DNA from: Isurus oxyrinchus
Lineage: Eukaryota
Direction of reading: 5' to 3'
Length of the DNA stretch: 64,000 nt
Assembly: GCA_026770705.1 (NCBI GenBank)
Contig: JANJGN010000189.1
Coordinates: 558,001 to 622,000, forward strand
A program made the translations under genes and the position numbers. The notes under the pieces were generated by a model. It had not been told where the DNA came from, made no database searches, and saw only the letters and a list, made by a program, of their open reading frames with translations. Within the stretch, counting starts at the first letter, position 1. Every line of letters begins with the position of its first letter. This document shows, piece after piece, positions 1 through 64,000 of this stretch.

Positions 1-765
1 GAGCAGAAGAGTGTGATAGAGAGAGATTGTGAGTGTTAGAGAGAGAATGTGTGTGTGTGTGAGAGAGAGAGATAGAGCAGAAGAGTGTGATAGAGAGAGA
101 TTGTGAGTGTTAGAGAGAGAAGGTGTGTGTGTGATAGAGAGAGAGATAGAGCAGAAGAGTGCGATAGAGAGAGATTGTGAGTGTTAGAGAGAGAATGTGT
201 GTGTGTGAGAGAGAGATAGAGCAGAAGAGTGTGATAGAGAGAGAGATTGTGAGTGTTAGAGAGAGAATGTGTGTGTGTGTGAGAGAGATAGAGCAGAAGA
301 GTGTGATAGAGAGAGAGATTGTGAGTGTTAGAGAGAGATTGTGTGTGTGTGTGAGAGAGATAGAGCAGAAGAGTGTGATAGAGAGAGATTGTGATTGTTA
401 GAGAGAGAATGTGTGTGTGAGAGAGAGAGAGAGAGATAGAGCAGAAGAGTGCGATAGAGAGAGATTGTGAGTGTTAGAGAGAGAATGTGTGTGTGAGAGA
501 GAGAGAGAGATAGAGCAGAAGAGTGTGATAGAGAAAAATTTCGTGAGTATAAGAGCGAGAATGTGTGTGTGAGAGAGAGAGAGAGAGATAGAGCAGAAGA
601 GTGTGATAGAGAGAGATTGTGAGTGTTAGAGAGAGAACGTGTCTGTGTGTGAGAGAGAGAGATAGAGCAGAAGAGTGTGATAGAGAGAGATTGTGAGTGT
701 TAGAGAGAGAATGTGTGTGTGTGAGAGAGAGAGATAGAGCAGAAAAGTGTGATAGAGATTGTGAG
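1..765. repeat. GA/GT-rich tandem minisatellite, unit about 60-65 bp
   Basis: About 12 copies of gatagagcagaagagtgtgatagagagagattgtgagtgttagagagagaatgtgtgtgt with variable (GA)n/(GT)n lengths. Confidence 0.95.
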
Positions 766-1029
766 GGCTTAACTCACTAAGAGAAAAAGCTGGACACCGA
801 GCAGAGGGAGTGAGGGAACAATGAATTTTTGCTGTGTTTGGTGAATCGGTTTGCGATGTCCCTTCTCAATCTCTCCTTCCTTGTCTTGACATTAGATAAT
901 TCCCTGGGGCTGTTTAATTCCCTGAAAGGTGCCATTTAAACACAAGTTGTTGTTTGAGGAAGAAACACTGGGGACAATTTCTGAAAAAGTCTCTGTCTTT
1001 ATCATTTCCATTTAGATGAGGAACTGAAG

Positions 1030-1075
1030 ATGGGAGAGGTCGGTCTGATATTGATCTTCATCAGCTTGCTGCAAG
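1030..1075 (+). pseudogene. Siglec-like gene A, signal-peptide exon (MGEVGLILIFISLLQ-G)
   Basis: Acceptor tttag at 1011-1015, ATG 1030, hydrophobic leader, phase-1 GT donor at 1076 matching the phase-1 V exon at 1896; resembles the leader of genes B/C (MIGKSYFLLSLLQ). Confidence 0.8.
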
Positions 1076-1221
1076 GTACAAATTCATTACTGATCGGAAC
1101 TCAGGGAATTGGATTCTTTCCTGGAGTGAGGAAGTGAACATTTAATTTTAGAGAACAGGGTTAGTGATCACACAGAGATTGAGTGAATAGCGAGTCAGAG
1201 AATATAGCAAAAGAAAAAGCC

Positions 1222-1305
1222 TCATACGGACTCGAAACACCAACTCTGTTTCTCTCTCCACAGATGCTGTCAGACCTGCTGAGTTTTTCCAGCATTTTCT
1301 GTTTG
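1222..1305 (+). mobile_element. Fragment of Penelope-type palindromic repeat family
   Basis: ggactcgaaac...aactctgtttctctctccacagatgctgtcagacctgctgagtttttccagca is related to the copies at 49152 and 60489. Confidence 0.55.
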
Positions 1306-1399
1306 TGCATCAGAGAGCTTGTTTCAATAGGAATGACAGTGCATTTATATAGCACCTTTAATGCAGTAAAACATCCTTATTGCTTCACAGGATTCCCCC

Positions 1400-1870
1400 A
1401 CAAGGGGTAACATCCCCTCAGCATCCACCCTGTCAAACCCCCCACCACCTCAGAATCTTATATGTTTCAATAAGATCACCTCTCATTCTTCTAAACTCCA
1501 ATGGATACAGGGCCCAACCTGCTCAACATTTCCTCATAAGACAAACCCCCTTCATCCCAGGAATCAGCCCAGTGATCCTCCTCTGAGCTGCCTCCAATGC
1601 AGAGTCTATCCCTCCCTAAGTAAGGAGACCAGAACTGTACACACTGCTCCTGATACAATCTCACCAACGCCCTGTACAGTTGTAGCAAGACTTCCCTCCT
1701 TTTATACTCCACCCCTTTGCAATAAAGGCCAACATTCCACTTGCCTTCCTCATTCCGTGGTGTTCCTGAATGCTGACTTTCTGTGATTCATGTACAAGGA
1801 CACCCAGATCCCTCTGTACCGCATTCTGTAGACTCTCTCCATTGAAGTAATATTCTGCTTTTTGATGTTC
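1400..1870 (-). mobile_element. CR1 LINE ORF2 3' fragment
   Basis: MEYKRREVLLQLYRALVR...CVQFWSPYL is typical of the CR1 RT C-terminal region. Confidence 0.85.
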
Positions 1871-1895
1871 AGTCCCCTCCCTTGTTGCCTTTCAG

Positions 1896-2197
1896 GAGTG
1901 ACGTCAGAGGGATGGTCTATGAAGGCGCTGCCTCGGAGGGCCATCAGCAGCTCTTGTGTGGTTATTCCGTGTAGCTTTGACTTGCCTTCCCACTCTTACA
2001 CAGCACTGCACGGAGCTTGGTATAAATATTGGTATAGATGGAAATATACCATCACATACACCAAAGATCCCAATTATGCGATGGCCACATTCGTGGGACG
2101 TGCTAAAATAATCGGCGACTTGGAAGGGAAGAATTGTTTGGTGAGGATTGACAGTCTCAGAGCTGAAGACAGTGACGTGTATTACACCCAATTCTAA
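1896..2197 (+). pseudogene. Siglec-like gene A, truncated V-set Ig exon
   Basis: Acceptor ttcag at 1891-1895; W..SSCVVIPCSF..GAWY..GDLEGKNCLVRIDSLRAEDSDVYY matches the Siglec V-set pattern; Ig similarity stops at 2185, followed by TQF-stop. Confidence 0.85.
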
Positions 2198-2584
2198 ATC
2201 TTTTCACCAATTAGTCGTCCTCATGAAGATGTGTTTTCAGCTGAAGCCGTGGGTAATAATGAAAAGGTTTAAGTTTAACTCCAGAGTAAGGGCCCAGGGA
2301 GAGTCCATCGCAACCTATACAGTGAAGTGGAAGCAGGTGACTGAGCACTGGGACCTCGGAGACACACTCAATGACATGTTGCGGGGCCGATAGGTTTGTG
2401 TCGTTCACCCCAACGCCATTCAGAGCCGTTTACTCGCAGAAGCCGACATCGATTTGAAGCGCACCATGGAAATAGCGCCAGGCATGGAAAGTGCTGGGAG
2501 AGACTGGCGGGATTTACAGGATGTACAACATGGCGCCAGTCCTCAGCTGGGACAGGAACCAACCACCAGGCGTGAGGCTCAAAC

Positions 2585-2617
<33 letters not shown>

Positions 2618-3290
2618 CCGCCAAGCGAGAGACAGTCTCTGCCGCTCCAGAAACTAAAAGGCTTCGTAGGAGTATTTCAGCAGCAACTCCGAAGTTGGCC
2701 TGTTCTCGATGTGGGGGGCATTGAGCACGTACTGGACACCTGCAGGTTCAAGGGGGCAGAATGCCATCACTGCCACAAGAAAGGGGCGGGTAATAAAGCA
2801 ATGCAGGGTGAAATCGAGACAGCCCATCAGGCAGTGCACCAACATGATGGAAGTGAATAATATCACAGAGCCTGAAGCTGCTGATACCGATGTCTATTCC
2901 CTGTCCAATGTCACAGTGGTAAAAACTGAACCTATAACCATCACAACCCAAGTGAATGGGCAGCCACTAGTAATGGGGCAGATACGGGAGCCTCAGACAC
3001 AGTGGTGGAAGAGCCCACATTTAAACAGCTAAATGAAGGAAACCAGATGCTGAATTTAGAGCCAACAATGGATCAGCTGAAGACACACACTGGAGAATCC
3101 ATACAGGGAAAGGACCTCATCCCAGTACCTGTGTCCTACAGGCAGCAGACAGCCCAGCTTCCAGTGATCATAGCGACAGGTGAGGGCCCTAGTCTTCTGG
3201 GCCGAGACTGGTTCCAGAAAACCAAGCTCAGCTGCTCTGAAATGTTTCACTGGAGGAGTTGCTGAGTTGCTGGGGGAATATGAGAGTGTA
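2186..3290 (+). mobile_element. Degenerate Ty3/Gypsy (Mag-like) LTR retrotransposon gag-protease fragment
   Basis: RFKFNSRVRAQGESIATY...DTLNDMLR (Gag), CSRCGGH knuckle remnant, ADTGAS protease motif near 2980-2997, GEGPSLLGRDWF; frameshifts and stops. Confidence 0.85.
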
Positions 3291-3559
3291 TCTCGGGAAT
3301 GAGTTTGAAGAATTGAAGCATCCTCACAGGCTGCAAGTGTCCCTCAGGTCAGAGTTGGTTCCACTGGAAAATCCTGAAGAGAAAGAAAGCGAATTCTGTG
3401 CCGCTCTGAGCAAACTGAAGAAACAGTTGGCAGGGAAGACCCAACCATGTCCAATGTTCCAGGAGGAAGGCAAGAGATACAAGGAAGAGACTGAAGAGCT
3501 GAAGATTCAGCTGAATGAAACCAAAGAGGCAGTTACAGTATCACAACAAGTTTACAGTG

Positions 3560-4015
3560 CAGAAGGAGGCCATTCAGCCCCTCGAGCCTTTTACACAGGA
3601 ACAGGAGCAAGCCCATTCAGCCACTGACGTCTGTTACACAGGAACGGAAGGAGGCCCATTTAGCTCCTCGAGCCTGTTACACAGGAACTGGAGGAGGCCC
3701 ATTCAGCCCCCTCGAGCCTGTTACACAGGAACAGGAGGAGGCCATTCAGTCCCCTCGAGCCTGTTACACAGGAACAGGAGCAAGCCCATTCAGCCACTGA
3801 TGTCTGTTACACAGGAACGGAAGGAGGCCCATTTAGCTCCTCGAGCCTGTTACACAGGAACTGGAGGAGGCCCATTCAGCCCCCTCGAGCCTGTTACACA
3901 AGAACAGGAGGAGGCCCATTCAGCCCCATTGAGCCTGTTACACGGAAAAAGGTCGAGGCCCATTCAGCCACTGATGCCCGTTACACAGGAACAGGAGGAG
4001 GCCATTCAGCCCCTT
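3560..4015. repeat. About 42-bp minisatellite built from the antisense CR1 3' tail
   Basis: Repeated ggaggcccattcagcccctcgagcctgttacacaggaaca; the core is the reverse complement of the CR1 terminus seen at 6340-6365. Confidence 0.85.
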
Positions 4016-5247
4016 GTAGGGTGTGGTGGTGTGTGTCAGCTTCACCTGCGACTTCTGAGCCGTCTGAATCGCTCCCACTCCCTGGGTTCTAGACCTTGGA
4101 CTTATTCGGGGCTTGTCACAAAGTGCAGCAGACAACTGGTTTTGGTGCAAGACAAAAACTGAGTTTACTGAAGTCACAAATGAACTTCTAACATTAGGAT
4201 GACACTGAGATTATACAGACTTACAAAGTACACTGAGTTAAGAATGGGGAACACACGGCATAACGAGGGAGAATCACGCTACTAATGCCCTTACCCTTGT
4301 CCCACCCCCCATCCCTAACTAAATTGCACTAGGAGAGGTCAGGGGTCACGCTCACCAACCCAGGGTTCCTCGACAGTTGGAAATCCAGCCAGGTAAGCCG
4401 GTTGCAGTTTTGGGGGACGCTCTTTGTGTCCTCTGGGGCCTGTCATCCCCACGTGGTCCTGGTCTGTGGAATCTGTGAAGGGTCTTCAGTTGGGTGGAGG
4501 GCGCGGTTGTGGGTGGTTGATCTTCATGGAGGGCAGCGGTTGTGGCCTTGTTGTCTTCGGTTGAGCCTGCCACCCCGTGCCCCTCACCGTGATGTTGCCT
4601 GTGGGCCTGCAAACCTCCAGATCTCCTTGCTTAAACTCTGCTTCAGCCGCTCCCAACTGCTCACTGCCCTGTGTCAGCTTTCAACACTGCAACCCTTCTG
4701 CTGGCTGGTTTCTCTCCCAACTGACTGCCCAGTTATACTGCCTTTCGAGTTTCTTATCGCAATCCAAATCAAGGTTCGTTCTTTGTTTGTCTTTGGTGGG
4801 CTTCCCCAGGTGATTGATGTCTCGTTGTTGTTAATGGGCTCGCATGATGTTTATCATTGACTTCCTGCCCAGTAACTAGTTTTGAACTGAAAGCCATTGT
4901 ATGTGTGGAGTATTGATGGGTTCGCATAATTAAATTGCCGGCCTCAGAAGTTAGGAGCGATTATTGATGCAAGATTTAGATGGGCTTCAGTTGCGTGTGA
5001 AGTGAAGTCTTTCTCTGGGTTGATTGTATTAAAGGGAAGAATGCGTATTCTGTCTCCTCTCGTTGTCTGGTTTCAGGCCAAACATTCCACACTGCTCTCA
5101 ATAAGCCCGGACATGTGCAGCCCCAGGCCTTCATGGGCCCAGCCTCCTGTCTGCAGGGTTTTCCACTTAACTCAGCAGTTTAAAGGTCCAAAAGTGATAT
5201 CCTTGTTGATGATATGGAAAATGTGGGAATTTTGAGAACCCTTCAAG

Positions 5248-5610
5248 AGATAGGGAGGGTTACAGGGGCTGGAGGAGGTTACAGGTATAGGGAGGGCTGT
5301 AGGGGTTGAAGGTGGTTACAGAGATGGGGAGGGTTGTGGGGGTTGGAGGTGGTTACAGATATAGGGAGGGGTGTAGCGGTTGAAGGTGGTTACAGAGATG
5401 GGGAGGATTGTAGAGGCAGGTGGAGGCTGCCTTAGGGAGGGTTGTAGGGGCTATAGGAAAGGGACAGAGAGAGGAGGTTACAGATATAGGGAGGGAGACA
5501 GTCAGAGAGAGAGCCTCCAGGAGATAGAGAGCGATAGAGAGATTGAGAGACAGACAGAGACTGAGAGAGGGGGAAGAGAGAAGGAGAGTGAGAGAGAGAG
5601 AGAACAAGTG
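5248..5610. repeat. 37-bp L2-derived minisatellite (antisense) followed by GA-rich tract
   Basis: gagatagggagggttgtaggggctggaggaggttaca units. Confidence 0.8.
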
Positions 5611-5794
5611 TGAAAGATGGTGGAAGGGAAGAGTGGGGAGGTGTTGGCCTGATGGTATTTTCACTGGACCCAGCCCAACCTTCTCATCCTGACCTTCCCA
5701 GTGGGGCTGAAGAGGGCAGAGAGGAAACCTTCCTCTGTTATTCTGTTGTCGAATAAACACAACAATTCTGGAACTCTGCCCTTTCTATCTCACG

Positions 5795-6385
5795 GATTAG
5801 AATATAAGGGGGCAGAGGTCATGCTTCAGTCTACATAAAGCCCTGGCTAGACCACACCTGGAGTCACTGTGAGACATTCTGGGCCCCACACCTTAGGAAG
5901 GATATATTGACCTCGGAGGGAGAGCAGTGTCAGTTTACCAGAATGAGACCGGGACTCCAAGGGTTAAATCACAAGGAGAGATTAAACACAAACTCGGCTT
6001 GTATTCCCTGGAAGTTAGAATGTTAAGCAGGAGATTTGATGAAAGTTCGCATGATATTAAGGGGAACAGATCGGGGCCGATAAAGAGAAACCATTTCCCC
6101 TGGTTGGGGGGAGTCTGGGACTTGGGGTCAGAGCCTAAAAAGGAATTAAATTAGGAAGTACAAAGGGTGGGAGAAATTTGGAACTCTCTTCCCCAAACAG
6201 GAACTGATGCACGATCAAGTTGTTCATTTTAAACCTGTGAGACTGATAGATTTTTGTTATCCAAAGGTATTAAAGGAGATGGGACAAAGGCATATGGGGC
6301 TAGTTTGCAGATCAGCCATGAACTCACTGAATGGTGGAGCAGGCTCGAGGGGCCAAATGGCCTCCTCCTACCCTTATGTAATAGA
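5795..6385 (+). mobile_element. CR1 LINE 3' end
   Basis: Degenerate ORF2 end (LGLYSLE..R) and terminal gcaggctcgaggggccaaatggcctcctcc. Confidence 0.85.
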
Positions 6386-6770
6386 AACTTACCTGTCAGA
6401 AGCCAATTTATGTTGATGTGAGTCTGAGTCGATGACTGAACCCAGTTGGTAACTTGTTCCATACAAAGCAAGAACGTTCATGCCCTTCAATGTTCCTGGA
6501 TAAACCATGAACAAAGCTGGTGACAGACAGTCTCCACATGGTAAACACTGACCGATCAACACATGACATGGCTGTTAACCCCTAAACCTCAGCGTAAATC
6601 AGTTCCCCCTCGAGGCCCCTTGTCCGAAATAAAAGCAACGCACAGAATTTGTAAAATAGTAAGTGTCTGGCAGGAAGGAGGAGCAATGAGAGGAGTAAGG
6701 GGTTAGGGGGCGTGCGGTTCACCTGATTTGCCGACATAAGAACCAGCCCCTCTGTTTTTGCTATGTTGTG

Positions 6771-6985
6771 TTGCATCAATATGAACACATATTTGCACAA
6801 GGTGAAGGGCGTTGCGGAGGGACTGATAGTTCTCGGCGCCAGACAGTCAATGTCCCAGTGACCTTACTGCTGGTCCCAGGCCAGTGGGACAGGGAACTTC
6901 GACACTGCAATATCCAGAAATGGGTGTGATACCACACAGCTACCCACCCGCGGCTGTCCCCTTCAAGTGTTTCAGGTATAAGAGC
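6771..6985 (+). promoter_or_regulatory. Hepcidin-type proximal promoter of the duplicated HAMP copy
   Basis: TATAAG 6977-6982, 92 bp before the ATG; GGCGCC 6835-6840 followed by AGAC (BMP-RE/Smad-like); TTGCACAA 6793-6800 and TTGCATCA 6771-6778 (C/EBP-like); GGGAACTTCG 6892-6901 (NF-kB-like). Confidence 0.65.
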
Positions 6986-7068
6986 AGGAAGCTCCTCTAG
7001 TTACAAACCAAAGCATCAAAGCAGAGCCAGAAGATCAGAAGAGACAGGCAGAGATGGGAAGCTCCCAG

Positions 7069-7146
7069 ATGAAATGGCGACTTGTCTTGTTCACTCTGAC
7101 TTTGCTGCTCTCCCTGCAGCTGAGTCACTTCTTCTCCTTGTCGAGG
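7069..7146 (+). CDS. HAMP: Hepcidin duplicate, exon 1 (signal peptide MKWRLVLFTLTLLLSLQLSHFFSLSR)
   Basis: Identical to exon 1 of the intact minus-strand gene (63809-63886); phase-0 donor GTAAGC at 7147. Confidence 0.85.
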
Positions 7147-7309
7147 GTAAGCTAAGAGATGTCCCTCTGGGTGAGGTGTTTCTTGCACATGACTCTACGT
7201 CTACCACCCAGATAGACTGGTCTCTTCTGCAGTTTGATATTATTATGTTCGTGCCTTTAATATTGTCGCCCTCTATGAATTTAACATCATTTCCTTCTGT
7301 CATTTCCCC

Positions 7310-8535
7310 TGAAATTCTCATTCTTGTTTTCAATCCCTCCTCAGCGACTCCCTATCTCTGTAACCTCCACCAGGCCTTACAACCCTCCCTATCTCTGTAA
7401 CCTCCTCCAGCCCCTACACCCCTCCCTATCTCTGTAACCTCCTCCAGCCGTACAACCCTCCCTATCTCTGTAAACTCCTCCAGCCCCTACAACCCTCCCT
7501 ATCTCTGTAACCTCCACCAGGCCTTACAACCCTCCCTATCTCTGTAACCTCCTCCAGCCCCTACACCCCTCCCTATCTCTGTAACCTCCTCCAGCCCCTA
7601 CAACCCTCCCTATCTCTGTAACCTCCTCCAGCCCGTACAACCCTCCCTATCTCTGTAACCTCCTCCAGCCCCTACAACCCTCCCTATCTCTGTAACCTCC
7701 TCCAGCCCCTACAACCCTCCCTATCTCTGTAACATCCTCCAGCCCCTACAACAATCCCTATCTCTGTAACATCCTACAGTCTCTACAACCCTCCCTATCT
7801 CTGTAACCTCCTCCAGTCCCTATAACCCTCCCTATCTCTGTAACCTCCTCCAGACCCGACAACCCTCCCTATCTATGTAACCTCCTACAGTCCCCACAAC
7901 ACTCCCTATCTCTGTAACCTGCTCCAGACCCTACAACCCTCCCTATCTCTGTAAAATCCTCCAGGCCCCACAACCCTCACAATCACTGTAACCTCCTCCA
8001 GCCCCTACAATCCTCCTGAACTCTATAACCTCCTCTCCACACTATAACTCTCCCTATCTCTGTAACCTACTGTGGCCCCTACAGCAGTGTCTATTTTGGT
8101 AACCTCCTCCAGCCTCTACAACCCTCCCTACATCTGTAACCTCCTCCAGCCCCCACAACCACCCCATCTCTGTAACCTCCTACAGCCCCTACACACCTCC
8201 CTACCTCTGTAACCTCCTCCAGCCCCCACAACTCCCCAATCTCTGTAACCTCCTACAGCCTCTACAACCCTCCCTATCTCTGTAACTTCCTACAGCCCTT
8301 ACAACCCTCCCTATCTCTGTAACCTCCTACAGCCTCTACAGCCCTCCCTATTTCTGTAACCTCCTCCAGCCCCAACAACCCTCCCTATCTCTGTAACCTC
8401 CTACAGCCTCTACAACCCTCCCTATCTCTGTAACTTCCTACAGCCCTTACAACCCTCCCTTTCGCTGTAAACTCCTACAGCCTCTACAGCCCTCCCTATC
8501 TCTGTAACCTCCTCCAGCCCCCACAACCCTACCTA
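7310..8535. repeat. 37-bp minisatellite array seeded in an L2 LINE 3' fragment (HAMP intron 1)
   Basis: About 30 copies of ccctatctctgtaacctcctccagcccctacaaccct preceded by L2-like aaattctcattcttgttttcaa. Confidence 0.95.
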
Positions 8536-8544
8536 AATCACTGG

Positions 8545-9180
8545 TCTGAGTCTCACTCCAGGGAATTCAGTCCCATAATGTAGATCAACGCTCCGTGCTG
8601 AGGGAGTGCTGCACTCTCAGAGGGTCAGTAGTGTGGAAGTGTTGCACTATTGGAGGGACAGTACTGAGGGAGTGCTATACTGTCGGAGGTCAGTACTGAG
8701 GGAGTGCTGCTGTGTCGGGTTAGTACTGAAATAGAGCTGCACTGTCGGAGGGTCAGTACTGAGGGAGCGCTGCACTGACGGAGGGACAATACTGTGGGAG
8801 TGCAGCACTATCGAAGGGTTAATACTAAGGGAGTGCTGCAGTGTCAAAGGGTTAGTACTGAGGGAGCGCAGCAATGTTGAATGAGACATTAAACCGAGTC
8901 CCCCGTCTGCCCTCTCGGGCGGGTGTGAAAGATCCCACAGCCACTATTTGGAGGAAGAGCAGGGGGAGATCTCCCCGGTGTCCTGGGACCAATACTTATC
9001 CCTCAACCAACATCACCAAAAACAGATGATCTGGGCCATGATCACATTGCTATTTGTGGGATCTTGCTGTGCACAAATCAGCTGCCACATTTCCTACAGT
9101 GTGAGTGCACTTCAAAAACATCCTTCAGTGGCTGTGAAATGCTTTGGGATGTGGTGAAAGGCGTTAGAGAAATGCAAGTC
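8545..9180 (+). mobile_element. Deu-domain-type SINE with internal 33-bp minisatellite expansion
   Basis: cagtactgagggagtgctgcactgtcggagggt units, then ttaaaccgagtccccc...gtgggatcttgctgtgcacaaat...gaaatgctttgggatg. Confidence 0.7.
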
Positions 9181-9280
9181 TGTCCTCCTCCCCCTCTCTC
9201 TCCTGTACCTCTCTCTCTCTCTCTCCCTCTCCCTCAATCCTCCTCTCACTTTCTCCCTGATAAATTCTTTCTTTTTGCAG

Positions 9281-9337
9281 GTTGACACTGCTTTAGGTTC
9301 TTCGACGATTGAGAAATCTGTGGATTCCCCGGACACG
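9281..9337 (+). CDS. HAMP: Hepcidin duplicate, exon 2 (pro-region VDTALGSSTIEKSVDSPDT)
   Basis: Strong acceptor ctttttgcag, 57 nt, phase 0/0, donor GTAGGT at 9338; same as 61913-61969. Confidence 0.85.
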
Positions 9338-10869
9338 GTAGGTGGAAATTCATTCCTTATTTTAAGGTTTCTCCCTGCTCGTTTCTTCCACAGAAAGTTT
9401 TCTGATTTCAAGCTGATTTCAGTGGCAGTCTGTCTCGGTTATACTCAGGAGGCATGTTTGAAATCGAGCCCCGCCCCAACTTTTTTTTGCAAAGCTCGGA
9501 AGAGACAATTCCAAGGAAGTGAACATATCCCCACAGGAATTTTAAATGTAACCCACGCCGGGAATAGTGAGAGGGAGACTGATCCAGCCTGGGAGTGGGT
9601 TAAAGAGAGGCTGGGAGTCGAGAGTCGGAGAGAGGGATGGAATGGGGGAGGGAGGGATTGGAAGAGAGAGACAGAGAGTGGGACAGGGAGGGGTGAAAGG
9701 GAAAGAACATAGGTGGGAGAGAGTGACAGAGGGAGAAATTAAAGAAGAGATGCAGAGTGAGGGAAAGTGAAAAGAGAAGAGAGATTGTCCAAGAGAGAGA
9801 AATTAACAGGAAAGGGAGAGTTACAGAGTGAGCGAAAGTTACAAAAATAGTGTGAGAGAGAGGGAGAGATACAGAGTGGGAGAAGGAGACAGGGGAGAGA
9901 GAGGGAGAGAGACAGGAAAAGGGAGAGAGGAGAGAAAGATTGGAAGAGAGGGCAATTGAGCGGAAGAGTAGGAGAGAGAGAGACAGGGAGAGGAGGAGTG
10001 GAAGAGAGGAAGAGAGAGAGAGATATGGAGCAGGAGAACACCTCCTCCGGTCCCGATGTTCCTCCAAAATCTCTGACATTACTGCATCTCCCGGGTCCCC
10101 CTGATTCCCATCGCTCCACCATTGGCGGCCGTGCCTTCAGCTGCCTGGGGCCCTGAGCTCCGGAATACCCTCCCTTAACCTCTCTGCCTCTCTCTCTCTC
10201 TCTCCTTTAAGACGCTCCTTAAAAACTGACATCTTTGACCAAGCTTTTGGTCACCTATCCCTAATATCTCCATATGTGACTCAGTGTTAGACTTCTCTCT
10301 GATTTACGCTCCGGTAATGTGGGCTGGGACATTTTGCAATATCAGAGGCGCTGTGTAAATGCAAGTTGTGAGTGTTATGTGGAAGGGAGACCCCAGGCGG
10401 CAGTCAGTGCCAGAGACTGGAGTCATTGTGTGCAGACCGTATCTAATCTCTCCGAATGCACAATCGGTTTGACTGTCAGCCAAAGCACTTTTGATATTTG
10501 ATCCTTCTAACTGTTTATAACCAGGCCTACATCAAACACCGAGAGGCTGGTTAATCAACAGACACCTTAGAGGATCAAGTGAAAGACAAAGAGGACTTGC
10601 ATTTCTCTAGCGCCTTCCAACACATCAGGACGTCCCAAAGTGTTTCGCAGACAATCAAGTGCTTTTTTTCTTTCATGTGAGGTCACTGATGTACTGTGGG
10701 AAAAGAATCAGCCATTGGCGCACAGTAAGATCCCACAGACAGCAGCATGATAATGACCAGCGCGCTCCCAGTACTTGCACTGCAAGTGTCAGTTCAGGAT
10801 GTGTGCTCGATTCTCTGCAACTCTCAGCTCTGAGTTAAAAGGACCACCAGGCATAATTGAGAAATTACC

Positions 10870-11280
10870 GAGCTGTCGGAGGGTCAGTACCGGCGGGGGG
10901 GCAGGACAGTCGGAGGGTCAGTACTGAGGGGGTGCTGCATTGTCAGACGGTCAGTCTTGGAGTGCTGCACTGTCAGAGGGTCAGTACCGGCGGGGGACTG
11001 CACAGTCGGAGGGTCAGTACTGAGGGGGTGCTGCATTGTCAGACGGTCAGTACTGAGGGAGTGCTGCACTGTCAGAGGGTCAGGGCTAAGGGAGTGCTGC
11101 ACTGATGGAGGGTCAGTACTGAGTGAGTGCTGCACTGTCAGAGGGTCAGTGTTATGGGAGTGCTGCACTGTTGGAGGGTCAGTGCTAAGGAAGTGCTGCA
11201 CTGTACAGAGGGAGTGTGAGGTCACTATTGAGGATGTGCTGCACAGTCGGGGGGGTCAGTACTGAGGGAGCACTGCACTG
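10870..11280. repeat. 33-bp SINE-derived minisatellite at the duplication breakpoint
   Basis: gggtcagtactgagggagtgctgcactgtcaga units. Confidence 0.9.
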
Positions 11281-11425
11281 CCATAGGTGGTTTCTTTCAG
11301 ATGACATGAGAGAGAGGGTTAAACCCACTGAGACAAGACTGACACTAATGAGGCTGCTCAATAATTTAACCCTATCAGTGCCAGTAAATAATGTGAGGAT
11401 GTCTTCTGTTTCCATTTCTCTGTAG

Positions 11426-11674
11426 GGTAAACAGAACGTGCTGATTACTGAGCCCCGGAACACAACCAGAGACACAACTAGTGAGGGGGAGACCCCAGCT
11501 CCCCGGGGTCTCTCTGAAGGTGCATTGGGAGGCGATGCTGGACATTGGCACATCGACAATCCCAACGGCCTTCTCTACGCCAATCCCCAAGTATTGAGGA
11601 TGTCCAGTGATGATGGGTCTGTCCACAGGGAAGAGGAGACGGAATACGCACAGATCAGGTTCGAGCATAACTGA
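11426..11674 (+). CDS. Siglec-type terminal cytoplasmic exon, copy 1 (LLYANP ITIM-like; TEYAQI ITSM)
   Basis: Acceptor ttctctgtag, phase 0, GKQNVLITEP...GLLYANPQV...EEETEYAQIRFEHN-stop; motif pair like CD33-type LxYxxL plus TEYxxV/I. Confidence 0.8.
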   Translation, partial: GKQNVLITEPRNTTRDTTSEGETPAPRGLSEGALGGDAGHWHIDNPNGLLYANPQVLRMSSDDGSVHREEETEYAQIRFEHN

Positions 11675-11871
11675 ATGAGAAATGGGGAGTGGGAGTGAGG
11701 AGGTGTGAGGGTTGGGGTAGTGATTGAGATTCCTGGGAACAGGAAACAACCCACTGGGGGAGAGGGGGAGAGAGGGAGGAAGGGATGCGATTGGGCTGCG
11801 GTTGCTGTGGTTTGGAATGAAATGCTTCTCCAGAGAGGACTGGATGCTGAGCCACTGGGGATGGAGATTCA

Positions 11872-11910
<39 letters not shown>

Positions 11911-12254
11911 TCTTTGTCTTTCTTTCTGTGTCTGTCACTCATTCTCTATCTCCAGCTCCTCCTTTAAGATGCCCGTTAATAACTGACTTTGTTGACTCAG
12001 CTGTTGGTCTCCTGTCCCTTATATCTCCTCATGTGCCTCAGAGTCAGGTGAAGATGTGACTAACAATTCCCGGATGAGCCTTGGGACATTTTGCTACATT
12101 AAAGGTCCTATATAAATGCAAGTAGTTGCAGTAAGTCTGATCTGCTTCGATTAACAATGGAACCACAAAGGCTCCTTCGACAGGGCGTGTGTGCAGGAGG
12201 ATCCCAATAAATACATTGAGCTGTGAGATTTTAATTCTTACATCGAATGTGGCT

Positions 12255-12695
12255 GTCACTGGTGATGCCAGCATTAATGCCCATCCCTAATTGCCCTTGA
12301 GAAGGTGGTGGTGATCAGCCTTCTTGACCCGCTGCAGTCCATGTGGTGTAGGTACACCCACAGTGCTGTTAGGGAGGGAGTTCCAGGATTTTGACCCAGT
12401 GACAGTGAAGGAACGATGATATATTTCCAAGTCAGGATGGTGAGTGGCTTGGAGGGGAACTTCCAGGTGGTGGTGTTCCCATGTGTCTGCTGCCCTTGTC
12501 CTTCTAGATGGTAGAGGTCGTGGGTTTGGAAGGTGCTGTTGAAGGAGCCTTGCTGAGTTGCTGCAGTGCATCTTGTAGATGGTACACACACTGCTTCCAC
12601 TGTGTGTTCGTTGTGGAGGGAGTGAATGTTTAATGTGGGGGATGGGGTGTAGATCAATCGGGCTGCTTTGTCCTGGATGGTGTCAAGCTTCTTGA
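12255..12695 (-). mobile_element. CR1/L2-group LINE 3' end
   Basis: CTIYKMHCSNSARLLQQHLPNP...KSWNSLPN...HHHLLKGN; related copies at 15485-15735 (+) and 27130-28170 (-). Confidence 0.8.
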
Positions 12696-12828
12696 TTCTG
12701 TGCTTTGTATAGAACTGATTTAAAGAGACAGTCCCAGTCGTTGGTCTAAGATTACAGTGGGCTCTGTGTCTGTGCTACACTGACTCTCTGCTATATGATA
12801 ACCACAGTGTGATATTTTGTTATTACAG

Positions 12829-12910
12829 GAGAAAGACAGCGATGGAGGAGAGAGTTTCAGGGACCAGTGACATTGCATTGACCCCCAGTCCACTCTCTGT
12901 GAAACACCAG
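12829..12910 (+). CDS. Orphan membrane-proximal cytoplasmic exon (RKTAMEERVSGTSDIALTPSPLSVKHQ)
   Basis: Acceptor tattacag, phase 2 in and phase 0 out (GT at 12911); basic start typical after a TM exon; splices in frame to 14359; no TM exon found upstream. Confidence 0.6.
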
Positions 12911-13045
12911 GTACAGGAGCTGTTTACACTCACTCCAAAGCTTCAATCTCAGTGTGTAGACAACACATGTCCCAGATTCCCAGCCCAGTTACCCACTGAT
13001 TTGTACCTGTGGAGTCAGCAATGGTTCAGTATCATGCTGTCTCTC

Positions 13046-13803
13046 TGTTATGACACAGCAACTGGTAAAGGCTGTTGTTTAAAATCCCAGAGGGAAACTT
13101 TAAACAACTGTCATAACCTATATTTCCCAGTGGAATGTTTGAGATGCAGCTCTAAATTCAGGAATAAGACCATCAGTTCTTGAGATGGGTTTATATCAAA
13201 CTACATGAGACATTTATTAATTTTCACAAGTTAATCATATGCACATGGCTACAAACTAGTATTATCATAACTATTTAACAAATTCCCAAACTAACGTCCT
13301 CTAAGACAACCCATAGACTTTAAGCAGATTCCAAGCGAAGCATTTTCACCTCAGAAATTCCAAATGAGGTTCCTTTCACTTTGGTTCCTTTGCAGACAGG
13401 TGTAGGCTTACAGCTGCTTTGATGTTACAAGCCTCTGCTCTGCACACACAAAACTGCTCAAGTTATACCCAGCTCTTCTCTTTGAATGTAAATTCTCATT
13501 GTATCATCAGGACCTTTGACCTCCATCTCTTCTAACTATAAATCCCGTTTCATAGTATCAATTTTATTAGTAATATAAACATTGATTGGTTTAAGAATTC
13601 ACTCCCAGGCTTTGAATCCTCCTTTTAAAAATGCAATATGCCTCTTTACCTCTTTGTTTACATCTCAAAACTACTATACATAAAAGTACTCAGACCGGCT
13701 GTCTTTAATCCAATTAAAACACACACACACACACCCACAGACTAAACCTCTGTTTAAAAAGACAATTTCCAATTACAATACATACATTAATAGATTCATA
13801 ACG
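13046..13803. mobile_element. Probable solo LTR
   Basis: Termini TGTTATGA...TCATAACG; homologous along its length to 17418-18245. Confidence 0.6.
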
Positions 13804-13934
13804 CTCAGTCTCTGACCCTTCATCTCTCTCTCTCTCTCTCATCCTCTCTCTGATTACAAGATTCATGTTATTGAGCCTCACACCAGGCACCTGAGTGCAG
13901 AATCCAAGCCGACACTGGCCAGAGCCATTACCGA

Positions 13935-14215
13935 GGGAGTGCAAGACTGACAGAGGGTCAGTACTGAGGGAGTGCTGCACTGTCAGAGGGTCAGTACTGA
14001 GGGAGTGCTGCACTGTCAGAGGGTCAGTACTGAGGAAGACCTGTACTGTCGGAGGGTCAGTACTGAGGGAGTGCTGCACTGCTGGAGGGTCAGTACTGAG
14101 GGAGCGCTGCACTGTCGGAGGGTCAGTACTGAGGGAGTGCTGCACTGTTGGATGGTCAGCATTGAGGAAGTGCTGCACTATCGAAGGGTCAGTACTGAGG
14201 GAGCACTGCACTGCC
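13935..14215. repeat. 33-bp SINE-derived minisatellite
   Basis: gggtcagtactgagggagtgctgcactgtcaga units. Confidence 0.9.
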
Positions 14216-14358
14216 ATAGGTGTTTTCTTTCATAAGACATGTGAGAGAGGGTTAAACCCACTGACCCACGACTGACACTAACGAGGCTGCAGAATATTTT
14301 AACCCTATCAGTGCCAGTAAATGATGTGAGGATGCCTTCTGTTTCCATTTCTCTGTAG

Positions 14359-14607
14359 GGTAAACAGAACGTGCTGATTACTGAGCCCCGGAACACAACC
14401 AGAGACACAACTAGCGAGGGGGAGACCCCAGCTCCCCGGGGTGTCTCTGAATGTGCAGTGGGAGGCGATGCTGGACATGGGAACCCTGACAATCCCGACG
14501 AGCTTCTCTACGCCAATCCCCAAGTCTTCAGGGTGCCCAGTGGTGATGGGTCTGTCCACAGGGAAGAGCAGACGGAATACGCACAGATCAGATTCAAGAG
14601 AAACTGA
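14359..14607 (+). CDS. Siglec-type terminal cytoplasmic exon, copy 2 (ELLYANP; QTEYAQI)
   Basis: Paralog of 11426-11674 including flanks; phase-0 acceptor; ends IRFKRN-stop. Confidence 0.8.
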   Translation, partial: GKQNVLITEPRNTTRDTTSEGETPAPRGVSECAVGGDAGHGNPDNPDELLYANPQVFRVPSGDGSVHREEQTEYAQIRFKRN

Positions 14608-14806
14608 GCGTGAAAAAGGCAGAGGTGGTCAGGAGGTTTGTGGATGGTGGCAGGGATGAAGATTCTTGGGAACATGAGACAACCCACTGGGGGAGAGGGG
14701 GAGAGAGGGAGGAAGGGACTGAATGGGTCTGTGGTTGGTGTGGTTTGGAATGAAATGTTTCCCCAGTGACGACTTGATGCTGAGTCATTGGGGACAGAGA
14801 TTCAGT

Positions 14807-14986
14807 NNNNNNNNNNNNNNNNNNNNNNNNNNNNNNNNNNNNNNNNNNNNNNNNNNNNNNNNNNNNNNNNNNNNNNNNNNNNNNNNNNNNNNNNNNNNNN
14901 NNNNNNNNNNNNNNNNNNNNNNNNNNNNNNNNNNNNNNNNNNNNNNNNNNNNNNNNNNNNNNNNNNNNNNNNNNNNNNNNNNNNNN
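14807..14986. other. Assembly gap (Ns)
   Basis: Run of N, at the position of the (CT)n tract seen in the paralogous 3' UTR near 11875-11910. Confidence 1.
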
Positions 14987-15739
14987 ATTAACTGGCTTTG
15001 TGAAATCAGCTTTTTGTCACCTGTCCCTAATACCTCATTATGTGTCTCTGAGATGGATTTATATGTAGGTAACAATCCCCTGAAGAGATTGGGGACAGTT
15101 TGTTACATTAAGTGTGCCATATAAATGCAAGTTGTTGCAGGAAAGTTGATCTGCCTCGATTCAGAATGGTAATTCGGAGGGTCCATCGACAGGGCGTGTG
15201 TGCAACAGCCTCGCAATAAATGCATTGCACGGCAACAACTAAGCATGTCCTTTGATGCTGATGCATCCCAGTACTGCTGTGTGGACACATCACAACCGAG
15301 GGACTGCCTGACTGCGTGCAGCCAACATGGCCGAATAGTAATTAGCAGAAATGTGATGTCACTGAACTTTGTTGACATTTCAGAAAGTGCTTTCTGAATT
15401 CTGCAACTTGTTTATTCTGTGATAGATTACAAGAAGCCTTTGCATTTTCTATAATATTACATTTATTGTCACAAGGGATTGAAATGCCCAGACACCACCA
15501 CCTGGAAGTTCGCCTCCAAGACACACATCATCCTGATTTTGAAATATATCGCCGTCCCTTCACTGCCACTAGGGTCAAAATCTTGGACTTCCTTCTCTAA
15601 CTGCATTGTGGGTGTACCTACACCACATGGACTGCAGAGGGTCAGGAAGGCAGCTCACCACCACCTTCTCAAGGTAATTAAGGATGGGCCATAAATGCTG
15701 GCCTAGCCAGTGATGCCCACTTCCCATGGAAGAATGAAT

Positions 15740-18665
15740 ATATAAAATATAAAGTTGGAACAAATGAATGAAGTTATAGCACAAATAGAGATTAATGGGT
15801 ACGATAAGATGGACACTGCAGAGAGTTGGTTGCAAAGTGACCAAGGTTGGAAATTGAAAATTGAAGGATATTTGGAATCTTTGAAAGGATAGGAAAAATG
15901 AAAAGGAGGTGGGGTAGCTCTCTTAATAAAAGATGAGACCTGTAAAGTAGTGAGAAATGATTTTGGCTCAGATGTCAAGATGCACAGTCAGTTTGGGTGA
16001 ACATAAGGAATTGCAAGGGAAAGAAATCACTGGTGGGTTGGTTTATACTCCCCCCTGAATGTAGTTACACTGCAGGGGTAGATTATAAATCAATACATGA
16101 GGAGGTTTATGAGAAAGGCACCACATTAATCATGGGAGTTTTCAATCGTCATATGGATTAGCCAAATCAGATTAGCAAATGTAGCTTTCAGCGAGGTTAT
16201 ACAGATTGTATTCAGGACAGTATTTTAGAACAATCCAACATGGAACCAACCAGGGAAGAGGCTGTTTTAGTCCTGGCAATGTTTAATGAGACAAGACTAA
16301 TTAACATCTCATTGAAAAGGACCCTCAAGGGAAGATTAATCATACGGTGTTGAAATTTAATATTCAGTTTAGAAACTTGGGTCTTAAGCTAGTGTCATAA
16401 ACTTAACTAAAGGCAATTACAAGGGTTAAAAGTAGAGTCGGCCCAAGTAGAGTGGGACAGCAGGTTAAAGGGGGGTGGGTAGGTGAAGAGTAATAGGCAT
16501 CTAAAGAGATGTTTCATAAATTCCAATGAAGATATTTTCCAGTAAGAAAGAAAGAATCTATAAAAAGGATGGAGCATCGGTGGCTAACTCAGGAAGCTAA
16601 GGACGGTATCCAATTGTGAGATAAAGCCGGCAATGTTGGGATGCTTAGTGATAGGCTGGAGATTGGGAATATTTGAGAAACCAGAAAAGTGAGGGAAGAA
16701 ATATAAGGAGGCAGAAATGATGATATGAGAGTAAACTAGCAAGAACCATAAACAATGACAGTGAGATGTTGTACATTAAAATAAGAGAGAAGCTACAGTA
16801 ATAATGGGACACAGAGAAAATCAGACTGGGGAATTAATAATGGGAAACAAGGAAATGACAGAGACTTTCAACAAGAATTTTGTGTCTGTCTTCACAGTAA
16901 AAATCTCTAAAACCATCCCAATAGCAGGAGAAAGTCACGGTGCAACAAGGAGGGAGGAACATAAAACAATCACTATCACCAGAGAAAAAGTATTAAGAAA
17001 ACTAATGAGACAGATGCTGACAAGTCCCATGGAGCAGACGGCCTGAATGTGAGGGTCTGAAAGGAAATGGCTGCAGAGACAGTGGATGCATTGGTTGTAA
17101 TCTTCCAGAATTCCTTAGATTATGGGAAGGTCCCAGCGCATTGGAAAAACATAAATAAAACACCTCTGTTCAATAAAGGGAGGAGGCAGAAAGCAAGAAA
17201 CCACATGTCAGTTAGTCTAATATCTGTCATTGGGAAAATACCAGAATTCATTATGAAGGAGGGAGCAGCGGGACATTTAGAAAACCATAATTCAATCAGA
17301 CAGAGTCAACATGGGTTTGTGAAAGGGATATCATGTTTGAAAAATAATTAGATTTCCTCGAGGATGTAACAAGTGGATTGGATAAAGTGGAACCTGTAGA
17401 AGTGGTGTATTAGGGACTATGACACAGCCAAGGGTAAAGGCTGAGTTGTTCAAATCCCAGAGGGAAAATTGAAACAACTGTCATAACCCAATCTTGCTGT
17501 TTGTAATTTCGAGATGAAAACTTTGAATTCAGTAGGAATTAGACCACCGAGGATTTTGAGTTTTTTTATATAAAACTAAATAAACCATTTATTAATTTAA
17601 CAACAAATTTAAAACATACACATTGGCTACAAATAACTACTATAATAAATTTTTAACAAATCCCCCAATTAATCACCCCCATGTAAATCTCTACTAAGGC
17701 AACAATGAACCATTGACATAATATAGACACCAGGCAAAGCACATTTGACATTACGAGTTCCGAATGAGGTTCCTTTGCAAGTTGGTTGGAGGCTACAGGC
17801 TGGTTAGGTCTGAAATGCTCCTGCCTCACACACACAAACTCCTTCCTTTATATAGCTAGCTTTCCCTTTGAATGTAAATTTTCCATTGTATCACTCGGAC
17901 TTCTGAACTCCAGCTCTTTGAACAATAAAACCCCCTTTCATTGCACCAATTTCATTAGTAAGTTCAAGAAAAAACACATCTTTTGGCTCCTTCTAACTAG
18001 GTGCAAGATTTTACCCCCAGTCTGGAATGGTTTATTCAACAATTGCAAATAAACACTTTACTGTTCTCCTCACAATTCACCCAATTAACATCTCAAAACT
18101 ACTAAACATCAAAGCACACAGACCAGCTGGCTTTAATCCAATTAAGACACACACAGACACACACCTATACATGGACCACCACTAGAATTCTATTTGAAAA
18201 TATAATTTCCAAGCACATTTTACACACAAATATCTCTTCATGACATTGGATTTCCAAAAGGCTTTCGATAAGGTGCCACATCAAAGGATACTGCACAGGG
18301 TGAAATTGGATGGTGTTGGGGGGGATATATTAATACGGATAGAGGACTGGCTAACTGACAGGAAACAGAGAGCCAGGATAAATGGGTGATTTTCAGCTTG
18401 GTAAACTGTAACTAGTGGAGAGCCACAGGGATCAGTGCTGAGGCCTCAACTATTCACAATCTACATTAGTAACTTGGATGAAGGGACTGACTGTACTGTA
18501 GGCAGATTTTCTGACTGTATGGTGAAGATAGGTAGGAAATATATAAGCTGAGCAGGAAAGCAAGTTGTGAGGAGGACACAAAGAGGCTGCAGAGGGAGAT
18601 AAATAGTTTCAGTGAGTGGATAAAAAAATGAGTGGATGGAATATAAGGTGGGAAAATGTCAGGGT
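15740..18665 (+). mobile_element. Degenerate CR1 LINE ORF2 (endonuclease + RT), interrupted by an LTR
   Basis: GGGVAL endonuclease motif near 15905, IFQNSLDYGKVP..W...QSQHGFVKG, DFQKAFDKVPH, QGSVL; many stops. Confidence 0.9.
17418..18245. mobile_element. Probable solo LTR nested in CR1
   Basis: Splits the CR1 RT motif VVY/LDFQKAFD; ends TCATGACA; similar to 13046-13803. Confidence 0.7.
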
Positions 18666-18761
18666 GTCCAGCTGATCCTACTTGTTCTGTTCTTATATTC
18701 TTATACAGACACAGGGTTTACTGACAGTGCACAGCAAAGTGCTGTTCACTCACTTTGTTCC

Positions 18762-18902
18762 AACTTCCTCTTTTTGTCTCACAGTGACGCATCAGCCTTT
18801 TCTAATTTAATACACAGATGGATCAGCACAGGATGAGGTCATTCAGCCCAAGCAGAGCGTGTGGGCAGTTCCTCCCCAGGCGAGCAGTCGGACAGGTCCT
18901 GG
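18762..18902 (+). promoter_or_regulatory. Putative promoter and non-coding exon 1 of Siglec-like gene B
   Basis: PU.1/ETS box (reverse complement AAAAAGAGGAAGTT, 18762-18775); donor GTAAGT at 18903; block repeated at 29170 and 35326. Confidence 0.6.
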
Positions 18903-19335
18903 GTAAGTAACGGAACGATTGGAATTCACTTCCACCACCAACACCGTCCTTTGTTGATGTTGTGACTTTATAAAGACAGATTCCAATGATTGATGCCTTT
19001 GAAATATTTCTACTGATTATTGAGATCTGGGTGTGAGGCTCAAGTCTGTTGTACAGAACATCTTTCTAGCTCAAGGGATATGAGCGTGGGGACGTCCTGA
19101 GGTGGTGAAAGGTGCTATAGAAATGCAAGTCCTTCATTGTTTTTCTTTCTTAAAGCCTTGTAACTCTCTGCAGAGCACCTATCATCCCACAGAGAATCAA
19201 ATTAGTCTGTGAAGATATTGTCTAAAAGCAGTTCTGATCTCTCAAGAGCATTCGGACAAGAGGTGAAGTCTCATTAACTCCTTTCTCTTTCAGAACTTCA
19301 GAGTTAGAAGCTGAGGAAATATCTGGGAGTGGACA

Positions 19336-19375
19336 ATGATCGGGAAATCTTACTTCCTCCTGTCACTTCTCCAAG
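19336..19375 (+). CDS. Siglec-like gene B, signal-peptide exon (MIGKSYFLLSLLQ)
   Basis: Acceptor at 19293, ATG 19336, phase-1 donor GTAATA at 19376, in frame with the V exon. Confidence 0.85.
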
Positions 19376-20247
19376 GTAATACCATTGTCAGCTCGGACAG
19401 ACTTATGGTTAATAGTCTTTGTTAAAGATCATTCTTATTGAGCTCTGATAGGGAACTGATTCAGCAGTGATCCAGTGTACAAACTCACACCAAGTCCCAT
19501 TCAAACATCAGCCCTGTGCTCACTGATATACACTGACTCCCTGTCTGACAGCAGAATTGGTGGAGACCAGTGGTCTTGAAGGGTTGTAGGGGCTGGAGGA
19601 GTTTAAAGGGATAGGCAGGTTTGTAGCAGCGAGAGCAGAATCTTGAAATTCAGGTGCTGTCAGACGTTGGTCAGTGAGCGATGGGGAGTGATGGGTTGAG
19701 TAGAGAAGCAGGGATAAAAACTGGGGGATGAAGTCTATCCTAATGTTAGGTCTCCGATAGCAATGGCCTGAAATTTGTATCCTTTGCTGCCTTTATTCAA
19801 AATTTCCCATGAAGACAACACAGCAGCTCCTAGAATAGACAGGCTGTTCAGTGTCACACTTCCTGTCCATTCTCACCTTGCTAGATACTTCAATAAGGGA
19901 GCAAGATAACTGAAAGAGAGAAGGGAGGCAAAGCTGTCTGTGTGTAAAGGTGTCAAATATTCTGAGTTATCATGATTGTCTCTGATCTGCTGCAGAGTTT
20001 AAATTTCACAGAATCTGGGCACTTTGCAGCTCAGAGAGAGACCATTGCCTCACTGCCTGAAAGGGCGGTGGAAGCAGATTCAACAGGAACTTTCAGAAGG
20101 GGAACTGGATAAATTCTTGAAGGGAAATTTGCAGGAATGTGCGAAAGGTGTTGGAGAGGAATTGGGAAAGAGTCAGCACATGCACGATGAGTCACATGAG
20201 CTCCTCCTGTGTTGTATCAATCAACAATCAGACAGTTTAAGACCCTT

Positions 20248-21530
20248 ATCAGCAAATCTTCAGAATCCTGCTGAATCACAGATGTTTCAGAAGGACAGGG
20301 AACACAAGGTTTTTGGTATCAACACTTCATGTGGGGCCCAGTTCAGTTGGAACAAAAAAAATGACAACACCATCTTTGAAAGTCATGAACCAAACACAGC
20401 GGCACCTCCGACACATGCAGAGCTCAGGCTAGAGGCGCTTTGTTAGTGTGTTTCACAGTGTCAGCTGGAGTAGGGTCAGTGCTGATCTTGGGGACAAGTC
20501 AGTCTACAATGCTGCATCGGAATCAACAATACAACAATATGGGGTTTGGATCAGAAATAATCCCTTAGACAATGAGGATCCAAAGAGATTCCTTAGACAA
20601 TGAGGATCCAAAGAGATTCCTTAGACAATGAGGATCCAAAGAGATTCCTTAGACAATGAGAATCCATAGAGATTCCTTAGACAATGAGGATCCAAAGAGA
20701 TTCCTTATTCCATTGGTTGTCTAACTGGGGTCCATGATTTTCCAAGGGGTCCTTGGCAGAATCAAATTATCGAGCAATAGTGTGTAAAATACCGGAGAGA
20801 ACGGGAAAGGTGGGATCAATGGAAAACTGTTCACTCTGTTTACACTAATGGGAGTTAGTCTCAGTAATGGAGACCATGAAACTATCATCGATTGTCATAC
20901 ACACTCATCTGGTTCACTAATGGCCTTTAGGGAAGGAAATCTGCCATCTATATCTGGTCTGGCCTACATGTGACTCCAGACTCATAGCAACGTGGTTCCT
21001 CTGAAATGTCCGAGCAAACCATCCAGTTCTCACCATGCTAGAAACTTCAATAAGGGAGTAAGATAACTGAAAGAGAGAAGGAAGGTAAAGCTGCTCATGT
21101 GGATAGATGTCAAATATCCTGAGTGATCATGATTGTCTCTACTCTGCTACAGAGATTATGTCACGGGACATTAGAGATGGGCAGCAAATGCTGGCCTTGG
21201 CAGCGACGCCCACATCCCATGAATGAATACATTTACAAAATCTTATTACTTGGAAGGTGCAAGTGCAGGTTGTTATGATCCTTGAGCAGACCCTCTCAGC
21301 ACTGACCCTACTCCAGCAGACCCTGTGAAACACACTAACAAAGTGCCTCTAGCCTGAGCTCTGCATGTGTCGGAGGTGCCGCTGTGGTGGGTTCATGACT
21401 TTCAAAGATGGTGTTGTTTATTTGTTCAAACTGAACTGGGCCCCACACAAAACGCTGATACCAGAAACCTCTTGTTCCCTGTCCTTCTGAAATATCCGTG
21501 ACTTCAGCAGGATTCTGAAGAGTTGCTGAT
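20248..21530. repeat. Imperfect inverted repeat, arms 20248-20485 and 21296-21530
   Basis: Arms are reverse complements; opposite-strand ORFs share NTIFESHEPxTAAPPTHAELRLEALC. Confidence 0.9.
20563..20707. repeat. 28-bp tandem repeat, 5 copies
   Basis: ccttagacaatgaggatccaaagagatt x5, no spacers. Confidence 0.95.
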
Positions 21531-22399
21531 GGAGGAACAGACACCCAATTTTTTTGAAAATTTATAGTTAGGAACCAATAATATTTTGTTTCAAGTAGAC
21601 GAGGTTTGAGATATAAGACGCTTGCAAAGAGAATAAAGCTACAAGATTCCATGGATTTTAAACAAACAAAAATAAACTTGACTGCCCCAGTTCAGAAAGA
21701 TAAAATAATTCACAATATCCACCTTATACCCTAACATTCTGGATTAACATGAGCTCATGTGAATTAACAGGCAAACTGTGGTCTCACAGCCACATTACTC
21801 ATTAAATTGTAAACGCGACCAAGATAGAGCCCATGGATTTCACAACAACACACCCGGATATCAGTGAACACTGTCAGTCAACCAATCTCACTGAAACTCT
21901 GTTTCTCTCATGAGGGATTCCAATCTTCAACTTCGAAGATCTTGCCTTGGAATTCTCTCCAAAAGTCGCTTCAACTCGGATGGCCTCAGTGACGTTCCAC
22001 CTCACAGGGTTTCCATCTCTTCTCCTGAGGCTCCATTGCCCTGGATTCCCGACTATATACTCAAGCACCACTAGGTTTAGATGAAATGTTTTGATTGACT
22101 GGGTAGACAGAGAATGTTCCCTCTTGTGGGAAGGAGAATAACTAGAGGCCGAGTGATTGGTGATTCCTTAAACATTGAAGAGGGAATGAACACCAATCAG
22201 ATTGGCTAATCTGATTCAATCAGCTGTGTTGAAGAGCAGACAGGAATGTTAGGCTAATTAGTGATTCATGACGGTGATAATGGGGGGAGTTCTGAGGGCT
22301 CCTAATCCATTGTCCTGTCTTGTAAATCAGCACCGAATGGATCTCAATTAGTGCGTCTTGTAGACACTGTGTTGGGTAGAAGACTGGCTTCACTAAGGG

Positions 22400-22660
22400 G
22401 AAGCGGTAGCAGAGAGGTATTGTCACTGGGCTAGTATTCCAGAGACCAAGGGTGATGCTCTGGGGCCCTGGGTGTGAATTCCATCACGGCAGATGAATGG
22501 GATTAAAAAGCCTGGTTCACTGATCACCATAAGGGAAGGAAATCTGCGACCCTTACCCAGTGTGCCCTACATGTCACTCCAATCCCACCGCAATGTGGTT
22601 GACTATTAAATGCCTCTGATGGACATGGGATGGGTAATAAATCCCATGAATGAATAATTT
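22400..22660 (+). mobile_element. tRNA-derived SINE (degenerate)
   Basis: A/B-box-like head followed by agggaaggaaatctgc...gcaatgtggttgact core also seen at 20925 and 57020. Confidence 0.55.
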
Positions 22661-22888
22661 GAAAAAACTAAATAGAGTCCTGAGGACCAGGAGCCAAGGT
22701 AGAATGAACTTGTCCACTCCTGTGTCCAGGACTCTCATCGATCCATTGTGAAACCTTGGGGAGTTACTTGTGTGTCCTGTAGATGGTCCAAACTGCAGCC
22801 ACTGTGCCCCAGTGATGGAGGGAGTGGATATCAAGAATTATGGATCGAAAAAACATCCAGAGTTAAATATTGATTTTTCTCTCCCCAG

Positions 22889-23254
22889 TTGGACTGTCAC
22901 AAGAGTGGAAAGGTGATACTCCACGAGAGGTGACAGCGCAGGAAGGTTCGTGTGTACAGATTCCATGTCATTACAGTTATCCAGCACATTTGGACAGCCA
23001 ACCACGAGGTGGAGTCTGGTTTAATAATGAGGAACGGAGAAGATTGTCCATAGCCTTTCACTCCAAGGATCACCGTCACGAGTTACCACGGTTCCACCAT
23101 CGGACCCGGCTGTCTGGAGACCTGAAAGATGGCAACTGTTCCCTGATTATAAACAACATCAGACGGGAAGATGCAGGACCTTATTTTTTCAGAATAGAAT
23201 TTGACAATGGTCCGCGCTATAACTATTACCCTGTAACCCGGCTTCACATTTCTG
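22889..23254 (+). CDS. Siglec-like gene B, V-set sialic-acid-binding domain exon
   Basis: 366 nt, phase 1/1; EGSCVQIPC, E-strand Cys (GNCSL), EDAGPYFFRIE with the essential Arg. Confidence 0.95.
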
Positions 23255-24284
23255 GTAAGTGCTGTGTTATAATTACTCAACAATTCACATTCAACACTCA
23301 GTGGGAAATAACACAAACTGTGACGTTTACATATTAACACAAAACACAGCTTATTATAACACACTGTCTGATTCTCAATAACCTGGTGATAGCTTCCAGT
23401 TCAGTCCTAAAGCAACCTCTAATACTCACTTTAATATCAATGATTAAATGTATTGACTGTGTCCATCAATGTTATCAGGTTATCCACTCACATAGAACTC
23501 TCTAATCCCTATTTAAAAGTCTGGCAAATTGACAAAGTAAAGACTTGCATTTCTATAGCACCTTTCACCATGTACCAAATCACTTCACAGACAATGAAGA
23601 AATTCTTGAAGTATAGTCACTGTCTAACGTGGCAGTGAGTTTGTTCACAGGAAGCTCCCACAGAGAGCAATGGGATCAGTGACCCAGATCTCTGAGAGAA
23701 TGATGAGCCAGGGTTCCATGAGCTGTGGACTGCTCCATCACCCACACCCCAGTGTTGGCAATTCAAGGGTCTGGGAGTGAAAGTGTATTCAGCTCAGTGA
23801 CACATTCCCCACCAAGTTTGAAAATAGGAAAGTTGCTGCTGATTGTTGTTACCTCTCAGTTCCCATCTCATCCTTGGAAACCTGCTTTCAAAATACAAAA
23901 GCAAGTCTCACATTTCCATAGCGCCTTTCACCACCTCAGGACGATCCTAAACTGATTCACAGCCAATGAAGTGAAACTGTGACGTTTACATATTAACACA
24001 AAACACAGCTTATTATAACACAATGTCTGATTCTCAATAACCTGGTGATAGCTTCCAGTTCAGTCCTAAAGCAACATTTAAAACTCACTTTAATATCAAT
24101 GATTAAATGTATTCCACTCCCATCGATCTCTCGAATCGTGTCTAACAGTCTATCAGGATCGTTAAAACATCTCAGTTCTGATATCATCCTTGTAAAAGTG
24201 CTTTCTCTTGTGGGACTGTGGTTTCTATTTGAACTGATGCTTCACGTTATATTTCTCTAAAAGGATCCATTCTCTGTCTGTTAG

Positions 24285-24581
24285 ATTTCACAGATAAACC
24301 CACGATATTCCCTGCTGAAATTAATGCAGGAGAGCGTGTGGATGTAAGCTGCACCTTCAACATAACGTGCAGTGGAACAGCAGCACCTGTCTTATCCTGG
24401 GACATTCCCACTGACGTACCTGGATCAGTCTCAAACACTGTAACTCATCATGGTGTCACTCTGACCTATACTTCTGTTCTGACCCTGATCCCATCACTCA
24501 AACACCACAGACACAATCTCAGCTGCAGAGTGAGATATCCATCTGTTTCATCGGAGCGGACCCTCGTACTAACTGTGCAAG
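24285..24581 (+). CDS. Siglec-like gene B, C2-set domain 2 exon
   Basis: 297 nt, phase 1/1; DKPTI..VSCTFNITCSGTAAPVLSW...SVLTLIPSLKHH..LSCRV with the extra Cys typical of Siglec domain 2. Confidence 0.95.
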
Positions 24582-24704
24582 GTAAGAACAGACACCCTTC
24601 CATCTACATTAGCTAGAATGCTCTACATAGTACACTGCAAGATCCCACAACTGCATTGTGTTTAGCAACAAATCAATAGTCTTTAACTGATACAAATCCG
24701 CCTC

Positions 24705-25295
24705 TGACACTGCAGCAGTCCTTGAATACTGACTCTCCAACACTGCAGCACTCCCTCAGTACTGACCCTTTGACAGTGCAGCACTCCCTCAGTACTGACC
24801 CTTCAACAGTGCAGTGCTCCCTCAGTACTGACCCTCTGACAGTGCAGCACTCCCTCTGTACTGACCCTCTAACAGTGCAGCACTCCCTCAGTACTGACCC
24901 TTCGACAGTGCAGCACTCCCTCAGTACTGACCCTTCAACAGTGCAGTGCTCCCTCAGTACTGACCCTCCCACAGTTCAGCACCCCCTCAGTAATGACTCT
25001 TCGACAGTGCAGCACCCACTCAGTACTGACCTTCTGAGAGTGCAGCACATCCTCATTTCTGACCCTCCGACAGTGCAGCAACCCCTCTGTACTGACCATC
25101 AGACAGTGCAGCAGTCCCTATGTACTGAACCTCTGACAGTGCAGCACTCCCTCAGTACTGACTCTCTGACAGTGCAGCACTCCCTCAGTACTTACCCACC
25201 GACAGTACAGCACTCCCTCAGTACTGACCCTCTGACAGTGCAGCACTCCCTCAGTACTGACCCTCCCACAGTGCAGCACACCCTCAGTACTGAAC
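24705..25295. repeat. 33-bp SINE-derived minisatellite
   Basis: cagtgcagcactccctcagtactgaccctctga units. Confidence 0.95.
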
Positions 25296-25425
25296 TGAGG
25301 TGTCTGGCTGGATTATGGGCTTTGTGGTGAAAGAACCTATATTGATATCAAACCTTTCACATTCTCAGTGTCTTTCAAAGTGCTTCACAGTCAGTGTAAC
25401 TTAATTGATGTTTATTTGTTTTTAG

Positions 25426-25707
25426 ATGGACCACAGAATCTCTCAATTACTTCTCTTGATGTGATTAACGCTTCATCGATCAATATAATTGAGGGGAATT
25501 CTGCAGTGATAATCTGCTCTGTCGAGAGCTTCCCAGCTTCTAACCTGACGTGGCGACATCTTAATGTCCCAATGAACAGAACAAGTTCCAACAATGAGCT
25601 GTGGTTGGTGATTCCTCACGTTACATCCAGGGATACTGGAGAATATCTGTGTGTGGCAGAGAATGAACATGGAGCAGTGGAGGGATTCATAACCATCACT
25701 GTGGAAT
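25426..25707 (+). CDS. Siglec-like gene B, Ig C2/I-set domain 3 exon
   Basis: 282 nt, phase 1/1; EGNSAVIICSVESFPASNLTW...DTGEYLCVAENEHG. Confidence 0.95.
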
Positions 25708-25715
25708 GTGAGTTA

Positions 25716-25902
25716 NNNNNNNNNNNNNNNNNNNNNNNNNNNNNNNNNNNNNNNNNNNNNNNNNNNNNNNNNNNNNNNNNNNNNNNNNNNNNNNNNNNNN
25801 NNNNNNNNNNNNNNNNNNNNNNNNNNNNNNNNNNNNNNNNNNNNNNNNNNNNNNNNNNNNNNNNNNNNNNNNNNNNNNNNNNNNNNNNNNNNNNNNNNNN
25901 NN
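25716..25902. other. Assembly gap (Ns)
   Basis: Run of N in an intron. Confidence 1.
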
Positions 25903-26813
25903 GCACACAAACAAGCATTCATGTGCAATCCCACATGTGCACAGGTGTGTACACCTGCATGCACACACACAGAAGGAAACATACACAGAATCACACGTGT
26001 GCTTGCTCACACACACACAGACATGTGTGAGTTGTCTGTTCTCCCTGTGCTGCACTGGAGTGTTGCTCCAGATTCTGCTCTGAAACACTGATGACATCAG
26101 CTGAACAAGACCCTGTATTGGACGAGCAGCCCCCTGCACAGAGAATTGTAGGTTTATCACTCAATACCCCATTATTCTAAAGCAATTCCTCCACTGTCAA
26201 ATCCCTGTGAACATCCTGATGATGTGAAAGACACTTTCTTTTCTCCTAGCCCGACAGTGTCTCCTCTGGTGGAAGGCTGTAATTACAGCGTGACAGTTTA
26301 CATATCCACACGCAGCAAGAGCTGAGCAACACTCAGCTTGGGCTGAGAAATGACAAGTAACGTTCACACCACACAAGCACCAGGCAGTGATCATCTCCAA
26401 CAAGAGAGAATCTAACCATCTCCCCTTGATATTCAATCACTTTACCATCGCTGAATCCCCCACAATCAACATCCTGGGGGATGTTAACCAAACAACTAAC
26501 TGGACCGGCCATAAATACTGTGGCTACAGGAGCCGGTCAGAGGCTGGGAATTCTGTGGGGGTGAAAAACTCACCACCACCTCCTCAAGGGCAATTAGGGA
26601 TGGGTAATAAATGCTGGTCTAGATAGATACAGCCACTTCCCATGAATGTACAAAAAGAAAAACACCGGCAGTGACCATTATAAAAGTTGACATAGGAACT
26701 TAAAACAGGACAGAAACCTTGAAATGCACATAGGCACCAAATAGAGGGAGATGTATCATGGAGTCTTGCTGTGCACTGTGTTTGCTCACAATGAAACCTT
26801 TATTTGTATTTAG

Positions 26814-27095
26814 ATGCACCACGGAACCTATCAATTACTTCTCTTGGTGTGATTAACGCTTTATCGATCAATATAATTGAGGGGAATTCTGCAGTGATAA
26901 TCTGCTCTGTCGAGAGCTTCCCAGCTTCTAACCTGACGTGGCGACATCTTAATGTCCCAATGAACAGAACAAGTTCCAACAATGAGCTGTGGTTGGTGAT
27001 TCCTCACGTTACATCCAGGGACACTGGAGACTATCAGTGTGTGGCAGAGAATGAACATGGAGCAGTGGAGGGGTTCATAACCATCACTGTGGAAC
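26814..27095 (+). CDS. Siglec-like gene B, Ig domain 4 exon (near-identical to domain 3)
   Basis: 282 nt, phase 1/1; YAPRNL...DTGDYQCVAENEHG. Confidence 0.95.
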
Positions 27096-27129
27096 GTGAG
27101 TTACACAGAATTGAACATTCTGTTTTTAT

Positions 27130-28170
27130 TAGCTCATGGGATATGGGCATTGTTGACAAGGCCAGAAATTATTGCCCATCTGTAACTGCCCCTTGAGAAG
27201 GTGGTGGTGAGCTGCCTTCTTTAACTACTGCAGTCCATGTGGTGTAGGTACACCCACTGTGCTGTTAGGGAGGGAGTTCCATGATTTTGTCCCAGCGACG
27301 GTGAAGGTACGGCCGATATATTTCCAAATCTCATGGAAGACCAACACCACAAGTTCGCCTCCAAGTCACACACCACACTGACTTGGAACTGTCTTGGTGG
27401 AAGAGGTTAAGGGTTTGGAAGGTGCTGTCGAAGGAGCCTTGGTGAGTTGCTGCAGCACATTTTGTAGATGGTGCACACTGCGGCCATTGTGTGCCAGTGG
27501 TGGAGGGTATGAATGTTTATGCTGGTGGATGGGCTGTCGATCAAACAAGCTGCTCCTGGATGGTGTCGAGCTTCTTGAGTGTTGTTGGAGCTGCACTTAT
27601 TCAGGCAATTGGAGATTATTCCATCACACTCCTGACTTGTGCCTTGTCCGATGGTGGACAGGCTTTGGGGGGTCAGGAGTTGAATTACTCACCGCAGAGT
27701 TCCCAGCCTCTTACCCGCTCTTGTAGCCACATTATTTCCTGTTGCCGGGTTGTTGCCAGGGCCAATAGCCTTTGCTGTATCCAGTATCATCAGCTGATTC
27801 CTGATGTCACGTGGAGTCAATTGAATTGTCTGAAAGCTGACATCTGTGATGCTGGGACCCTCTGGAGGAGGCCGAGATGGAGCATCCACTCAGCACTTCT
27901 GGCTGAACGTGGTTGCCAATGCTTCAGCCTTGTCGTTTGCACTGATGTGCTGAGCTCCCCCATCGTTAAGGATGGGGATATTTGTGGAACATCCTCCTCC
28001 TGTTAGATCTTTAATTGTCCATCACCATTCATGACTGGATGTGGCAGGACTGCAGAGCTTAGATCTGACCCGTTGGTTGTGGGATCGCTTTGCTCTGTCT
28101 ATAGCATGTTGTTTCCGCTGTTTGGTGTGTATGTATTCCTGTGTGTCACCTCAGCAGCTTGGCACCTCTG
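27130..28170 (-). mobile_element. CR1/L2-group LINE fragments with internal deletions
   Basis: Same family as 12255-12695 and 55840-56930 (PSITDVSFQTIQLTPRDI...LDTAKA). Confidence 0.8.
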
Positions 28171-28360
28171 TTATATGTGAATCCTCCTTATAGAAACCTG
28201 CATGTACATGGATATTATCAATAAATATTACATAGATATATGTTATTTGTATAGACCTTTCATGCATAGACAATATCACTTCACAAGTTCAGAATTACTA
28301 CATGTACATAGGGAACCATTCTCAAACTGTACCGGAGTCATTCATTGGCTGATTTTACAG

Positions 28361-28457
28361 GGCGAGATTCCAATGAATGGAAAGCAGGATTGCTTGGAGC
28401 TGGAATCTGTTTGAGTGTTGGACTGAGTGGATTCTTCATCTTCAAGTGTGTGAGAAA
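28361..28457 (+). CDS. Siglec-like gene B, transmembrane exon (RRDSNEWKAGLLGAGICLSVGLSGFFIFKCVRK)
   Basis: Acceptor ttttacag, phase 1 in, phase-2 donor GTAAGT at 28458; uncharged hydrophobic core then basic stop-transfer residues. Confidence 0.85.
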
Positions 28458-29169
28458 GTAAGTGTGAAGGTTTAATTGGTTGATTTCAAACATTTTTTCT
28501 TCAACCTTCTCTCCTTATAGAAAGAACTTGCATTTCTATAGCACCTTTTACAATCCAAAACCCTTCACAGCCCCTGAAGAGTTTTGATGTTCACCAACTG
28601 TTTAACATCTCATCCACCTTTCACTGTTTCACAACTCAGTCCTGTAACTGGCAGTGTTGACCTGGACCATAAGATACCTTGTGACCTCCTGAGGATGTGA
28701 AAGGTGCTATATAAATGAAAACCTTTCTTTTGTTAGTGAATGCAATCTCTTTCCTTTTTCCATGTTTCATTCACTCTCTCTTATCTCCACTAATGCTCTC
28801 CTTCTCATTTTCTCTCTCATTCACTCTCTCTCTTATCTCCACTAATGCTCTCCTTCTCATTCTCTCTCTCATTCACTCTCTCTCCTATCTCCATTAATGC
28901 TCTCCTTCTCATTCTCTCTCTCATCCTCTTACACAATGTTCAGTATCTCACATTTTTAAGGAGCGCTGAGCAACATCTGCTCCTTCAGAAGATCCACCTC
29001 AACATCTGGACTGAGCAGTGAATTGAAAGTCGCTCACCAACTGCTCAGCTTTACACAGGAATCACGTCACAGAGTCAGGACACAAAGGGTTAACAGTTTG
29101 CTTACAACACAACACTCAGGCCCTACGTTTCAGTGAAACGGTTTTCACAATTGTTCCCCAATTCCTGAT

Positions 29170-29465
29170 TTGACTCACAGAGACACATCCACCCTTTCTC
29201 ATTAAATACACAGAGGGAGCAGCACAGGAAGAGGTCATTCAGCCCAAGCAGAGCGTGTGGGCAGTTCCTCCCCAGGCGAGCAGTCGGACAGGTACTGGGT
29301 AAGTAACGGAACGATTGGAATTCACTTCCACCACCAACACCGTCCTTTGTTGATGTTGTGACTTTATAAAGACAGATTGCAATGATTGATGCCTTTGAAA
29401 GATTTCTACTGATTATTGAGATCTGGGTGTGAGGCTCAAGTCTGTTGTACAGAACATCTTTCTGG
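29170..29465 (+). promoter_or_regulatory. Third copy of the promoter/exon-1 block, inside gene B's post-TM intron
   Basis: Near-identical to 18775-19068 and 35340-35630; donor GTAAGT at 29299; similarity ends at a CR1 fragment. Confidence 0.75.
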
Positions 29466-29740
29466 TTAAATTATGCAGACAGGTTACACACAGTCTACGA
29501 TTATTTTCCCTCGGGTCTAGAAGATTAAGGAGTGATCTAATTGAGGGGTTCAAACTGATTAAACACTCGATAGGGTCGATAGAGAGAAGCTATTCCCTCG
29601 GGTGGGGGTGGGTGGTGGGGGTCGGGTGGAGTCCAGAACAAGGGGGCTGGAACTTCAGATTGGAGCCAGGCCGTTCAGGGGTGATGTCAGGAAGCACTTC
29701 TTCACACAAAGGGGAGTGGAAATCTGGAACTCTCTCCCCA
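29465..29740 (+). mobile_element. CR1 3' fragment
   Basis: LFSL..RRLRSDLIE.FK and RKHFFTQRGVEIWNSLP. Confidence 0.8.
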
Positions 29741-29809
29741 ATAATCAAACCCAACACCGAATACACATCATGTTGATTGTCACTTTGTCCATTTCCATCT
29801 CTATTACAG

Positions 29810-29914
29810 AAGAGAGGCGAGGGGAAAGCAGGAATCAAATCGAGCCACCGTGTTGATGAATATCGAGGTCCTGTTTATGAAAACTGTGAGCGTGGTTGGG
29901 CTTTGAGGAATCAG
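29810..29914 (+). CDS. Siglec-like gene B, cytoplasmic exon (KRGEGKAGIKSSHRVDEYRGPVYENCERGWALRNQ)
   Basis: Acceptor ctattacag, 105 nt, phase 0/0, donor GTGAGT; homologous to the terminal exon at 31556. Confidence 0.75.
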
Positions 29915-30046
29915 GTGAGTCACACACCACAGGATCCCCAGCCTCTCAGCTGCTCCAGTAGCCTGGTTATTGATATGGCTGCTCCAGTCCTGTATCTGCA
30001 ATTTTTTATACAGTCACTCCCAAACCCAACCAAACTCACACCCAAC

Positions 30047-31455
30047 ACCATTCAGAATCAATAATCAAACCCCGTTCAGTATCAATAATCACACCCCGTT
30101 CAGAATCAATAATCAAACCCCGTTCAGTATCAATAATCAAACCCCGTTCAGTATCAATAATCAAACCCCGTTCATAATCAATAATCACACCCCGTTCAGT
30201 ATCAATAATCAAACCCCGTTCAGAATCAATAATCAAACCCCGTTCAGTATCAATAATCAAACCCCATTCAGAATCAATAATCAAACCCCATTCAGAATCA
30301 ATAATCAAACCCCGTTCAGTATCAATAATCAAACCCCGTTCAGTATCAATAATCAAACCCCGTTCAGAATCAATAATCAAACCCCGTTCAGTATCATTAA
30401 TCAAACACCATTCAGTATCAATAATCAAATTCCGTTCAGTATCAATAATCAAACCCCGTTCAGTATCAATACTCAAACCCCGTTCAGAATCAATAATCAA
30501 ACCCCGTTCAGAATCAATAATCAAACCCCGTTCAGTATCAATAATCAAAGCCCGCTCAGAATCAATAATCAAACATCATTCAGTATCAATAATCAAACCC
30601 CATTCAGAATTAATAATCAAACCCCGTTCAGTATCAAAAATCAACCCCCTTTCAGAATCAATAATCAAACACTGTTCAGAATTAATAATCAAACTCCGTT
30701 CAGGTTCAATAATCAAACACTGTTCAGAATCAATAATCAAACACTGTTCAGTATCAATAATCAAACTCCATTCAGATTCAATAATCAAACACCGTTTAGA
30801 ATCAATAATCAAACCCCGTTCAGTATCAATAATCAACCCCAGTTCAGAATCAATAATCAAACTCCATTCAGGTTCAATAATCAAACAACGTTTAGAATCA
30901 ATAATCAAACACCATTTAGAATCAATAATCAAACCCCGTTCAATGTCAATAATCAAACCCCGTTCAGTATCAATAATCAAACGCCGTTCAGAATCAATAA
31001 TCAAACCCCGTTCAGTATCAATAATCAAACGCCGTTCAGAATCAATAATCAAACCCCGTTCAGTATCAATAATCAAACCCCTTTCTGAATCAATAATCAA
31101 ACCCCGTTCAGAATCAATAATCAAACCCCATTCAGAATCCATAATCAAACCCCTTTCAGAATCCATAATCAAACCCCGTTCAGGGTCAATAATCAAACCC
31201 CGTTCAGAATCCATAATCAAACCCCTTTCAGAATCCATAATCAAACCCCGTTCAGGATCAATAATCAAACCCCGTTCAGAATCCATAATCAAACCCCTTT
31301 CAGAATCAATAATCAAACCCCTTTCAGAATCAATAATCAAACCCCGTACAGTATCAATAATCAAACCCCGTTCAGTATCAATAATCACACCCCGTTCAGT
31401 ATCAATAATCAAACCCCGTTCAGAATCAATAATCAAACCCTGTTCAGTATCAATA
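30047..31455. repeat. 24-bp minisatellite, about 58 copies
   Basis: ttcagwatcaataatcaaaccccg repeated; source of the spurious INNQTPF ORFs. Confidence 0.98.
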
Positions 31456-31555
31456 ATTAATGTATCTATTGTGGGTGGAATTTGTGATTTGGATCAATAA
31501 TACTAAACACTGATCACTCTGATTGTCACTCTGATCATTTCTGTTTCTATTACAG

Positions 31556-31672
31556 AAGAAAGATGAGAAGGATCTGGAAATGAAATCTAACCGCGGAGTC
31601 AATCCTGATACAGATGATGATCTTTACGCAAACTGTGATTTTGCTGAGGATTCTGTTTATGGGAATTTATAA
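31556..31672 (+). CDS. Siglec-like gene B, terminal cytoplasmic exon (KKDEKDLEMKSNRGVNPDTDDDLYANCDFAEDSVYGNL-stop)
   Basis: Acceptor ctattacag, phase 0, two Tyr motifs, TAA 31670-31672; AATAAA at 32443 and about 32611. Confidence 0.8.
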   Translation, partial: KKDEKDLEMKSNRGVNPDTDDDLYANCDFAEDSVYGNL

Positions 31673-33509
31673 ACTGAGCAAGAATGAGACACACACAGTG
31701 TGGGGAGAATACAGAACGGGAGAATCATTCAAAACTCCAATTTACCTTCCTAATATCCACAGGAACTCACTCACAGGAAATAGATTTAAACCTCTTGTTA
31801 CAATCTGATGGAATTTCTTCGGAATGATCTATCCAGGATGATTGTCTGTGGGTTTCAATTCGAACATCCTCCTTCAGAATTGTCCCTCACTGTTGGAAAC
31901 ATCCTTCTCTCCATTCTGATTGTAAATGTCTTTAGATATCGTTCGATGATGTACCAGGACAGAACGGACAAATTCAATCCCGTGTCCGTGATTATGAGTT
32001 AATTTTCATTCTGTTATTCACCTTGCTGTCTGTCAGTGTTTAGAATATTCATCAGCCAGTGTAGACTTCAGGAAATGCAGCATCGGTGGATAATTGGAGC
32101 AGAGGAGATTGTTAAAATTTACTCACCATTTTGTAGTCAAATGTATTTTCAGAAATATATTTGGATTTAACACTTCATCGTTAAACAGCGAAACGAACAA
32201 CAATCTGGGAAACAGGGAAACAATTTGATTGGAGATTTGAGAAATTCTCTGCAGCTTAGAGGATAACATGTGCTACAGTGCCAGCAATGATGGGAGTTCA
32301 TCAGTACAACGTGACATGTTTACATTGATATAGCCAATGAACAACTGGAAATTATGATGTGAAAAATTGGTTGCAGGTTTATCTTCTTCAATATGTCATG
32401 GATGGATGAGACAGCTTTGATAACAGAATGAGATACAGCTGCAATAAACCACAATTTTAGTCTTTCACACTTGGAGAGTACAATTAGCATCCATCCTGAA
32501 GGCTGAGTGGATGGGTGGACTGTGCGATGTGTTACAGATTACAGAGACCAACATCCTTGATCCTGGTTCCGCTCTGTGTTTGATGAGATGCTTGGATCAA
32601 AGATTGGGAAAATAAATAATCCTCCTGCATTGATCTGTATCTGGTCTCTCCATCTGTCAATGTCCTGAGGACAGAATTGGGTTCCATGTCCAAAATCAGA
32701 CACATGCATTAGTTTAGTTGTGACCTAACCAGAGCTTTATAAATGTTCAGCATATCCTCCCTGTGTTTGTTCTCAATCCCACAATTTATGAAAAGCTAAT
32801 TCTTTCCATCAGCACAAACAACAATTTCCAAGCGGACTCCCATCAGCAGACAGAGTGCAATGAAACATCGGCATGCCTGCTTCTTAATGTACGGAGAGAA
32901 ACCTGGAACGAGAGATTCTCCTTCTTCTCCTCAGCAAGCTGAAACTTTTCCTTATACCTGGTGCTCCCCAGTCCTGCTATGTGGACACATCATAACCACG
33001 GCATTGTCTGGCTGTGTGCAGCCAACATGGTCAAATAGGAATGAACAGAAATGTGACGTTGCTAAACTCTGTTCTCTGATTGGAATGTGCTTTCTGAATG
33101 CTGCACCTTTTTCATGCTGCGATAGATTGTAAGAAGCATTTGGGTTATGAATAAAATTACATTGATTAACACAAGTGATTAAAATGCTCAGCCTTTTCTG
33201 TAGATATTTATAGATTAAAATTCTTAGTTTGAAGCCAAATTTTTGGCTCAAAGACATTACTTCATGTTGTCACATTTTCTCTATCATACGAATTCCTGTG
33301 CCCGTCTTTATAATAGAAATATCCGATGTAAACATGTCACATTGTAGTTTCACACTCCTGTCAGTGGTGGTGCCATTCCAAAGCTGTCTTGCTGCACCGA
33401 CACAGTGAGAAATATTCTCGACGTGTACATGATGTTGTTGTTACACAGACATCAGGCGGAACCTTGGGCAGTGCCTAGAATGCACTTAGAACAGTGCAGA
33501 CCACACTCA

Positions 33510-35100
33510 GAACTGACAGTGCAGCGTTTCCTCAGTGCTGACCCTCCGTCAGTGCAGCGCTCCCTCATTACTGTCCCTCTGACAGTGCTGCACTACCTCA
33601 TTATTGACCCTTTTCAAGTGCAGCACCCGGTCAGCACTGACCTTCTGACAGTGCAGCACTCCCTCATGGCTGACAATCTGACAGTGCAGCACTCCCTCAG
33701 TACTCACCCACCCACAGTGCAGCATTCCCTCAGTACTGACCCTCTGACACTGTATCCCTCCCTCACTACTGACCTTCCGACAGTTCAGCACTCCCTCAGT
33801 ACTGACACTCCCACAGTGCAGCTCTCCCTCAATTCTCACCCTCCCACAGTGCAGCCCTCCCTCTGTACTCCCCCTCCCACAGTGCTGTGCGAGTTGTTTC
33901 AATCAAGACTGATGCCCAAAGAGAGAGGTTTCATTGCTAAATCATTGAAATCCGTGAAAATTATTTTTAGGCTTACGGGAACAAGACTTAGTTCCTCAAA
34001 TCCTTTCTTTTGCAATAACACACAGTACAAGAATCTCTGTTTCAATAAATTCCAGGTAAACTTTGCCATGAAAGGATATCTCCTCACGCTCCGCTCTACC
34101 TCAGTACTAACCCTCCCACAGTCCGGCACCCCCTCAATACTGACCCTCCAACTGTGCGGAACTCACTCAGTACAGACCCTCCGACAGTGCAGCCCTCCCA
34201 CATTAGTGACCCTCTGACAGTGCAGCACTCCCTCATTACTGACCATCTGACAGTGCAGACCTCCCACATTACTGACCCTCTGACAGTGCAGACCTCCCAC
34301 ATTACTGACCCTCTGACAGTGCAGCCCTCACACATTACTGACCCTCTGACAGTGCAGCACTCCCTCATTACTGACCCTCTGACAGTGCAGCACTCCCTCA
34401 GTACTCACACTCCCACAGTGCAGCAACCCCTCAGTACTCACCCTCCCACAGTGCAGCACTCCCTCAGTACTCACCCTCCCACAGTGCAGCACTCCCTCAG
34501 TACTCACCCTCCCACAGTGCAGCACTCCCTCAGTACTCACCCTCCCACAGTGCAGCACTCCCTCAGTACTCACTCTCCCACTGTGCTGTGTGAGTTGTTT
34601 CAATCAAGACTGGTGCCCAAAGAGGCAGGTTTCAATGCTAACTCATTGAAATCAGTGAAAATTATTTTTAGGCTTACGGGAACAAGACATAGTTCCTCAA
34701 ATCCTTTCTTTTGCAATAACACACAGTACAAGAATTGTGTTTAAATAAATTCCAGTTAAACTTTGCCATGAAAGGATATCTCCTCACACTCCACTCTACC
34801 TCAGTACTAACCCTCCCACAGTCCGGCACCCCCTCAATACTGACCCTCCAACTGTGCGGTACTCACTCAGTACAGACCCACCGACAGTTCAGCACTCCCA
34901 CATTGCTGACCCGGTGACAGTGCAGCACTCCCTCAGTACTGACCCTGTGACAGTGCAGCCCTCCCACATTACTTACCCTCTGATAGTGCAGCACTCCCAC
35001 ATTACTGACCCTCTGATGTTGCAGCACTCCCACATTACTGACCCTCTGATAGTGCAGCACTCCCACAGTAAAGTCCCGCTGACAGTGCAGCACTCCCTCC
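33510..35100. repeat. 33-bp minisatellite containing a duplicated unique block (about 33883-34190 and 34584-34890)
   Basis: Two copies of gctgtgygagttgtttcaatcaagactg...cagtacagacc embedded in the array. Confidence 0.9.
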
Positions 35101-35325
35101 GTAATGATAACAAGGATCGTTGAAATGTATCATAAGGCCAGAGACCTGTATTGGGAACTCTATCGCCTGAGTTTCAGCCTCTGAGATGAGGGGGAGGAGT
35201 CTAATCCCATGGAGCCAATGGAGAAGCTTCATGACTACAGCTGCCCAAATATGAGCTGACAGATCATCACATGGTAAACGTTTTGCTGAGAGCACAAAAC
35301 ATCCTCGATCTTCTCACTGGTTACC

Positions 35326-35466
35326 CACTTCCTCATTTTGTCTCACAGTGACACATCCACCCTTTCTAATTAAACACACAGACGGAGCAGCACAGGAAGA
35401 GGTCATTCATCCCAAGCAGAGCGTGTGGGCAGTTCCTCCCCAGGCGAGCAGTCGGACAGGTCCTGG
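35326..35466 (+). promoter_or_regulatory. Putative promoter and non-coding exon 1 of Siglec-like gene C
   Basis: PU.1/ETS box (reverse complement AAAATGAGGAAGTG, 35326-35339); donor GTAAGT at 35467. Confidence 0.6.
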
Positions 35467-35916
35467 GTAAGTAACGGAACGATTGGAATTCACTTCCACC
35501 ACCAACACCGTCCTTTGTTGATGTTGTGACTTTTTTAAGACAGATTCCAATGATTGATGCATTTGAAAGATTTCTACTGATTATTGAGATCAGGGTGTGA
35601 GACTCAAGTCTGTTGTACAGAACATCTTTCTAGCTCAAGGGATGAGGGAAGTGCAGAGACATGAGCTTTGGGACGTCTTGAGGTGGTGAAAGGTGCTATA
35701 GAAATGCAAATCCTTTAATGTTTTTCATTCTTAAAGCCTTGTAACTCTCTGCAGAGCACCTATCATCCCACAGAGAATCAAATTAGTCTGTAAAGACATT
35801 GTCCAAAAACAGTTCTGATCTCTTGAGAGCTGTCGGACAAGAGGTGAGGTCTCATTAACTCCTTTCTCTTTCAGAGTTTGAGAGTCAGAAGCTTATGAAG
35901 TATCTGGGAGTGGACA

Positions 35917-35956
35917 ATGATCGGGAAATCCTACTTCCTCCTGTCACTTCTCCAAG
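35917..35956 (+). pseudogene. Siglec-like gene C, signal-peptide exon with mutated donor
   Basis: MIGKSYFLLSLLQ as in gene B, but the donor reads ATAATA at 35957 instead of GTAATA. Confidence 0.8.
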
Positions 35957-37699
35957 ATAATAACGTCGTCAGCTCGGACAGGTTTATGGCTAATAGTCTT
36001 TGTAAAAGATCATTCTTATTGAGTGTGATTGGGAACCGATTCAGCAGTGAGCCAGTGTACAAACTCACACCAAGTCCCATTCACCCATCACCCCTGTGCT
36101 CACTGATATACACTGACTCCCTGTCTGACAGCAGAATTGGAGGAGAGCAGAGATCTCAGAGGGTTTTAGGGTTGGAGGAGGTTACACAGATAGAGAGTGT
36201 AGAGGGGGGATGGTGGGGTAAGAAATCTATGATGAGAATTTGAAATTTGAGTCATTGCTGGACTGGGAGTCAGTGTAGTTCAGCCAGTGACAGGGGAGCG
36301 ATCAGCTGAATAGAGAATCAGGAATACCAACTGGGGGATGAAGTCTATCCTGATGCTGGGACTCGGATAACAAGGCCCTGAAATTTTGTCTCTTTTGCTG
36401 ATTTTGTCAGAATTTCCCATGAAGACAACACAGCAGCTCCTAGAATAGACAGGCTGTTCAGTGTCACACTTCCTGTCCATTCTCACCTTGCTAGATACTT
36501 CAATAAGGGAGCAAGATAACTGAAAGAGAGAAGGAAGGTAAAGATGTCCGTGTGTAAAACTGTCAAATATTCTGAGTTATCATGATTGTCTCTGACCTGC
36601 TGCAGAGTTTAAATTTCACAGAACATTAGCACTTTGCAGCTCAGAGAGAGACCATTGACTCACTGCCTGAAAGGCCGGTGGAAGCAGATTCAACAGGAAC
36701 TTTCAGAAGGGGAACTAGATAAATACTTGAAGGGGACATTTTGCAGGGCTGTGGAGGAGAGAGCAGAGGTTAGAGTGGGACTAATTGGACAGATCTTTCA
36801 AAGGCCCAGCACAGGCTCGATGGGCCAAATGGCATCCTTCTGTTCCGGATCATTCTACAATCTGATAAATTAAGCCCCACATCAGTAACTCTTCAGGCTC
36901 CTGCTGCAGGGATGGATCTTTGAGAAGGACAGGGAACAAGAGGTTCCTGGTATCATTTTCATATTTCTTGACAATTACATAAGTGTATAGATCTGTTGAA
37001 TATTTGAGTCTCTAAAGCGTAGAGGTAATCTGCTGTTATGTCGAGATCTTGTGGTGGCAAAGTTGTCTGGAGGTTTCTTTAATTGCTCACATTGATCTGT
37101 GGGATTGTCATTCTTCGATGTTGTCCCTGGTTTCAATTGACATTATACCCTTGATGCAATTGAGGAGGCTTTAAACTAATATGGCAGGGGATGGGATCCC
37201 GAGAGGAGGTTCAACAGAGAGAGATGCACAGCCAAAATTAGAAGAGAGAGCAAATGAACCTGGAAGGCATAGAAATTATTGGCCATTTCAGGCTCAAGAT
37301 CGCGTGGCAAAGTTGGATTGTATTAATTTTAATGCAAGGAGTCTGACAGACTTGCATTGTCCTGCAGGTGTAATGTTGCAGCTCCTTTGGAACTGCCAAT
37401 ATTGTTGAATCTTTCTGCATATTTCAATGTTATGTCATGAACTGAGCTGATGGGATAGTTTCTGAGACAGGGACAGACATAAATCCATTGGCTTTCGGCC
37501 GGACTGGACAATCATGGAAGTGGGTGGGGCCAGAAAATCCCAACCCTATGGGAACATTTTCAGTTTATTTGATCTGCCAAGAGAGATCAATAAGGACCAC
37601 AATCCACAATTTATTGGCAAGCCACGTCAGGATATGTGTGAGAGGTGGAATATTGATCACCGCTCCTAGTCTCGTCGTGTACATCATCGCCATTTCCTG

Positions 37700-39320
37700 G
37701 TTTGTCAGTCACCACATGTATATGTTCCTGATGGGATAGTGGATGGTCATTCTTATTGCTTGAAGTTTCCCTGTTGTGCAGGGTTTGTTTGGATCAGCGC
37801 ACGGCTCTTTGTAGCTGCATCAGCCTTTGCTCTAGTGCCCTGCCGCTGTCAATGGCCCTTTCTGCCACAAGCCATGCAGGATTGGTGGAAAGCTGGGCAT
37901 TTCCATGGTGCCTGCAGAAGGCCACACCTTCCACACGTCTCACTAGGTTTGGATGTTCTAGTGAGTGTGTCAACAATTGATGTTGTACTGAGGACCTGTA
38001 AGCTTCGTTGACCTGCGAGGATCACTTCGTATTTATGTCCATCCTTGAGTAGCTCTTCAATGCTATAGGTTTTGGTCTTATCTAGCAGATCTTTCTGGAA
38101 GGCTTCCATGGGAGTGGATGCGATCACCAACTCAACAACTCTGTCTGCAGGCTCTGTGTTTGAAATCACAGTGCGTACCCTTTTCTCTACATCGGCTGAT
38201 GAAGTGGTCTATGGATTGTGTAGGCTGATGAAATGACATAAACTCTAGTTGATGAATATGGAGTTTCACCTGATTCTGAACCTGTCTTCCAATGTCGTCC
38301 ATATCTATTGGGGATCCTTTTCACTCTTCTGCTGTTAATCCTGACGTGTTCAGCCTGTGTAGACCTTCATTCCCAATCGCGAGGTGAATTTTTATGGGTG
38401 GCTCGTCTGGTTCAGTCACACCTGAATCAGGAAACCAGAGCTCTGTACGCTGTTTAAACATTCTGAATTCAGATAGTCGGTCAGCTACATCCCAGTTCAA
38501 ACTGGGGAATTTCGTGGACATTCTGACAATATTCCTTTGATCTTCCTTCTCCTACAGGACCTGGGATGAGTGTCGCTTTAGTCCCTTTCGTGCACTTTTC
38601 CGAAGCTCCGCCCACGGAGACGGGTTGTGGCAGGAACACACCACGGAGTAATGGAGTCTTTGTTTTTTATTCAATTTGCTGTTCAGCAATCTCGAAGCCG
38701 CTCGTTATAATCACTAACTTCTCTGGGCTGATTTTTATAATGGTTTTTGTGTGTTTGACTCTCCCTCGCTCACTATCGATCCAGCCCACACCCTGGTCAC
38801 TCGCCTTCCCTGACTGAGCTAACCCGCTGCTGGTCCTGGCGATACACACTGTCCCACTCACTGACCTACAGGCCGTGTGCTGTAATCTCACCACGAGGGA
38901 TCCGCCTGCTCCCCAGCTCTTTACTTGAGCTCTTTCCCGTCACTGTGTCTTCAAAGGTTTCCTGAGCAGTCAGTACACTGCGATTTCAAACCTCTCTGAT
39001 GCTGTGTCTCTGTTGTGGTCTGACCAAAGCGTCGAGGGTCGTCTCATGCCATGTAGCTCGATCTAAGGCTGTTCACCACGTCATACCTGTACTGAATCTT
39101 GCTGCCAGAATGTTTGGCCACCGCTGATCACCATGTTGTGTTTTTATAATGATATAAAGGCACCAGCCACTGATACGGAATTGGGTAAATACATTGTGGG
39201 TTCAGTTATTTAGAACAGGGACATGAGAACAGATATACAAGGATAGAAAGCTGGGAGACCCCTGCAGCCAAACTGTGTGAGCTATGTTCTGCTCACAGGC
39301 CAAAGTGAAACTTGGACTGG
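37700..39320 (-). mobile_element. Degenerate Ty3/Gypsy 5' part (LTR end, PBS, gag)
   Basis: FPSLNWD..SEFRMFKQRTELWF Gag start, double knuckle CGRCG..CPAFHQSCMACGRKGH, and CA|TGGTGATCAGCGG PBS-like junction at 39121-39135. Confidence 0.75.
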
Positions 39321-41250
39321 ATGGTGTTATCATCCCAGCTGATGTTACTACTGGGCAAGTCAGATCCCAGGGTGGAACTCAGCTTGATAGGTCCTAACTT
39401 TTATTTTTTATTTAGGAATGTGGAGTGCAGCTACTGAACAGAGTCTCAGGAATCATCTGATGAACTTCTAACAAAAGCATAACACATTTATTAAACGTGG
39501 AAAGACAAACTATATTACATTACTCCTTCACCCAGACCTATACCTTTACAGATTCATAAGTAGAACACAAATTACAATAGCTATCTTATACTCTCATGTT
39601 CACACTAAGTACACAGTCGATGTAAACCAACAGACGACCTGTGGTCAGGGACACCACACTCTTAAAGCAATTGACAAAACCCACTTGAAACAAATGCTAT
39701 GTCTCCCTCCTCATCTGACCCCAGATGCTTGTTACACTGTGAGCCAACCAGTCTCACTGAACTGAGATATCCATATGAGGGTTTCCAGTATCCACTCTTC
39801 AAGGACACGCTTTGGAATCTTCTCCAACATGACACTTTCACTCAGACACCTTCCACAAGGGTCCACTTTCACTATTTCAAACTCTCCTTCCCATGTTCCT
39901 GCCCCCTGGATCGCCACGTGCATTCAGCCTTCCTTCCACGCCCTGTCTCTCCAAAGCTCAGCCGTGTCAATGGAACACCATGGCTTCACATGGCCGTAGT
40001 AATGAGTCACCAACCTGTGGTGTCTCCTAGGATCTTCTGGCTTCTCGCAAGCCTATTTTGCTTTAGGCCTGTGTCCTGCTGCTTCTTCCTTTAAGCTTGA
40101 AGCCTTCTTCTGCTCCTCACTCTTAACTTCACTTAACAGGGCCTTTTCCAGATTTGACTAGAGGGTCTTCTTGGGCCCTTTCTCCTGTTCCACTCGATGG
40201 TTTTGGCTTCTTCTTTACTTTGGGACTGACTATCTGTCCCGCTCCTTTGCTGCTTCTCCTGGCAACTCCTTTCAACAGAACTGAAAGTACTTTTCTGTTT
40301 TTCTCGGTCTCTGTGGGTCCCTCCCTCTGGATCACTGTTGCTAGGCATCAGCACAGTTTCTTACGCCTTGTATTTCTCTTGACTTCCCTTCAAGAGACAT
40401 AAAACCTCAATGGAATGCTGGCTTCTTTTTAAGTCAAGTTCCCCCTTTTCTAAACACCCAAATACAGAAATACAAACTAAACTTGAACTTAAAGATAGAC
40501 CTTATGCCTAATGCACACAAATACACATAGAACTTACTTAAGCCAACTCCAGTTCCTAAAAATCACATGACACACTTCCCCTCGAGTGATGCCATGCTGC
40601 TGTCCCTGAAAGGCATATTACAGCAGTGTTATCACTTGGCAGGTGATGTGTGCCAGGCAGACCAAGTCCATGAGAGAAAGATGGTCACACGATCATAATG
40701 ATTTTGCAATTTGTATTTATTATGAGATGTGTGCACTGAATTCAGAAGCAATAATTACACCAAGACCTTTACAGATTTAAAACAATAAAGTAAAATATTT
40801 GTCATCAAAATAAAAGATTTCAAGCACATACATAAGACTACAATGACTGCTATAATAACTCCTAAAATTCCTAATTAACCTGACTCCCAGTTACACTCCC
40901 TTTAAGGCAACAGACCAAAAATAGATGTTAGATTTAAAACAAACTCAGCAAGTTAACCCAATGCCCTGGACAGTGGAATTCCAAATGGATTTTCCCCAAC
41001 TTCAGTTCTGTTGGATAGCGGGCTTGTGCACAAACAGGGTCCTGAGGACCATGAGCCAATGTAGAATGAACTAGTCCACTCCTGTGTCCAGGATTCTCTT
41101 CCATCCATTGTGAAACATTGGGGAGTTCCTTGTGTGTCCTGTAGATGGTCCACACTGCAGCCACTGTGCCCCAGTGATGGAGAGGGTGGATATCGAGTCT
41201 AGTGGATCTACAAACCATCCAGAGTTAAATATTGATATTTCTCTCCCCAG

Positions 41251-41628
41251 TTGGACTGTCACAAGAGTGGAAAGGTGACACTCCACGAGCGTTGACAGCA
41301 CAGGAAGGTTCGTGTGCACAGATTCCATGTCATTACAGTTATCCATCAGATTTGGTAAAGAAACGACATGTTGGAATCTGGTATATGAGAAGGTACATAC
41401 GGAACAAATATTCTAAATGGTCTGTAGCCTTTCACTCCAAGGATCACAGTCACGAGTTACCACAGTTCCACCATCGGAGCCGACTGTCTGGAGACCTGAA
41501 AGATGGCGACTGTTCCCTGATTATTAACAACATCAGATGGGAAGATGCCGGACGTTATTTGTTCACAATAAAATTTGACAATGGTCCGAGCCATAACTAT
41601 TACCCTGAAACCCAGCTTCACGTTTCTG
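41251..41628 (+). CDS. Siglec-like gene C, V-set exon a (intact frame, essential Arg replaced by Thr)
   Basis: 378 nt, phase 1/1; EGSCAQIPC...GDCSL...EDAGRYLFTIKF. Confidence 0.9.
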
Positions 41629-41709
41629 GTAAGTGCTGTGTTATAATTACTCAACAATTCACATCCAACACTCAATGGGAAATAATAGTGTTTGATTTGC
41701 TTGTTTTTT

Positions 41710-43790
41710 GGCCGTGTTAACCAGCGTCACTATTTTTAATGATTTGTCTATTTCTGCTCCCAGATCCATGAGCTTATTGTGTGTGATTGAATCCACATCA
41801 TAGCTGTAACGTAAACCGAGCTGAGGGGTGATGACACCTCCCCCCTGAGTGAAGTGTCTCCTCCCCACTACACCTTCCACCCCTCACACCGTCTGTGTAA
41901 ACCCCCGTCCCATCTCCAGCCTCTCTTTCCTCTCCAAAGTCCTGAACGTGTTCCATCTCCTGAATCCGTTCCCATCTTTCCCGGAACTCCATGTTTGAAT
42001 CCCTCCAATCAGGGTCCCACCCCAGCCACTGTGCTGAAACAGCTCTTATCAAGGTCACAAATGGCATCCTGTGTGACTGTGACAAAGGTCAACTTTCCCT
42101 CCTCGTCCTTCTCGATCTGTCTGCAGCCTTTGACACGCTCGACCACACCATCCTCCTCCAACACCTGTCCACTGTCGTCCAGCTGGGTGGGACTGCTCTC
42201 CCCTGGCTCCATTCTTATCCATCTCATCGTAGCCAGAGAATCACTTGCAATGGCTTTGCAGCATCATCTGAACAGTGTTACTTTTCACCTGTCCACTGAG
42301 GATCCCCAGCTCTACCTCACCACCACCTCTCTCGACTCCTCCACTGCTGCTAAATTATCAGGCTGCTTATCTGACATCCAGTACTGGATGGGCAGAAATT
42401 CCCTCCAATTAAATATTGGAAAGACTGAAGCCATTGTCTTCATTCCCCACTCCAAACTCTGTTCCCTCGCTACCAACTCCATTCCTCTCCCTGACAGCTC
42501 TCTGAGATTGAAGCCAATCTGTTCACAGCTTTGTTGTCCCATTTGATCCTGAGATGAGCTTCCAGCCTCATATCTGCGCCCTCACTAACACCGTCTATTT
42601 CCACCTCCGTAACATCGCACGACGTCACCCTGTCTCAGCTCATCTGCTGCTGAAACCCTCATCCACGCCTTCATTACCTCCAGACTCGACTGTTCCAACA
42701 CACGGTCTACACTCCATAAACTTGAGGCCATCCAAAACTGCTGACCACGTCCTTACTCACAGCAAGTCCCGTTCCCTCATCACCCGCTCTGCTTGATGAC
42801 CGAGACTGGCTCCTGATCAAGAAAAGTCTCAATGTCAAAATTTTCATCTTTGTTTCCTCACTATCTCTGTAATCTCCTCATCCTCCTCCAGTACCTACAA
42901 CCATCCCATTCTCTGTTACCTCTTCAAGCTTCTACCGCTTCCCTATATCTGTAAATTCATCCTGCCCCAACAAACCTACCAATCTCTGCAACCTCCTCCA
43001 GCCACTACAACCCTCCCTATTTCTGTAACTTCCTCCTGCCCCTAAAAGCTTCCCTATCTCTGTAGCCTGCTCCAGTCCTGACAACTTTCCCTGCCCCTGT
43101 AACCTGCCCCAGTCACTACAACCCTCCCTACCTCTGCAAACTCCTCCAGACCCTACACTCTCCCAATCTCTCTTAACTTTTCCAGCCGCTACAACCCTCC
43201 CTATCTCTGTAACTCCTCCAATCACTACAACCCTCACTATCTCTGTAACCTCCTCCAGCCCCTACAACCCTCCCTATCTCTGTAACTCCTCCAATCACTA
43301 CAACCCTCACTATCTCTGTAACCTCCTCCAGCCCCTACAACCCTCCCTATCTCTGTAACTCCTCCAGCCCCTACAACCCTCCCTATCTCTGTAACCTCCT
43401 CCAGCCCCTACAACCCTCCCTATCTCTGTAACTCCTCCAGCCCCTCCAACCCTCTGAGGTCTCTGCGCTTCTCCAATTCCAGCCTCTTGACCATCCTCCG
43501 ATCGCATCACTCTAACACCGGCGGCCGTGCCTTCAGTTGCCTGGGGCCTGAGCTCTGTAATACCCTCCCTCAACCCCTCTCCATCCCTCTCTCTTACTCT
43601 CTCTATCTCTCTCTCTCTCTCTCCCTATCCATTTCATCACCCTTTTAAGATTCTCCATAACACCGACATCTTCTGGTCAGCTGTCGCTAATATCTCCACA
43701 TGTGTCTGGGTGACATACTTTATTTTATGACGCTCCTGTATAGCACCTTGGGGTGATTTGTCATGTTAAAGTTGATGTGTACATATAAGT
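41710..43790 (+). mobile_element. L2 LINE RT and 3' end with internal 37-bp minisatellite (42860-43455)
   Basis: QSG..PSHCAETALIKVTN..LVLLDLSAAFDTLDH, PQLYL, LQLNIGKTE; L2 tail ggcggccgtgccttcag resumes after the array. Confidence 0.9.
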
Positions 43791-43924
43791 TGTTGCCCTT
43801 TGACCCTCGACCCCAGATTGATTCTTATTTTTGAGGGAATGTACAACCTCCTTAGATTTCTGACCAAAATGTCATTTGATTATTTTTATTGAGCGAATGC
43901 CAAGCCCCGATACCGAGCGAGAGC

Positions 43925-44290
43925 CTCCTCATTTGCTGAGTTTAAGGTGATGAGTCAGCCCCTTAGTCCGTAGAGGGGATTCTCCTCGGTAATGTGCAGC
44001 CTTGTTTGTGTCTCTCCACAAGCGCATGAGGGGTTTGTACAGCGGCTGCAGCGCTGGAGGGGGTCTGCACAGGGGTCCTGAACTGTCCTGAGCCGGTTTT
44101 AGCAAGGACCACTCTGGCCTTGGCAGCTGAAAGCCAGCCATTGGACAGACGGGGCCTGTCACAAGGAGCCTGTTAGTCACTCCCCACCGTGTTTCCTGTG
44201 CTCGGATCCAGACAATGTTGGCTGGTGGATCTGGCTCAGGAAGGGTCCTCCCCATGGGACCCCCAGATGGAAGGTGGGTCGAGCGGGTCA
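43925..44290 (-). mobile_element. Non-LTR retrotransposon C-terminal fragment (Vingi/I-group-like)
   Basis: GFQLPRPEWSLL followed, after a frameshift, by NRLRT...PSCACGETQTRLHI zinc-finger-like tail. Confidence 0.5.
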
Positions 44291-44344
44291 GTCACTTGCA
44301 TGTTTATTCTGCAGCTTTAATATTTTAAGATGGTAAGAATGTAG

Positions 44345-45133
44345 GAACATAAGAAATAGGAGCAGCAGAAGGCCATTCGGCCCCTCGAGCCTGCCCTCGC
44401 TGATCTGGTTGTGGCCTTAACTCCATTTTCCTGCCTGTCCCCCAAACTCTTGACTCCCTTGTCAATCAAAATCCTGCCTCACTCAGCCTTGAGTCTATTC
44501 AATGGCCCAGCCTCCACTGCTCTCTGGGGAAGAGAATTCCACAGGCTAGCGCCCCTCTGAGAGAGGAAATTCCTCCTCATCTCAGTCTTAAATGGGAGAG
44601 CCCTCATTCCGAAACTGTGCTCCCTGGTTCTAGATTCCCCCACGAGGGGGAAACATCCTCCCAGCATCCACCCTGTCAAGCCCCCTCGGAATCGGATATG
44701 TTTCAATAAGGTCACCCCTCATTCTTCTAAATTCCAATGGATACAGGCCCAACCTGCTCAACATTTCCTCACAGGACAAACCCTTTAATCCCAGGAATCA
44801 GCCCAGTGAAGCTTCTCTGAACTGCCTGTACACAATGATCCTGTTACAATCTCACTAATGCCCTGTGCAGCTGTTGCAAGACTTCCCTCCTTTTATACTC
44901 CATCCCTTTGCAATAAAGGCCAACATTCCACTTGCCTTCCTCATTCCATGGTTTTCCTGAATGCTGACTTTCTGTGATTCATGTACAAGGACACCCAGAT
45001 CCCTCTGTACTGCATTCTGCAGCCTGTCTCCAGTTAAATAATATTCTGTTTTTCTATTCTTCCTGCCAAAATAATTTGTTGCCATTCTCCTCAGTATTGA
45101 CCATCCCCCCAATTCAGCCTCATCTGTAAATTT
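44345..45133 (-). mobile_element. CR1 LINE 3' fragment
   Basis: FKTEMRRNFLSQR..LWNSLPQRAVEA, QRDLGVLVHESQK. Confidence 0.9.
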
Positions 45134-45190
45134 TGAGTCTAGTGGATCCACAAACCATCCAGAGATAAATATTGAGATTTCTCTCCCCAG

Positions 45191-45558
45191 TTGGACTGTC
45201 ACAAGAGTGGAAAGGTGACACTCCACGAGAGGTGACAGCTCAGGAAGGTTCGTGTGTACAGATTCCATGTCATTACAGTTATCCATCGTGTCTGGTAAAC
45301 CAACCGCGAGGTGGACTCTGGTTTAATAATGAGAAACAGATTCCCTGGGCTCCCATTGCCTTTCACTCCAAGGATCACAGTCACGAGTTACCACGGTTCC
45401 ACCATCGGACCGGCTGTCTGGAGACCTGAAAGATGGTGACTGTTCCCTGATTATAAACAACATCACACGGGAAGATGCAGGACCTTATTATTTCAGAATA
45501 GAATTTGACAATGGTCCGAGCCATAACTATTACCCTGTAACCCAGCTTCACGTTTCTG
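45191..45558 (+). pseudogene. Siglec-like gene C, V-set exon b (1-bp deletion, Arg retained)
   Basis: 368 nt; cggaccgg versus cggacccgg in gene B at about 45410 gives a stop at 45427-45429; downstream frame reads EDAGPYYFRIEF. Confidence 0.9.
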
Positions 45559-46873
45559 GTAAGTGCTGTGTTATAATTACTCAACAATTCACATCCAACA
45601 CTCAATGGGAAATAACACAAACTGTGACGTTTACACATTAACACAAAACACAGTTTATTATAACACACTGTCTGATTCTCAATAACCTAGTGATAGCTTC
45701 CAGTTCAGTCCTAAAGCAACCTCTAATACTCACTTTAATATCAATGATTAAATATATTGACTGTGTCCATCAATGTTATCAGGATATCCACTCCCATCAG
45801 TCTCCCTAATGCTTTTGAAATGTCTAACAATTTGACAAAAGAAGGATGTGCATTCCTATAGCGCCTTACACCACCTCAGCAAACTTCAAATCACTTCACA
45901 GACAATGAAGAAATTCTTGAAGTATAGTCACTGTCTAACGTGGCAGTGAGTTTGTGCACAGGAAGCTCCCACAGAGGGCAATGGGATCAGTGACCCAGAT
46001 CTCTGAGAGAATGATGAGCCAGGGTTCCATGAGCTGTGGGCTGCTCCATCACCCACACCCCGGTGTTGTCAATTCAAGGTTCTGGGAGTGAAAGTGTATT
46101 CAGCTCAGTGACACATTCCCCACCAAGTTTGAAAATAGGAAAGTTGCTGCTGATTGTTGTTACCTCTCAGTTCCCATCTCATCCTTGGAAACCTGCTTTC
46201 AAAATACAAAAGCAAGTCTCACATTTCCATAGCGCCTTTCACCACCTCAGGACGATCCTAAATCAATTCACAGCCAATGAAGTGATTCTTGAAGCACACA
46301 TTCTCCCCAGTCTCTGGGTAAAGAAGTTTCTCCTGAATTCCCCATTGGATTTATTAGTGAGGATGTTATATTGTCAGCCTCTGGTTTGGTTCATTGTGAG
46401 GAGTGGAAACACTCTCTCCATGTCTACTCGATCAAAACCTTTCATTACTTCAAAGGTCAAATGAGGTCACCCCTCAACCTTCTCTGTTCAAGAGAACAGA
46501 GACCCAGCCTGTTCAGCCTCTCCTGATAGGTAAAGCCTCACATTGCGGAGATCATCCTTGTGAAGCTTTTTACCACCCTCTCCAGTGTCTCCATATCCTT
46601 TTCCAAATGCTGAGTCTGTTCTCCCCGAGCTGTGAGCTGTTCCTCCACCCTCACCAAGTCTGGTCAAATCAAGGGTCACTGAGTGAGAGTGTATTAATCT
46701 GAGTGACAGAGATTCAACAAGTGTAAAAATAGACAATTCTTTAATGATCATTGTAACCTCTCAGTTCTGATATCTTCCTTTTAAAAGTGCTTTCTCGTGT
46801 GGGACTGTGGTTTCTATTTGAACTGATGCTTCACGTTATATTTCTCTAAAAGGATCCATTCTCTGTGTGTTTG

Positions 46874-47170
46874 ATTTCACAGATAAACCCACGATATTCC
46901 CTGCTGAAATTATTGCAGGAAAGCGTGTGGATGTAAGCTGCACCTTCAACACAACGTGCAATGGAACAGCAGCACCTGTCTTAACCTGGGACACTCCCAC
47001 TGACGTACCTGGATCAGTCTCAAACACTGTAACTCAGCATGGTGTCACTCTGACCTATACTTCTGTTCTGACCCTGATCCCATCACTCAAACACCACGGA
47101 CACACTCTCAGCTGCAGAGTGAGATATCCATCTGTTTCATCGAAGCGGACCCTCGTACTGACTGTGCTAT
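46874..47170 (+). CDS. Siglec-like gene C, C2-set domain 2 exon
   Basis: Paralog of 24285-24581; the acceptor AG is TG here, with an in-frame CAG acceptor 9 nt downstream (start 46883); donor GTAAGT at 47171. Confidence 0.85.
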
Positions 47171-47349
47171 GTAAGTACAAACACCCTTCATTCTACATTA
47201 GTTGGAATAGTATCAAATGTGCACAGCAAGCTCCCACATACTGCACTTTGTTTATAAACAAACCATTGGTATTTAACTGGTAAAAAGTGAGCCCTGACAG
47301 GCAGTACATCCTTACTACTGACTCTCCGATAGTGCATCATGGACTCATA

Positions 47350-49080
47350 GACTCATAGACACATAGACAGAAGGAGGCCATTTAGCCCATCATGTCCATG
47401 CTGGTCAGCAACTCCCTCCCCAAGTGCATCACCTCATATTTTTCCAGGTTGAATTCCATTTGCGTCGTGATCATTTCCCCTTTATATAAGTCCAATTCAT
47501 TTATATACACCACAAACAGCAAGTGCCCCAGCACTGAGCCCTGTGGAACCCCACTGGAAACAGACATCCAGTCACAGAAACATCCCTCCACCATCACCCT
47601 CTGCTTCCTGCCTCAGCCAATATTGGATCCAACGTGCCACTTTGCCTTGGATCCCATGGGCTCTTACTTTCTTGGCCTCTCTGCCAAGAGGCACCTTATC
47701 AAAAGCCTTCCTCAGCCCATGTCGACCACATCAAAGGCATTACTCTCATCAACACTCCTGGTGACCTCCTCAAAAGATTTGATCAGGTTTGTCAAACATG
47801 ACCTTCCCTTAACAAATCCATGCTGAATATCCCAGATTAATCCTTGTCTCTCCCAGTGCAGATTCATTCTGTCCTTCAGAATTCTTACTAGTAACTTCCT
47901 CACCACCGAGGTTAGACTGACTGGCCTGTAATTTCCTGATCTATCCCTTCCTCCCTTTTTTAATAATGGGACAACATTAGCCATCCTCCAGTCCTCTGGC
48001 ACCTCACCTGTGGCCAGAGAGGATTTGAAAATTACTGCCAGGGCCCCTGATATCTCTTCCCTTTCCTCCCTCAACAGCTTGGATTCATCTCATCGGGGCT
48101 TGTGGATTTATCCACTTTTCAGGTCGCTAAACCCACTAGTACCTCCTCTCTCTGTGTTAATTTCCTCTCATATTTCACTGCCCTCCACCCTGATGTTATA
48201 CCTGCATCATCCTTTTCCATTGTGAAGACTGATGCAAAGTATTCATTGAGGACTGTACCCACGTCTTCCAGGTCCACACACACATTACCTCGATGGTCCC
48301 TAATCAGCCCCACTCTTTCCCGAATTATTCTGCTGCTCTTTACATATTTAAAAAACCCCTCTGGGTTTTGCTTTATTCTACTCACCAGTGCTTTCTCATG
48401 CACTCTCTTATCTTTCCTAATGTACTTTTTCAGTTCCCATCTGCACTATTTATACTCCTCTAGGGACTCTGCTGTATTGAGCCCTCAGTATCTGCCATAA
48501 GCTTCTCTTTTTTCTAAATCTAAACCTTTATGTTCCTTGTCTTCCAGGGTTCTCCAGACTTGGTCTCCCTCTTTGTCTTTACAGGAAGATATCTGCTCTG
48601 TACTCTCGCTATTCCCTCCTTGAATGCCTCCCACTGCTCTGACACAGTTTTATCTGCAAAGAGCTTCTCCCAGTCCACTTGGGCCAAATCATATCTCATC
48701 TTAGTAAAATTAGCCTTTCCCCAGTTTAGAATTTTTATTCCCAGCCCAAACTTATCCTTCTCCATAACTGTCCTAAATCCAATTGAGTTACAGTCACTAT
48801 CTCCCCTACTGATACGCTTTCCACCTTCCCCGGCGCTTTTCCATATATTAGGTCCAGAACTGTCCCCTCCCTTGTTGAGCTTTCTATGCACAGGCTAAAA
48901 ATCTTCTCCTGGATGCAACTTCAGAATTTTTCTCCCTCCCTACCTTGCTCACTAAAGCTGTCCCAGTTAATATTTGGGTAGTTAAAATCCCTGAGTATTA
49001 CTGCTTTATTATTCTTGCACATCTCTGAAATGTGATCACATGTTGGATTGTCCATCTCTCCCTGACTGTTTGTTGGTTTT
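47350..49080 (-). mobile_element. CR1 LINE ORF2 (endonuclease-RT, internally deleted)
   Basis: GEVPEDWRMANVVPL...NYRPVSLTS...QHGFVKGRSCLTNL, SGVPQGSVLG. Confidence 0.95.
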
Positions 49081-49151
49081 ATATCTTGAGTCTATGAGTT
49101 CACTGGTTGAGTAAATTCGAATTGCACTCCTTCATATACACTTGTTAGTTG

Positions 49152-49358
49152 ATAAAAACAAAAAAACTGCGGATGCTGGAAATCCAAAACAAAAACAGAA
49201 TTACCTGGAAAAACTCAGCAGGTCTGGCAGCATCGGCGGAGAAGAAAAGAGTTGACGTTTCGAGTCCTCATGACCTCAGTTCTGTCGAAGGGTCATGAGG
49301 ACTCGAAACATCAACTCTTTTCTTCTCCCCCGAAGCTGCCAGACCTGTTGAGTTATTC
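49152..49358. mobile_element. Penelope-type palindromic element with hammerhead-like core
   Basis: About 64-bp inverted arms (49212-49275, 49291-49354); possible TSD ttagttgat/ttagctgat. Confidence 0.65.
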
Positions 49359-49629
49359 TTAGCTGATGCTCGCTATCAATAACCAAGAGAGACCTACATT
49401 AGAACAAGCTGATTATTTATTGTAACAGAGGGCAGAGCACTAAATCCTTGCATGCTCCCACAACCACCTCCAGCTCTAGACTTACAGTTAACCAGTGGCC
49501 CACACTGTCCAGTGATTGGTCAGTACTGTCACATGGTTTATCCACTTGTATTCTCTTAAAGGTACCTGGCACTCCACATTATCACAGGAGGCCTATAGTA
49601 CACACATAACAGCGTGTTTGCCTCCTCAG

Positions 49630-50035
49630 CACTGACCCTTCTACAGTGCAGCACTCCCTCATTACTGTCTCTCTAATAGTGTAATGATCCCTCAGTAGTG
49701 CTCCTCCAACATTGCACTGGTCAATCAGAACTGACGCTCTGACTGTGCAGTTTTACCTCAGCAGTAACCCTCCTACAGTGCAGTGCTCCCACAGTACTGT
49801 CCCTCCTACAGTGCAGCACTCCCTCAGGACTGACCCTCTGACAATGCAGCACTCCCTCAGTACTGAACCTCTGGCAGTGCAGCACTCCCTCAGTACTGAC
49901 TCTCTGACAGTGCAGCACTCCCTCAGTACTGACCCTCTGACAGTGCAGCACTCCCTCAGTACTGACTCTCTGACAGTGCAGCACTCCCTCAGTACTGACC
50001 CTCTGACAGTGCAGCACGCCCTCAATACTGAACTG
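49630..50035. repeat. 33-bp SINE-derived minisatellite
   Basis: Position equivalent to 24705-25295 in gene B. Confidence 0.9.
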
Positions 50036-50163
50036 AAGTGTCTGCCTGGATTACGGGCTATGTGGTGAAAGAACCTACATTGACATCACACCTTTCACAT
50101 TCTCAGTGTCTTTCAAAGTGCTTCACAGTCAGTCTAAGTTAACTGATCTGTATTTGTTTTTAG

Positions 50164-50445
50164 ATGCACCACGGAATCTCTCAATTACTTCTCCAGATAT
50201 GATTAACGCTTCATCAATCAGTATAATTGAGTGGAATTCTGCAGTGATAATCTGCTCTGTCGAGAGCTCCCCAGCTTCTAACCTGATGTGGCGACATCTT
50301 AATGTCCCAATGAACAGAACAAGTTCCAACAATGAGCTGTGGTTGGTGATTCCTCACGTTACATCCAGGGATACTGGAGAATATCAGTGTGTGGCAGAGA
50401 ATGAACATGGAGCAGTGGAGGGATTCATAACCATCACTGTGGAAT
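50164..50445 (+). CDS. Siglec-like gene C, Ig domain 3 exon
   Basis: 282 nt, phase 1/1; YAPRNL..AVIICSVESSPASNLMW..DTGEYQCVAENEHG. Confidence 0.9.
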
Positions 50446-52150
50446 GTGAGTTACACAGACTTTAATATTTCTCTCATCTCCGAACACATATACTCAGATG
50501 CTCTCCCACGCACACACACACACAAGCACTCACAAATGTACAAACCCAAAGTGCATGCACACACACAATCCCACACTCATGAGCACACAGAAAGACACAC
50601 TCACACACAAACACAGTAGTACACACTTCCCTGTGAGTTACCTGACCTCCCTCAGTACTGCACTGGAGAGTTCTCCTGGATTCTGGGATATGTGTTCCCA
50701 TTCATATTTATCGAAGAATATCCAAATTACAAAGTCTATTCCAGAAACTCACATGCACAAAGATTCCAACAGATACTCCCCACCTCTCCGTGTCTCTCTC
50801 TCCTCCTTTAAGAAGCTTCCTAATCCCGAACTCTTGCCTGCCCTAACTCCTCCTTATCATGCCCTGTGTCAAATTTTTTGTGTATCTGAGAGAAAGGGAG
50901 AGATAAGGAAGTTTAGGAAGGGATTTCCTGTTAGTGAAGAGCTTACTTCTTTTTCTCACCTTTCCAGTGTTCAGTTTTGCCATCATGTCCAATGACCCTG
51001 TTTATAATGGGGGCATCCTATGTAAACGTCACACTGTCTTTACATCCTCCCACCAGTGGTGGCACTGTGGTGCTTAAGCTTGCACCTCCCAGCTTTTCAG
51101 CCAACTTCACTTCACAATTTGCGACACATGCTGTAAGGTCATCAAAATTAACATATATCAAATGGTAGATTTGATAATACAGTTTATTGAAAGGTTCATC
51201 CGCGCTCTGGGAAGGGTTTACACTCTCCAGGAAGCAAAAATAGGCTGGATGTTGGAGAGTTCATCTTTTCCCAGAGAGTAGGGATCCTCGGGAATGTGCT
51301 GTCAGTGGGTGTGGTGGTTGCTGTCTCTCTGTTGCCTTCAAGAGGGATCTGGAGTGGTTACTAACTCGGGGAGAGATCATGGAAGCGGAGAATGGTACAG
51401 CACAGGAGGAGGCCATTCAGCCCATTGAGCCTGTGCCAGGTCTTTCAATGTTCTATCCAATCAGATCCACTAACCACCACACCACTTTGCCCCCATCTTC
51501 TTCCTTCAAGTGTTTATCCAATTTCCCTTTTGAAAGTTCCTATTGAATCTGCTTCCACTGCCCTTTCAGGCAGCACCTTCCAGATCACAACAACTCGCTC
51601 TGTCAAAACAAATTCTCCTCATCTCCCCCTCCGGTTCGTCAATCTGTGTCCCTCTGGTTACCGACCCTCCTGCCCCTTAAATACATCGATACTGTTCACC
51701 TCAACCACTCCCTGTGGGAGCGAGTTCCACATTCTCCCCTCTCTCTGGGTAAAGATTGGAACTGTTTATTAAGTGGGGCGTGTAAGTCCGTGGGGGAGTC
51801 CATCTCGATCCTGCCCGATTCGCACACGCGTCCGAGATGGATTTCCACCCTGCACTAAACGTTTCCAGAATTTTCTACAGCACAATCCTGTACACAGCGA
51901 TGGAGAGAAACATTGGACAGGGAGTCCAACAGCACAATGATCCATTCTCACCAATGTTCCACGCTAAGGGGAAAGTTCCGATTGTCCACTCTTAGAGTGT
52001 TTACAATGAAAACATTCATTCCACATTGAATCCCAGTGGATGGGTCAATATTACAGCAAATGTTGCAATGATATGAAGCTTGATTGTTCAGCCAGAGTGA
52101 GAGATTGAAAGCGGAGAGTCAGTGATGATTTCTTTCTGTGTGTTCTCTAG

Positions 52151-52323
52151 ACAGTGGAGGAGAGATCCTGATCCTGGGAATACGAGCTGTGATTTTCCTT
52201 GTGGCTGTGGTTATCACTATCTTCTGGAGTCTGTGTCTGGGAGAGACAAACAGTGAAAGGAAGTCGACAGACTGTTTGAAGCTTTGTACAGCAACAATCT
52301 GGTCAGTCAGTGCGGACAAATAA
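52151..52323 (+). CDS. Siglec-like gene C, TM plus short tail exon with intramembrane Arg
   Basis: Acceptor ttctctag, phase 1; YSGGEILILGIRAVIFLVAVVITIFWSLCLGETNSERKSTDCLKLCTATIWSVSADK-stop. Confidence 0.75.
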
Positions 52324-52404
52324 CGTGTGATGTTGGGTTAAGTTGTAATGAAACTGGTCAGTGTCCTGGTTAGAATCACCTTCGTATCAGAGAGGCATTC
52401 CAGC

Positions 52405-53005
52405 ACAGTAGGAGCACATTCAGCCCATTGAGTCCATGCTGTCTCTGTGTAGAGCAATCCACTCAGTCCCATTTCCCCCTCTCTATCCCCGTATCTCTGC
52501 AAGTTTATTTCCCCTCAAGTGTCCAACCAATTTCTGTTTGATATCGTTCATCGTCTCCACTTCCACCATCCTCGTAGGCAGCGAGTTCCAGCTCATTACC
52601 ACTTGCTGTGTAAAAAAGTTCCTCCTCACATCCCCCCTCTGCCCAAAACCTTCAATCTGTGTCCCCCAGTCCTTGTACCATCAGCTAATGGCAACAGCTT
52701 CTCTTTGTCTGCCTTATCTAAACCCATCATCATCTTGTACACCTCGATCAGATCCCCCCTCAATCTCCTTTCCTCCAAGGAGAACAACCCCAGCTTCTCC
52801 AACCCAACCTTGTAGCTAAAATCCCTCATCCCTGGACCCATTCTGCTCAATCTCCTCCCCACCCTCTCAAGGACCCTCACTTCCTTCCGAAAATGAGGAG
52901 ACCAGAACTGGACACAATACTCTAGTTGTCACCTAACCAGAGCTTTATAAATGTTCAGCATAACCTCCCTGTGTTTGTACTCAATCCCTCGATTTATGAA
53001 AAGCT
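52405..53005 (-). mobile_element. CR1 LINE 3' fragment
   Basis: LEKLGLFSLEERRLRGDLIEVYKMM. Confidence 0.9.
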
Positions 53006-53709
53006 TATTCTTTCCATCAGCACAAACAGCAATTTCCAAGCGGACTCCCATCAGCAGACAGAGTGCAATGAAACATCGGCATGCCTGCTTCTTAATGTAC
53101 GGAGAGAAACCTGGAACGAGAGATTCTCCTTCTTCTCCTCAGCAAGCTGAAACTTTTCCTTATACCTGGTGCTCCCCAGTCCTGCTGTGTGGACACATCA
53201 TAACCACGGCATTGTCTGGCTGTGTGCAGCCAACATGGTCGAATAGGAATGAACAGAAATGTGACGTTGCTAAACTCTGTTCTCTGATTGGAATGTGCTT
53301 TCTGAATGCTGCACCTTTTTCATGCTGCGATAGATTGTAAGAAGCATTTGGGTTATGAATAAAATTACATTGATTAACACAAGTGATTAAAATGCTCAGC
53401 CTGTTCTGTAGCTATTTATAGATTAAAATTCTTATTTTGCTGCCAAATTCTTGGCTCAAAGACATTACTTCATGTTGTCACGTTTTCCAATCAGATGAAT
53501 TCCTGTGCCCATCTTTATAATAGAAATTTCCAAAGTAAACATGTCACATTGCAGCTGCACACACTCCTGCCAGTGGGTGGTGCGATATGAAGGCTGCCTT
53601 GCTGCTCAGAAACAGCGAGAAATATTCCTGTTGTGTGCATGAACTTCATGTGTGCATGAGACACAGGCATCAAATGCAATTTTGTACAATTTGTACAATG
53701 TTCTTTAGA

Positions 53710-54055
53710 CAGCACAGCACTCCCTCTGTTCAAACCCTCCAACAGTGCAGCACTCCCTCAGTTCAAACCCTCCGACATTGCAGCTCTACCTCAGTTCAAA
53801 CCCTCCGACAGTGCAGCACTCCCTCAGTTCAAACCCTCCGACAGTGCAGCACTCCCTCAGTTCAAACCCTCTGACAGTGCAGCACTCCCTCAGTTCAAAC
53901 CCTCTGACAGTGCAGCACTCCCTAAGTACTGAACCTCCGACAGTGCAGCACTCCCTCGGTACTGAACCTCCGACAGTGCTGCACTCCCTCAGTTCAGACC
54001 CTCTGACAGTGCAGCACTCCCTCAGTACTGATCCTCCGACAGTGCTGCACTACCT
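53710..54055. repeat. 33-bp minisatellite
   Basis: cagtgcagcactccctcagttcaaaccctccga variant units. Confidence 0.9.
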
Positions 54056-54444
54056 CACTAATTAGCGACTGGAAGGTTTATGTTCATTTATCTTTATTTT
54101 CCATTCCTATTGAGCAATGGAGCTCCTGATTTGTCACCTTTCTGTACCTCGTCCAATGCTTCTTTTATCAGGACTTCCACATCGATGTGAAAGAGCCATG
54201 ATGATAGCAGACAGTCGCACAATGGGAATGGCACTAGGCCAGTGATCCAGAGGCCCAGGTGAATGCTTTGGAGGTAAGGGTTCAAATCCCACCACGGCAG
54301 CTGCAGGAATTTAGATTCGATTAATCAATAAATTTAATTGATTGATACATTTTTTTCTTATTCATTTCAGGGATGTTGGTGTTGCTGACTAGGCCAGTAT
54401 TTGTTGCCCATCCCCAATTGCCTTTGAGAACATATGGATATCTG

Positions 54445-55375
54445 AGTTAGGATCAGGAGTAGGTCACTCAGCCCCTCGAACCTGCTCCGCCATTCAGTAA
54501 GATCATGGCTGATCTGATTGTCACCTCAACCTCACATTCCTGTCTACCCCCAATGACCTTTCACCCCCTTGTTAATCAAGAATCTATCTAGCTCTGCCTT
54601 AAAAATATTCAAAGACCCTGTTTCCACTGCCTTTTGAGGCAGAGTGTTCCAAAGACTCACTACCCTCTGAGAGAAAACATTTCGCCTCATCTCTATCTTA
54701 AATGAGCGACCCCTTATTTTTAAACCATGACCGCCTAGTTCTAGATTCTCACACAAGAGGGAACATCCTCTCCATATCCACCCTGTCAAGACTCCCCTGG
54801 ATCTTAAAGGTTTTAATTAAGTCGCCTCTTACTCTTCTAAACTCCAGTGGATACAAGCCTAACCTGTCCAACCTGACCTCATAAGACAAACCACCCATTC
54901 CTGGTATTAGTCTAGTAAACCTTCTCTGAACTGCTTCTAATGCATTTACATCTTTCTTTAAGTAAGGTGACCTTACTGTACAGAGTACTCCAGATGTGGT
55001 CTCACCAGTGCCCTGTACAACTGAACGTAACCTCCCTACTTTTCTATTCAATTCCCCCACAGTAAATTATAACATCCCATTAGCTTTCCTCATGACCTGC
55101 TGTATCTGCAAACCAGCCTTTTGTGATTCATGCACGAGGACACCCAGATCCCTCTGCATCTCAGAGCTCTACCATCTCTCACCTTTTAGATAATAATCTT
55201 CCTTCTTGTTGTTTCTGACAAAATGAACAATTTCACATGCGCCCACATTATACACCATTTGTCAGATCTTTGCCCACTCACTTAACCTATCGATGTCACT
55301 TTCTAACCACCCTACATCCTCTTCACAATTTACTTTCCAACCTATCTTTGTGTCAGCAGCTCATTTAGCCGCCAT
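54445..55375 (-). mobile_element. CR1 LINE 3' fragment
   Basis: SPYLKKDVNALEAVQRRFTRLIPGM...RGDLIKTFKI. Confidence 0.9.
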
Positions 55376-55839
55376 TCCTGGGCAGTCCAGGTGCTTCTCC
55401 ACCGAGGTTCAAATGAGCACAGTTTATATATTTTTTACTCTCAGTTACAAGGTAATGGTATTAGTTAGACAAAGGCCACAGCACAATGATCCTCCGGTGG
55501 GCTGATAATTGTGTTCTTGTACAGTAATTACAGGGCAGAGACTGGCTATTGTCCTTTAGAGACAGCAAAGAATCTATGTTTGTTCGATACAAAAGGTTTC
55601 CGGAGGCTGACTGGATGTGGTTCAAGGTCATCGGACGGTGTGAAATAACCTTCCCCATTTCTTGATTAAGTCACCCTGTGTCCTTGTGTGTGTGTCTCCC
55701 ATTTCCTCATTGCAAATTTACAGCTGAGCCCTTTGTACAGGTTTTTAGCTTTCACGTAAGGATGTGATTGTCTGTGTACGCTTTGTCACCCTAGCTGCTG
55801 GTCCTGGCTGGCTCTTTAAAATAAATCCAAATTTTCTGC

Positions 55840-56930
55840 ACCTTCAATGAGATTCTCTCTTGTTGGAGCTGGTCATTGCCTGGCACTTATGTGGCATGAA
55901 TGTTACTTGTCACCTGTCAGCCCAAGCCTGGATGTTGTCCAGGTCTTGCTGCATTTGGACATAACTTGCTTCAGTATCTGAGGAGCCCTGAATGATGCTG
56001 AACATTGTGCAAACATCAGCAAACATCCCCACTTCTGACCTTATGATGGAAGGAAGGACATTGATGAAGCAGCTGAAGATGGTTGAGCCTAGGACACTAC
56101 CCTGAGCAACTCCTGCAGTGATGTCCTGGAACTGAGATGATTGACCCCCAACAATCACAACCATCGTCCTTTGTGCTGGGTATGACTCCAAACAGCAGAG
56201 AGTTTTCCCCCGATTCCCATTGACTCCAGTTTTGCTCGGGCTCCATGTTTTGCCACATTCAGTCAAATGCTGCCTTGATGTCAAGGACAGTCACTCTCAC
56301 CTCACCTCTGGAGTTCAGCTCATTTATGCATGTTTGAACCAAGGCTGTAATGAGGCCAGGAGCTGAATGATCCTGGTGGAACACAAACTGAGCGTCAGTG
56401 AGCAGGTTCTTGGTAAGCAGGTGCTGCTTGCAAGCGCTGTTGATGACCCCTTCCATCACTTTAGTAATGATCAAGAATAGACTGCTGGGGAATTGGCTGG
56501 GTTGGATTTGTCCTGCTTTTTGTGTACAGGACGTACCCCATAGCCGGGTAGTTGCCAGTGTTGCAGCTGTACTAGAAAATTCCAGAAAAGCTTGGCTAGG
56601 GGCGCAGCAAGTTCTGGAGCACAAGTCTTCAGTACTATTGCCAGAATATTTTCAGGGCCTGGAGCATTTGCAATATCCAGTGCCTTCAGCCCTTTCTTGA
56701 TATCACGTGGAATTAATCGAATTGGCTAAAGATTGGCATCTGTGATGCTGGGGACCTCCGGAGGAGGCCGAGATGGATCACCCACTCAGCACTTCTGGCT
56801 GAAGATTGTTGTGCATGCTTCAGTCTTGTCTTTTGCACCGATGTGCTGGGCTCCTCCATCATTGAGGATGGGGATATTTGTGGAGCCTCCTCCTCCAGTG
56901 AGTTGTTTAATTGTCCACGACTGGATGTGA
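55840..56930 (-). mobile_element. CR1/L2-group LINE RT fragment
   Basis: LDIKAAFD, AGVAQGSVLG, MFAD(V)CT. Confidence 0.9.
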
Positions 56931-58759
56931 CATCTGGAATGCGAAGCTAGTCTCAGTAATGGTGACCATGAAACTAAGGCCAATTGTTGCAAAAACCCAT
57001 CTGGGTCACTAATGCCCTTTGGGGAAGGAAACCTGCCGTCCTTACCCATTCTGGCCTACGTGTGACTCCTGACCCACAGCAATGTGGTTGACTCTTAACT
57101 GGCCCCTGAAATGGCCGAGCAAGCCACTGAGTTATATCAAAACCCGCCACAGACCAGTCAAACCAGGTGAACTGCAGCACTTCGAAAAGGCAGCTCAGCA
57201 CCCCCTTCTCAAGGGGTCAGTCAGGAACAGGTAACAAACGCTGTCCACATCCCGTGAAAGAATTTTGGTAAAAAGGTAGCCGTGTATCACCACCCACGCC
57301 CAGCGCCAACCCCCCCACCCCTACCTGATTGCACCAGTTTCAGATTACACCAGGTCAATGAACGGATAGAAACCCAAACCAATGAGATGAGCACAGAGAA
57401 GGATCAAGCCAGAGAGAGTTGGTGGGAAGAATTGGGAAAGCAACAAAAAAGGCAGAGCGGACACTAACACTATAACAAAGTAAAGACCAGAGGAGGAAGG
57501 AAGCAAGTGTGAAGAGGAATTGAGAGTAGAGCTGGTAGGCTGCTTGTCGAAGCCAAGGAACCTCCATTGGGCACATCCACAGTGCTGTTGGGGAGGGTGA
57601 TACATGATTTTGACCCAGGATCATCAAGTGTTGCACTTGCAGAGCCTTTAAAGTAAAGGAACCTTTACTACCCATGCACCCCCCCCGCCCTACAAAGCTG
57701 TTGACCTGCTGTACAGGCAACCTCCAGACAGTTGGCTACAGAGGCCATTGTAGCTGCTGAATATGACTTCCAGTTTCAAACCCTTCATGAATGCAAGGAT
57801 GGAGAATTCAGCAGGAATATTCCTGCACACCCTGTGGCAGATCCTGTAAATAAAAGGGACCTTCACTCACTCCCCAAAGCTGCTGACCTGCTGATTCACA
57901 TCTACAGGCAACCTCCAAATAGTCAACTAGAGAAGACAACGCAGCTGCTGAATGTGACTCCTAGTTTTAAACCCTTCACTCTGGAAAGAAGGAATCCAGT
58001 GCAATGGCCTCAGTATGATTCTTCACAGAAACTGATTTTAAATCTCATGTCTAAGTATTATTTTTCCTTTGCTTACATTTTAATCCCTGCACCTGATGGC
58101 TTTATCGCTTCACTTAAGTAACTTTCAGCAGGAGCCAGGTTCAAATTGAATGGACAAGCAGGCTTGGGGGGCCAAAAGGCCTACTCCTGCTTCTGTTTAT
58201 TTATGTTTGTGTTGTTATGTAGTGGAACTAGAGAGGTTATAGCAGTTATGAGAGCATTAAGCAAACAGCAGCAAGAATTGAACACCTACTTTGTGGTTTA
58301 TGAAAAGGTTTTCAACCTGGTCGACTGGTAAAATCTGTTGAAAGTGGGCTATCATGGCGTGTGGCCTTTGTGAGATATTTGTAACAAGGTTCTCGATGTC
58401 GGAACAGCTTGCATTGAACAAAGCTGATCTTTACCCAGAACTTCAGAGGAAGGAGGGACAATTGTTCCCTGGTGTGGGGGGCATGGTGGGGGGGGAGGGT
58501 GAGGGGGAGACAAGTAGCCTGAAATACCAAGCCAGACACTTTGTGAAGACAAAAGCTGTTTATTCATTTTTTTTCACAAATCATAATCTTTACAATTAAA
58601 GTCCCGACAAGATAATGGTGAATCATGAACACATTGTCGGGGTGAATCTGTGCCCGGGAGCATAAAGCAACAAAATCAGGAGCCCGCTTTACATCTCTCT
58701 GAATTTTAACTATCATTAACCCCAGTAACATCCATTCAAATGACTTAGTCATAAGATTC

Positions 58760-58913
58760 CTCACACATTCACTTGCACACTCACACACTCACACCCACAC
58801 AGACACACTGACACACTCACTCATTCACATTGACACACACTGACACAGTCACACACACCCACACAGACACACTGACACACTCACTCATTCACATTGACAC
58901 ACACTGACACAGT

Positions 58914-58946
<33 letters not shown>

Positions 58947-59095
58947 ACACAATCACACACATTCACATTGACACGCACTGACAGTCACACATACACACAC
59001 ACACACGCTGACACAATCACACACATTCACATTGACACACACATATTGACAGTCACACACACACGCTCATAAAGACAGACACAAACACAGTCACG
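58760..59095. repeat. CA-rich compound simple repeat
   Basis: (CA)n with cattcacattgacacac motifs. Confidence 0.9.
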
Positions 59096-59395
59096 TGAGG
59101 TGAATAGTGTCGATGTATTTAAGGGGAAGCTGGATAAACACACGAGGGAGAAATGAATAGAAGGATATGGTGATGGGGTGAGATGGAGAAGGGGTGGGCG
59201 GAGACTCGTGTGGAGCAGAAACTCCAGCATGGAACAGATGGGCCGAATGGCTTCTTTCCCTGCTGTAAAACGCAGGTAAAGTTTCAGTTGGAATTAATGA
59301 ACAGGGCCTGTGTGAAATAGATTGCTAAGCAGTAGATAAGGAGGGGAGAGGCTGTGGCATGGTGCAGGATGACCTTGCGTGAATGAGGCCAGGGT

Positions 59396-59512
59396 CTAAT
59401 ATCTACAGCAGAGACCACAAGTCTCATTTGGTTCTCTCCAATTACAGCAGTTACAGCAGAATCTGCAGAGCTGCTGTCTGCCCATTCTCTTCTGGCGCTG
59501 CAGCAAGGAGCC
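59396..59512 (-). CDS. HAMP: Hepcidin exon 3 (GSLLQRQKR/MGRQQLCRFCCNCCNWREPNETCGLCCRY-stop)
   Basis: Acceptor tcttcctgcttttccag, phase 0; furin site RQKR; 8-Cys pattern C-x2-CC-x-CC...CG-x-CC diagnostic of hepcidin. Confidence 0.95.
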   Translation of the reverse strand, partial: GSLLQRQKRMGRQQLCRFCCNCCNWREPNETCGLCCRY

Positions 59513-60488
59513 CTGGAAAAGCAGGAAGACAATAGGTGAGAACATTCCGGAAAGAAAGAAGGCATCATTTCAATCAGGCGTGTCATTGGAAGGAGGATGG
59601 CGCATTTCTCTAGCGCCTTTCCCCTCCTCAGGATGGCCCAAAGTGTTCCACAGCTGAAGGAAGGACTTTTTCTGAAGTGAGCTCACCGCTGTAATGTAGA
59701 AAACGCAGCAGGCAATTCACGCACAGCAAGATCCCACAAACAGAAATGTGATAATGGCCCCGATTTTCAGTTTTTTACCAATGTCAGTTGAGGGATAAAT
59801 GTTTGCCCCAGGAAAGCAGACATAACTCCACCCCATCCAGCCCCCACCACCCCCTCCACACATACCCCCCAACTCCTGACGCACTTCATCTAAATTGTGG
59901 CCATGGAATCCTCTACATCCATCTGAGAGGGCAGATGTTGTCTCAGTTTAACATCTCATCTGAAAGACAGCGCCTTCAACAGTGCAGCACCCCCTCAGTA
60001 CTGACCCTCCGACTGTGCAGCACTCCCTCAGTACTGACCGTCTGACAATGCATCACCCCCTCAGTACTGACCCTCCGACTGTGCAGTCCCCCGCCGGGAC
60101 TGACCCTCTGACAGTGCAGCACTCGAAGACTGACCGTCTGACAATGCAGCACCCCCTCAGTACTGACCCTCCGACTGTCATGCCCCCCCGCCGGTACTGA
60201 CCCTCCGACAGCTCGGTAATTTCTCAATTACGCCTGGTGGTCCTTTTAACTCAGAGCTGAGAGTTGCAGAGAATCGAGCAGACACCCTGAACTGACACTT
60301 GCAGTGCAAGTACTGGGAGCGCGCTGGTCATTATCATGCTGCTGTCTGTGGGATCTTACAGTGCGCCAATGGCTGATTCTTTTCCCACAGTACATCAGTG
60401 ACCTCACATGAAAGAAAAAAAGCACTTGATTGTCTGCGAAACAGTTTGGGACGTCCTAATGTGTTGGAAGGCGCTAGAGAAATGCAAG

Positions 60489-60637
60489 AGTTGACGTTTC
60501 GAGTCCTCATGACCCTTCTGAGGACTCGAAACGTCAACTCTTTTCTTCTCCGCCGATGCTGCCCGACCTGCTGAGTTTTTTCAGGTAATTCTGTTTTTGT
60601 TTTGGATTTCCAGCATCCGCAGTTTTCTTTGTTTTTA
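60489..60637. mobile_element. Penelope-type short insertion with 14-bp TSD in HAMP intron 2
   Basis: TAGAGAAATGCAAG at 60475-60488 and 60638-60651; single empty site in the paralog near 10596-10609. Confidence 0.85.
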
Positions 60638-61912
60638 TAGAGAAATGCAAGTCCTCTTTGTCTTTCACTCGATCCTCTAAGGTGTCTGTTGATTAACCAG
60701 CCTCTCGGTGTATGATGTAGGCCTGGTTATAAACAGTTAGAAGGATCAAATATCAAAAGTGCTTTGGCTGACAGTCAAACCGATTGTGCATTCGGAGAGA
60801 TTAGATATGGTCTGCGCACAATGACTCCAGTCTCTGGCACTGACTGCCGCCTGGGGTCTCCCTTCCACATAACACTCACAACTTGCATTTACACAGCGCC
60901 TCTGACATTGCAAAATGTCCCAGCCCACATTACCGGAGCGTAAATCAGACAGAAGTCTAACACTGAGTCACATATGGAGATATTAGGGATAGGTGACCAA
61001 AAGCTTGGTCAAAGATGTCAGTTTTTAAGGACCGTCTTAAAGGAGAGAGAGAGAGAGAGGCAGAGAGGTTAAGGGAGGGTATTCCAGAGCTCAGGGCCCC
61101 AGGCAGCTGAAGGCACGGCCACCAATGGTGGAGCGATGGGAATCAGGGGGACCCGGGAGATGCAGTAATGTCAGAGATTTTGGAGGAACATCGGGACCGG
61201 AGGAGGTGTTCTCCTGCTCCATATCTCTCTCTCTCTTCCTCTCTTCCACTCCTCCTCTCCCTGTCTCTCTCTCTCCTACTCTTCCGCTCAATTGCCCTCT
61301 CTTCCAATCTTTCTCTCCTCTCTCCCTTTTCCTGTCTCTCTCCCTCTCTCTCCCCTGTCTCCTTCTCCCACTCTGTATCTCTCCCTCTCTCTCACACTAT
61401 TTTTGTACCTTTCGCTCACTCTGTAACTCTCCCTTTCCTGTTAATTTCTCTCTCTTGGACAATCTCTCTTCTCTTTTCACTTTCCCTCACTCTGCATCTC
61501 TTCTTTAATTTCTCCCTCTGTCACTCTCTCCCACCTATGTTCTTTCCCTTTCACCCCTCCCCGTCCCACTCTCTGTCTCTCTCTTCCAATCCCTCCCTCC
61601 CCCATTCCATCCCTCTCTCCGACTCTCGACTCCCAGCCTCTCTTTAACCCACTCCCAGGCTGGATCAGTCTCCCTCTCACTATTCCCGGCGTGGGTTACA
61701 TTTAAAATTCCTGTGGGGATATGTTCACTTCCTTGGAATTGCCTCTTCCCAGCTTTGCAAAAAAAGGGGGGGCGGGGGGGTCTCGATTTCAAACATGCCT
61801 CCTGAGTATAACCGAGACAGACTGCCACTGAAATCAGCTTGAAATCAGAAAACTTTCTGTGGAAGAAACGAGCAGGGAGAAACCTTAAAATAAGGAATGA
61901 ATTTCCACCTAC

Positions 61913-61969
61913 CGTGTCCGGGGAATCCACAGATTTCTCAATCGTCGAAGAACCTAAAGCAGTGTCAAC
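61913..61969 (-). CDS. HAMP: Hepcidin exon 2 (VDTALGSSTIEKSVDSPDT)
   Basis: 57 nt, phase 0/0, canonical AG/GT, joins exons 1 and 3 in frame. Confidence 0.9.
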
Positions 61970-62374
61970 CTGCAAAAAGAAAGAATTTATCAGGGAGAAA
62001 GTGAGAGGAGGATTGAGGGAGAGGGAGAGAGAGAGAGAGAGAGGTACAGGAGAGAGAGGGGGAGGAGGACAGACTTGCATTTCTCTAACGCCTTTCACCA
62101 CATCCCAAAGCATTTCACAGCCACTGAAGGATGTTTTTGAAGTGCACTCACACTGTAGGAAATGTGGCAGCTGATTTGTGCACAGCAAGATCCCACAAAT
62201 AGCAATGTGATCATGGCCTAGATCATCTGTTTTTGGTGATGTTGGGTGAGGGATAAATATTGGTCCCAGGACACCGGGGAGAACTCCCCCCTGCTCTTCC
62301 TCCAAATAGTGGCTGTGGGATCTTTCACACCCGCCCGAGAGGGCAGACGGGGGACTCGGTTTAATGTCTCATTC

Positions 62375-63610
62375 AACATTGTTGTGCTCCCTCAGTACTA
62401 ACCCTTTGACACTGCAGCACTCCCTTAGTATTAACCCTTCGATAGTGCTGCGCTCCCTCAGTACTGTCCCTCCGTCAGTGCAGCTCTATTTCAGTACTAA
62501 CCCTTCGACACAGCAGCACTCCCTCAGTACTAACCCTTCGATAGTGCTGCACTCCCACAGTATTGTCCCTCCGTCAGTGCAGCGCTCCCTCAGTACTGAC
62601 CCTCCGACACAGCAGCACTCCCTCAGTACTGACCTCCGACAGTATAGCACTCACTCAGTACTGTCCCTCCAATAGTGCAACACTTCCACACTACTGACCC
62701 TCTGACAGTGCAGCACTCCCTCAGCACGGAGTGTTGACCGACGTTATGGGACTGAATTCCCTGGAGTGAGACTCAGACCAGAGATTTAGGTAGGGTTGTT
62801 CCGGCTGGAGGAGGTTACAGAGATAGGGAGGGTTGTAGAGGCTGTAGGAGGTAACAGAGATATGGAGGGTTCTAGAGGCTGTAGGAGGTGACAGAGATAG
62901 GGAAGGTTGTAGGGGCTGTAGGAGGTTACAGAGATAGGGAGGTGAGTAGGGGCTGTAGGAGGTTAAAGAGATGGGGGGGGTTGTGGGGGCTGGAGGAGGT
63001 TACAGAGGTAAGGAGGGTTGTAGAGGCTGGAGGAGGTTACCAAAATAGATACTGCTGTAGGGGCCACAGTAGGTTACAGAGATAGGGAGAGTTATAGTGT
63101 GGAGAGGACGTTATAGAGTTCATGAGCATTGTAGGGGCTGGAGGAGGTTACAGTGATTCTGAGGGTCGTGGGGCCTGGAGGAGGTTACAGAGATAGGGAG
63201 GGTTGTAGGGTCTGGAGGAGGTTACAGAGATAGGGAGGGTTGTAGGGTCTAGAGGAGGTTACAGTGATCATGAGGGTTGTGGGGCCTGGGGGAGGTTACA
63301 GAGATAGGGAGGTTTATAGGGGCTGGAGGAGGTTACAGAGATAGGGAGGGTTGTAGGGGCTGGAGGAGGTTACGGAGATAGGGAGTGTTGTAGGGGCTGG
63401 AGGAGGTAACAGAGATAGGGGCAGTTGTAGGGGCTGGAGGAGGTTACAGAGATAGGGAGGGGTGTAGGGGCTGGAGGAGGTTACAGATATAGGGAGGGTT
63501 GTAGCGGCTGGAGGAGGTTACAGAGATAGGGAGGGTTGTAGGGGCTGGAGGAGTTTACAGAGATAGGGAGGGTTGTAGGGGCTGGAGGAGGTTACAGAGA
63601 TAGGGAGTCG
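62375..63610. repeat. 33-bp and 37-bp minisatellite arrays in HAMP intron 1
   Basis: Mirror of 7355-8880 with different copy numbers. Confidence 0.9.
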
Positions 63611-63808
63611 CTGAGGAGGGATTGAAAACAAGAATGAGAATTTCAGGGGAAATGACAGAAGGAAATGATGTTAAATTCATAGAGGGCAACAATATTAAAG
63701 GCACGAACATAATAATATCAAACTGCGGAAGTGACCAGTCTATCTGGGTGGTAGATGTAGAGTCATGTGCAAGAAACACCTCACCCAGAGGGACATCTCT
63801 TAGCTTAC

Positions 63809-63886
63809 CCTCGACAAGGAGAAGAAGTGACTCAGCTGCAGGGAGAGCAGCAAAGTCAGAGTGAACAAGACAAGTCGCCATTTCAT
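63809..63886 (-). CDS. HAMP: Hepcidin exon 1 (signal peptide MKWRLVLFTLTLLLSLQLSHFFSLSR)
   Basis: ATG at 63886, hydrophobic leader, phase-0 donor GTAAGC; completes an 83-aa prepropeptide. Confidence 0.9.
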
Positions 63887-63972
63887 CTGGGAGCTTCCCA
63901 TCTCTGCCTGTCTCTTCTGATCTTCTGGCTCTGCTTTGATGCTTTGGTTTGTAACTAGAGGAGCTTCCTGCT

Positions 63973-63978
63973 CTTATA
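63973..63978 (-). promoter_or_regulatory. TATA box of hepcidin
   Basis: TATAAG 92 bp upstream of the ATG, same as 6977-6982. Confidence 0.65.
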
Positions 63979-64000
63979 CCTGAAACACTTGAAGGGGACA

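What the first reader, a model, noticed from the sequence alone, without database searches (positions are those of the whole stretch)
6771..11674. Candidate chimeric gene: hepcidin promoter, signal and pro exons spliced to a Siglec ITIM/ITSM tail exon
Seen: the + strand HAMP duplicate keeps its TATA box, exon 1 (7069-7146) and exon 2 (9281-9337) unchanged with intact splice sites. Similarity to the parent ends in the 33-bp minisatellite near 11075, before the mature-peptide exon. The next exon I can find (11426) is a phase-0 Siglec terminal exon, so the join is in frame: 127 aa, MKWRL...LSR-VDTAL...PDT-GKQNV...LLYANP...TEYAQIRFEHN. Inference: recombination between minisatellite copies in HAMP intron 2 and a Siglec last intron made a new gene that would secrete a normally cytoplasmic Tyr-motif tail under hepcidin-type control. 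It lacks the furin site and all cysteines. It may be a nascent gene or transcribed debris.
Basis: partly seen in the sequence, partly recalled or inferred. Interest (0 to 1): 0.85.

Follow-up and report, generated by a model that had tools for sequence, protein, structure and literature searches.

The report
Hepcidin front half spliced to Siglec tail
In a shark genome, a recent partial copy of the iron-hormone gene hepcidin (promoter and first two exons) sits in front of orphaned tail exons of a Siglec immune receptor. Public RNA data show the predicted in-frame splice, but nothing indicates the hybrid is more than a transcribed by-product of rearrangement.

Summary
Window 6955-11111 (+) is a 97-99% identical inverted copy of the 5' part of the intact hepcidin gene at 64000-59973 (-). 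Exons 1 and 2 and their splice sites are unchanged.

Similarity switches at about 11043-11072, inside a 33-bp minisatellite, from hepcidin intron 2 to the intron that precedes a Siglec cytoplasmic-tail exon (11426-11674). The join is phase 0 to phase 0.

One RNA-like public run holds the exact GT..AG joint 9337|11426. It also holds the exon 1-2 joint and a cryptic joint 9337|10525. A DNA-like run holds none of these.

Three corrections:
- The tail exon is not strictly terminal. An internal donor (11658|11659) is spliced to a juxtamembrane exon (12829-12910), which stays in frame with a second tail exon (14359). Annotated great white and basking shark Siglecs have the same tandem-tail layout.
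- The membrane-proximal motif LLYANP has Pro at Y+3, so it is not a canonical ITIM. TEYAQI is a canonical ITSM.
- An in-frame ATG lies 15 nt upstream, at 7054.

No function is indicated: dN/dS is about 1, the tail is predicted disordered, and its topology would be wrong for tyrosine signalling. The RNA cannot be assigned to this copy. This scan already reported the same chimera on other pieces of this genome.

The parts
6771..7068 (+). Promoter and 5'UTR of the hepcidin duplicate: C/EBP-like TTGCACAA at 6793, GGCGCC followed by AGAC at 6835-6844, TATAAG at 6977, in-frame upstream ATG at 7054
   Evidence: Motif positions; sequence. Only 6955 onward can be compared with the parent (99% identical). 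Motifs are consensus matches and their function was not tested.
6955..11111 (+). Inverted partial duplicate of the hepcidin gene (5' flank, exon 1, intron 1, exon 2, most of intron 2)
   Evidence: BLASTN against 64000-59973 on the minus strand; 97-99% identity in unique segments
7069..7146 (+). Hepcidin exon 1 coding part (signal peptide MKWRLVLFTLTLLLSLQLSHFFSLSR; may start at 7054)
   Evidence: 100% aa identity to parent exon 1; donor AGG|gtaagc; RNA joint 7146|9281 in 11 contigs of X1
7348..8535 (+). 37-bp minisatellite in intron 1 (32 copies; about 22 in the parent)
   Evidence: TRF; self-BLAST
9281..9337 (+). Hepcidin exon 2 (pro-region VDTALGSSTIEKSVDSPDT), ends in phase 0
   Evidence: 100% aa identity to parent; splice sites; RNA joints on both sides
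10525..10554 (+). Start of a cryptic exon in intron 2, used as an alternative acceptor after exon 2; reading on from exon 2 gives a stop after 9 codons
   Evidence: X1 joint 9337|10525, GT..AG, 1 contig, depth 844; acceptor ataaccag|GCC. The sequence is shared with the parent, so the copy of origin is unknown. The exon's 3' end was not determined.
10873..11212 (+). 33-bp minisatellite holding the breakpoint (about 11043-11072) between hepcidin-derived and Siglec-derived sequence
   Evidence: TRF; three-way alignment with parent intron 2 and the intron before tail exon 2
11426..11674 (+). Siglec cytoplasmic tail exon 1 (82 codons plus stop; LLYANP, TEYAQI); internal donor at 11658|11659
   Evidence: HMMER hits to lamniform Siglec tails, E down to 1e-64; RNA joint 9337|11426; loose end at 11659 matches 12830-12854 exactly
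12829..12910 (+). Siglec juxtamembrane exon ((R)RKTAMEERVSGTSDIALTPSPLSVKHQ), 82 nt, keeps the frame from 11658 into 14359
   Evidence: tblastn with P0017, P0018 and P0002; splice contexts and lengths 233+82 = 315 nt; same exon order in P0001, P0017, P0018 and P0019
14359..14607 (+). Siglec cytoplasmic tail exon 2 (82 codons plus stop), an older tandem paralogue of tail exon 1
   Evidence: 81.7% aa and 90.8% nt identity to tail exon 1; 90% aa identity to the tail of the C. carcharias CD33-like protein
59396..63886 (-). Intact parent hepcidin gene: e1 63886-63809, e2 61969-61913, e3 59512-59396 (GSLLQRQKR/MGRQQLCRFCCNCCNWREPNETCGLCCRY)
   Evidence: Sequence; Pfam Hepcidin 31.6 bits, cut-off 27; tblastn

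Best explanation
This is a real rearrangement product in a fast-evolving Siglec/hepcidin cluster of a lamniform-type shark.

About 4.1 kb of a hepcidin gene (promoter, exon 1, intron 1, exon 2 and most of intron 2) was copied in inverted orientation. Its 3' end was joined, inside a 33-bp minisatellite shared by hepcidin intron 2 and the Siglec pre-tail intron, to an orphaned Siglec cytoplasmic module. That module reads tail exon, juxtamembrane exon, tail exon, and has no Ig or transmembrane exons upstream.

Transcription from the hepcidin-type promoter yields pre-mRNA in which the exon 2 donor, having lost its own exon 3, uses the next good acceptor: the intact phase-0 acceptor of tail exon 1. 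A cryptic exon at 10525 is also used. From tail exon 1, the internal donor can carry on to 12829-12910 and probably to 14359.

The reading frame stays open by exon phase: 127 aa, or 132 aa from the ATG at 7054. A longer form of about 232 aa is possible.

Shown: the DNA structure, the breakpoint, the frames, and the exon 2 to tail splice in RNA.

Inferred: the signal peptide would send a disordered, cysteine-free, N-glycosylatable peptide into the secretory path. There the Tyr motifs cannot meet cytosolic kinases or SH2 phosphatases. The product is therefore most likely a non-functional by-product, raw material for exon shuffling rather than a working gene.
For: - Duplicate and parent alignment, 97-99% identical.
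- The parent carries a hairpin insertion of about 138 bp with a 12-bp target-site duplication (60638-60489) that the duplicate lacks. Minisatellite copy numbers also differ. These are two separate loci, not one collapsed locus.
- The breakpoint lies inside a minisatellite shared by all three sequences.
- RNA-like run X1 holds joints 7146|9281 (11 contigs), 9337|11426 (GT..AG, depth 4352) and 9337|10525. DNA-like run X12 holds none.
- X1 word depth over the tail exon (bin about 65,000) is far above the introns (about 500-2,000) and within an order of magnitude of the hepcidin exons. This is a poor measure.
- The only juxtamembrane and tail exons in the window are at 11.4-14.6 kb, with no TM exon upstream.
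- The internal donor and tandem-tail layout match XP_078389619.1 and LOC121274079, LOC121274124 and LOC144671602.
- dN/dS between tail exons 1 and 2 is about 1.09; exon identity (90.8%) is about the same as intron identity (91.9%).
- AlphaFold2 with a 19-sequence alignment gives mean pLDDT 51, with no residue at 70 or above.
- The tail exon has no Pfam family.
- No annotated hepcidin-tail protein of 45-143 aa or 224-712 aa was found.
Against: - The splice rests on one contig in one run of one sample, with 27 (+2 ambiguous) letters on the exon 2 side. That is below the tool's 31-letter rule, although it is what a k=31 contig ending at a branch point would give.
- X1 is RNA only by inference, from its spliced joints.
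- X1 intron contigs carry parent-type letters at all 10 duplicate-versus-parent sites seen. Expression of this particular copy is not shown.
- Tail exon 1 is intact, keeps both tyrosines, and has no more private substitutions (5) than tails of annotated Siglecs (1-7). Decay is not shown either.
- dN/dS rests on 23 differences.
- At least two further copies of the chimera were noted on other pieces of the genome. That could reflect retention.
Confidence: 0.62

Rival explanations
1. The chimeric architecture here is real, but this copy is silent or minor. The exon 2 to tail transcripts seen in public RNA come from one of the other near-identical chimeric copies of the same genome.
For: X1 (and X12) intron contigs show parent-type letters at all 10 duplicate-versus-parent sites covered, with no depth left for the duplicate's letters. 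Exons 1-2 are identical between copies. X1 holds several tail-exon variants, for example 11482 T>C in 6 contigs. Earlier notes s1-866030 and s1-868551 describe the same chimera on other pieces.
Against: At the variable tail-exon sites most X1 depth carries this window's letters, for example about 56,600 of 76,241 at 11482. Contigs drop minor variants, so absence of the duplicate's intron letters proves little. The promoter and 5'UTR are 99% identical to the parent from 6955 on, so there is no visible reason for silence.
Confidence: 0.2
2. This is a young functional gene: a liver-expressed, hepcidin-regulated secreted peptide, or an intracellular decoy if the signal peptide is inefficient. It would be built from a Siglec tail and retained in several copies by selection.
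For: The ORF is open with both Tyr motifs kept. Apparent abundance in X1 is high. The stop lies in the last exon used, so no nonsense-mediated decay is expected. Several copies exist in the genome. There is no excess of private substitutions.
Against: dN/dS is about 1. The tail is predicted disordered and has no cysteines. Tyr-motif signalling needs a cytosolic location. An in-frame join has a 1/3 prior chance. The 1-3% age of the duplication is too short for an 82-codon ORF to have decayed anyway. No counterpart was found among annotated proteins of great white or basking shark.
Confidence: 0.1
3. The 11.1-kb junction is an assembly error: a false join through the common 33-bp minisatellite. 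The 'chimera' does not exist as DNA.
For: The junction lies in a repeat present at several other places in the window (about 8.6, 14.0, 25.0, 34.4, 49.9 and 53.9 kb). Short-read DNA contigs of X12 do not bridge 10890-11324. Two N runs lie in the window.
Against: A cis-spliced RNA joint 9337|11426 with exact GT..AG borders requires both exons on one pre-mRNA. The array is only about 340 bp, which long reads span easily. The duplicate differs from the parent by 62 substitutions or indels, a transposon insertion and minisatellite copy number, so it is a separate locus that must end somewhere.
Confidence: 0.05

Closest known systems
Hepcidin (HAMP) genes, here the intact parent at 63886-59396 (-)
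   Same: Promoter-proximal sequence, 5'UTR, signal-peptide exon and pro-region exon are 99-100% identical. The splice sites are the same and the strength of expression is probably similar.
   Different: It lacks the third exon, and with it the RQKR furin site and the 8-Cys mature peptide that define the family (Pfam PF06446 matches only the parent's exon 3).
Inhibitory CD33-related-type Siglecs of lamniform sharks with tandem tails (XP_078389619.1 Cetorhinus maximus; LOC121274079 Carcharodon carcharias)
   Same: The tail exon, the internal donor after ...TEYAQIR, the juxtamembrane exon and the second tail exon appear in the same order and phases. Amino-acid identity is 73-86%.
   Different: There are no Ig domains and no transmembrane exon. 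The tail is placed behind a signal peptide, so it would be luminal or extracellular instead of cytosolic.
Headless TM-juxtamembrane-tail-juxtamembrane-tail gene models (LOC121274124 C. carcharias, LOC144671602 C. maximus)
   Same: These are orphaned Siglec cytoplasmic modules annotated as separate genes in related sharks, with the same tandem-tail layout.
   Different: Those models start in or before the TM exon. This one has lost TM and the first juxtamembrane exon, and has gained hepcidin exons 1-2.
Chimeric genes born by partial duplication and exon shuffling (for example Drosophila jingwei, owl-monkey TRIM5-CypA; from general knowledge, not tested here)
   Same: The promoter and 5' exons of one gene are joined to 3' exons of another, in frame and transcribed.
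   Different: Those cases have demonstrated function or selection. Here there is none, and the topology of the fused part argues against its original function.

Membership tests
Hepcidin (Pfam PF06446) | Mature-peptide exon matching the Hepcidin profile above the gathering score | tested here: not met
   Only the parent's exon 3 matches (31.6 bits, cut-off 27). tblastn with that exon finds no second copy in the window, so the chimeric unit has none.
Hepcidin (Pfam PF06446) | Furin-type RX(K/R)R site followed by an 8-cysteine peptide | tested here: not met
   The translations of exon 1, exon 2 and tail exon 1 hold no Cys and no RX(K/R)R. The parent has RQKR followed by 8 Cys.
Hepcidin (Pfam PF06446) | Signal-peptide and pro-region exons homologous to a bona fide hepcidin gene | tested here: met
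   100% aa identity to parent exons 1 and 2; 99% nt identity around exon 1
Siglec (CD33-related type) receptor | N-terminal V-set Ig domain, C2-set domains and a transmembrane segment in the same transcript | tested here: not met
   No Ig or TM exon lies between the hepcidin promoter and the tail exons. V-set and C2 exons lie downstream at 22.9-27.2 kb and 41-50 kb and belong to other genes.
Siglec (CD33-related type) receptor | Cytoplasmic tail homologous to tails of annotated Siglecs | tested here: met
   phmmer E = 1.2e-64 to 4e-23 against Cetorhinus and Carcharodon Siglec or CD33-like proteins, aligned to their C-termini
ITIM / ITSM signalling motifs | ITIM consensus (I/V/L/S)xYxx(I/V/L) | tested here: not met
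   LLYANP has Pro at Y+3. Related shark tails split into LLYANPQV and canonical LLYANINF types.
ITIM / ITSM signalling motifs | ITSM consensus TxYxx(V/I) | tested here: met
   TEYAQI occurs in both tail exons
ITIM / ITSM signalling motifs | Cytosolic location, so that Src-family kinases and SH2 phosphatases can reach the tyrosines | not testable with these tools
   By inference the motif would follow a cleavable signal peptide with no TM segment, and so would be luminal or secreted.
Chimeric (fusion) gene by partial duplication | DNA junction between segments of two identifiable parent genes | tested here: met
   The three-way alignment places the switch at about 11043-11072
Chimeric (fusion) gene by partial duplication | Spliced transcript crossing the junction in frame | tested here: met
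   X1 joint 9337|11426, GT..AG, one contig of depth 4352 with 27+2 letters on the short side, absent from DNA-like X12; phases from exon lengths. The copy of origin is not resolved.
Chimeric (fusion) gene by partial duplication | Evidence of translation, selection or function | tested here: inconclusive
   dN/dS is about 1.09 on 23 differences; private substitutions are within the family range; no proteomic data were available.

The most novel reading that the evidence does not exclude
The hepcidin-Siglec-tail unit is a young lineage-specific gene. It would be present in several copies, driven by an iron- and inflammation-responsive liver promoter, and would make an abundant secreted (or mis-targeted cytosolic decoy) Tyr-motif peptide with a new role. 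That would make it a caught-in-the-act case of gene birth by minisatellite-mediated exon shuffling within the ancient HAMP-Siglec linkage group.
Probability: 0.1. Interest if true: 0.7.

Novelty: new member of a known kind. Interest (0 to 1): 0.42.

Why it matters
This is a clean, dated example of exon shuffling. A repeat shared by the introns of two unrelated neighbouring genes served as the joining point. Matching exon phases let a very strong promoter drive an in-frame hybrid transcript at once.

There is a practical consequence. Hepcidin exon 1-2 reads in shark RNA-seq cannot be taken as hepcidin expression, and automated annotation may call spurious hepcidin-like or headless Siglec genes in this cluster.

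The work also documents that lamniform Siglec tails are built from tandem juxtamembrane-plus-tail modules joined through an internal donor. If the hybrid were functional it would be a rare case of gene birth seen early, but present evidence favours a by-product.

Tried and rejected
- Exons were handled one by one by reference, and the frame was checked from exon lengths only.
- Short relatives: the search for homologous proteins with tail exon 1 alone found no 45-143 aa protein. A blank says nothing about longer proteins, which the HMMER scan then found.
- Longer chimeras: searching the tandem-tail part of P0001 for 224-712 aa proteins found Siglecs and headless TM-tail models but no hepcidin-tail chimera. 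The 144-223 aa range was not covered.
- Promoter scan: the sigma-70/terminator scan is for bacteria and is irrelevant here.
- Selection: dN/dS and counts of private residues neither show decay nor constraint.
- Structure: AlphaFold2 of the tail gave low confidence. That fits disorder but is not proof.
- Literature: searches found no paper on a hepcidin-Siglec chimera or on shark hepcidin genes in the held library.
- Inverted-repeat swap: I considered whether recombination between the two inverted hepcidin halves could swap which half carries exon 3. It would always leave one intact gene and one chimera, so 'parent' and 'duplicate' are labels only. This could not be tested.
- Inversion model: a staggered-break inversion model predicts Siglec head, TM and juxtamembrane exons beyond the right end of the window. 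This could not be tested.

Full report
**Setting**

The window is a Siglec/hepcidin cluster of a shark. On the plus strand it holds:
- Siglec-type V-set and C2 exons at 22.9-27.2 kb, 41.2-41.7 kb and 45.2-50.5 kb. Pfam matches are V-set 44.9 bits, Ig_CD22 39.2 bits, C2-set_2 and Ig_3.
- A divergent V-set exon at 1832-2194.

On the minus strand at the right end it holds an intact three-exon hepcidin gene:
- e1 63886-63809, e2 61969-61913, e3 59512-59396.
- Exon 3 reads GSLLQRQKR then MGRQQLCRFCCNCCNWREPNETCGLCCRY, and scores 31.6 bits against the Pfam Hepcidin cut-off of 27.

The closest annotated relatives of the Siglec parts are from Cetorhinus maximus and Carcharodon carcharias. The genome is therefore most likely that of a lamniform shark. 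No annotated protein is identical, so I do not name the species.

**The observation**

Self-BLAST aligns 6955-11111 (+) to 64000-59973 (-). The parent side is cut by the window end, so the upstream limit of the duplication is unknown.

Identity between duplicate and parent:

| Segment | Identity |
|---|---|
| 6955-7347 | 99.0% |
| 8536-9340 | 97.0% |
| 9338-10609 | 98.8% |
| 10596-10872 | 97.8% |
| First part of the 33-bp minisatellite | 95% |

Exons 1 and 2 encode identical amino acids. All four splice sites are canonical, and a TATAAG box lies at 6977.

The two copies are distinct loci:
- They differ at 62 aligned positions.
- They differ in the copy number of a 37-bp intron-1 minisatellite: 32 copies against about 22.
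- The parent has a hairpin element of about 138 bp flanked by a duplicated TTGCATTTCTCT (60638-60489). The duplicate lacks it.

**The junction**

I aligned three sequences: the duplicate (10800-11440), parent intron 2, and the intron in front of the second tail exon (13860-14375). The duplicate carries parent-specific letters up to about 11043-11069. From about 11070 it carries the letters of the Siglec intron, and this continues down to the acceptor ctctgtag|GGT at 11425/11426.

The switch lies in a stretch of about 25 nt that is identical in all three sequences, inside the 33-bp minisatellite 10873-11212. It does not say which.

Region 11009-11871 is 86% identical to 13953-14804. The hepcidin halves differ by only 1-3%. 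The tail-exon duplication is therefore older than the hepcidin duplication, or the hepcidin halves are kept alike by gene conversion.

**What the tail exons are**

Tail exon 1 (11426-11674) and tail exon 2 (14359-14607) each have 82 codons plus a stop. They are 81.7% identical in protein.

A full HMMER scan with tail exon 1 finds 15 proteins. The best align to the C-terminal ends of lamniform Siglec or CD33-like proteins. Four of them have two tails in tandem (P0001, P0017, P0018, P0019): TM, juxtamembrane RKRKTA.EERVSGTSDIALTPSPLSVKHQ, tail up to ...TEYAQIR, juxtamembrane again, then a full tail.

The window has the same layout:
- A donor inside tail exon 1 (CAGATCAG|gttcga, 11658|11659).
- A juxtamembrane exon at 12829-12910 (ttattacag|GAGAAAGAC ... 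CACCAG|gtacag).
- Tail exon 2.
- 233 + 82 = 315 nt, so the frame is kept.

The tail exon is thus not strictly terminal.

The proximal motif LLYANP has Pro at Y+3 and fails the ITIM consensus. Sister tails carry the canonical LLYANINF. TEYAQI fits the ITSM consensus.

No TM or juxtamembrane exon lies upstream of tail exon 1 in the window, so this cytoplasmic module has no receptor head. Conversely, the Siglec gene at 22.9-28.5 kb ends with a TM exon (28361-28457) whose phase-2 donor expects a juxtamembrane exon that is not downstream.

**RNA evidence**

I laid four of them on 6900-11900 at 92% likeness.

Run X1 (organism A, contigs, RNA by guess) holds:

| Joint in X1 | Borders | Support |
|---|---|---|
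| 7146\|9281 | GT..AG | 11 contigs |
| 9337\|11426 | GT..AG | 1 contig, depth 4352, 27 letters on the short side plus 2 ambiguous |
| 9337\|10525 | GT..AG | 1 contig, depth 844 |

- The large DNA-like run X12 holds none of these joints, so they are splices and not DNA deletions.
- The short side of 27-29 letters is what a k=31 contig shows when it starts at a branch point in an exon shared by several transcripts. It is still below the tool's 31-letter rule, and I report it as such.
- A loose end of X1 after 11659 (AGAAAGACAGCGATGGAGGAGAGAG) matches 12830-12854 exactly and nowhere else in the window. This shows use of the internal donor.
- X1 word depth over the tail exon (bin about 65,000) is far above the introns (about 500-2,000). 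It is within an order of magnitude of the hepcidin exon bins (160,000-220,000). The tool warns that this is a poor measure of expression.
- Runs X4 and X7 (organism B) have no hepcidin exons at all and only traces of the tail exon.

**Limits of the RNA evidence**

At the 10 sites where duplicate and parent differ and X1 has a contig, X1 shows the parent's letter with no depth left for the duplicate's. X12 does the same at the 7 such sites it covers. Contigs drop minor variants, so this is not proof of absence. It does mean that the intron evidence belongs to parent-type copies.

Exons 1 and 2 are identical between copies, and X1 holds several tail-exon variants. The splice therefore cannot be assigned to this locus. 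Most X1 depth at the variable tail-exon sites does carry this window's letters.

This scan has already reported the same chimera, with RNA support, on two other pieces of this genome (s1-866030, s1-868551). Those reports probably rest on the same public runs and are not independent.

**The product**

By exon lengths the ORF is 26+19+82 = 127 aa. An in-frame ATG at 7054, with a better context (gagATGG), is the first AUG after the TATA box and would add MGSSQ.

- Exon 1 encodes a typical signal peptide, with positive, hydrophobic and SLS|R regions. The cleavage site is my inference.
- The rest has no cysteine and no furin site, and carries one NTT sequon.
- Tail exon 1 has no Pfam family.
- AlphaFold2 with a 19-sequence alignment gives mean pLDDT 51, with no residue at 70 or above. 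This fits an intrinsically disordered tail.
- A disordered Tyr-motif peptide placed behind a signal peptide would be luminal or secreted. It would be out of reach of the kinases and SH2 phosphatases through which such motifs work. This follows from established knowledge of ITIM/ITSM signalling and is an inference here.

**Selection**

- dN/dS between the two tail exons is 0.102/0.093 = 1.09 (23 differences).
- Exon identity (90.8%) equals that of the intron just upstream (91.9%).
- Tail exon 1 has 5 private residues among 18 lamniform tails, inside the range of 1-7 for tails of annotated receptors.

The whole tail family evolves fast. These data show neither constraint nor decay. At 1-3% divergence an 82-codon ORF would still be open by chance.

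**Comparison and novelty**

- No protein of 45-143 aa or 224-712 aa in the large protein collection combines a hepcidin front with this tail.
- The paper library returned nothing on such a chimera.

The thing belongs to a well-known kind: chimeric transcripts or genes made by partial duplication and exon shuffling. Its special features are the minisatellite joining point, the very strong donor promoter, and the topologically misplaced signalling tail. From general knowledge, HAMP lies beside the Siglec genes MAG and CD22 in mammals too, so the neighbourhood that made this accident possible is ancient.

**Verdict**

The structure is real and a matching spliced transcript exists. The most likely status is a transcribed by-product (confidence about 0.6). 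A functional young gene has about 0.1 probability. Interest is moderate, at 0.42, and it is lowered further in practice because this scan has already reported the same architecture elsewhere in this genome.

Noticed in passing
window 22888-28457 (+), against 11426-14607 (+): A Siglec gene has V (22888-23313), three C2 exons (24272-24589, 25371-25706, 26771-27154) and a TM exon (28361-28457). The TM exon ends in a phase-2 donor that expects a juxtamembrane exon, but the only juxtamembrane and tail exons of the window lie about 14 kb upstream. The result is a tailless head downstream of a headless tail, so exon order is permuted.
   Followed up: partly
window 52153-52215 (+): A hydrophobic exon, SGGEILILGIRAVIFLVAVVI, has an Arg in the predicted membrane span. 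It lies downstream of the 45-50 kb Siglec Ig exons and looks like an activating-type anchor. This fits the paired activating/inhibitory Siglec notes made elsewhere in this genome.
   Followed up: no
window 45169-45638 (+): The V-set exon is split between two reading frames at about 45411 (tblastn in two pieces). It is a frameshifted V exon, so possibly a pseudo-exon or an assembly error.
   Followed up: partly
window 60489-60638 (parent hepcidin intron 2): A hairpin element of about 138 bp, with a perfect 21-bp inverted repeat, is flanked by a duplicated TTGCATTTCTCT. It is absent from the duplicate at 10596-10609. It is a MITE-like insertion that post-dates the duplication, or an excision in the duplicate.
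   Followed up: partly
window 7348-8535, 62795-63607, 42856-43454: A 37-bp minisatellite (CTCCCTATCTCTGTAACCTCCTCCAGCCCCTACAACC) lies in hepcidin intron 1, with 32 copies in the duplicate and about 22 in the parent. A third array lies in the Siglec region.
   Followed up: no
It has the better Kozak-like context, so the signal peptide may be 5 residues longer.
   Followed up: partly
window 19317-19373 and 35895-35954 (+): Two short exons match the first 19-20 residues of the C. carcharias CD33-like isoform X2 (XP_041037179.1) at 100%. The other exons match it at 85-91%. These are duplicated leader or 5' exons of the Siglec genes.
   Followed up: no
window 1832-2194 (+): A divergent V-set-like exon scores 21.4 bits, below the Pfam cut-off of 26. 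It is about 32% identical to the other V exons and lies 5 kb upstream of the hepcidin duplicate, with no C2 or TM exon after it.
   Followed up: no
window 6955-11111 (+) and 59973-64000 (-): The two hepcidin 5' halves form 4.1-kb inverted repeats about 49 kb apart. Recombination between them would invert the whole Siglec segment and swap which half is joined to hepcidin exon 3. The cluster may therefore exist in two orientations in the population.
   Followed up: no

Follow-up and report, generated by a model that had tools for sequence, protein, structure and literature searches.

Siglec-like receptor genes form a large cluster in the shark Isurus oxyrinchus, where common V and C2 exons are combined with membrane anchors and tails of three types, the type with an arginine in its transmembrane (TM) segment being likely to activate through an ITAM adaptor. 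The cluster was entered through a window of 64,000 nt (assembly GCA_026770705.1, contig JANJGN010000189.1, positions 558,001 to 622,000), in which a first-pass annotation had described two genes, B and C, as an activating/inhibitory Siglec pair. The paired design is supported at the level of the family, because paralogs with the Arg-TM exon are intact and spliced, the Arg is kept in three shark orders and the V exons are common to the TM classes. B and C themselves are not a functional pair, since C is dead.

Three Anchors on Shared Ectodomains

A sample of 1.26 Mb (1.264 Mb) of the genome holds 54 TM exons, which fall into three classes. Twenty-five are of R type, with an Arg in the TM and a short tail; 13 are of B type, whose tails bear YxN motifs and SxYxxL; and 16 are of I type, with ITIM-like tails (LxYAN(I/P) and TEYAQI). 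The first-pass annotation named only two types, and the I class, the third, was missing from it. Its statement that the TM exons of B and C are unrelated is borne out (local score 33 vs 32.7 +/- 4.9 for shuffles, 231 of 500 being as high); those of B and I are related (119, 0/500). I is the more canonical inhibitory counterpart of R, and B need not be simply inhibitory, since its tail has YxN motifs and a single permissive SxYxxL. In our interpretation, R members would activate, and I (ITIM-like) and B (Tyr-motif) members would damp or tune signalling. Genome-wide, a hand count gives about 114 R exons among 144 matches, on 15 contigs. A search for the R exon scored 40 of 229 candidates (for the B TM exon, 40 scored matches of 336 candidates); copies of the R exon are 95-100% identical, introns included, and the gene counts may contain haplotype duplicates and assembly errors.

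The domain order is that of Siglecs, with an N-terminal V-set domain followed by C2-set domains and a type I TM. The essential Arg of the F strand (YxFR), which aligns with YFFR of CD33, is found in 40 of the 47 open V exons that could be placed in a gene (R 17/20, B 11/11, I 12/16), and the solved structures closest to a shark R protein are CD33 (1e-26), MAG (2e-24) and Siglec-5. The receptors may be expected to bind sialic acid. As in paired receptors, R (charged TM and short tail) has ectodomains highly similar to those of I and B, and the ligand-binding domains show concerted evolution. The pN/pS of V exons is 0.71, and a pN/pS scan for positive selection found no window with a clear signal.

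In a tree of 47 V exons the R label needs nine changes and R is monophyletic in 0 of 200 bootstraps; monophyly is rejected (AU p=3e-6), R exons being interleaved with B and I and up to 99.2% identical to I exons. Shuffling is not free, since TM-class labels are still clustered on this within-genome tree (0 of 500 shuffles as low). Across species, V domains need 13 changes when labelled by order (38.6 when shuffled, 0/200) and 10 when labelled by TM class, R (12.0 when shuffled, 49/500). This grouping by shark order, with the classes interleaved, reads as concerted evolution; resolution is weak in the C2a tree, where 2 of 29 branches are starred. Unequal crossing-over and gene conversion would keep the heads alike, so that ligands exploiting inhibitory receptors would also trigger activating ones.

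An Intact Gene B and a Broken Gene C

Gene B is intact, its nine coding exons joining into an open 556-aa frame for a Siglec-like receptor (Table 1). The uncharged TM and the Tyr-motif exons reported after it are confirmed in this frame. A model of gene B lacking a phase-bridging tail exon was rejected, tail exon 1 having been found inside what had been called a promoter copy. The "promoter" said to be shared by B and C does exist as a common block (94.6% identity over 295 nt), but it is a copy of the block around the first tail exon of B (95.3% to 29169-29463), and such a copy lies upstream of 60 of 61 sampled leaders. Joints from the 5' block to the leader and from C2b to the B TM exon are not among the joints listed out of a longer set.

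Gene C is a pseudogene, with a dead leader donor, a dead C2a acceptor and two frameshifts. The near-identity of its exons to those of B holds for the leader (97.5%), C2a (95.6%) and C2b (96.1%) and is looser for V (90.5% for C-V2, 84.7% for C-V1). The base missing from C-V2 is present in contigs of all four runs, and among the lesions this 1-bp deletion alone could be an assembly error. For the C2a acceptor an assembly error was rejected, the lesion being shared with a paralog (C52:540772), as it was for the TM frameshift, which is found in 6 of 30 loci.

The Arg reported for the TM of gene C is upheld: a polypyrimidine-AG lies just upstream of 52151, where the exon begins in phase 1, and the frame from there is the most hydrophobic of nine AG-preceded candidates in the window (KD19 2.95). 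Compared with most paralogs the exon lacks 12 bp and has gained 1 bp, and the tail of about 30 aa first ascribed to it is a frameshift product, the normal R tail having 12 aa. Because its donor 52301|52302 is used, being spliced to 53021, the exon does not end at 52323 in spliced RNA. The 15 listed joints, beyond which there are 374 more, do not include 50445|52151.

Table 1. Features of genes B and C, numbered from the first nucleotide of the window.
Feature	Position	Strand	Remarks
Gene B 5' block (earlier "promoter")	18773..19067	+	Copy of the first tail-exon block of B, ~0.4 kb upstream of leader
Gene B leader exon, coding part	19336..19375	+	GT donor, phase 1; leader-to-V GT..AG joint in X1 and X6 contigs
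Gene B V-set exon	22889..23254	+	Essential Arg (YFFR); Pfam V-set and Ig_CD22
Gene B C2a exon	24285..24581	+	V-to-C2a joint in 4/4 runs
Gene B C2b exon	25426..25707	+	
Gene B second C2b exon	26814..27095	+	
Gene B TM exon, uncharged	28361..28457	+	Phase 1 to 2
Gene B tail exon 1	29214..29298	+	Phase 2 to 0; matches tail of basking-shark P0037
Gene B tail exon 2	29810..29914	+	EYRG, VYENC; spliced to exon 3 in X1, X2, X6
Gene B tail exon 3	31556..31672	+	LYANC, SVYGNL, stop
Gene C 5' block	35337..35631	+	Same tail-exon-derived sequence as B block
Gene C leader exon	35917..35956	+	Donor dead: AT instead of GT (35957)
Gene C V1 exon	41251..41628	+	Open; essential Arg absent (YLFT)
Gene C V2 exon	45191..45558	+	Frameshift near 45409 (1-bp deletion)
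Gene C C2a exon	46874..47170	+	Acceptor dead: TG instead of AG (46872-46873)
Gene C C2b exon	50164..50445	+	Open
Gene C Arg-TM exon	52151..52301	+	Arg codon 52183-52185; without splicing, frame stops at 52323
3' exon of R-type genes	53021..53410	+	Untranslated in intact paralogs; joint 52300-53020 GT..AG in X1, X4, X5

Integrity and Conservation of the Arg-TM Exon

The search for intact paralogs that the first-pass annotation had proposed was successful: of the 25 R exons sampled, 18 are intact, their reading frames running on for 12 residues past the TM Trp. Among 21 R genes with a leader, eight keep the leader, the TM and one or more V exons open; in five, every full-length exon is open, and one of these may be two fused genes. 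R genes are broken more often than the others (8/21 open vs 15/19 for I and B together, Fisher p=0.012), and their birth and death may be faster. The transcript runs (X1, X2, X4, X5 and X6) are contigs presumed to be RNA, none being recorded as such. One of these contigs, X5 record 18 (850 nt), a paralog transcript aligned on the TM exon of gene C, joins C2a, an intact R exon and the 3' exon, and the C2b-to-R join is present in an annotated catshark protein (P0026). In most R copies the stop lies 22 nt before the donor of the 3' intron, so that by the general 50-nt rule the transcripts should escape decay. One might take the R exon for a passenger in decay that was amplified along with a repeated segment and has no part in functional genes, given that gene C is broken, as are 13 of the 21 R genes sampled, and that the copies are so alike even in their introns. 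The intact genes in the sample, the spliced contig and annotated proteins in seven other species contradict this reading; the last two largely refute it, and we consider it very improbable.

All 26 database proteins have the TM Arg, as do 28 of 30 loci and 24 of the 25 exons sampled; the proteins, from seven species in three shark orders, were picked with a wildcard at the Arg position, and ten of them are great-white-shark near-copies. Arg lies in the outer half of the TM, which shares one exon with the short tail. It is followed by 18 uncharged residues in 24 of 26 proteins and preceded by 10 in 19, and no Tyr follows it in 25. The surrounding face (ILGIRA.IF) does not vary between three orders or between three ectodomain families, in contrast to the flanks. 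The exon is found only in galeomorph sharks, where a homologous exon also ends SLAM-like and CD22-like receptors; the R-TM peptide has no match outside sharks and none in the PDB at E 10. Among nine distinct R exons of this genome pN/pS is 1.63 on few differences, and so gives no sign of within-genome constraint.

That last result, together with the short, Tyr-free tail, would suit non-signalling decoys or uptake receptors, in which Arg sets only topology or helix pairing, and other short-tailed shark and ray relatives do lack TM charge (P0011, P0084, P0091). The invariant face is difficult to reconcile with such a role, as is the SLAM-like family, which splits likewise into Arg-TM and ITSM-tailed members. 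An intramembrane Arg without a partner is, moreover, costly. We regard decoys as improbable and favour an activating R type.

Candidate Adaptors

The Arg of the R anchor would find its partner in the two Asp residues of a dimeric ITAM adaptor, for which FcR-gamma and CD3-zeta are the likeliest candidates. Human Siglec-14 has a TM Arg, yet it is coupled to DAP12, and NKG2D pairs Arg with DAP10. It is therefore conceivable, though unlikely in our estimate, that R receptors activate through DAP12 or DAP10 as mammalian activating Siglecs do. All described activating Siglecs use DAP12, as far as the available text of PMC13358205, PMC13233462 and PMC4042635 goes. Moreover, the 10 uncharged residues before the Arg might place it at a greater depth than that of CD89. 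The NxxR motif, at the TM N-terminus of the FcR-gamma-coupled TM1 module in the accessible part of PMC2413239, is absent from the R type, which has Leu at position -3 in all 26 proteins; this NxxR signature of LILRA, GPVI and NKp46 is thus not there. On the other side, DAP12 partners have a centrally placed Lys, and a top-half Arg couples CD89, NKp30 and NKp46 to gamma/zeta (both from the available text of PMC13107469). No Lys occurs in the R-type TM, and 15 uncharged residues follow Asp in the shark gamma and zeta TMs, to which the 18 after Arg would fit by the depth rule.

Coupling of the R type to FcR-gamma is accordingly plausible on sequence grounds, given the outer-half Arg, the residues following it and an FcR-gamma-like TM exon found at two places in the genome. 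A CD3-zeta-like TM exon was also found, and by the same rule CD3-zeta would be an equal candidate. A predicted complex in which the R-TM peptide meets a pair of shark FcR-gamma TMs scored 0.14 (mark 0.34), which counts neither for nor against pairing. A genome profile search for DAP10 (PF07213) and ITAM (PF02189) was blank and located no DAP10 or DAP12 gene, which is uninformative on gene presence. A 2014 survey lists no FcR-gamma in sharks in its available text (PMC4016189), against which stands the exon in this genome.

Comparison with Known Receptor Systems

No published description of shark activating Siglecs was found in a search covering few subscription papers and no supplements. The R type likely arose independently of mammalian activating Siglecs, since its exon appears confined to galeomorph sharks and is common to shark SLAM-like genes. 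A wider proposal, which we put forward tentatively and at a little less than an even chance, is that one portable activating TM exon of galeomorphs was shuffled onto CD33-like Siglecs, CD22/sialoadhesin-like and SLAM-like receptors, and that the more than 100 Siglec genes here form the largest array of paired Siglecs and are the first Siglecs coupled to FcR-gamma/CD3-zeta, independent of mammalian Siglec-14/16. If true, activating/inhibitory Siglec pairing would extend to the oldest lineage of jawed vertebrates, achieved there with a different component (an Arg-TM exon common to SLAM-like genes) and at a scale far beyond that of primates. The R type offers a direct test of the rule linking depth and kind of TM basic residue to adaptor choice, and would likewise serve to test whether activating Siglecs act as counter-traps against microbes that mimic sialic acid.

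The primate pairs Siglec-5/14 and Siglec-11/16 resemble the shark cluster in their near-identical V/C2 domains, in an ITIM tail set against a charged TM with a short tail, and in concerted evolution (available text of PMC13358205, PMC6288428 and PMC5701461). Null alleles of human SIGLEC14/16 are frequent, according to the accessible part of PMC6288428, and shark R genes are likewise often broken. Unlike the two pairs in humans, this shark has >100 R exons and three tail classes; its TM exon is common to non-Siglec receptors and its adaptor is likely gamma/zeta rather than DAP12. Receptors with an NxxR TM (LILRA2, PIR-A, NKp46, GPVI, OSCAR, CD89 and the TM1 of Xenopus XFL) share the outer-half Arg, the joint exon for TM and short tail and, in the available text of PMC2413239, an expanded paired family with module shuffling. 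The shark receptors differ from them in having no NxxR and in a Siglec-type V-set ectodomain instead of LRC/FcR C2 domains. The shark SLAM-like and CD22/sialoadhesin-like receptors have a homologous TM exon in the same acceptor context and phase (P0102-P0108, P0110, P0121, P0122). Their ectodomains, in contrast, are unrelated or distantly related, and the SLAM-like gene with this exon in the same genome lies on another contig (C21:89447484).

Gene Structure and Transcripts

In gene B, the V exon is followed by a C2a exon and two C2b exons, and the joined exons give an open frame of 556 aa; the tail of this frame matches P0037, a basking-shark protein of 557 aa. The gene B tail carries a pair of YxN motifs and, terminally, SVYGNL. 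As the first-pass annotation had proposed, the neighboring pseudogene C repeats the ectodomain exons of gene B (85-97% identity) and carries an unrelated transmembrane (TM) exon (231/500 shuffles score as high). The tail of about 30 residues once read in gene C is instead the product of a 1-bp insertion, and what had been taken for a shared promoter has 95% identity to the sequence block containing the first tail exon of gene B.

Features of the window (nt)
Feature	Position	Strand
Gene B leader exon	19336-19375	+
Gene B V exon	22889-23254	+
Gene B uncharged TM exon	28361-28457	+
Gene B tail exons (three)	29214-29298, 29810-29914, 31556-31672	+
R-type 3' exon blocks (first, 3' of gene B)	32707-33432, 52915-53642	
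B-type first cytoplasmic exon copies	18773-19067, 29169-29463, 35337-35631	
I-type tail exons, ITIM-like motifs	11426-11671, 12809-12934, 14359-14604	
Divergent, truncated V-type exon	1880-2190	
Remnants	near 2394-3300	
Inverted duplicate	6955-10872, 60212-64000	

Gene C has lesions at four places: leader donor, V2, C2a acceptor and TM exon. Intact copies of its R exon, the TM and short-tail exon carrying a conserved Arg, stop 12 residues past the TM Trp, with the intron beginning 22 nt after the stop. The insertion is found in 6/30 fetched loci; four such copies lie within the sampled regions, three with a leader, broken in 3/3.

Contigs of four runs guessed to be RNA contain GT..AG joints for leader-V (2/4 runs), V-C2a (4/4), tail exons 2-3 (3/4) and R exon-3' exon (3/4), and a single 850-nt contig comprises C2a, an intact R exon and the 3' exon. 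The joints listed from these contigs do not include 50445|52151 of gene C. Gene C was rejected as their source because they carry a base missing in its V2; the sources are paralogs or relatives.

The two R-type 3' exon blocks are 93% identical over 729 nt, and among 13 sampled B genes only window gene B has one behind it. A 169-nt portion shows 79% similarity to the 3' UTR of I-type genes, a hint that R genes may derive from I genes. An inverted duplicate (~98% identity) flanks genes B and C. The window contains no TM exon upstream of the I-type tail exons, and their last exon is duplicated, as is common in I genes. The divergent V-type exon has 15 copies at 97-100% in the sampled 1.26 Mb, and these often flank I-type remnants in opposite orientations; the remnants following it in the window are LTR-retroelement-like.

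Family Size and Intactness

The R exon has at least 40 genome matches (40 scored among 229 candidates), as does the gene B TM exon (40 scored among 336), on the same contigs. By protein search, R exons number at least about 114 on 15 contigs (hand count within 144 matches; 150/340 candidates scored). In 1.264 Mb of four contigs, picked around known hits, a blast-and-phase script found 54 TM units, possibly including haplotype duplicates: 25 R (Arg, short tail), 13 B (uncharged TM, Tyr-motif tail) and 16 I (ITIM-like tail). The I-class TM is related to the B TM (77%), and its tail carries LxYAN(I/P) and TEYAQI, which are ITIM/ITSM-like motifs. A leader was within reach for 40/54 units, and of these 8/21 R, 6/9 B and 9/10 I genes have an open leader, V exon, TM exon and tail; all full-length exons are open in 5/21, 3/9 and 6/10, respectively. 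By the first of these measures, R genes are intact less often than I and B genes together (p=0.012). One R gene has seven open V exons in tandem (G000:C189:686758-713004, L087-L090), and many have a dead 5'-truncated C2b exon before the TM exon. Gln replaces Arg in 2/30 fetched R exons (L016, L027), which are natural controls.

Conservation and Shuffling of the Anchor

A search with the gene B V domain found the R anchor at the end of 8/100 elasmobranch proteins (great white shark, two catsharks), and anchor searches added proteins of bamboo, epaulette and whale sharks and smooth-hound. The Arg is kept, inside an invariant ILGIRA.IF core, in 26/26 proteins, 10 of them near-copies from one species. 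Outside galeomorphs, a 45-residue query of little reach returned no named protein at E 0.001 among 1.84 billion representatives; the 10 hits of this search include one unnamed, low-complexity and false-looking row (P0109).

In carpet sharks, CD22/sialoadhesin-like proteins terminate in the same exon, as do SLAM-like proteins of three sharks and one gene of the shortfin mako genome itself, with the same acceptor context; the SLAM-like family too has Tyr-tailed members. The mako gene, locus L184 (G000:C21:89446582-89447621), is SLAM/CD2-like and has an Arg-TM exon homolog at its end; 35 kb upstream lies a related Ig exon of the SLAM-like type.

An own-genome tree built from 47 open V exons requires nine changes of the R label, and monophyly of R V exons is rejected (p-AU 3e-6), with TM-class labels still more clustered than in shuffles. 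Across species, V domains track shark order (13 changes vs. 38.6 shuffled) much more than TM class (21 vs. 26.9; R alone, 10 vs. 12.0) in a 70-row tree of few columns and unsettled bootstrap, in which catshark R and I V domains form a 100/99 clade. No clear positive selection was found by pN/pS.

Of 61 sampled leader exons, 60 are preceded at ~0.4 kb by a copy of the first cytoplasmic exon of B-type genes, which may now serve as a 5' exon or promoter through co-option. Three genes have the order B-TM, tail-exon copy, leader, which is expected under crossing-over between the tail exon and this 5' block, and they look like fusions through that homology.

Probable Adaptor Pairing

Beside these spliced, conserved and shuffled modules, the genome holds two FcR-gamma-like TM exons (L182 on C1723, L183 on C1648; best PDB match E 2e-10) and a CD3-zeta-like one (L181 on C18); a 2014 survey reports no FcR-gamma in sharks (PMC4016189). 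It is very probable that R receptors activate via an adaptor, and they would pair with an ITAM dimer via Arg-Asp-Asp. An Arg in the TM top half is associated with gamma/zeta partners and a central Lys with DAP12 partners (PMC13107469). Eighteen uncharged residues follow the R Arg and 15 the adaptor Asp. NxxR, a criterion of FcR-gamma-coupled TM segments (PMC2413239), is absent from the R anchor.

The central-Lys test was likewise negative, and DAP12-coupled Siglec-14 has a TM Arg. Since NxxR is absent and Siglec-14 combines an Arg with DAP12, we make no firm gamma/zeta call; overall, gamma/zeta is the likely adaptor, while the chance that it is FcR-gamma alone is about even.

Relation to Known Paired Receptors

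Databases annotate such shark proteins as Siglec-like only, and the searched literature gave no account of activating Siglecs in sharks; the whale-shark genome paper, in the sections available, has a single mention of Siglecs, which it treats as an ancestral family. The shark family has the sequence features by which Siglecs and paired receptors are recognized. It would work like Siglec-5/14 and Siglec-11/16 (PMC13358205, PMC6288428, PMC13233462, PMC4042635, PMC6829431, PMC8198044, PMC5701461).

Follow-up and report, generated by a model that had tools for sequence, protein, structure and literature searches.

What kind of hepcidin lacks the histidine-bearing N-terminus that iron-regulatory hepcidins need for ferroportin binding? 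The question is raised by a stretch of 64,000 nucleotides from the shark Isurus oxyrinchus (contig JANJGN010000189.1, positions 558,001 to 622,000), here called the window, in which an initial annotation described a structurally atypical gene of this type. From sequence comparisons we consider it rather probable that this gene is an intact member of an 89-copy array, which derives from a hepcidin with His3 and multiplied in the midst of Siglec genes, and that its secreted products are likely peptides of host defence, no longer an iron hormone.

Structure of the hepcidin gene in the window

Hepcidin splice models were enumerated, and the top-scoring one consists of three exons on the minus strand, all with GT-AG borders. 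The coding part of exon 1 (63809..63901) specifies the signal peptide and has an intact GT donor. Exon 2 (61913..61969) adds 19 codons of the propeptide, according to both the splice model and comparison with NCBI models. The coding part of exon 3 (59396..59512), taken from the splice model, holds the end of the propeptide, the RQKR furin motif (59486-59497), the mature peptide and the stop codon. Each segment of the model matches its counterpart in NCBI models of shark hepcidins, and two NCBI isoforms, P0010 and P0011, exit the hepcidin frame exactly where the exon 2 segment (61913-61969) ends. The mature peptide of 29 residues with eight Cys, which had been read directly after RQKR, was indeed found there (59399..59485, minus strand); it is the rapidly diverging part of the gene and represents the commonest type in the array (14 of 43 intact copies). 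The length of 83 amino acids proposed for the spliced product did not hold: the second ATG, at 63886, gives 83 amino acids, while the first in-frame ATG, at 63901, gives 88. RefSeq models of basking shark and catshark hepcidins begin five codons earlier and are likewise 88 amino acids long. Because these NCBI models start at the upstream ATG, which the window gene also has, its precursor probably comprises 88 amino acids.

Upstream of the coding region lies a TATA-like box (63973..63978, minus strand), one base shorter than in the two hepcidin genes of contig C34 described below, and homology to the promoter of those genes ends about 110 bases out from the ATG. The sole AATAAA within 1 kb past the stop codon is a candidate poly(A) signal (58559..58564, minus strand). 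A promoter motif scan returned one GGCGCC in three array copies and none at C34, a result that is not interpretable.

The initial annotation placed the product in the hepcidin family, and the Pfam Hepcidin profile (PF06446) bears this out with 31.8 bits (E 1.8e-7) against a cut-off of 27. The eight Cys have hepcidin spacing and are C-terminal, and signal, propeptide, RXXR site and mature peptide follow one another across the three exons. A PDB search with the hepcidin exon gave fish hepcidin 1S6W as sole match (E 0.26), and the AlphaFold model of the peptide (pLDDT 51, pTM 0.19) is too low in quality to be used for the four-disulfide bent hairpin or for a structure search. By these sequence features we regard the window gene as a genuine hepcidin. 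The closest protein retrieved is that of the basking shark.

The ordinary hepcidin pair and the array

Contig C34 carries two more hepcidin genes, 31 kb from each other, which encode the mature peptide MSHLSICMYCCGCCNKKGTKKTCGYCCKL. It keeps His3, has the same 8-residue loop between Cys5 and Cys6 as the window peptide and contains no sequon; it differs from the basking shark peptide at 2 of 29 residues and from that of the catshark at 3 of 29. The HAMP1-type combination of His3 with a hydrophobic residue 4 is thus present in the C34 pair and absent from the array, where none of the 43 intact copies has His3, in agreement with the lack of a His-bearing N-terminus noted for the window gene. The 8-residue loop with N-E-T seen in the window peptide is real. 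That such a long loop is atypical proved wrong, since a loop of the same 8-residue length occurs in the His3 hepcidins of this genome and in basking shark and catshark proteins, and with public shark hepcidins already showing it the supposed novelty fell on the annotation's own terms. Judged by these sequences, the 8-residue loop is a shark trait, ordinary for sharks; a second catshark hepcidin has a loop of four residues, so loop length varies within sharks. The N-E-T sequon (59420..59428, minus strand) is specific to the array: neither the C34 pair nor P0005-P0009 have it, it was acquired on the branch leading to the array, and all 86 in-frame copies carry it unchanged.

The C34 pair is flanked by a Siglec gene on one side and FFAR-like receptor genes on the other, and HAMP and FFAR genes are described as adjacent in mammals (PMC4453067, available text). 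USF2 was not found within the 100 kb read near the pair, and LSR is located on other contigs. C34 is likely the ancestral, iron-type hepcidin locus. FFAR-like genes have three matches on C34 and one on C2, without amplification; from the Siglec-HAMP-FFAR neighbourhood the array retains Siglecs alone.

Exon 3 of the window gene matches 89 places with 73-100% identity (all 92 candidates scored). They are spread in both orientations over 14 contigs of 0.18-4.2 Mb each, 13.8 Mb in total, the most copy-rich being C52 with 30 hepcidin copies and C71 with 20. Reading 8 kb around each of the 88 other copies identified 43 of the 89 as intact, with all three exons present, canonical splicing signals, an uninterrupted frame and eight Cys, and 46 as disabled-looking. 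In overlapping categories of defect, the exon-1 donor GT is replaced by TT, identically, in 36 of the 89 copies, exon 1 or 2 is missing within the stretch read in 11, the frame is shifted in 3 and the exon-3 acceptor is lost in 2. The 43 intact genes specify 21 mature peptides, and RQKR is kept in 34 of these genes. All eight Cys are kept in 84 of 86 in-frame copies; both copies with a substituted Cys are already splice-dead. Partial copies enlarge the total, because a search with exon 1 gave 130 candidates, of which 40 were scored, and a second copy in the window itself (7054..9337, plus strand) lacks exon 3 and has exons 1 (7054-7146) and 2 (9281-9337) identical to those of the main gene. 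Weak matches on C13, C11 and C151 (E 0.9-5.7) were dropped; C13, the sole one read, was without an exon match.

An array scattered over 14 contigs of this size might consist mostly of a few real genes multiplied by the assembly. All five near-identical pairs of copies (differing by at most 0.2%) join different contigs, as such an artefact would have it, and both haplotypes may be assembled, which would bring the haploid count possibly near half of 89. However, 30 copies stand on one contig, and copies that share a contig show a median difference of 4.3% and vary in intron length. Merging of near-identical copies at 0.1-0.5% still leaves 87-81 groups (two exon-3-only loci are without a long alignment). 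Over 7046 ordered pairs the median mismatch is 4.2%, similar within and between contigs, and because of this difference most copies are, as far as their sequences tell, not redundant assemblies. We thus hold an artefact on this scale to be extremely unlikely and, since both haplotypes may be assembled, place the haploid number between 30 and 89.

Comparison with the C34 genes locates the divergence of the array in the mature peptide. Outside long tandem repeats, non-coding sequences differ at 183 of 2252 and 202 of 2269 positions (8.1-8.9%), as against 30 of 87 bases in the mature part (Fisher P 1.7e-11 and 1.3e-10). At the protein level 17 of 29 mature residues are changed, that is 17 of the 21 other than Cys, against 7 of 54 in signal and propeptide. 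The change is placed on the array branch because C34 matches the catshark. Codon-based pN/pS, however, is only 0.36/0.29, over 17 synonymous sites and with many multi-hit codons. A grouping of the basking shark gene with the array, suggested by two shared residues, was not supported, the gene being closer to C34 (4 versus 7 of 54 residues). Nor is the array orthologous to teleost HAMP2: over introns and flanking sequence it shares 91-92% identity with the His3 genes of this genome.

Siglec neighbours and diversification of the mature peptide

Two Siglec-like genes are present in the window on the plus strand. The first (22867..27196), which lies partly under N, has V-set, C2-set and further Ig exons, and its V-set exon, aligned with Siglec-5, contains the sialic-acid Arg. 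The second (41229..52322), convergent with the hepcidin gene, has V-set, C2-set, Ig and a candidate membrane exon and is without this Arg. The Siglec V exon has at least 150 relatives with 83-100% identity (the best 150 of 1062 candidates scored), and 146 of these best 150 lie on hepcidin contigs. With the same best 150 V exons considered, one follows within 50 kb downstream of 54 of the 89 hepcidins and within 15 kb of 24.

Such linkage raises an alternative in which selection amplified the Siglecs and the hepcidins were carried along, decaying; their peptide would have changed once, early, and its present variation would be gene-conversion noise. Half of the hepcidin copies are disabled and additional partial ones exist, as the 130 exon-1 candidates indicate, both in keeping with passengers. 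So is the similar frequency of four-gamete conflicts in non-coding sequence (222 of 432 site pairs within 100 bp) and in exon 3 (58 of 119). The pattern of variation speaks against it. There are 18 common alleles over the 87 mature sites and 87 over 2294 non-coding ones, a density roughly five times higher in the mature part, and none in 150 sites of exons 1-2. Of 24 alleles, 23 change an amino acid, the Cys being spared (P 0.035; here as elsewhere, selection P values are descriptive, as array copies share ancestry and exchange sequence), and among the 86 in-frame copies the mature peptide has a piN of 0.051 and a piS of 0.009. None of the other 62 windows of 87 bases outside tandem repeats reaches the diversity of the mature window, 0.042, although 15 tandem-repeat windows exceed it. 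On this evidence we regard passive amplification of the hepcidins as unlikely.

The N-terminal six residues of the mature peptide are its most variable part, and two of the six are deleted in 7 copies. Four gametes occur in about half of close site pairs, in coding and non-coding sequence alike, and conflicts so common point to pervasive gene conversion among copies, which would disperse new peptide variants and the dead donor alike. Mature diversity is 0.048 in donor-dead and 0.046 in donor-intact copies. Shuffling targeted at the peptide was ruled out, since non-coding sites are shuffled equally. Taken by its sequences, the array is a large, young, adaptively diversified hepcidin family among Siglec genes.

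Possible function and comparison with known families

In human hepcidin the ferroportin-binding patch is formed by His3, Phe4, Ile6 and Phe9 (PMC7915682, available text). The corresponding positions are His, Leu, Ile and Tyr in the C34 peptide and Arg, Gln, Leu and Phe in the window peptide; residues 6 and 9 are still hydrophobic in most array copies. We favour a host-defence role because His3 is lost and because two Tyr replacements in the array, Tyr9 to Phe and Tyr25 to Leu or Ile, are those that distinguish croaker HAMP2 from HAMP1 (PMC6240063, available text). According to our proposal, the array would have arisen from the ordinary His3-bearing hepcidin of this genome before its amplification among Siglec genes, and iron control would have remained with the C34 pair. 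The array peptides would be cut by furin, fold as a hepcidin hairpin and probably be glycosylated by STT3B, and birth-and-death together with gene conversion would diversify them under pathogen-driven selection. Net charge is the weak point of the host-defence reading: intact array peptides carry 0 to +4 (25 of 43 at +2) versus +5 for the C34 peptide, values that appear compatible with an antimicrobial role but modest, and a glycan could reduce the charge further. Also weighing against this reading are the 46 disabled-looking copies, the equal mature diversity of donor-dead and donor-intact copies, the modest codon-based pN/pS and the hydrophobic residues 6 and 9 of most copies.

Lowered rather than raised charge would also suit peptides that still bind ferroportin and, as weak agonists or competitors, blunt the C34 hormone and tune iron supply. 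Residues 6 and 9 are hydrophobic, with Phe9 as in human hepcidin, and one croaker HAMP2 is reported to raise macrophage iron (PMC6240063, available text). Yet His3 occurs in 0 of 43 intact copies, the N-terminal six residues vary most and lose two of their number in 7 copies, and one would not expect 21 variants to arise under a conserved host receptor; we find such tuning quite unlikely.

The sequon lies 10 residues from the end of the peptide and adjoins a Cys. In human cells extreme C-terminal NXT sites are reported to be efficiently modified by STT3B, although the closest engineered site, 14 residues from the end, was less efficiently used (PMC3613688, available text). N-glycosylation of array peptides is, from the position of this motif, plausible; sequon invariance is weak evidence for it, because 9 of 21 non-Cys positions are invariant. 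In a more far-reaching scheme the array peptides would, as glycopeptides, signal to a new receptor, perhaps the Siglecs amplified with them, with a sialylated N-glycan and with ligand and receptor diversifying together. An iron hormone would then have become a combinatorial library of glycosylated peptides, and dozens of hepcidins with well over a hundred Siglecs would make up a single immune amplicon several megabases long, which gene conversion shuffles and whose hepcidins, when sialylated, serve as Siglec ligands or decoys. The gained sequon does stay invariant in every in-frame copy while the neighbouring residues 16, 18 and 19 vary, efficient STT3B modification would allow its use, and one window Siglec retains the sialic-acid Arg. 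Against this, three consecutive residues say little when so many positions are invariant, the second window Siglec is without the Arg, and hepcidin and Siglec are adjacent already at C34, their co-amplification needing no functional link. We consider both the signalling scheme and the amplicon built on it very improbable.

Sequencing runs that we guess to be RNA were inspected for expression. Run X5 has depths of 13.5 and 23 in the bins holding exon 1, 22.3 in that of exon 2 and 2.45 in that of exon 3, and zero in two repeat-free intron bins, array-type and C34-type sequences being indistinguishable. Runs X7, X8 and X15 have zero depth in the bins of the mature peptide and of exons 1 and 2. 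Mapping of four runs to all contigs gave no hepcidin splice joint, repeats having filled the joint table.

In open PMC and bioRxiv we found no report of a shark hepcidin array; supplements of genome papers could hold gene-family counts. Hepcidin was detected in nurse-shark plasma (PMC9207270) and is mentioned in passing in two other papers (PMC6795676, PMC3832898), none of which mentions copy number in its available text. A protein collection, of evidently thin shark coverage, returned no array-type protein, and a word search with the exon-3 frame of the window gene gave no candidate. Among 1.84 billion representatives searched there were four matches, all low-complexity repeats and none a hepcidin. 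As judged from sequence, the N-terminus and the sequon are specific to the array. The work exposes a 13.8-Mb hepcidin-Siglec region whose array form protein databases did not return. With a single scaffold available in a conserved C34 form and in 21 natural variants, the residues that switch a ferroportin ligand into an antimicrobial peptide become directly testable.

Among known hepcidins, the basking shark (XP_078389754.1) and catshark (XP_038670190.1, XP_072325013.1) proteins resemble the window gene in the 88-residue precursor, its three segments, Met1 of the mature peptide, the 8-residue loop and Cys spacing. They are near-identical to the C34 pair, keeping Ser-His-Leu and a Lys-rich loop without sequon, and the window peptide differs from them at 17 of 29 residues. 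Human hepcidin-25 and other HAMP1-type hormones (PDB 1M4F, 6WBV) share with it the 8-Cys pattern, the furin motif and Phe9; compared with hepcidin-25, the window peptide has Arg and Gln at the His3 and Phe4 positions and a loop twice as long.

A known parallel is teleost HAMP2, and the HAMP2-like, lineage-specific character suggested by the initial annotation is supported. Iron is the task of a single hamp1 in sea bass and croaker, whose several hamp2 peptides are mainly antimicrobial (PMC8502971, PMC6240063, available text), sea bass hamp1 regulating ferroportin (PMC8502971). As in the shark, one conserved iron-type gene thus stands beside diversified paralogues without His3. Teleost HAMP2 and the array both start the Cys core with CRFCC, have an aliphatic residue before the last Cys pair (hybrid bass 1S6W) and exist as multiple diversified copies with an excess of amino-acid change and positive selection. 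Croaker HAMP2s with fewer Arg are reported to lack antibacterial activity (PMC6240063, available text), a point against the host-defence reading of the array. The array differs in having arisen independently, out of the HAMP1-type gene of the shark itself, in its longer loop, sequon and lower charge, and in being interleaved with Siglecs. It also differs in number, 30-89 copies versus 3-5 in four other teleosts and five hamp2 names in croaker (PMC6240063, available text); the table of a mudskipper paper gives 1-5 hepcidin copies. HAMP2 is reported, in the available part of PMC6240063, only from Percomorphaceae and Ovalentaria, and the split into hormone and defence hepcidins has been described as a speciality of spiny-rayed fishes with a handful of copies. 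The same split appears to be repeated in a cartilaginous fish, about ten times larger and with two identical residue changes. On our best reading of the sequences, the array parallels teleost HAMP2 but arose independently of it and is far larger. A comparable expansion from the same mammalian HAMP-USF2-FFAR neighbourhood is chicken FFAR2, with 26 paralogues in one lineage (PMC4453067, available text); there, however, a different gene was multiplied, and in the shark the FFAR-like genes are not amplified.

Siglec genes around the hepcidin array

The Siglec-like genes among which the hepcidin copies are placed form a very large family expansion. At least 150 V-set exons with 83-100% amino-acid identity are present in the assembly (the best 150 of 1062 candidates were scored), located on contigs C52, C71, C121, C150 and C189 and on eleven smaller ones, and in the window in the genes at 22867-27196 and 41229-52322. 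An internal stop interrupts 8 of the 150 scored exons, and these exons are more divergent than the neighbouring hepcidins. The second window gene includes a candidate membrane exon (52151-52322, plus strand) with an arginine within its hydrophobic span and a short tail, a combination that is a feature of activating receptors. The arginine for sialic acid is missing from the V exon of this gene, at 41229. No counterpart of this membrane exon was found in the other loci fetched from the genome.

Each of the two hepcidin copies is preceded, at a distance of about 5 kb, by a divergent V-set-like frame (window 1832-2197, plus strand; genomic stretch L110, 5518-5925, minus strand). Open frames of 300-440 codons at window 29919-31500 are not genes; they are produced by a long low-complexity repeat that occurs also at C34, the contig with two His3-bearing hepcidins.

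Promoter and neighbours at C34

The array hepcidin promoter matches that of C34 over only about 110 bases, beyond which it continues into sequence placed about 11 kb farther upstream at C34 (window 64000 and L110:290-2509; L102:5961-8167). Either the array has lost part of its promoter by deletion, or C34 has gained insertions. One of the FFAR-like receptors of this contig (L108:4643-5654; C34:15265273) has its reading split across two frames; an open twin, 86% identical, is located 27 kb away.

Variation among hepcidin copies

A single GT to TT change in the exon-1 donor (equivalent to window 63808) is common to 36 copies and is unlinked to peptide variants 4.4 kb off. In 22 of 89 copies the furin motif (window 59489 equivalent) reads RQNR or HQNR, which may slow processing. 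Many copies on C52 form head-to-head pairs, with 29-41 kb between members; this arrangement suggests inverted units, which would favour gene conversion.

The catshark also has a second hepcidin (XP_038669797.1), with changed N-terminus, a loop of 4 residues and a near-identical prepro part; it represents a small, separate case of duplicate divergence.
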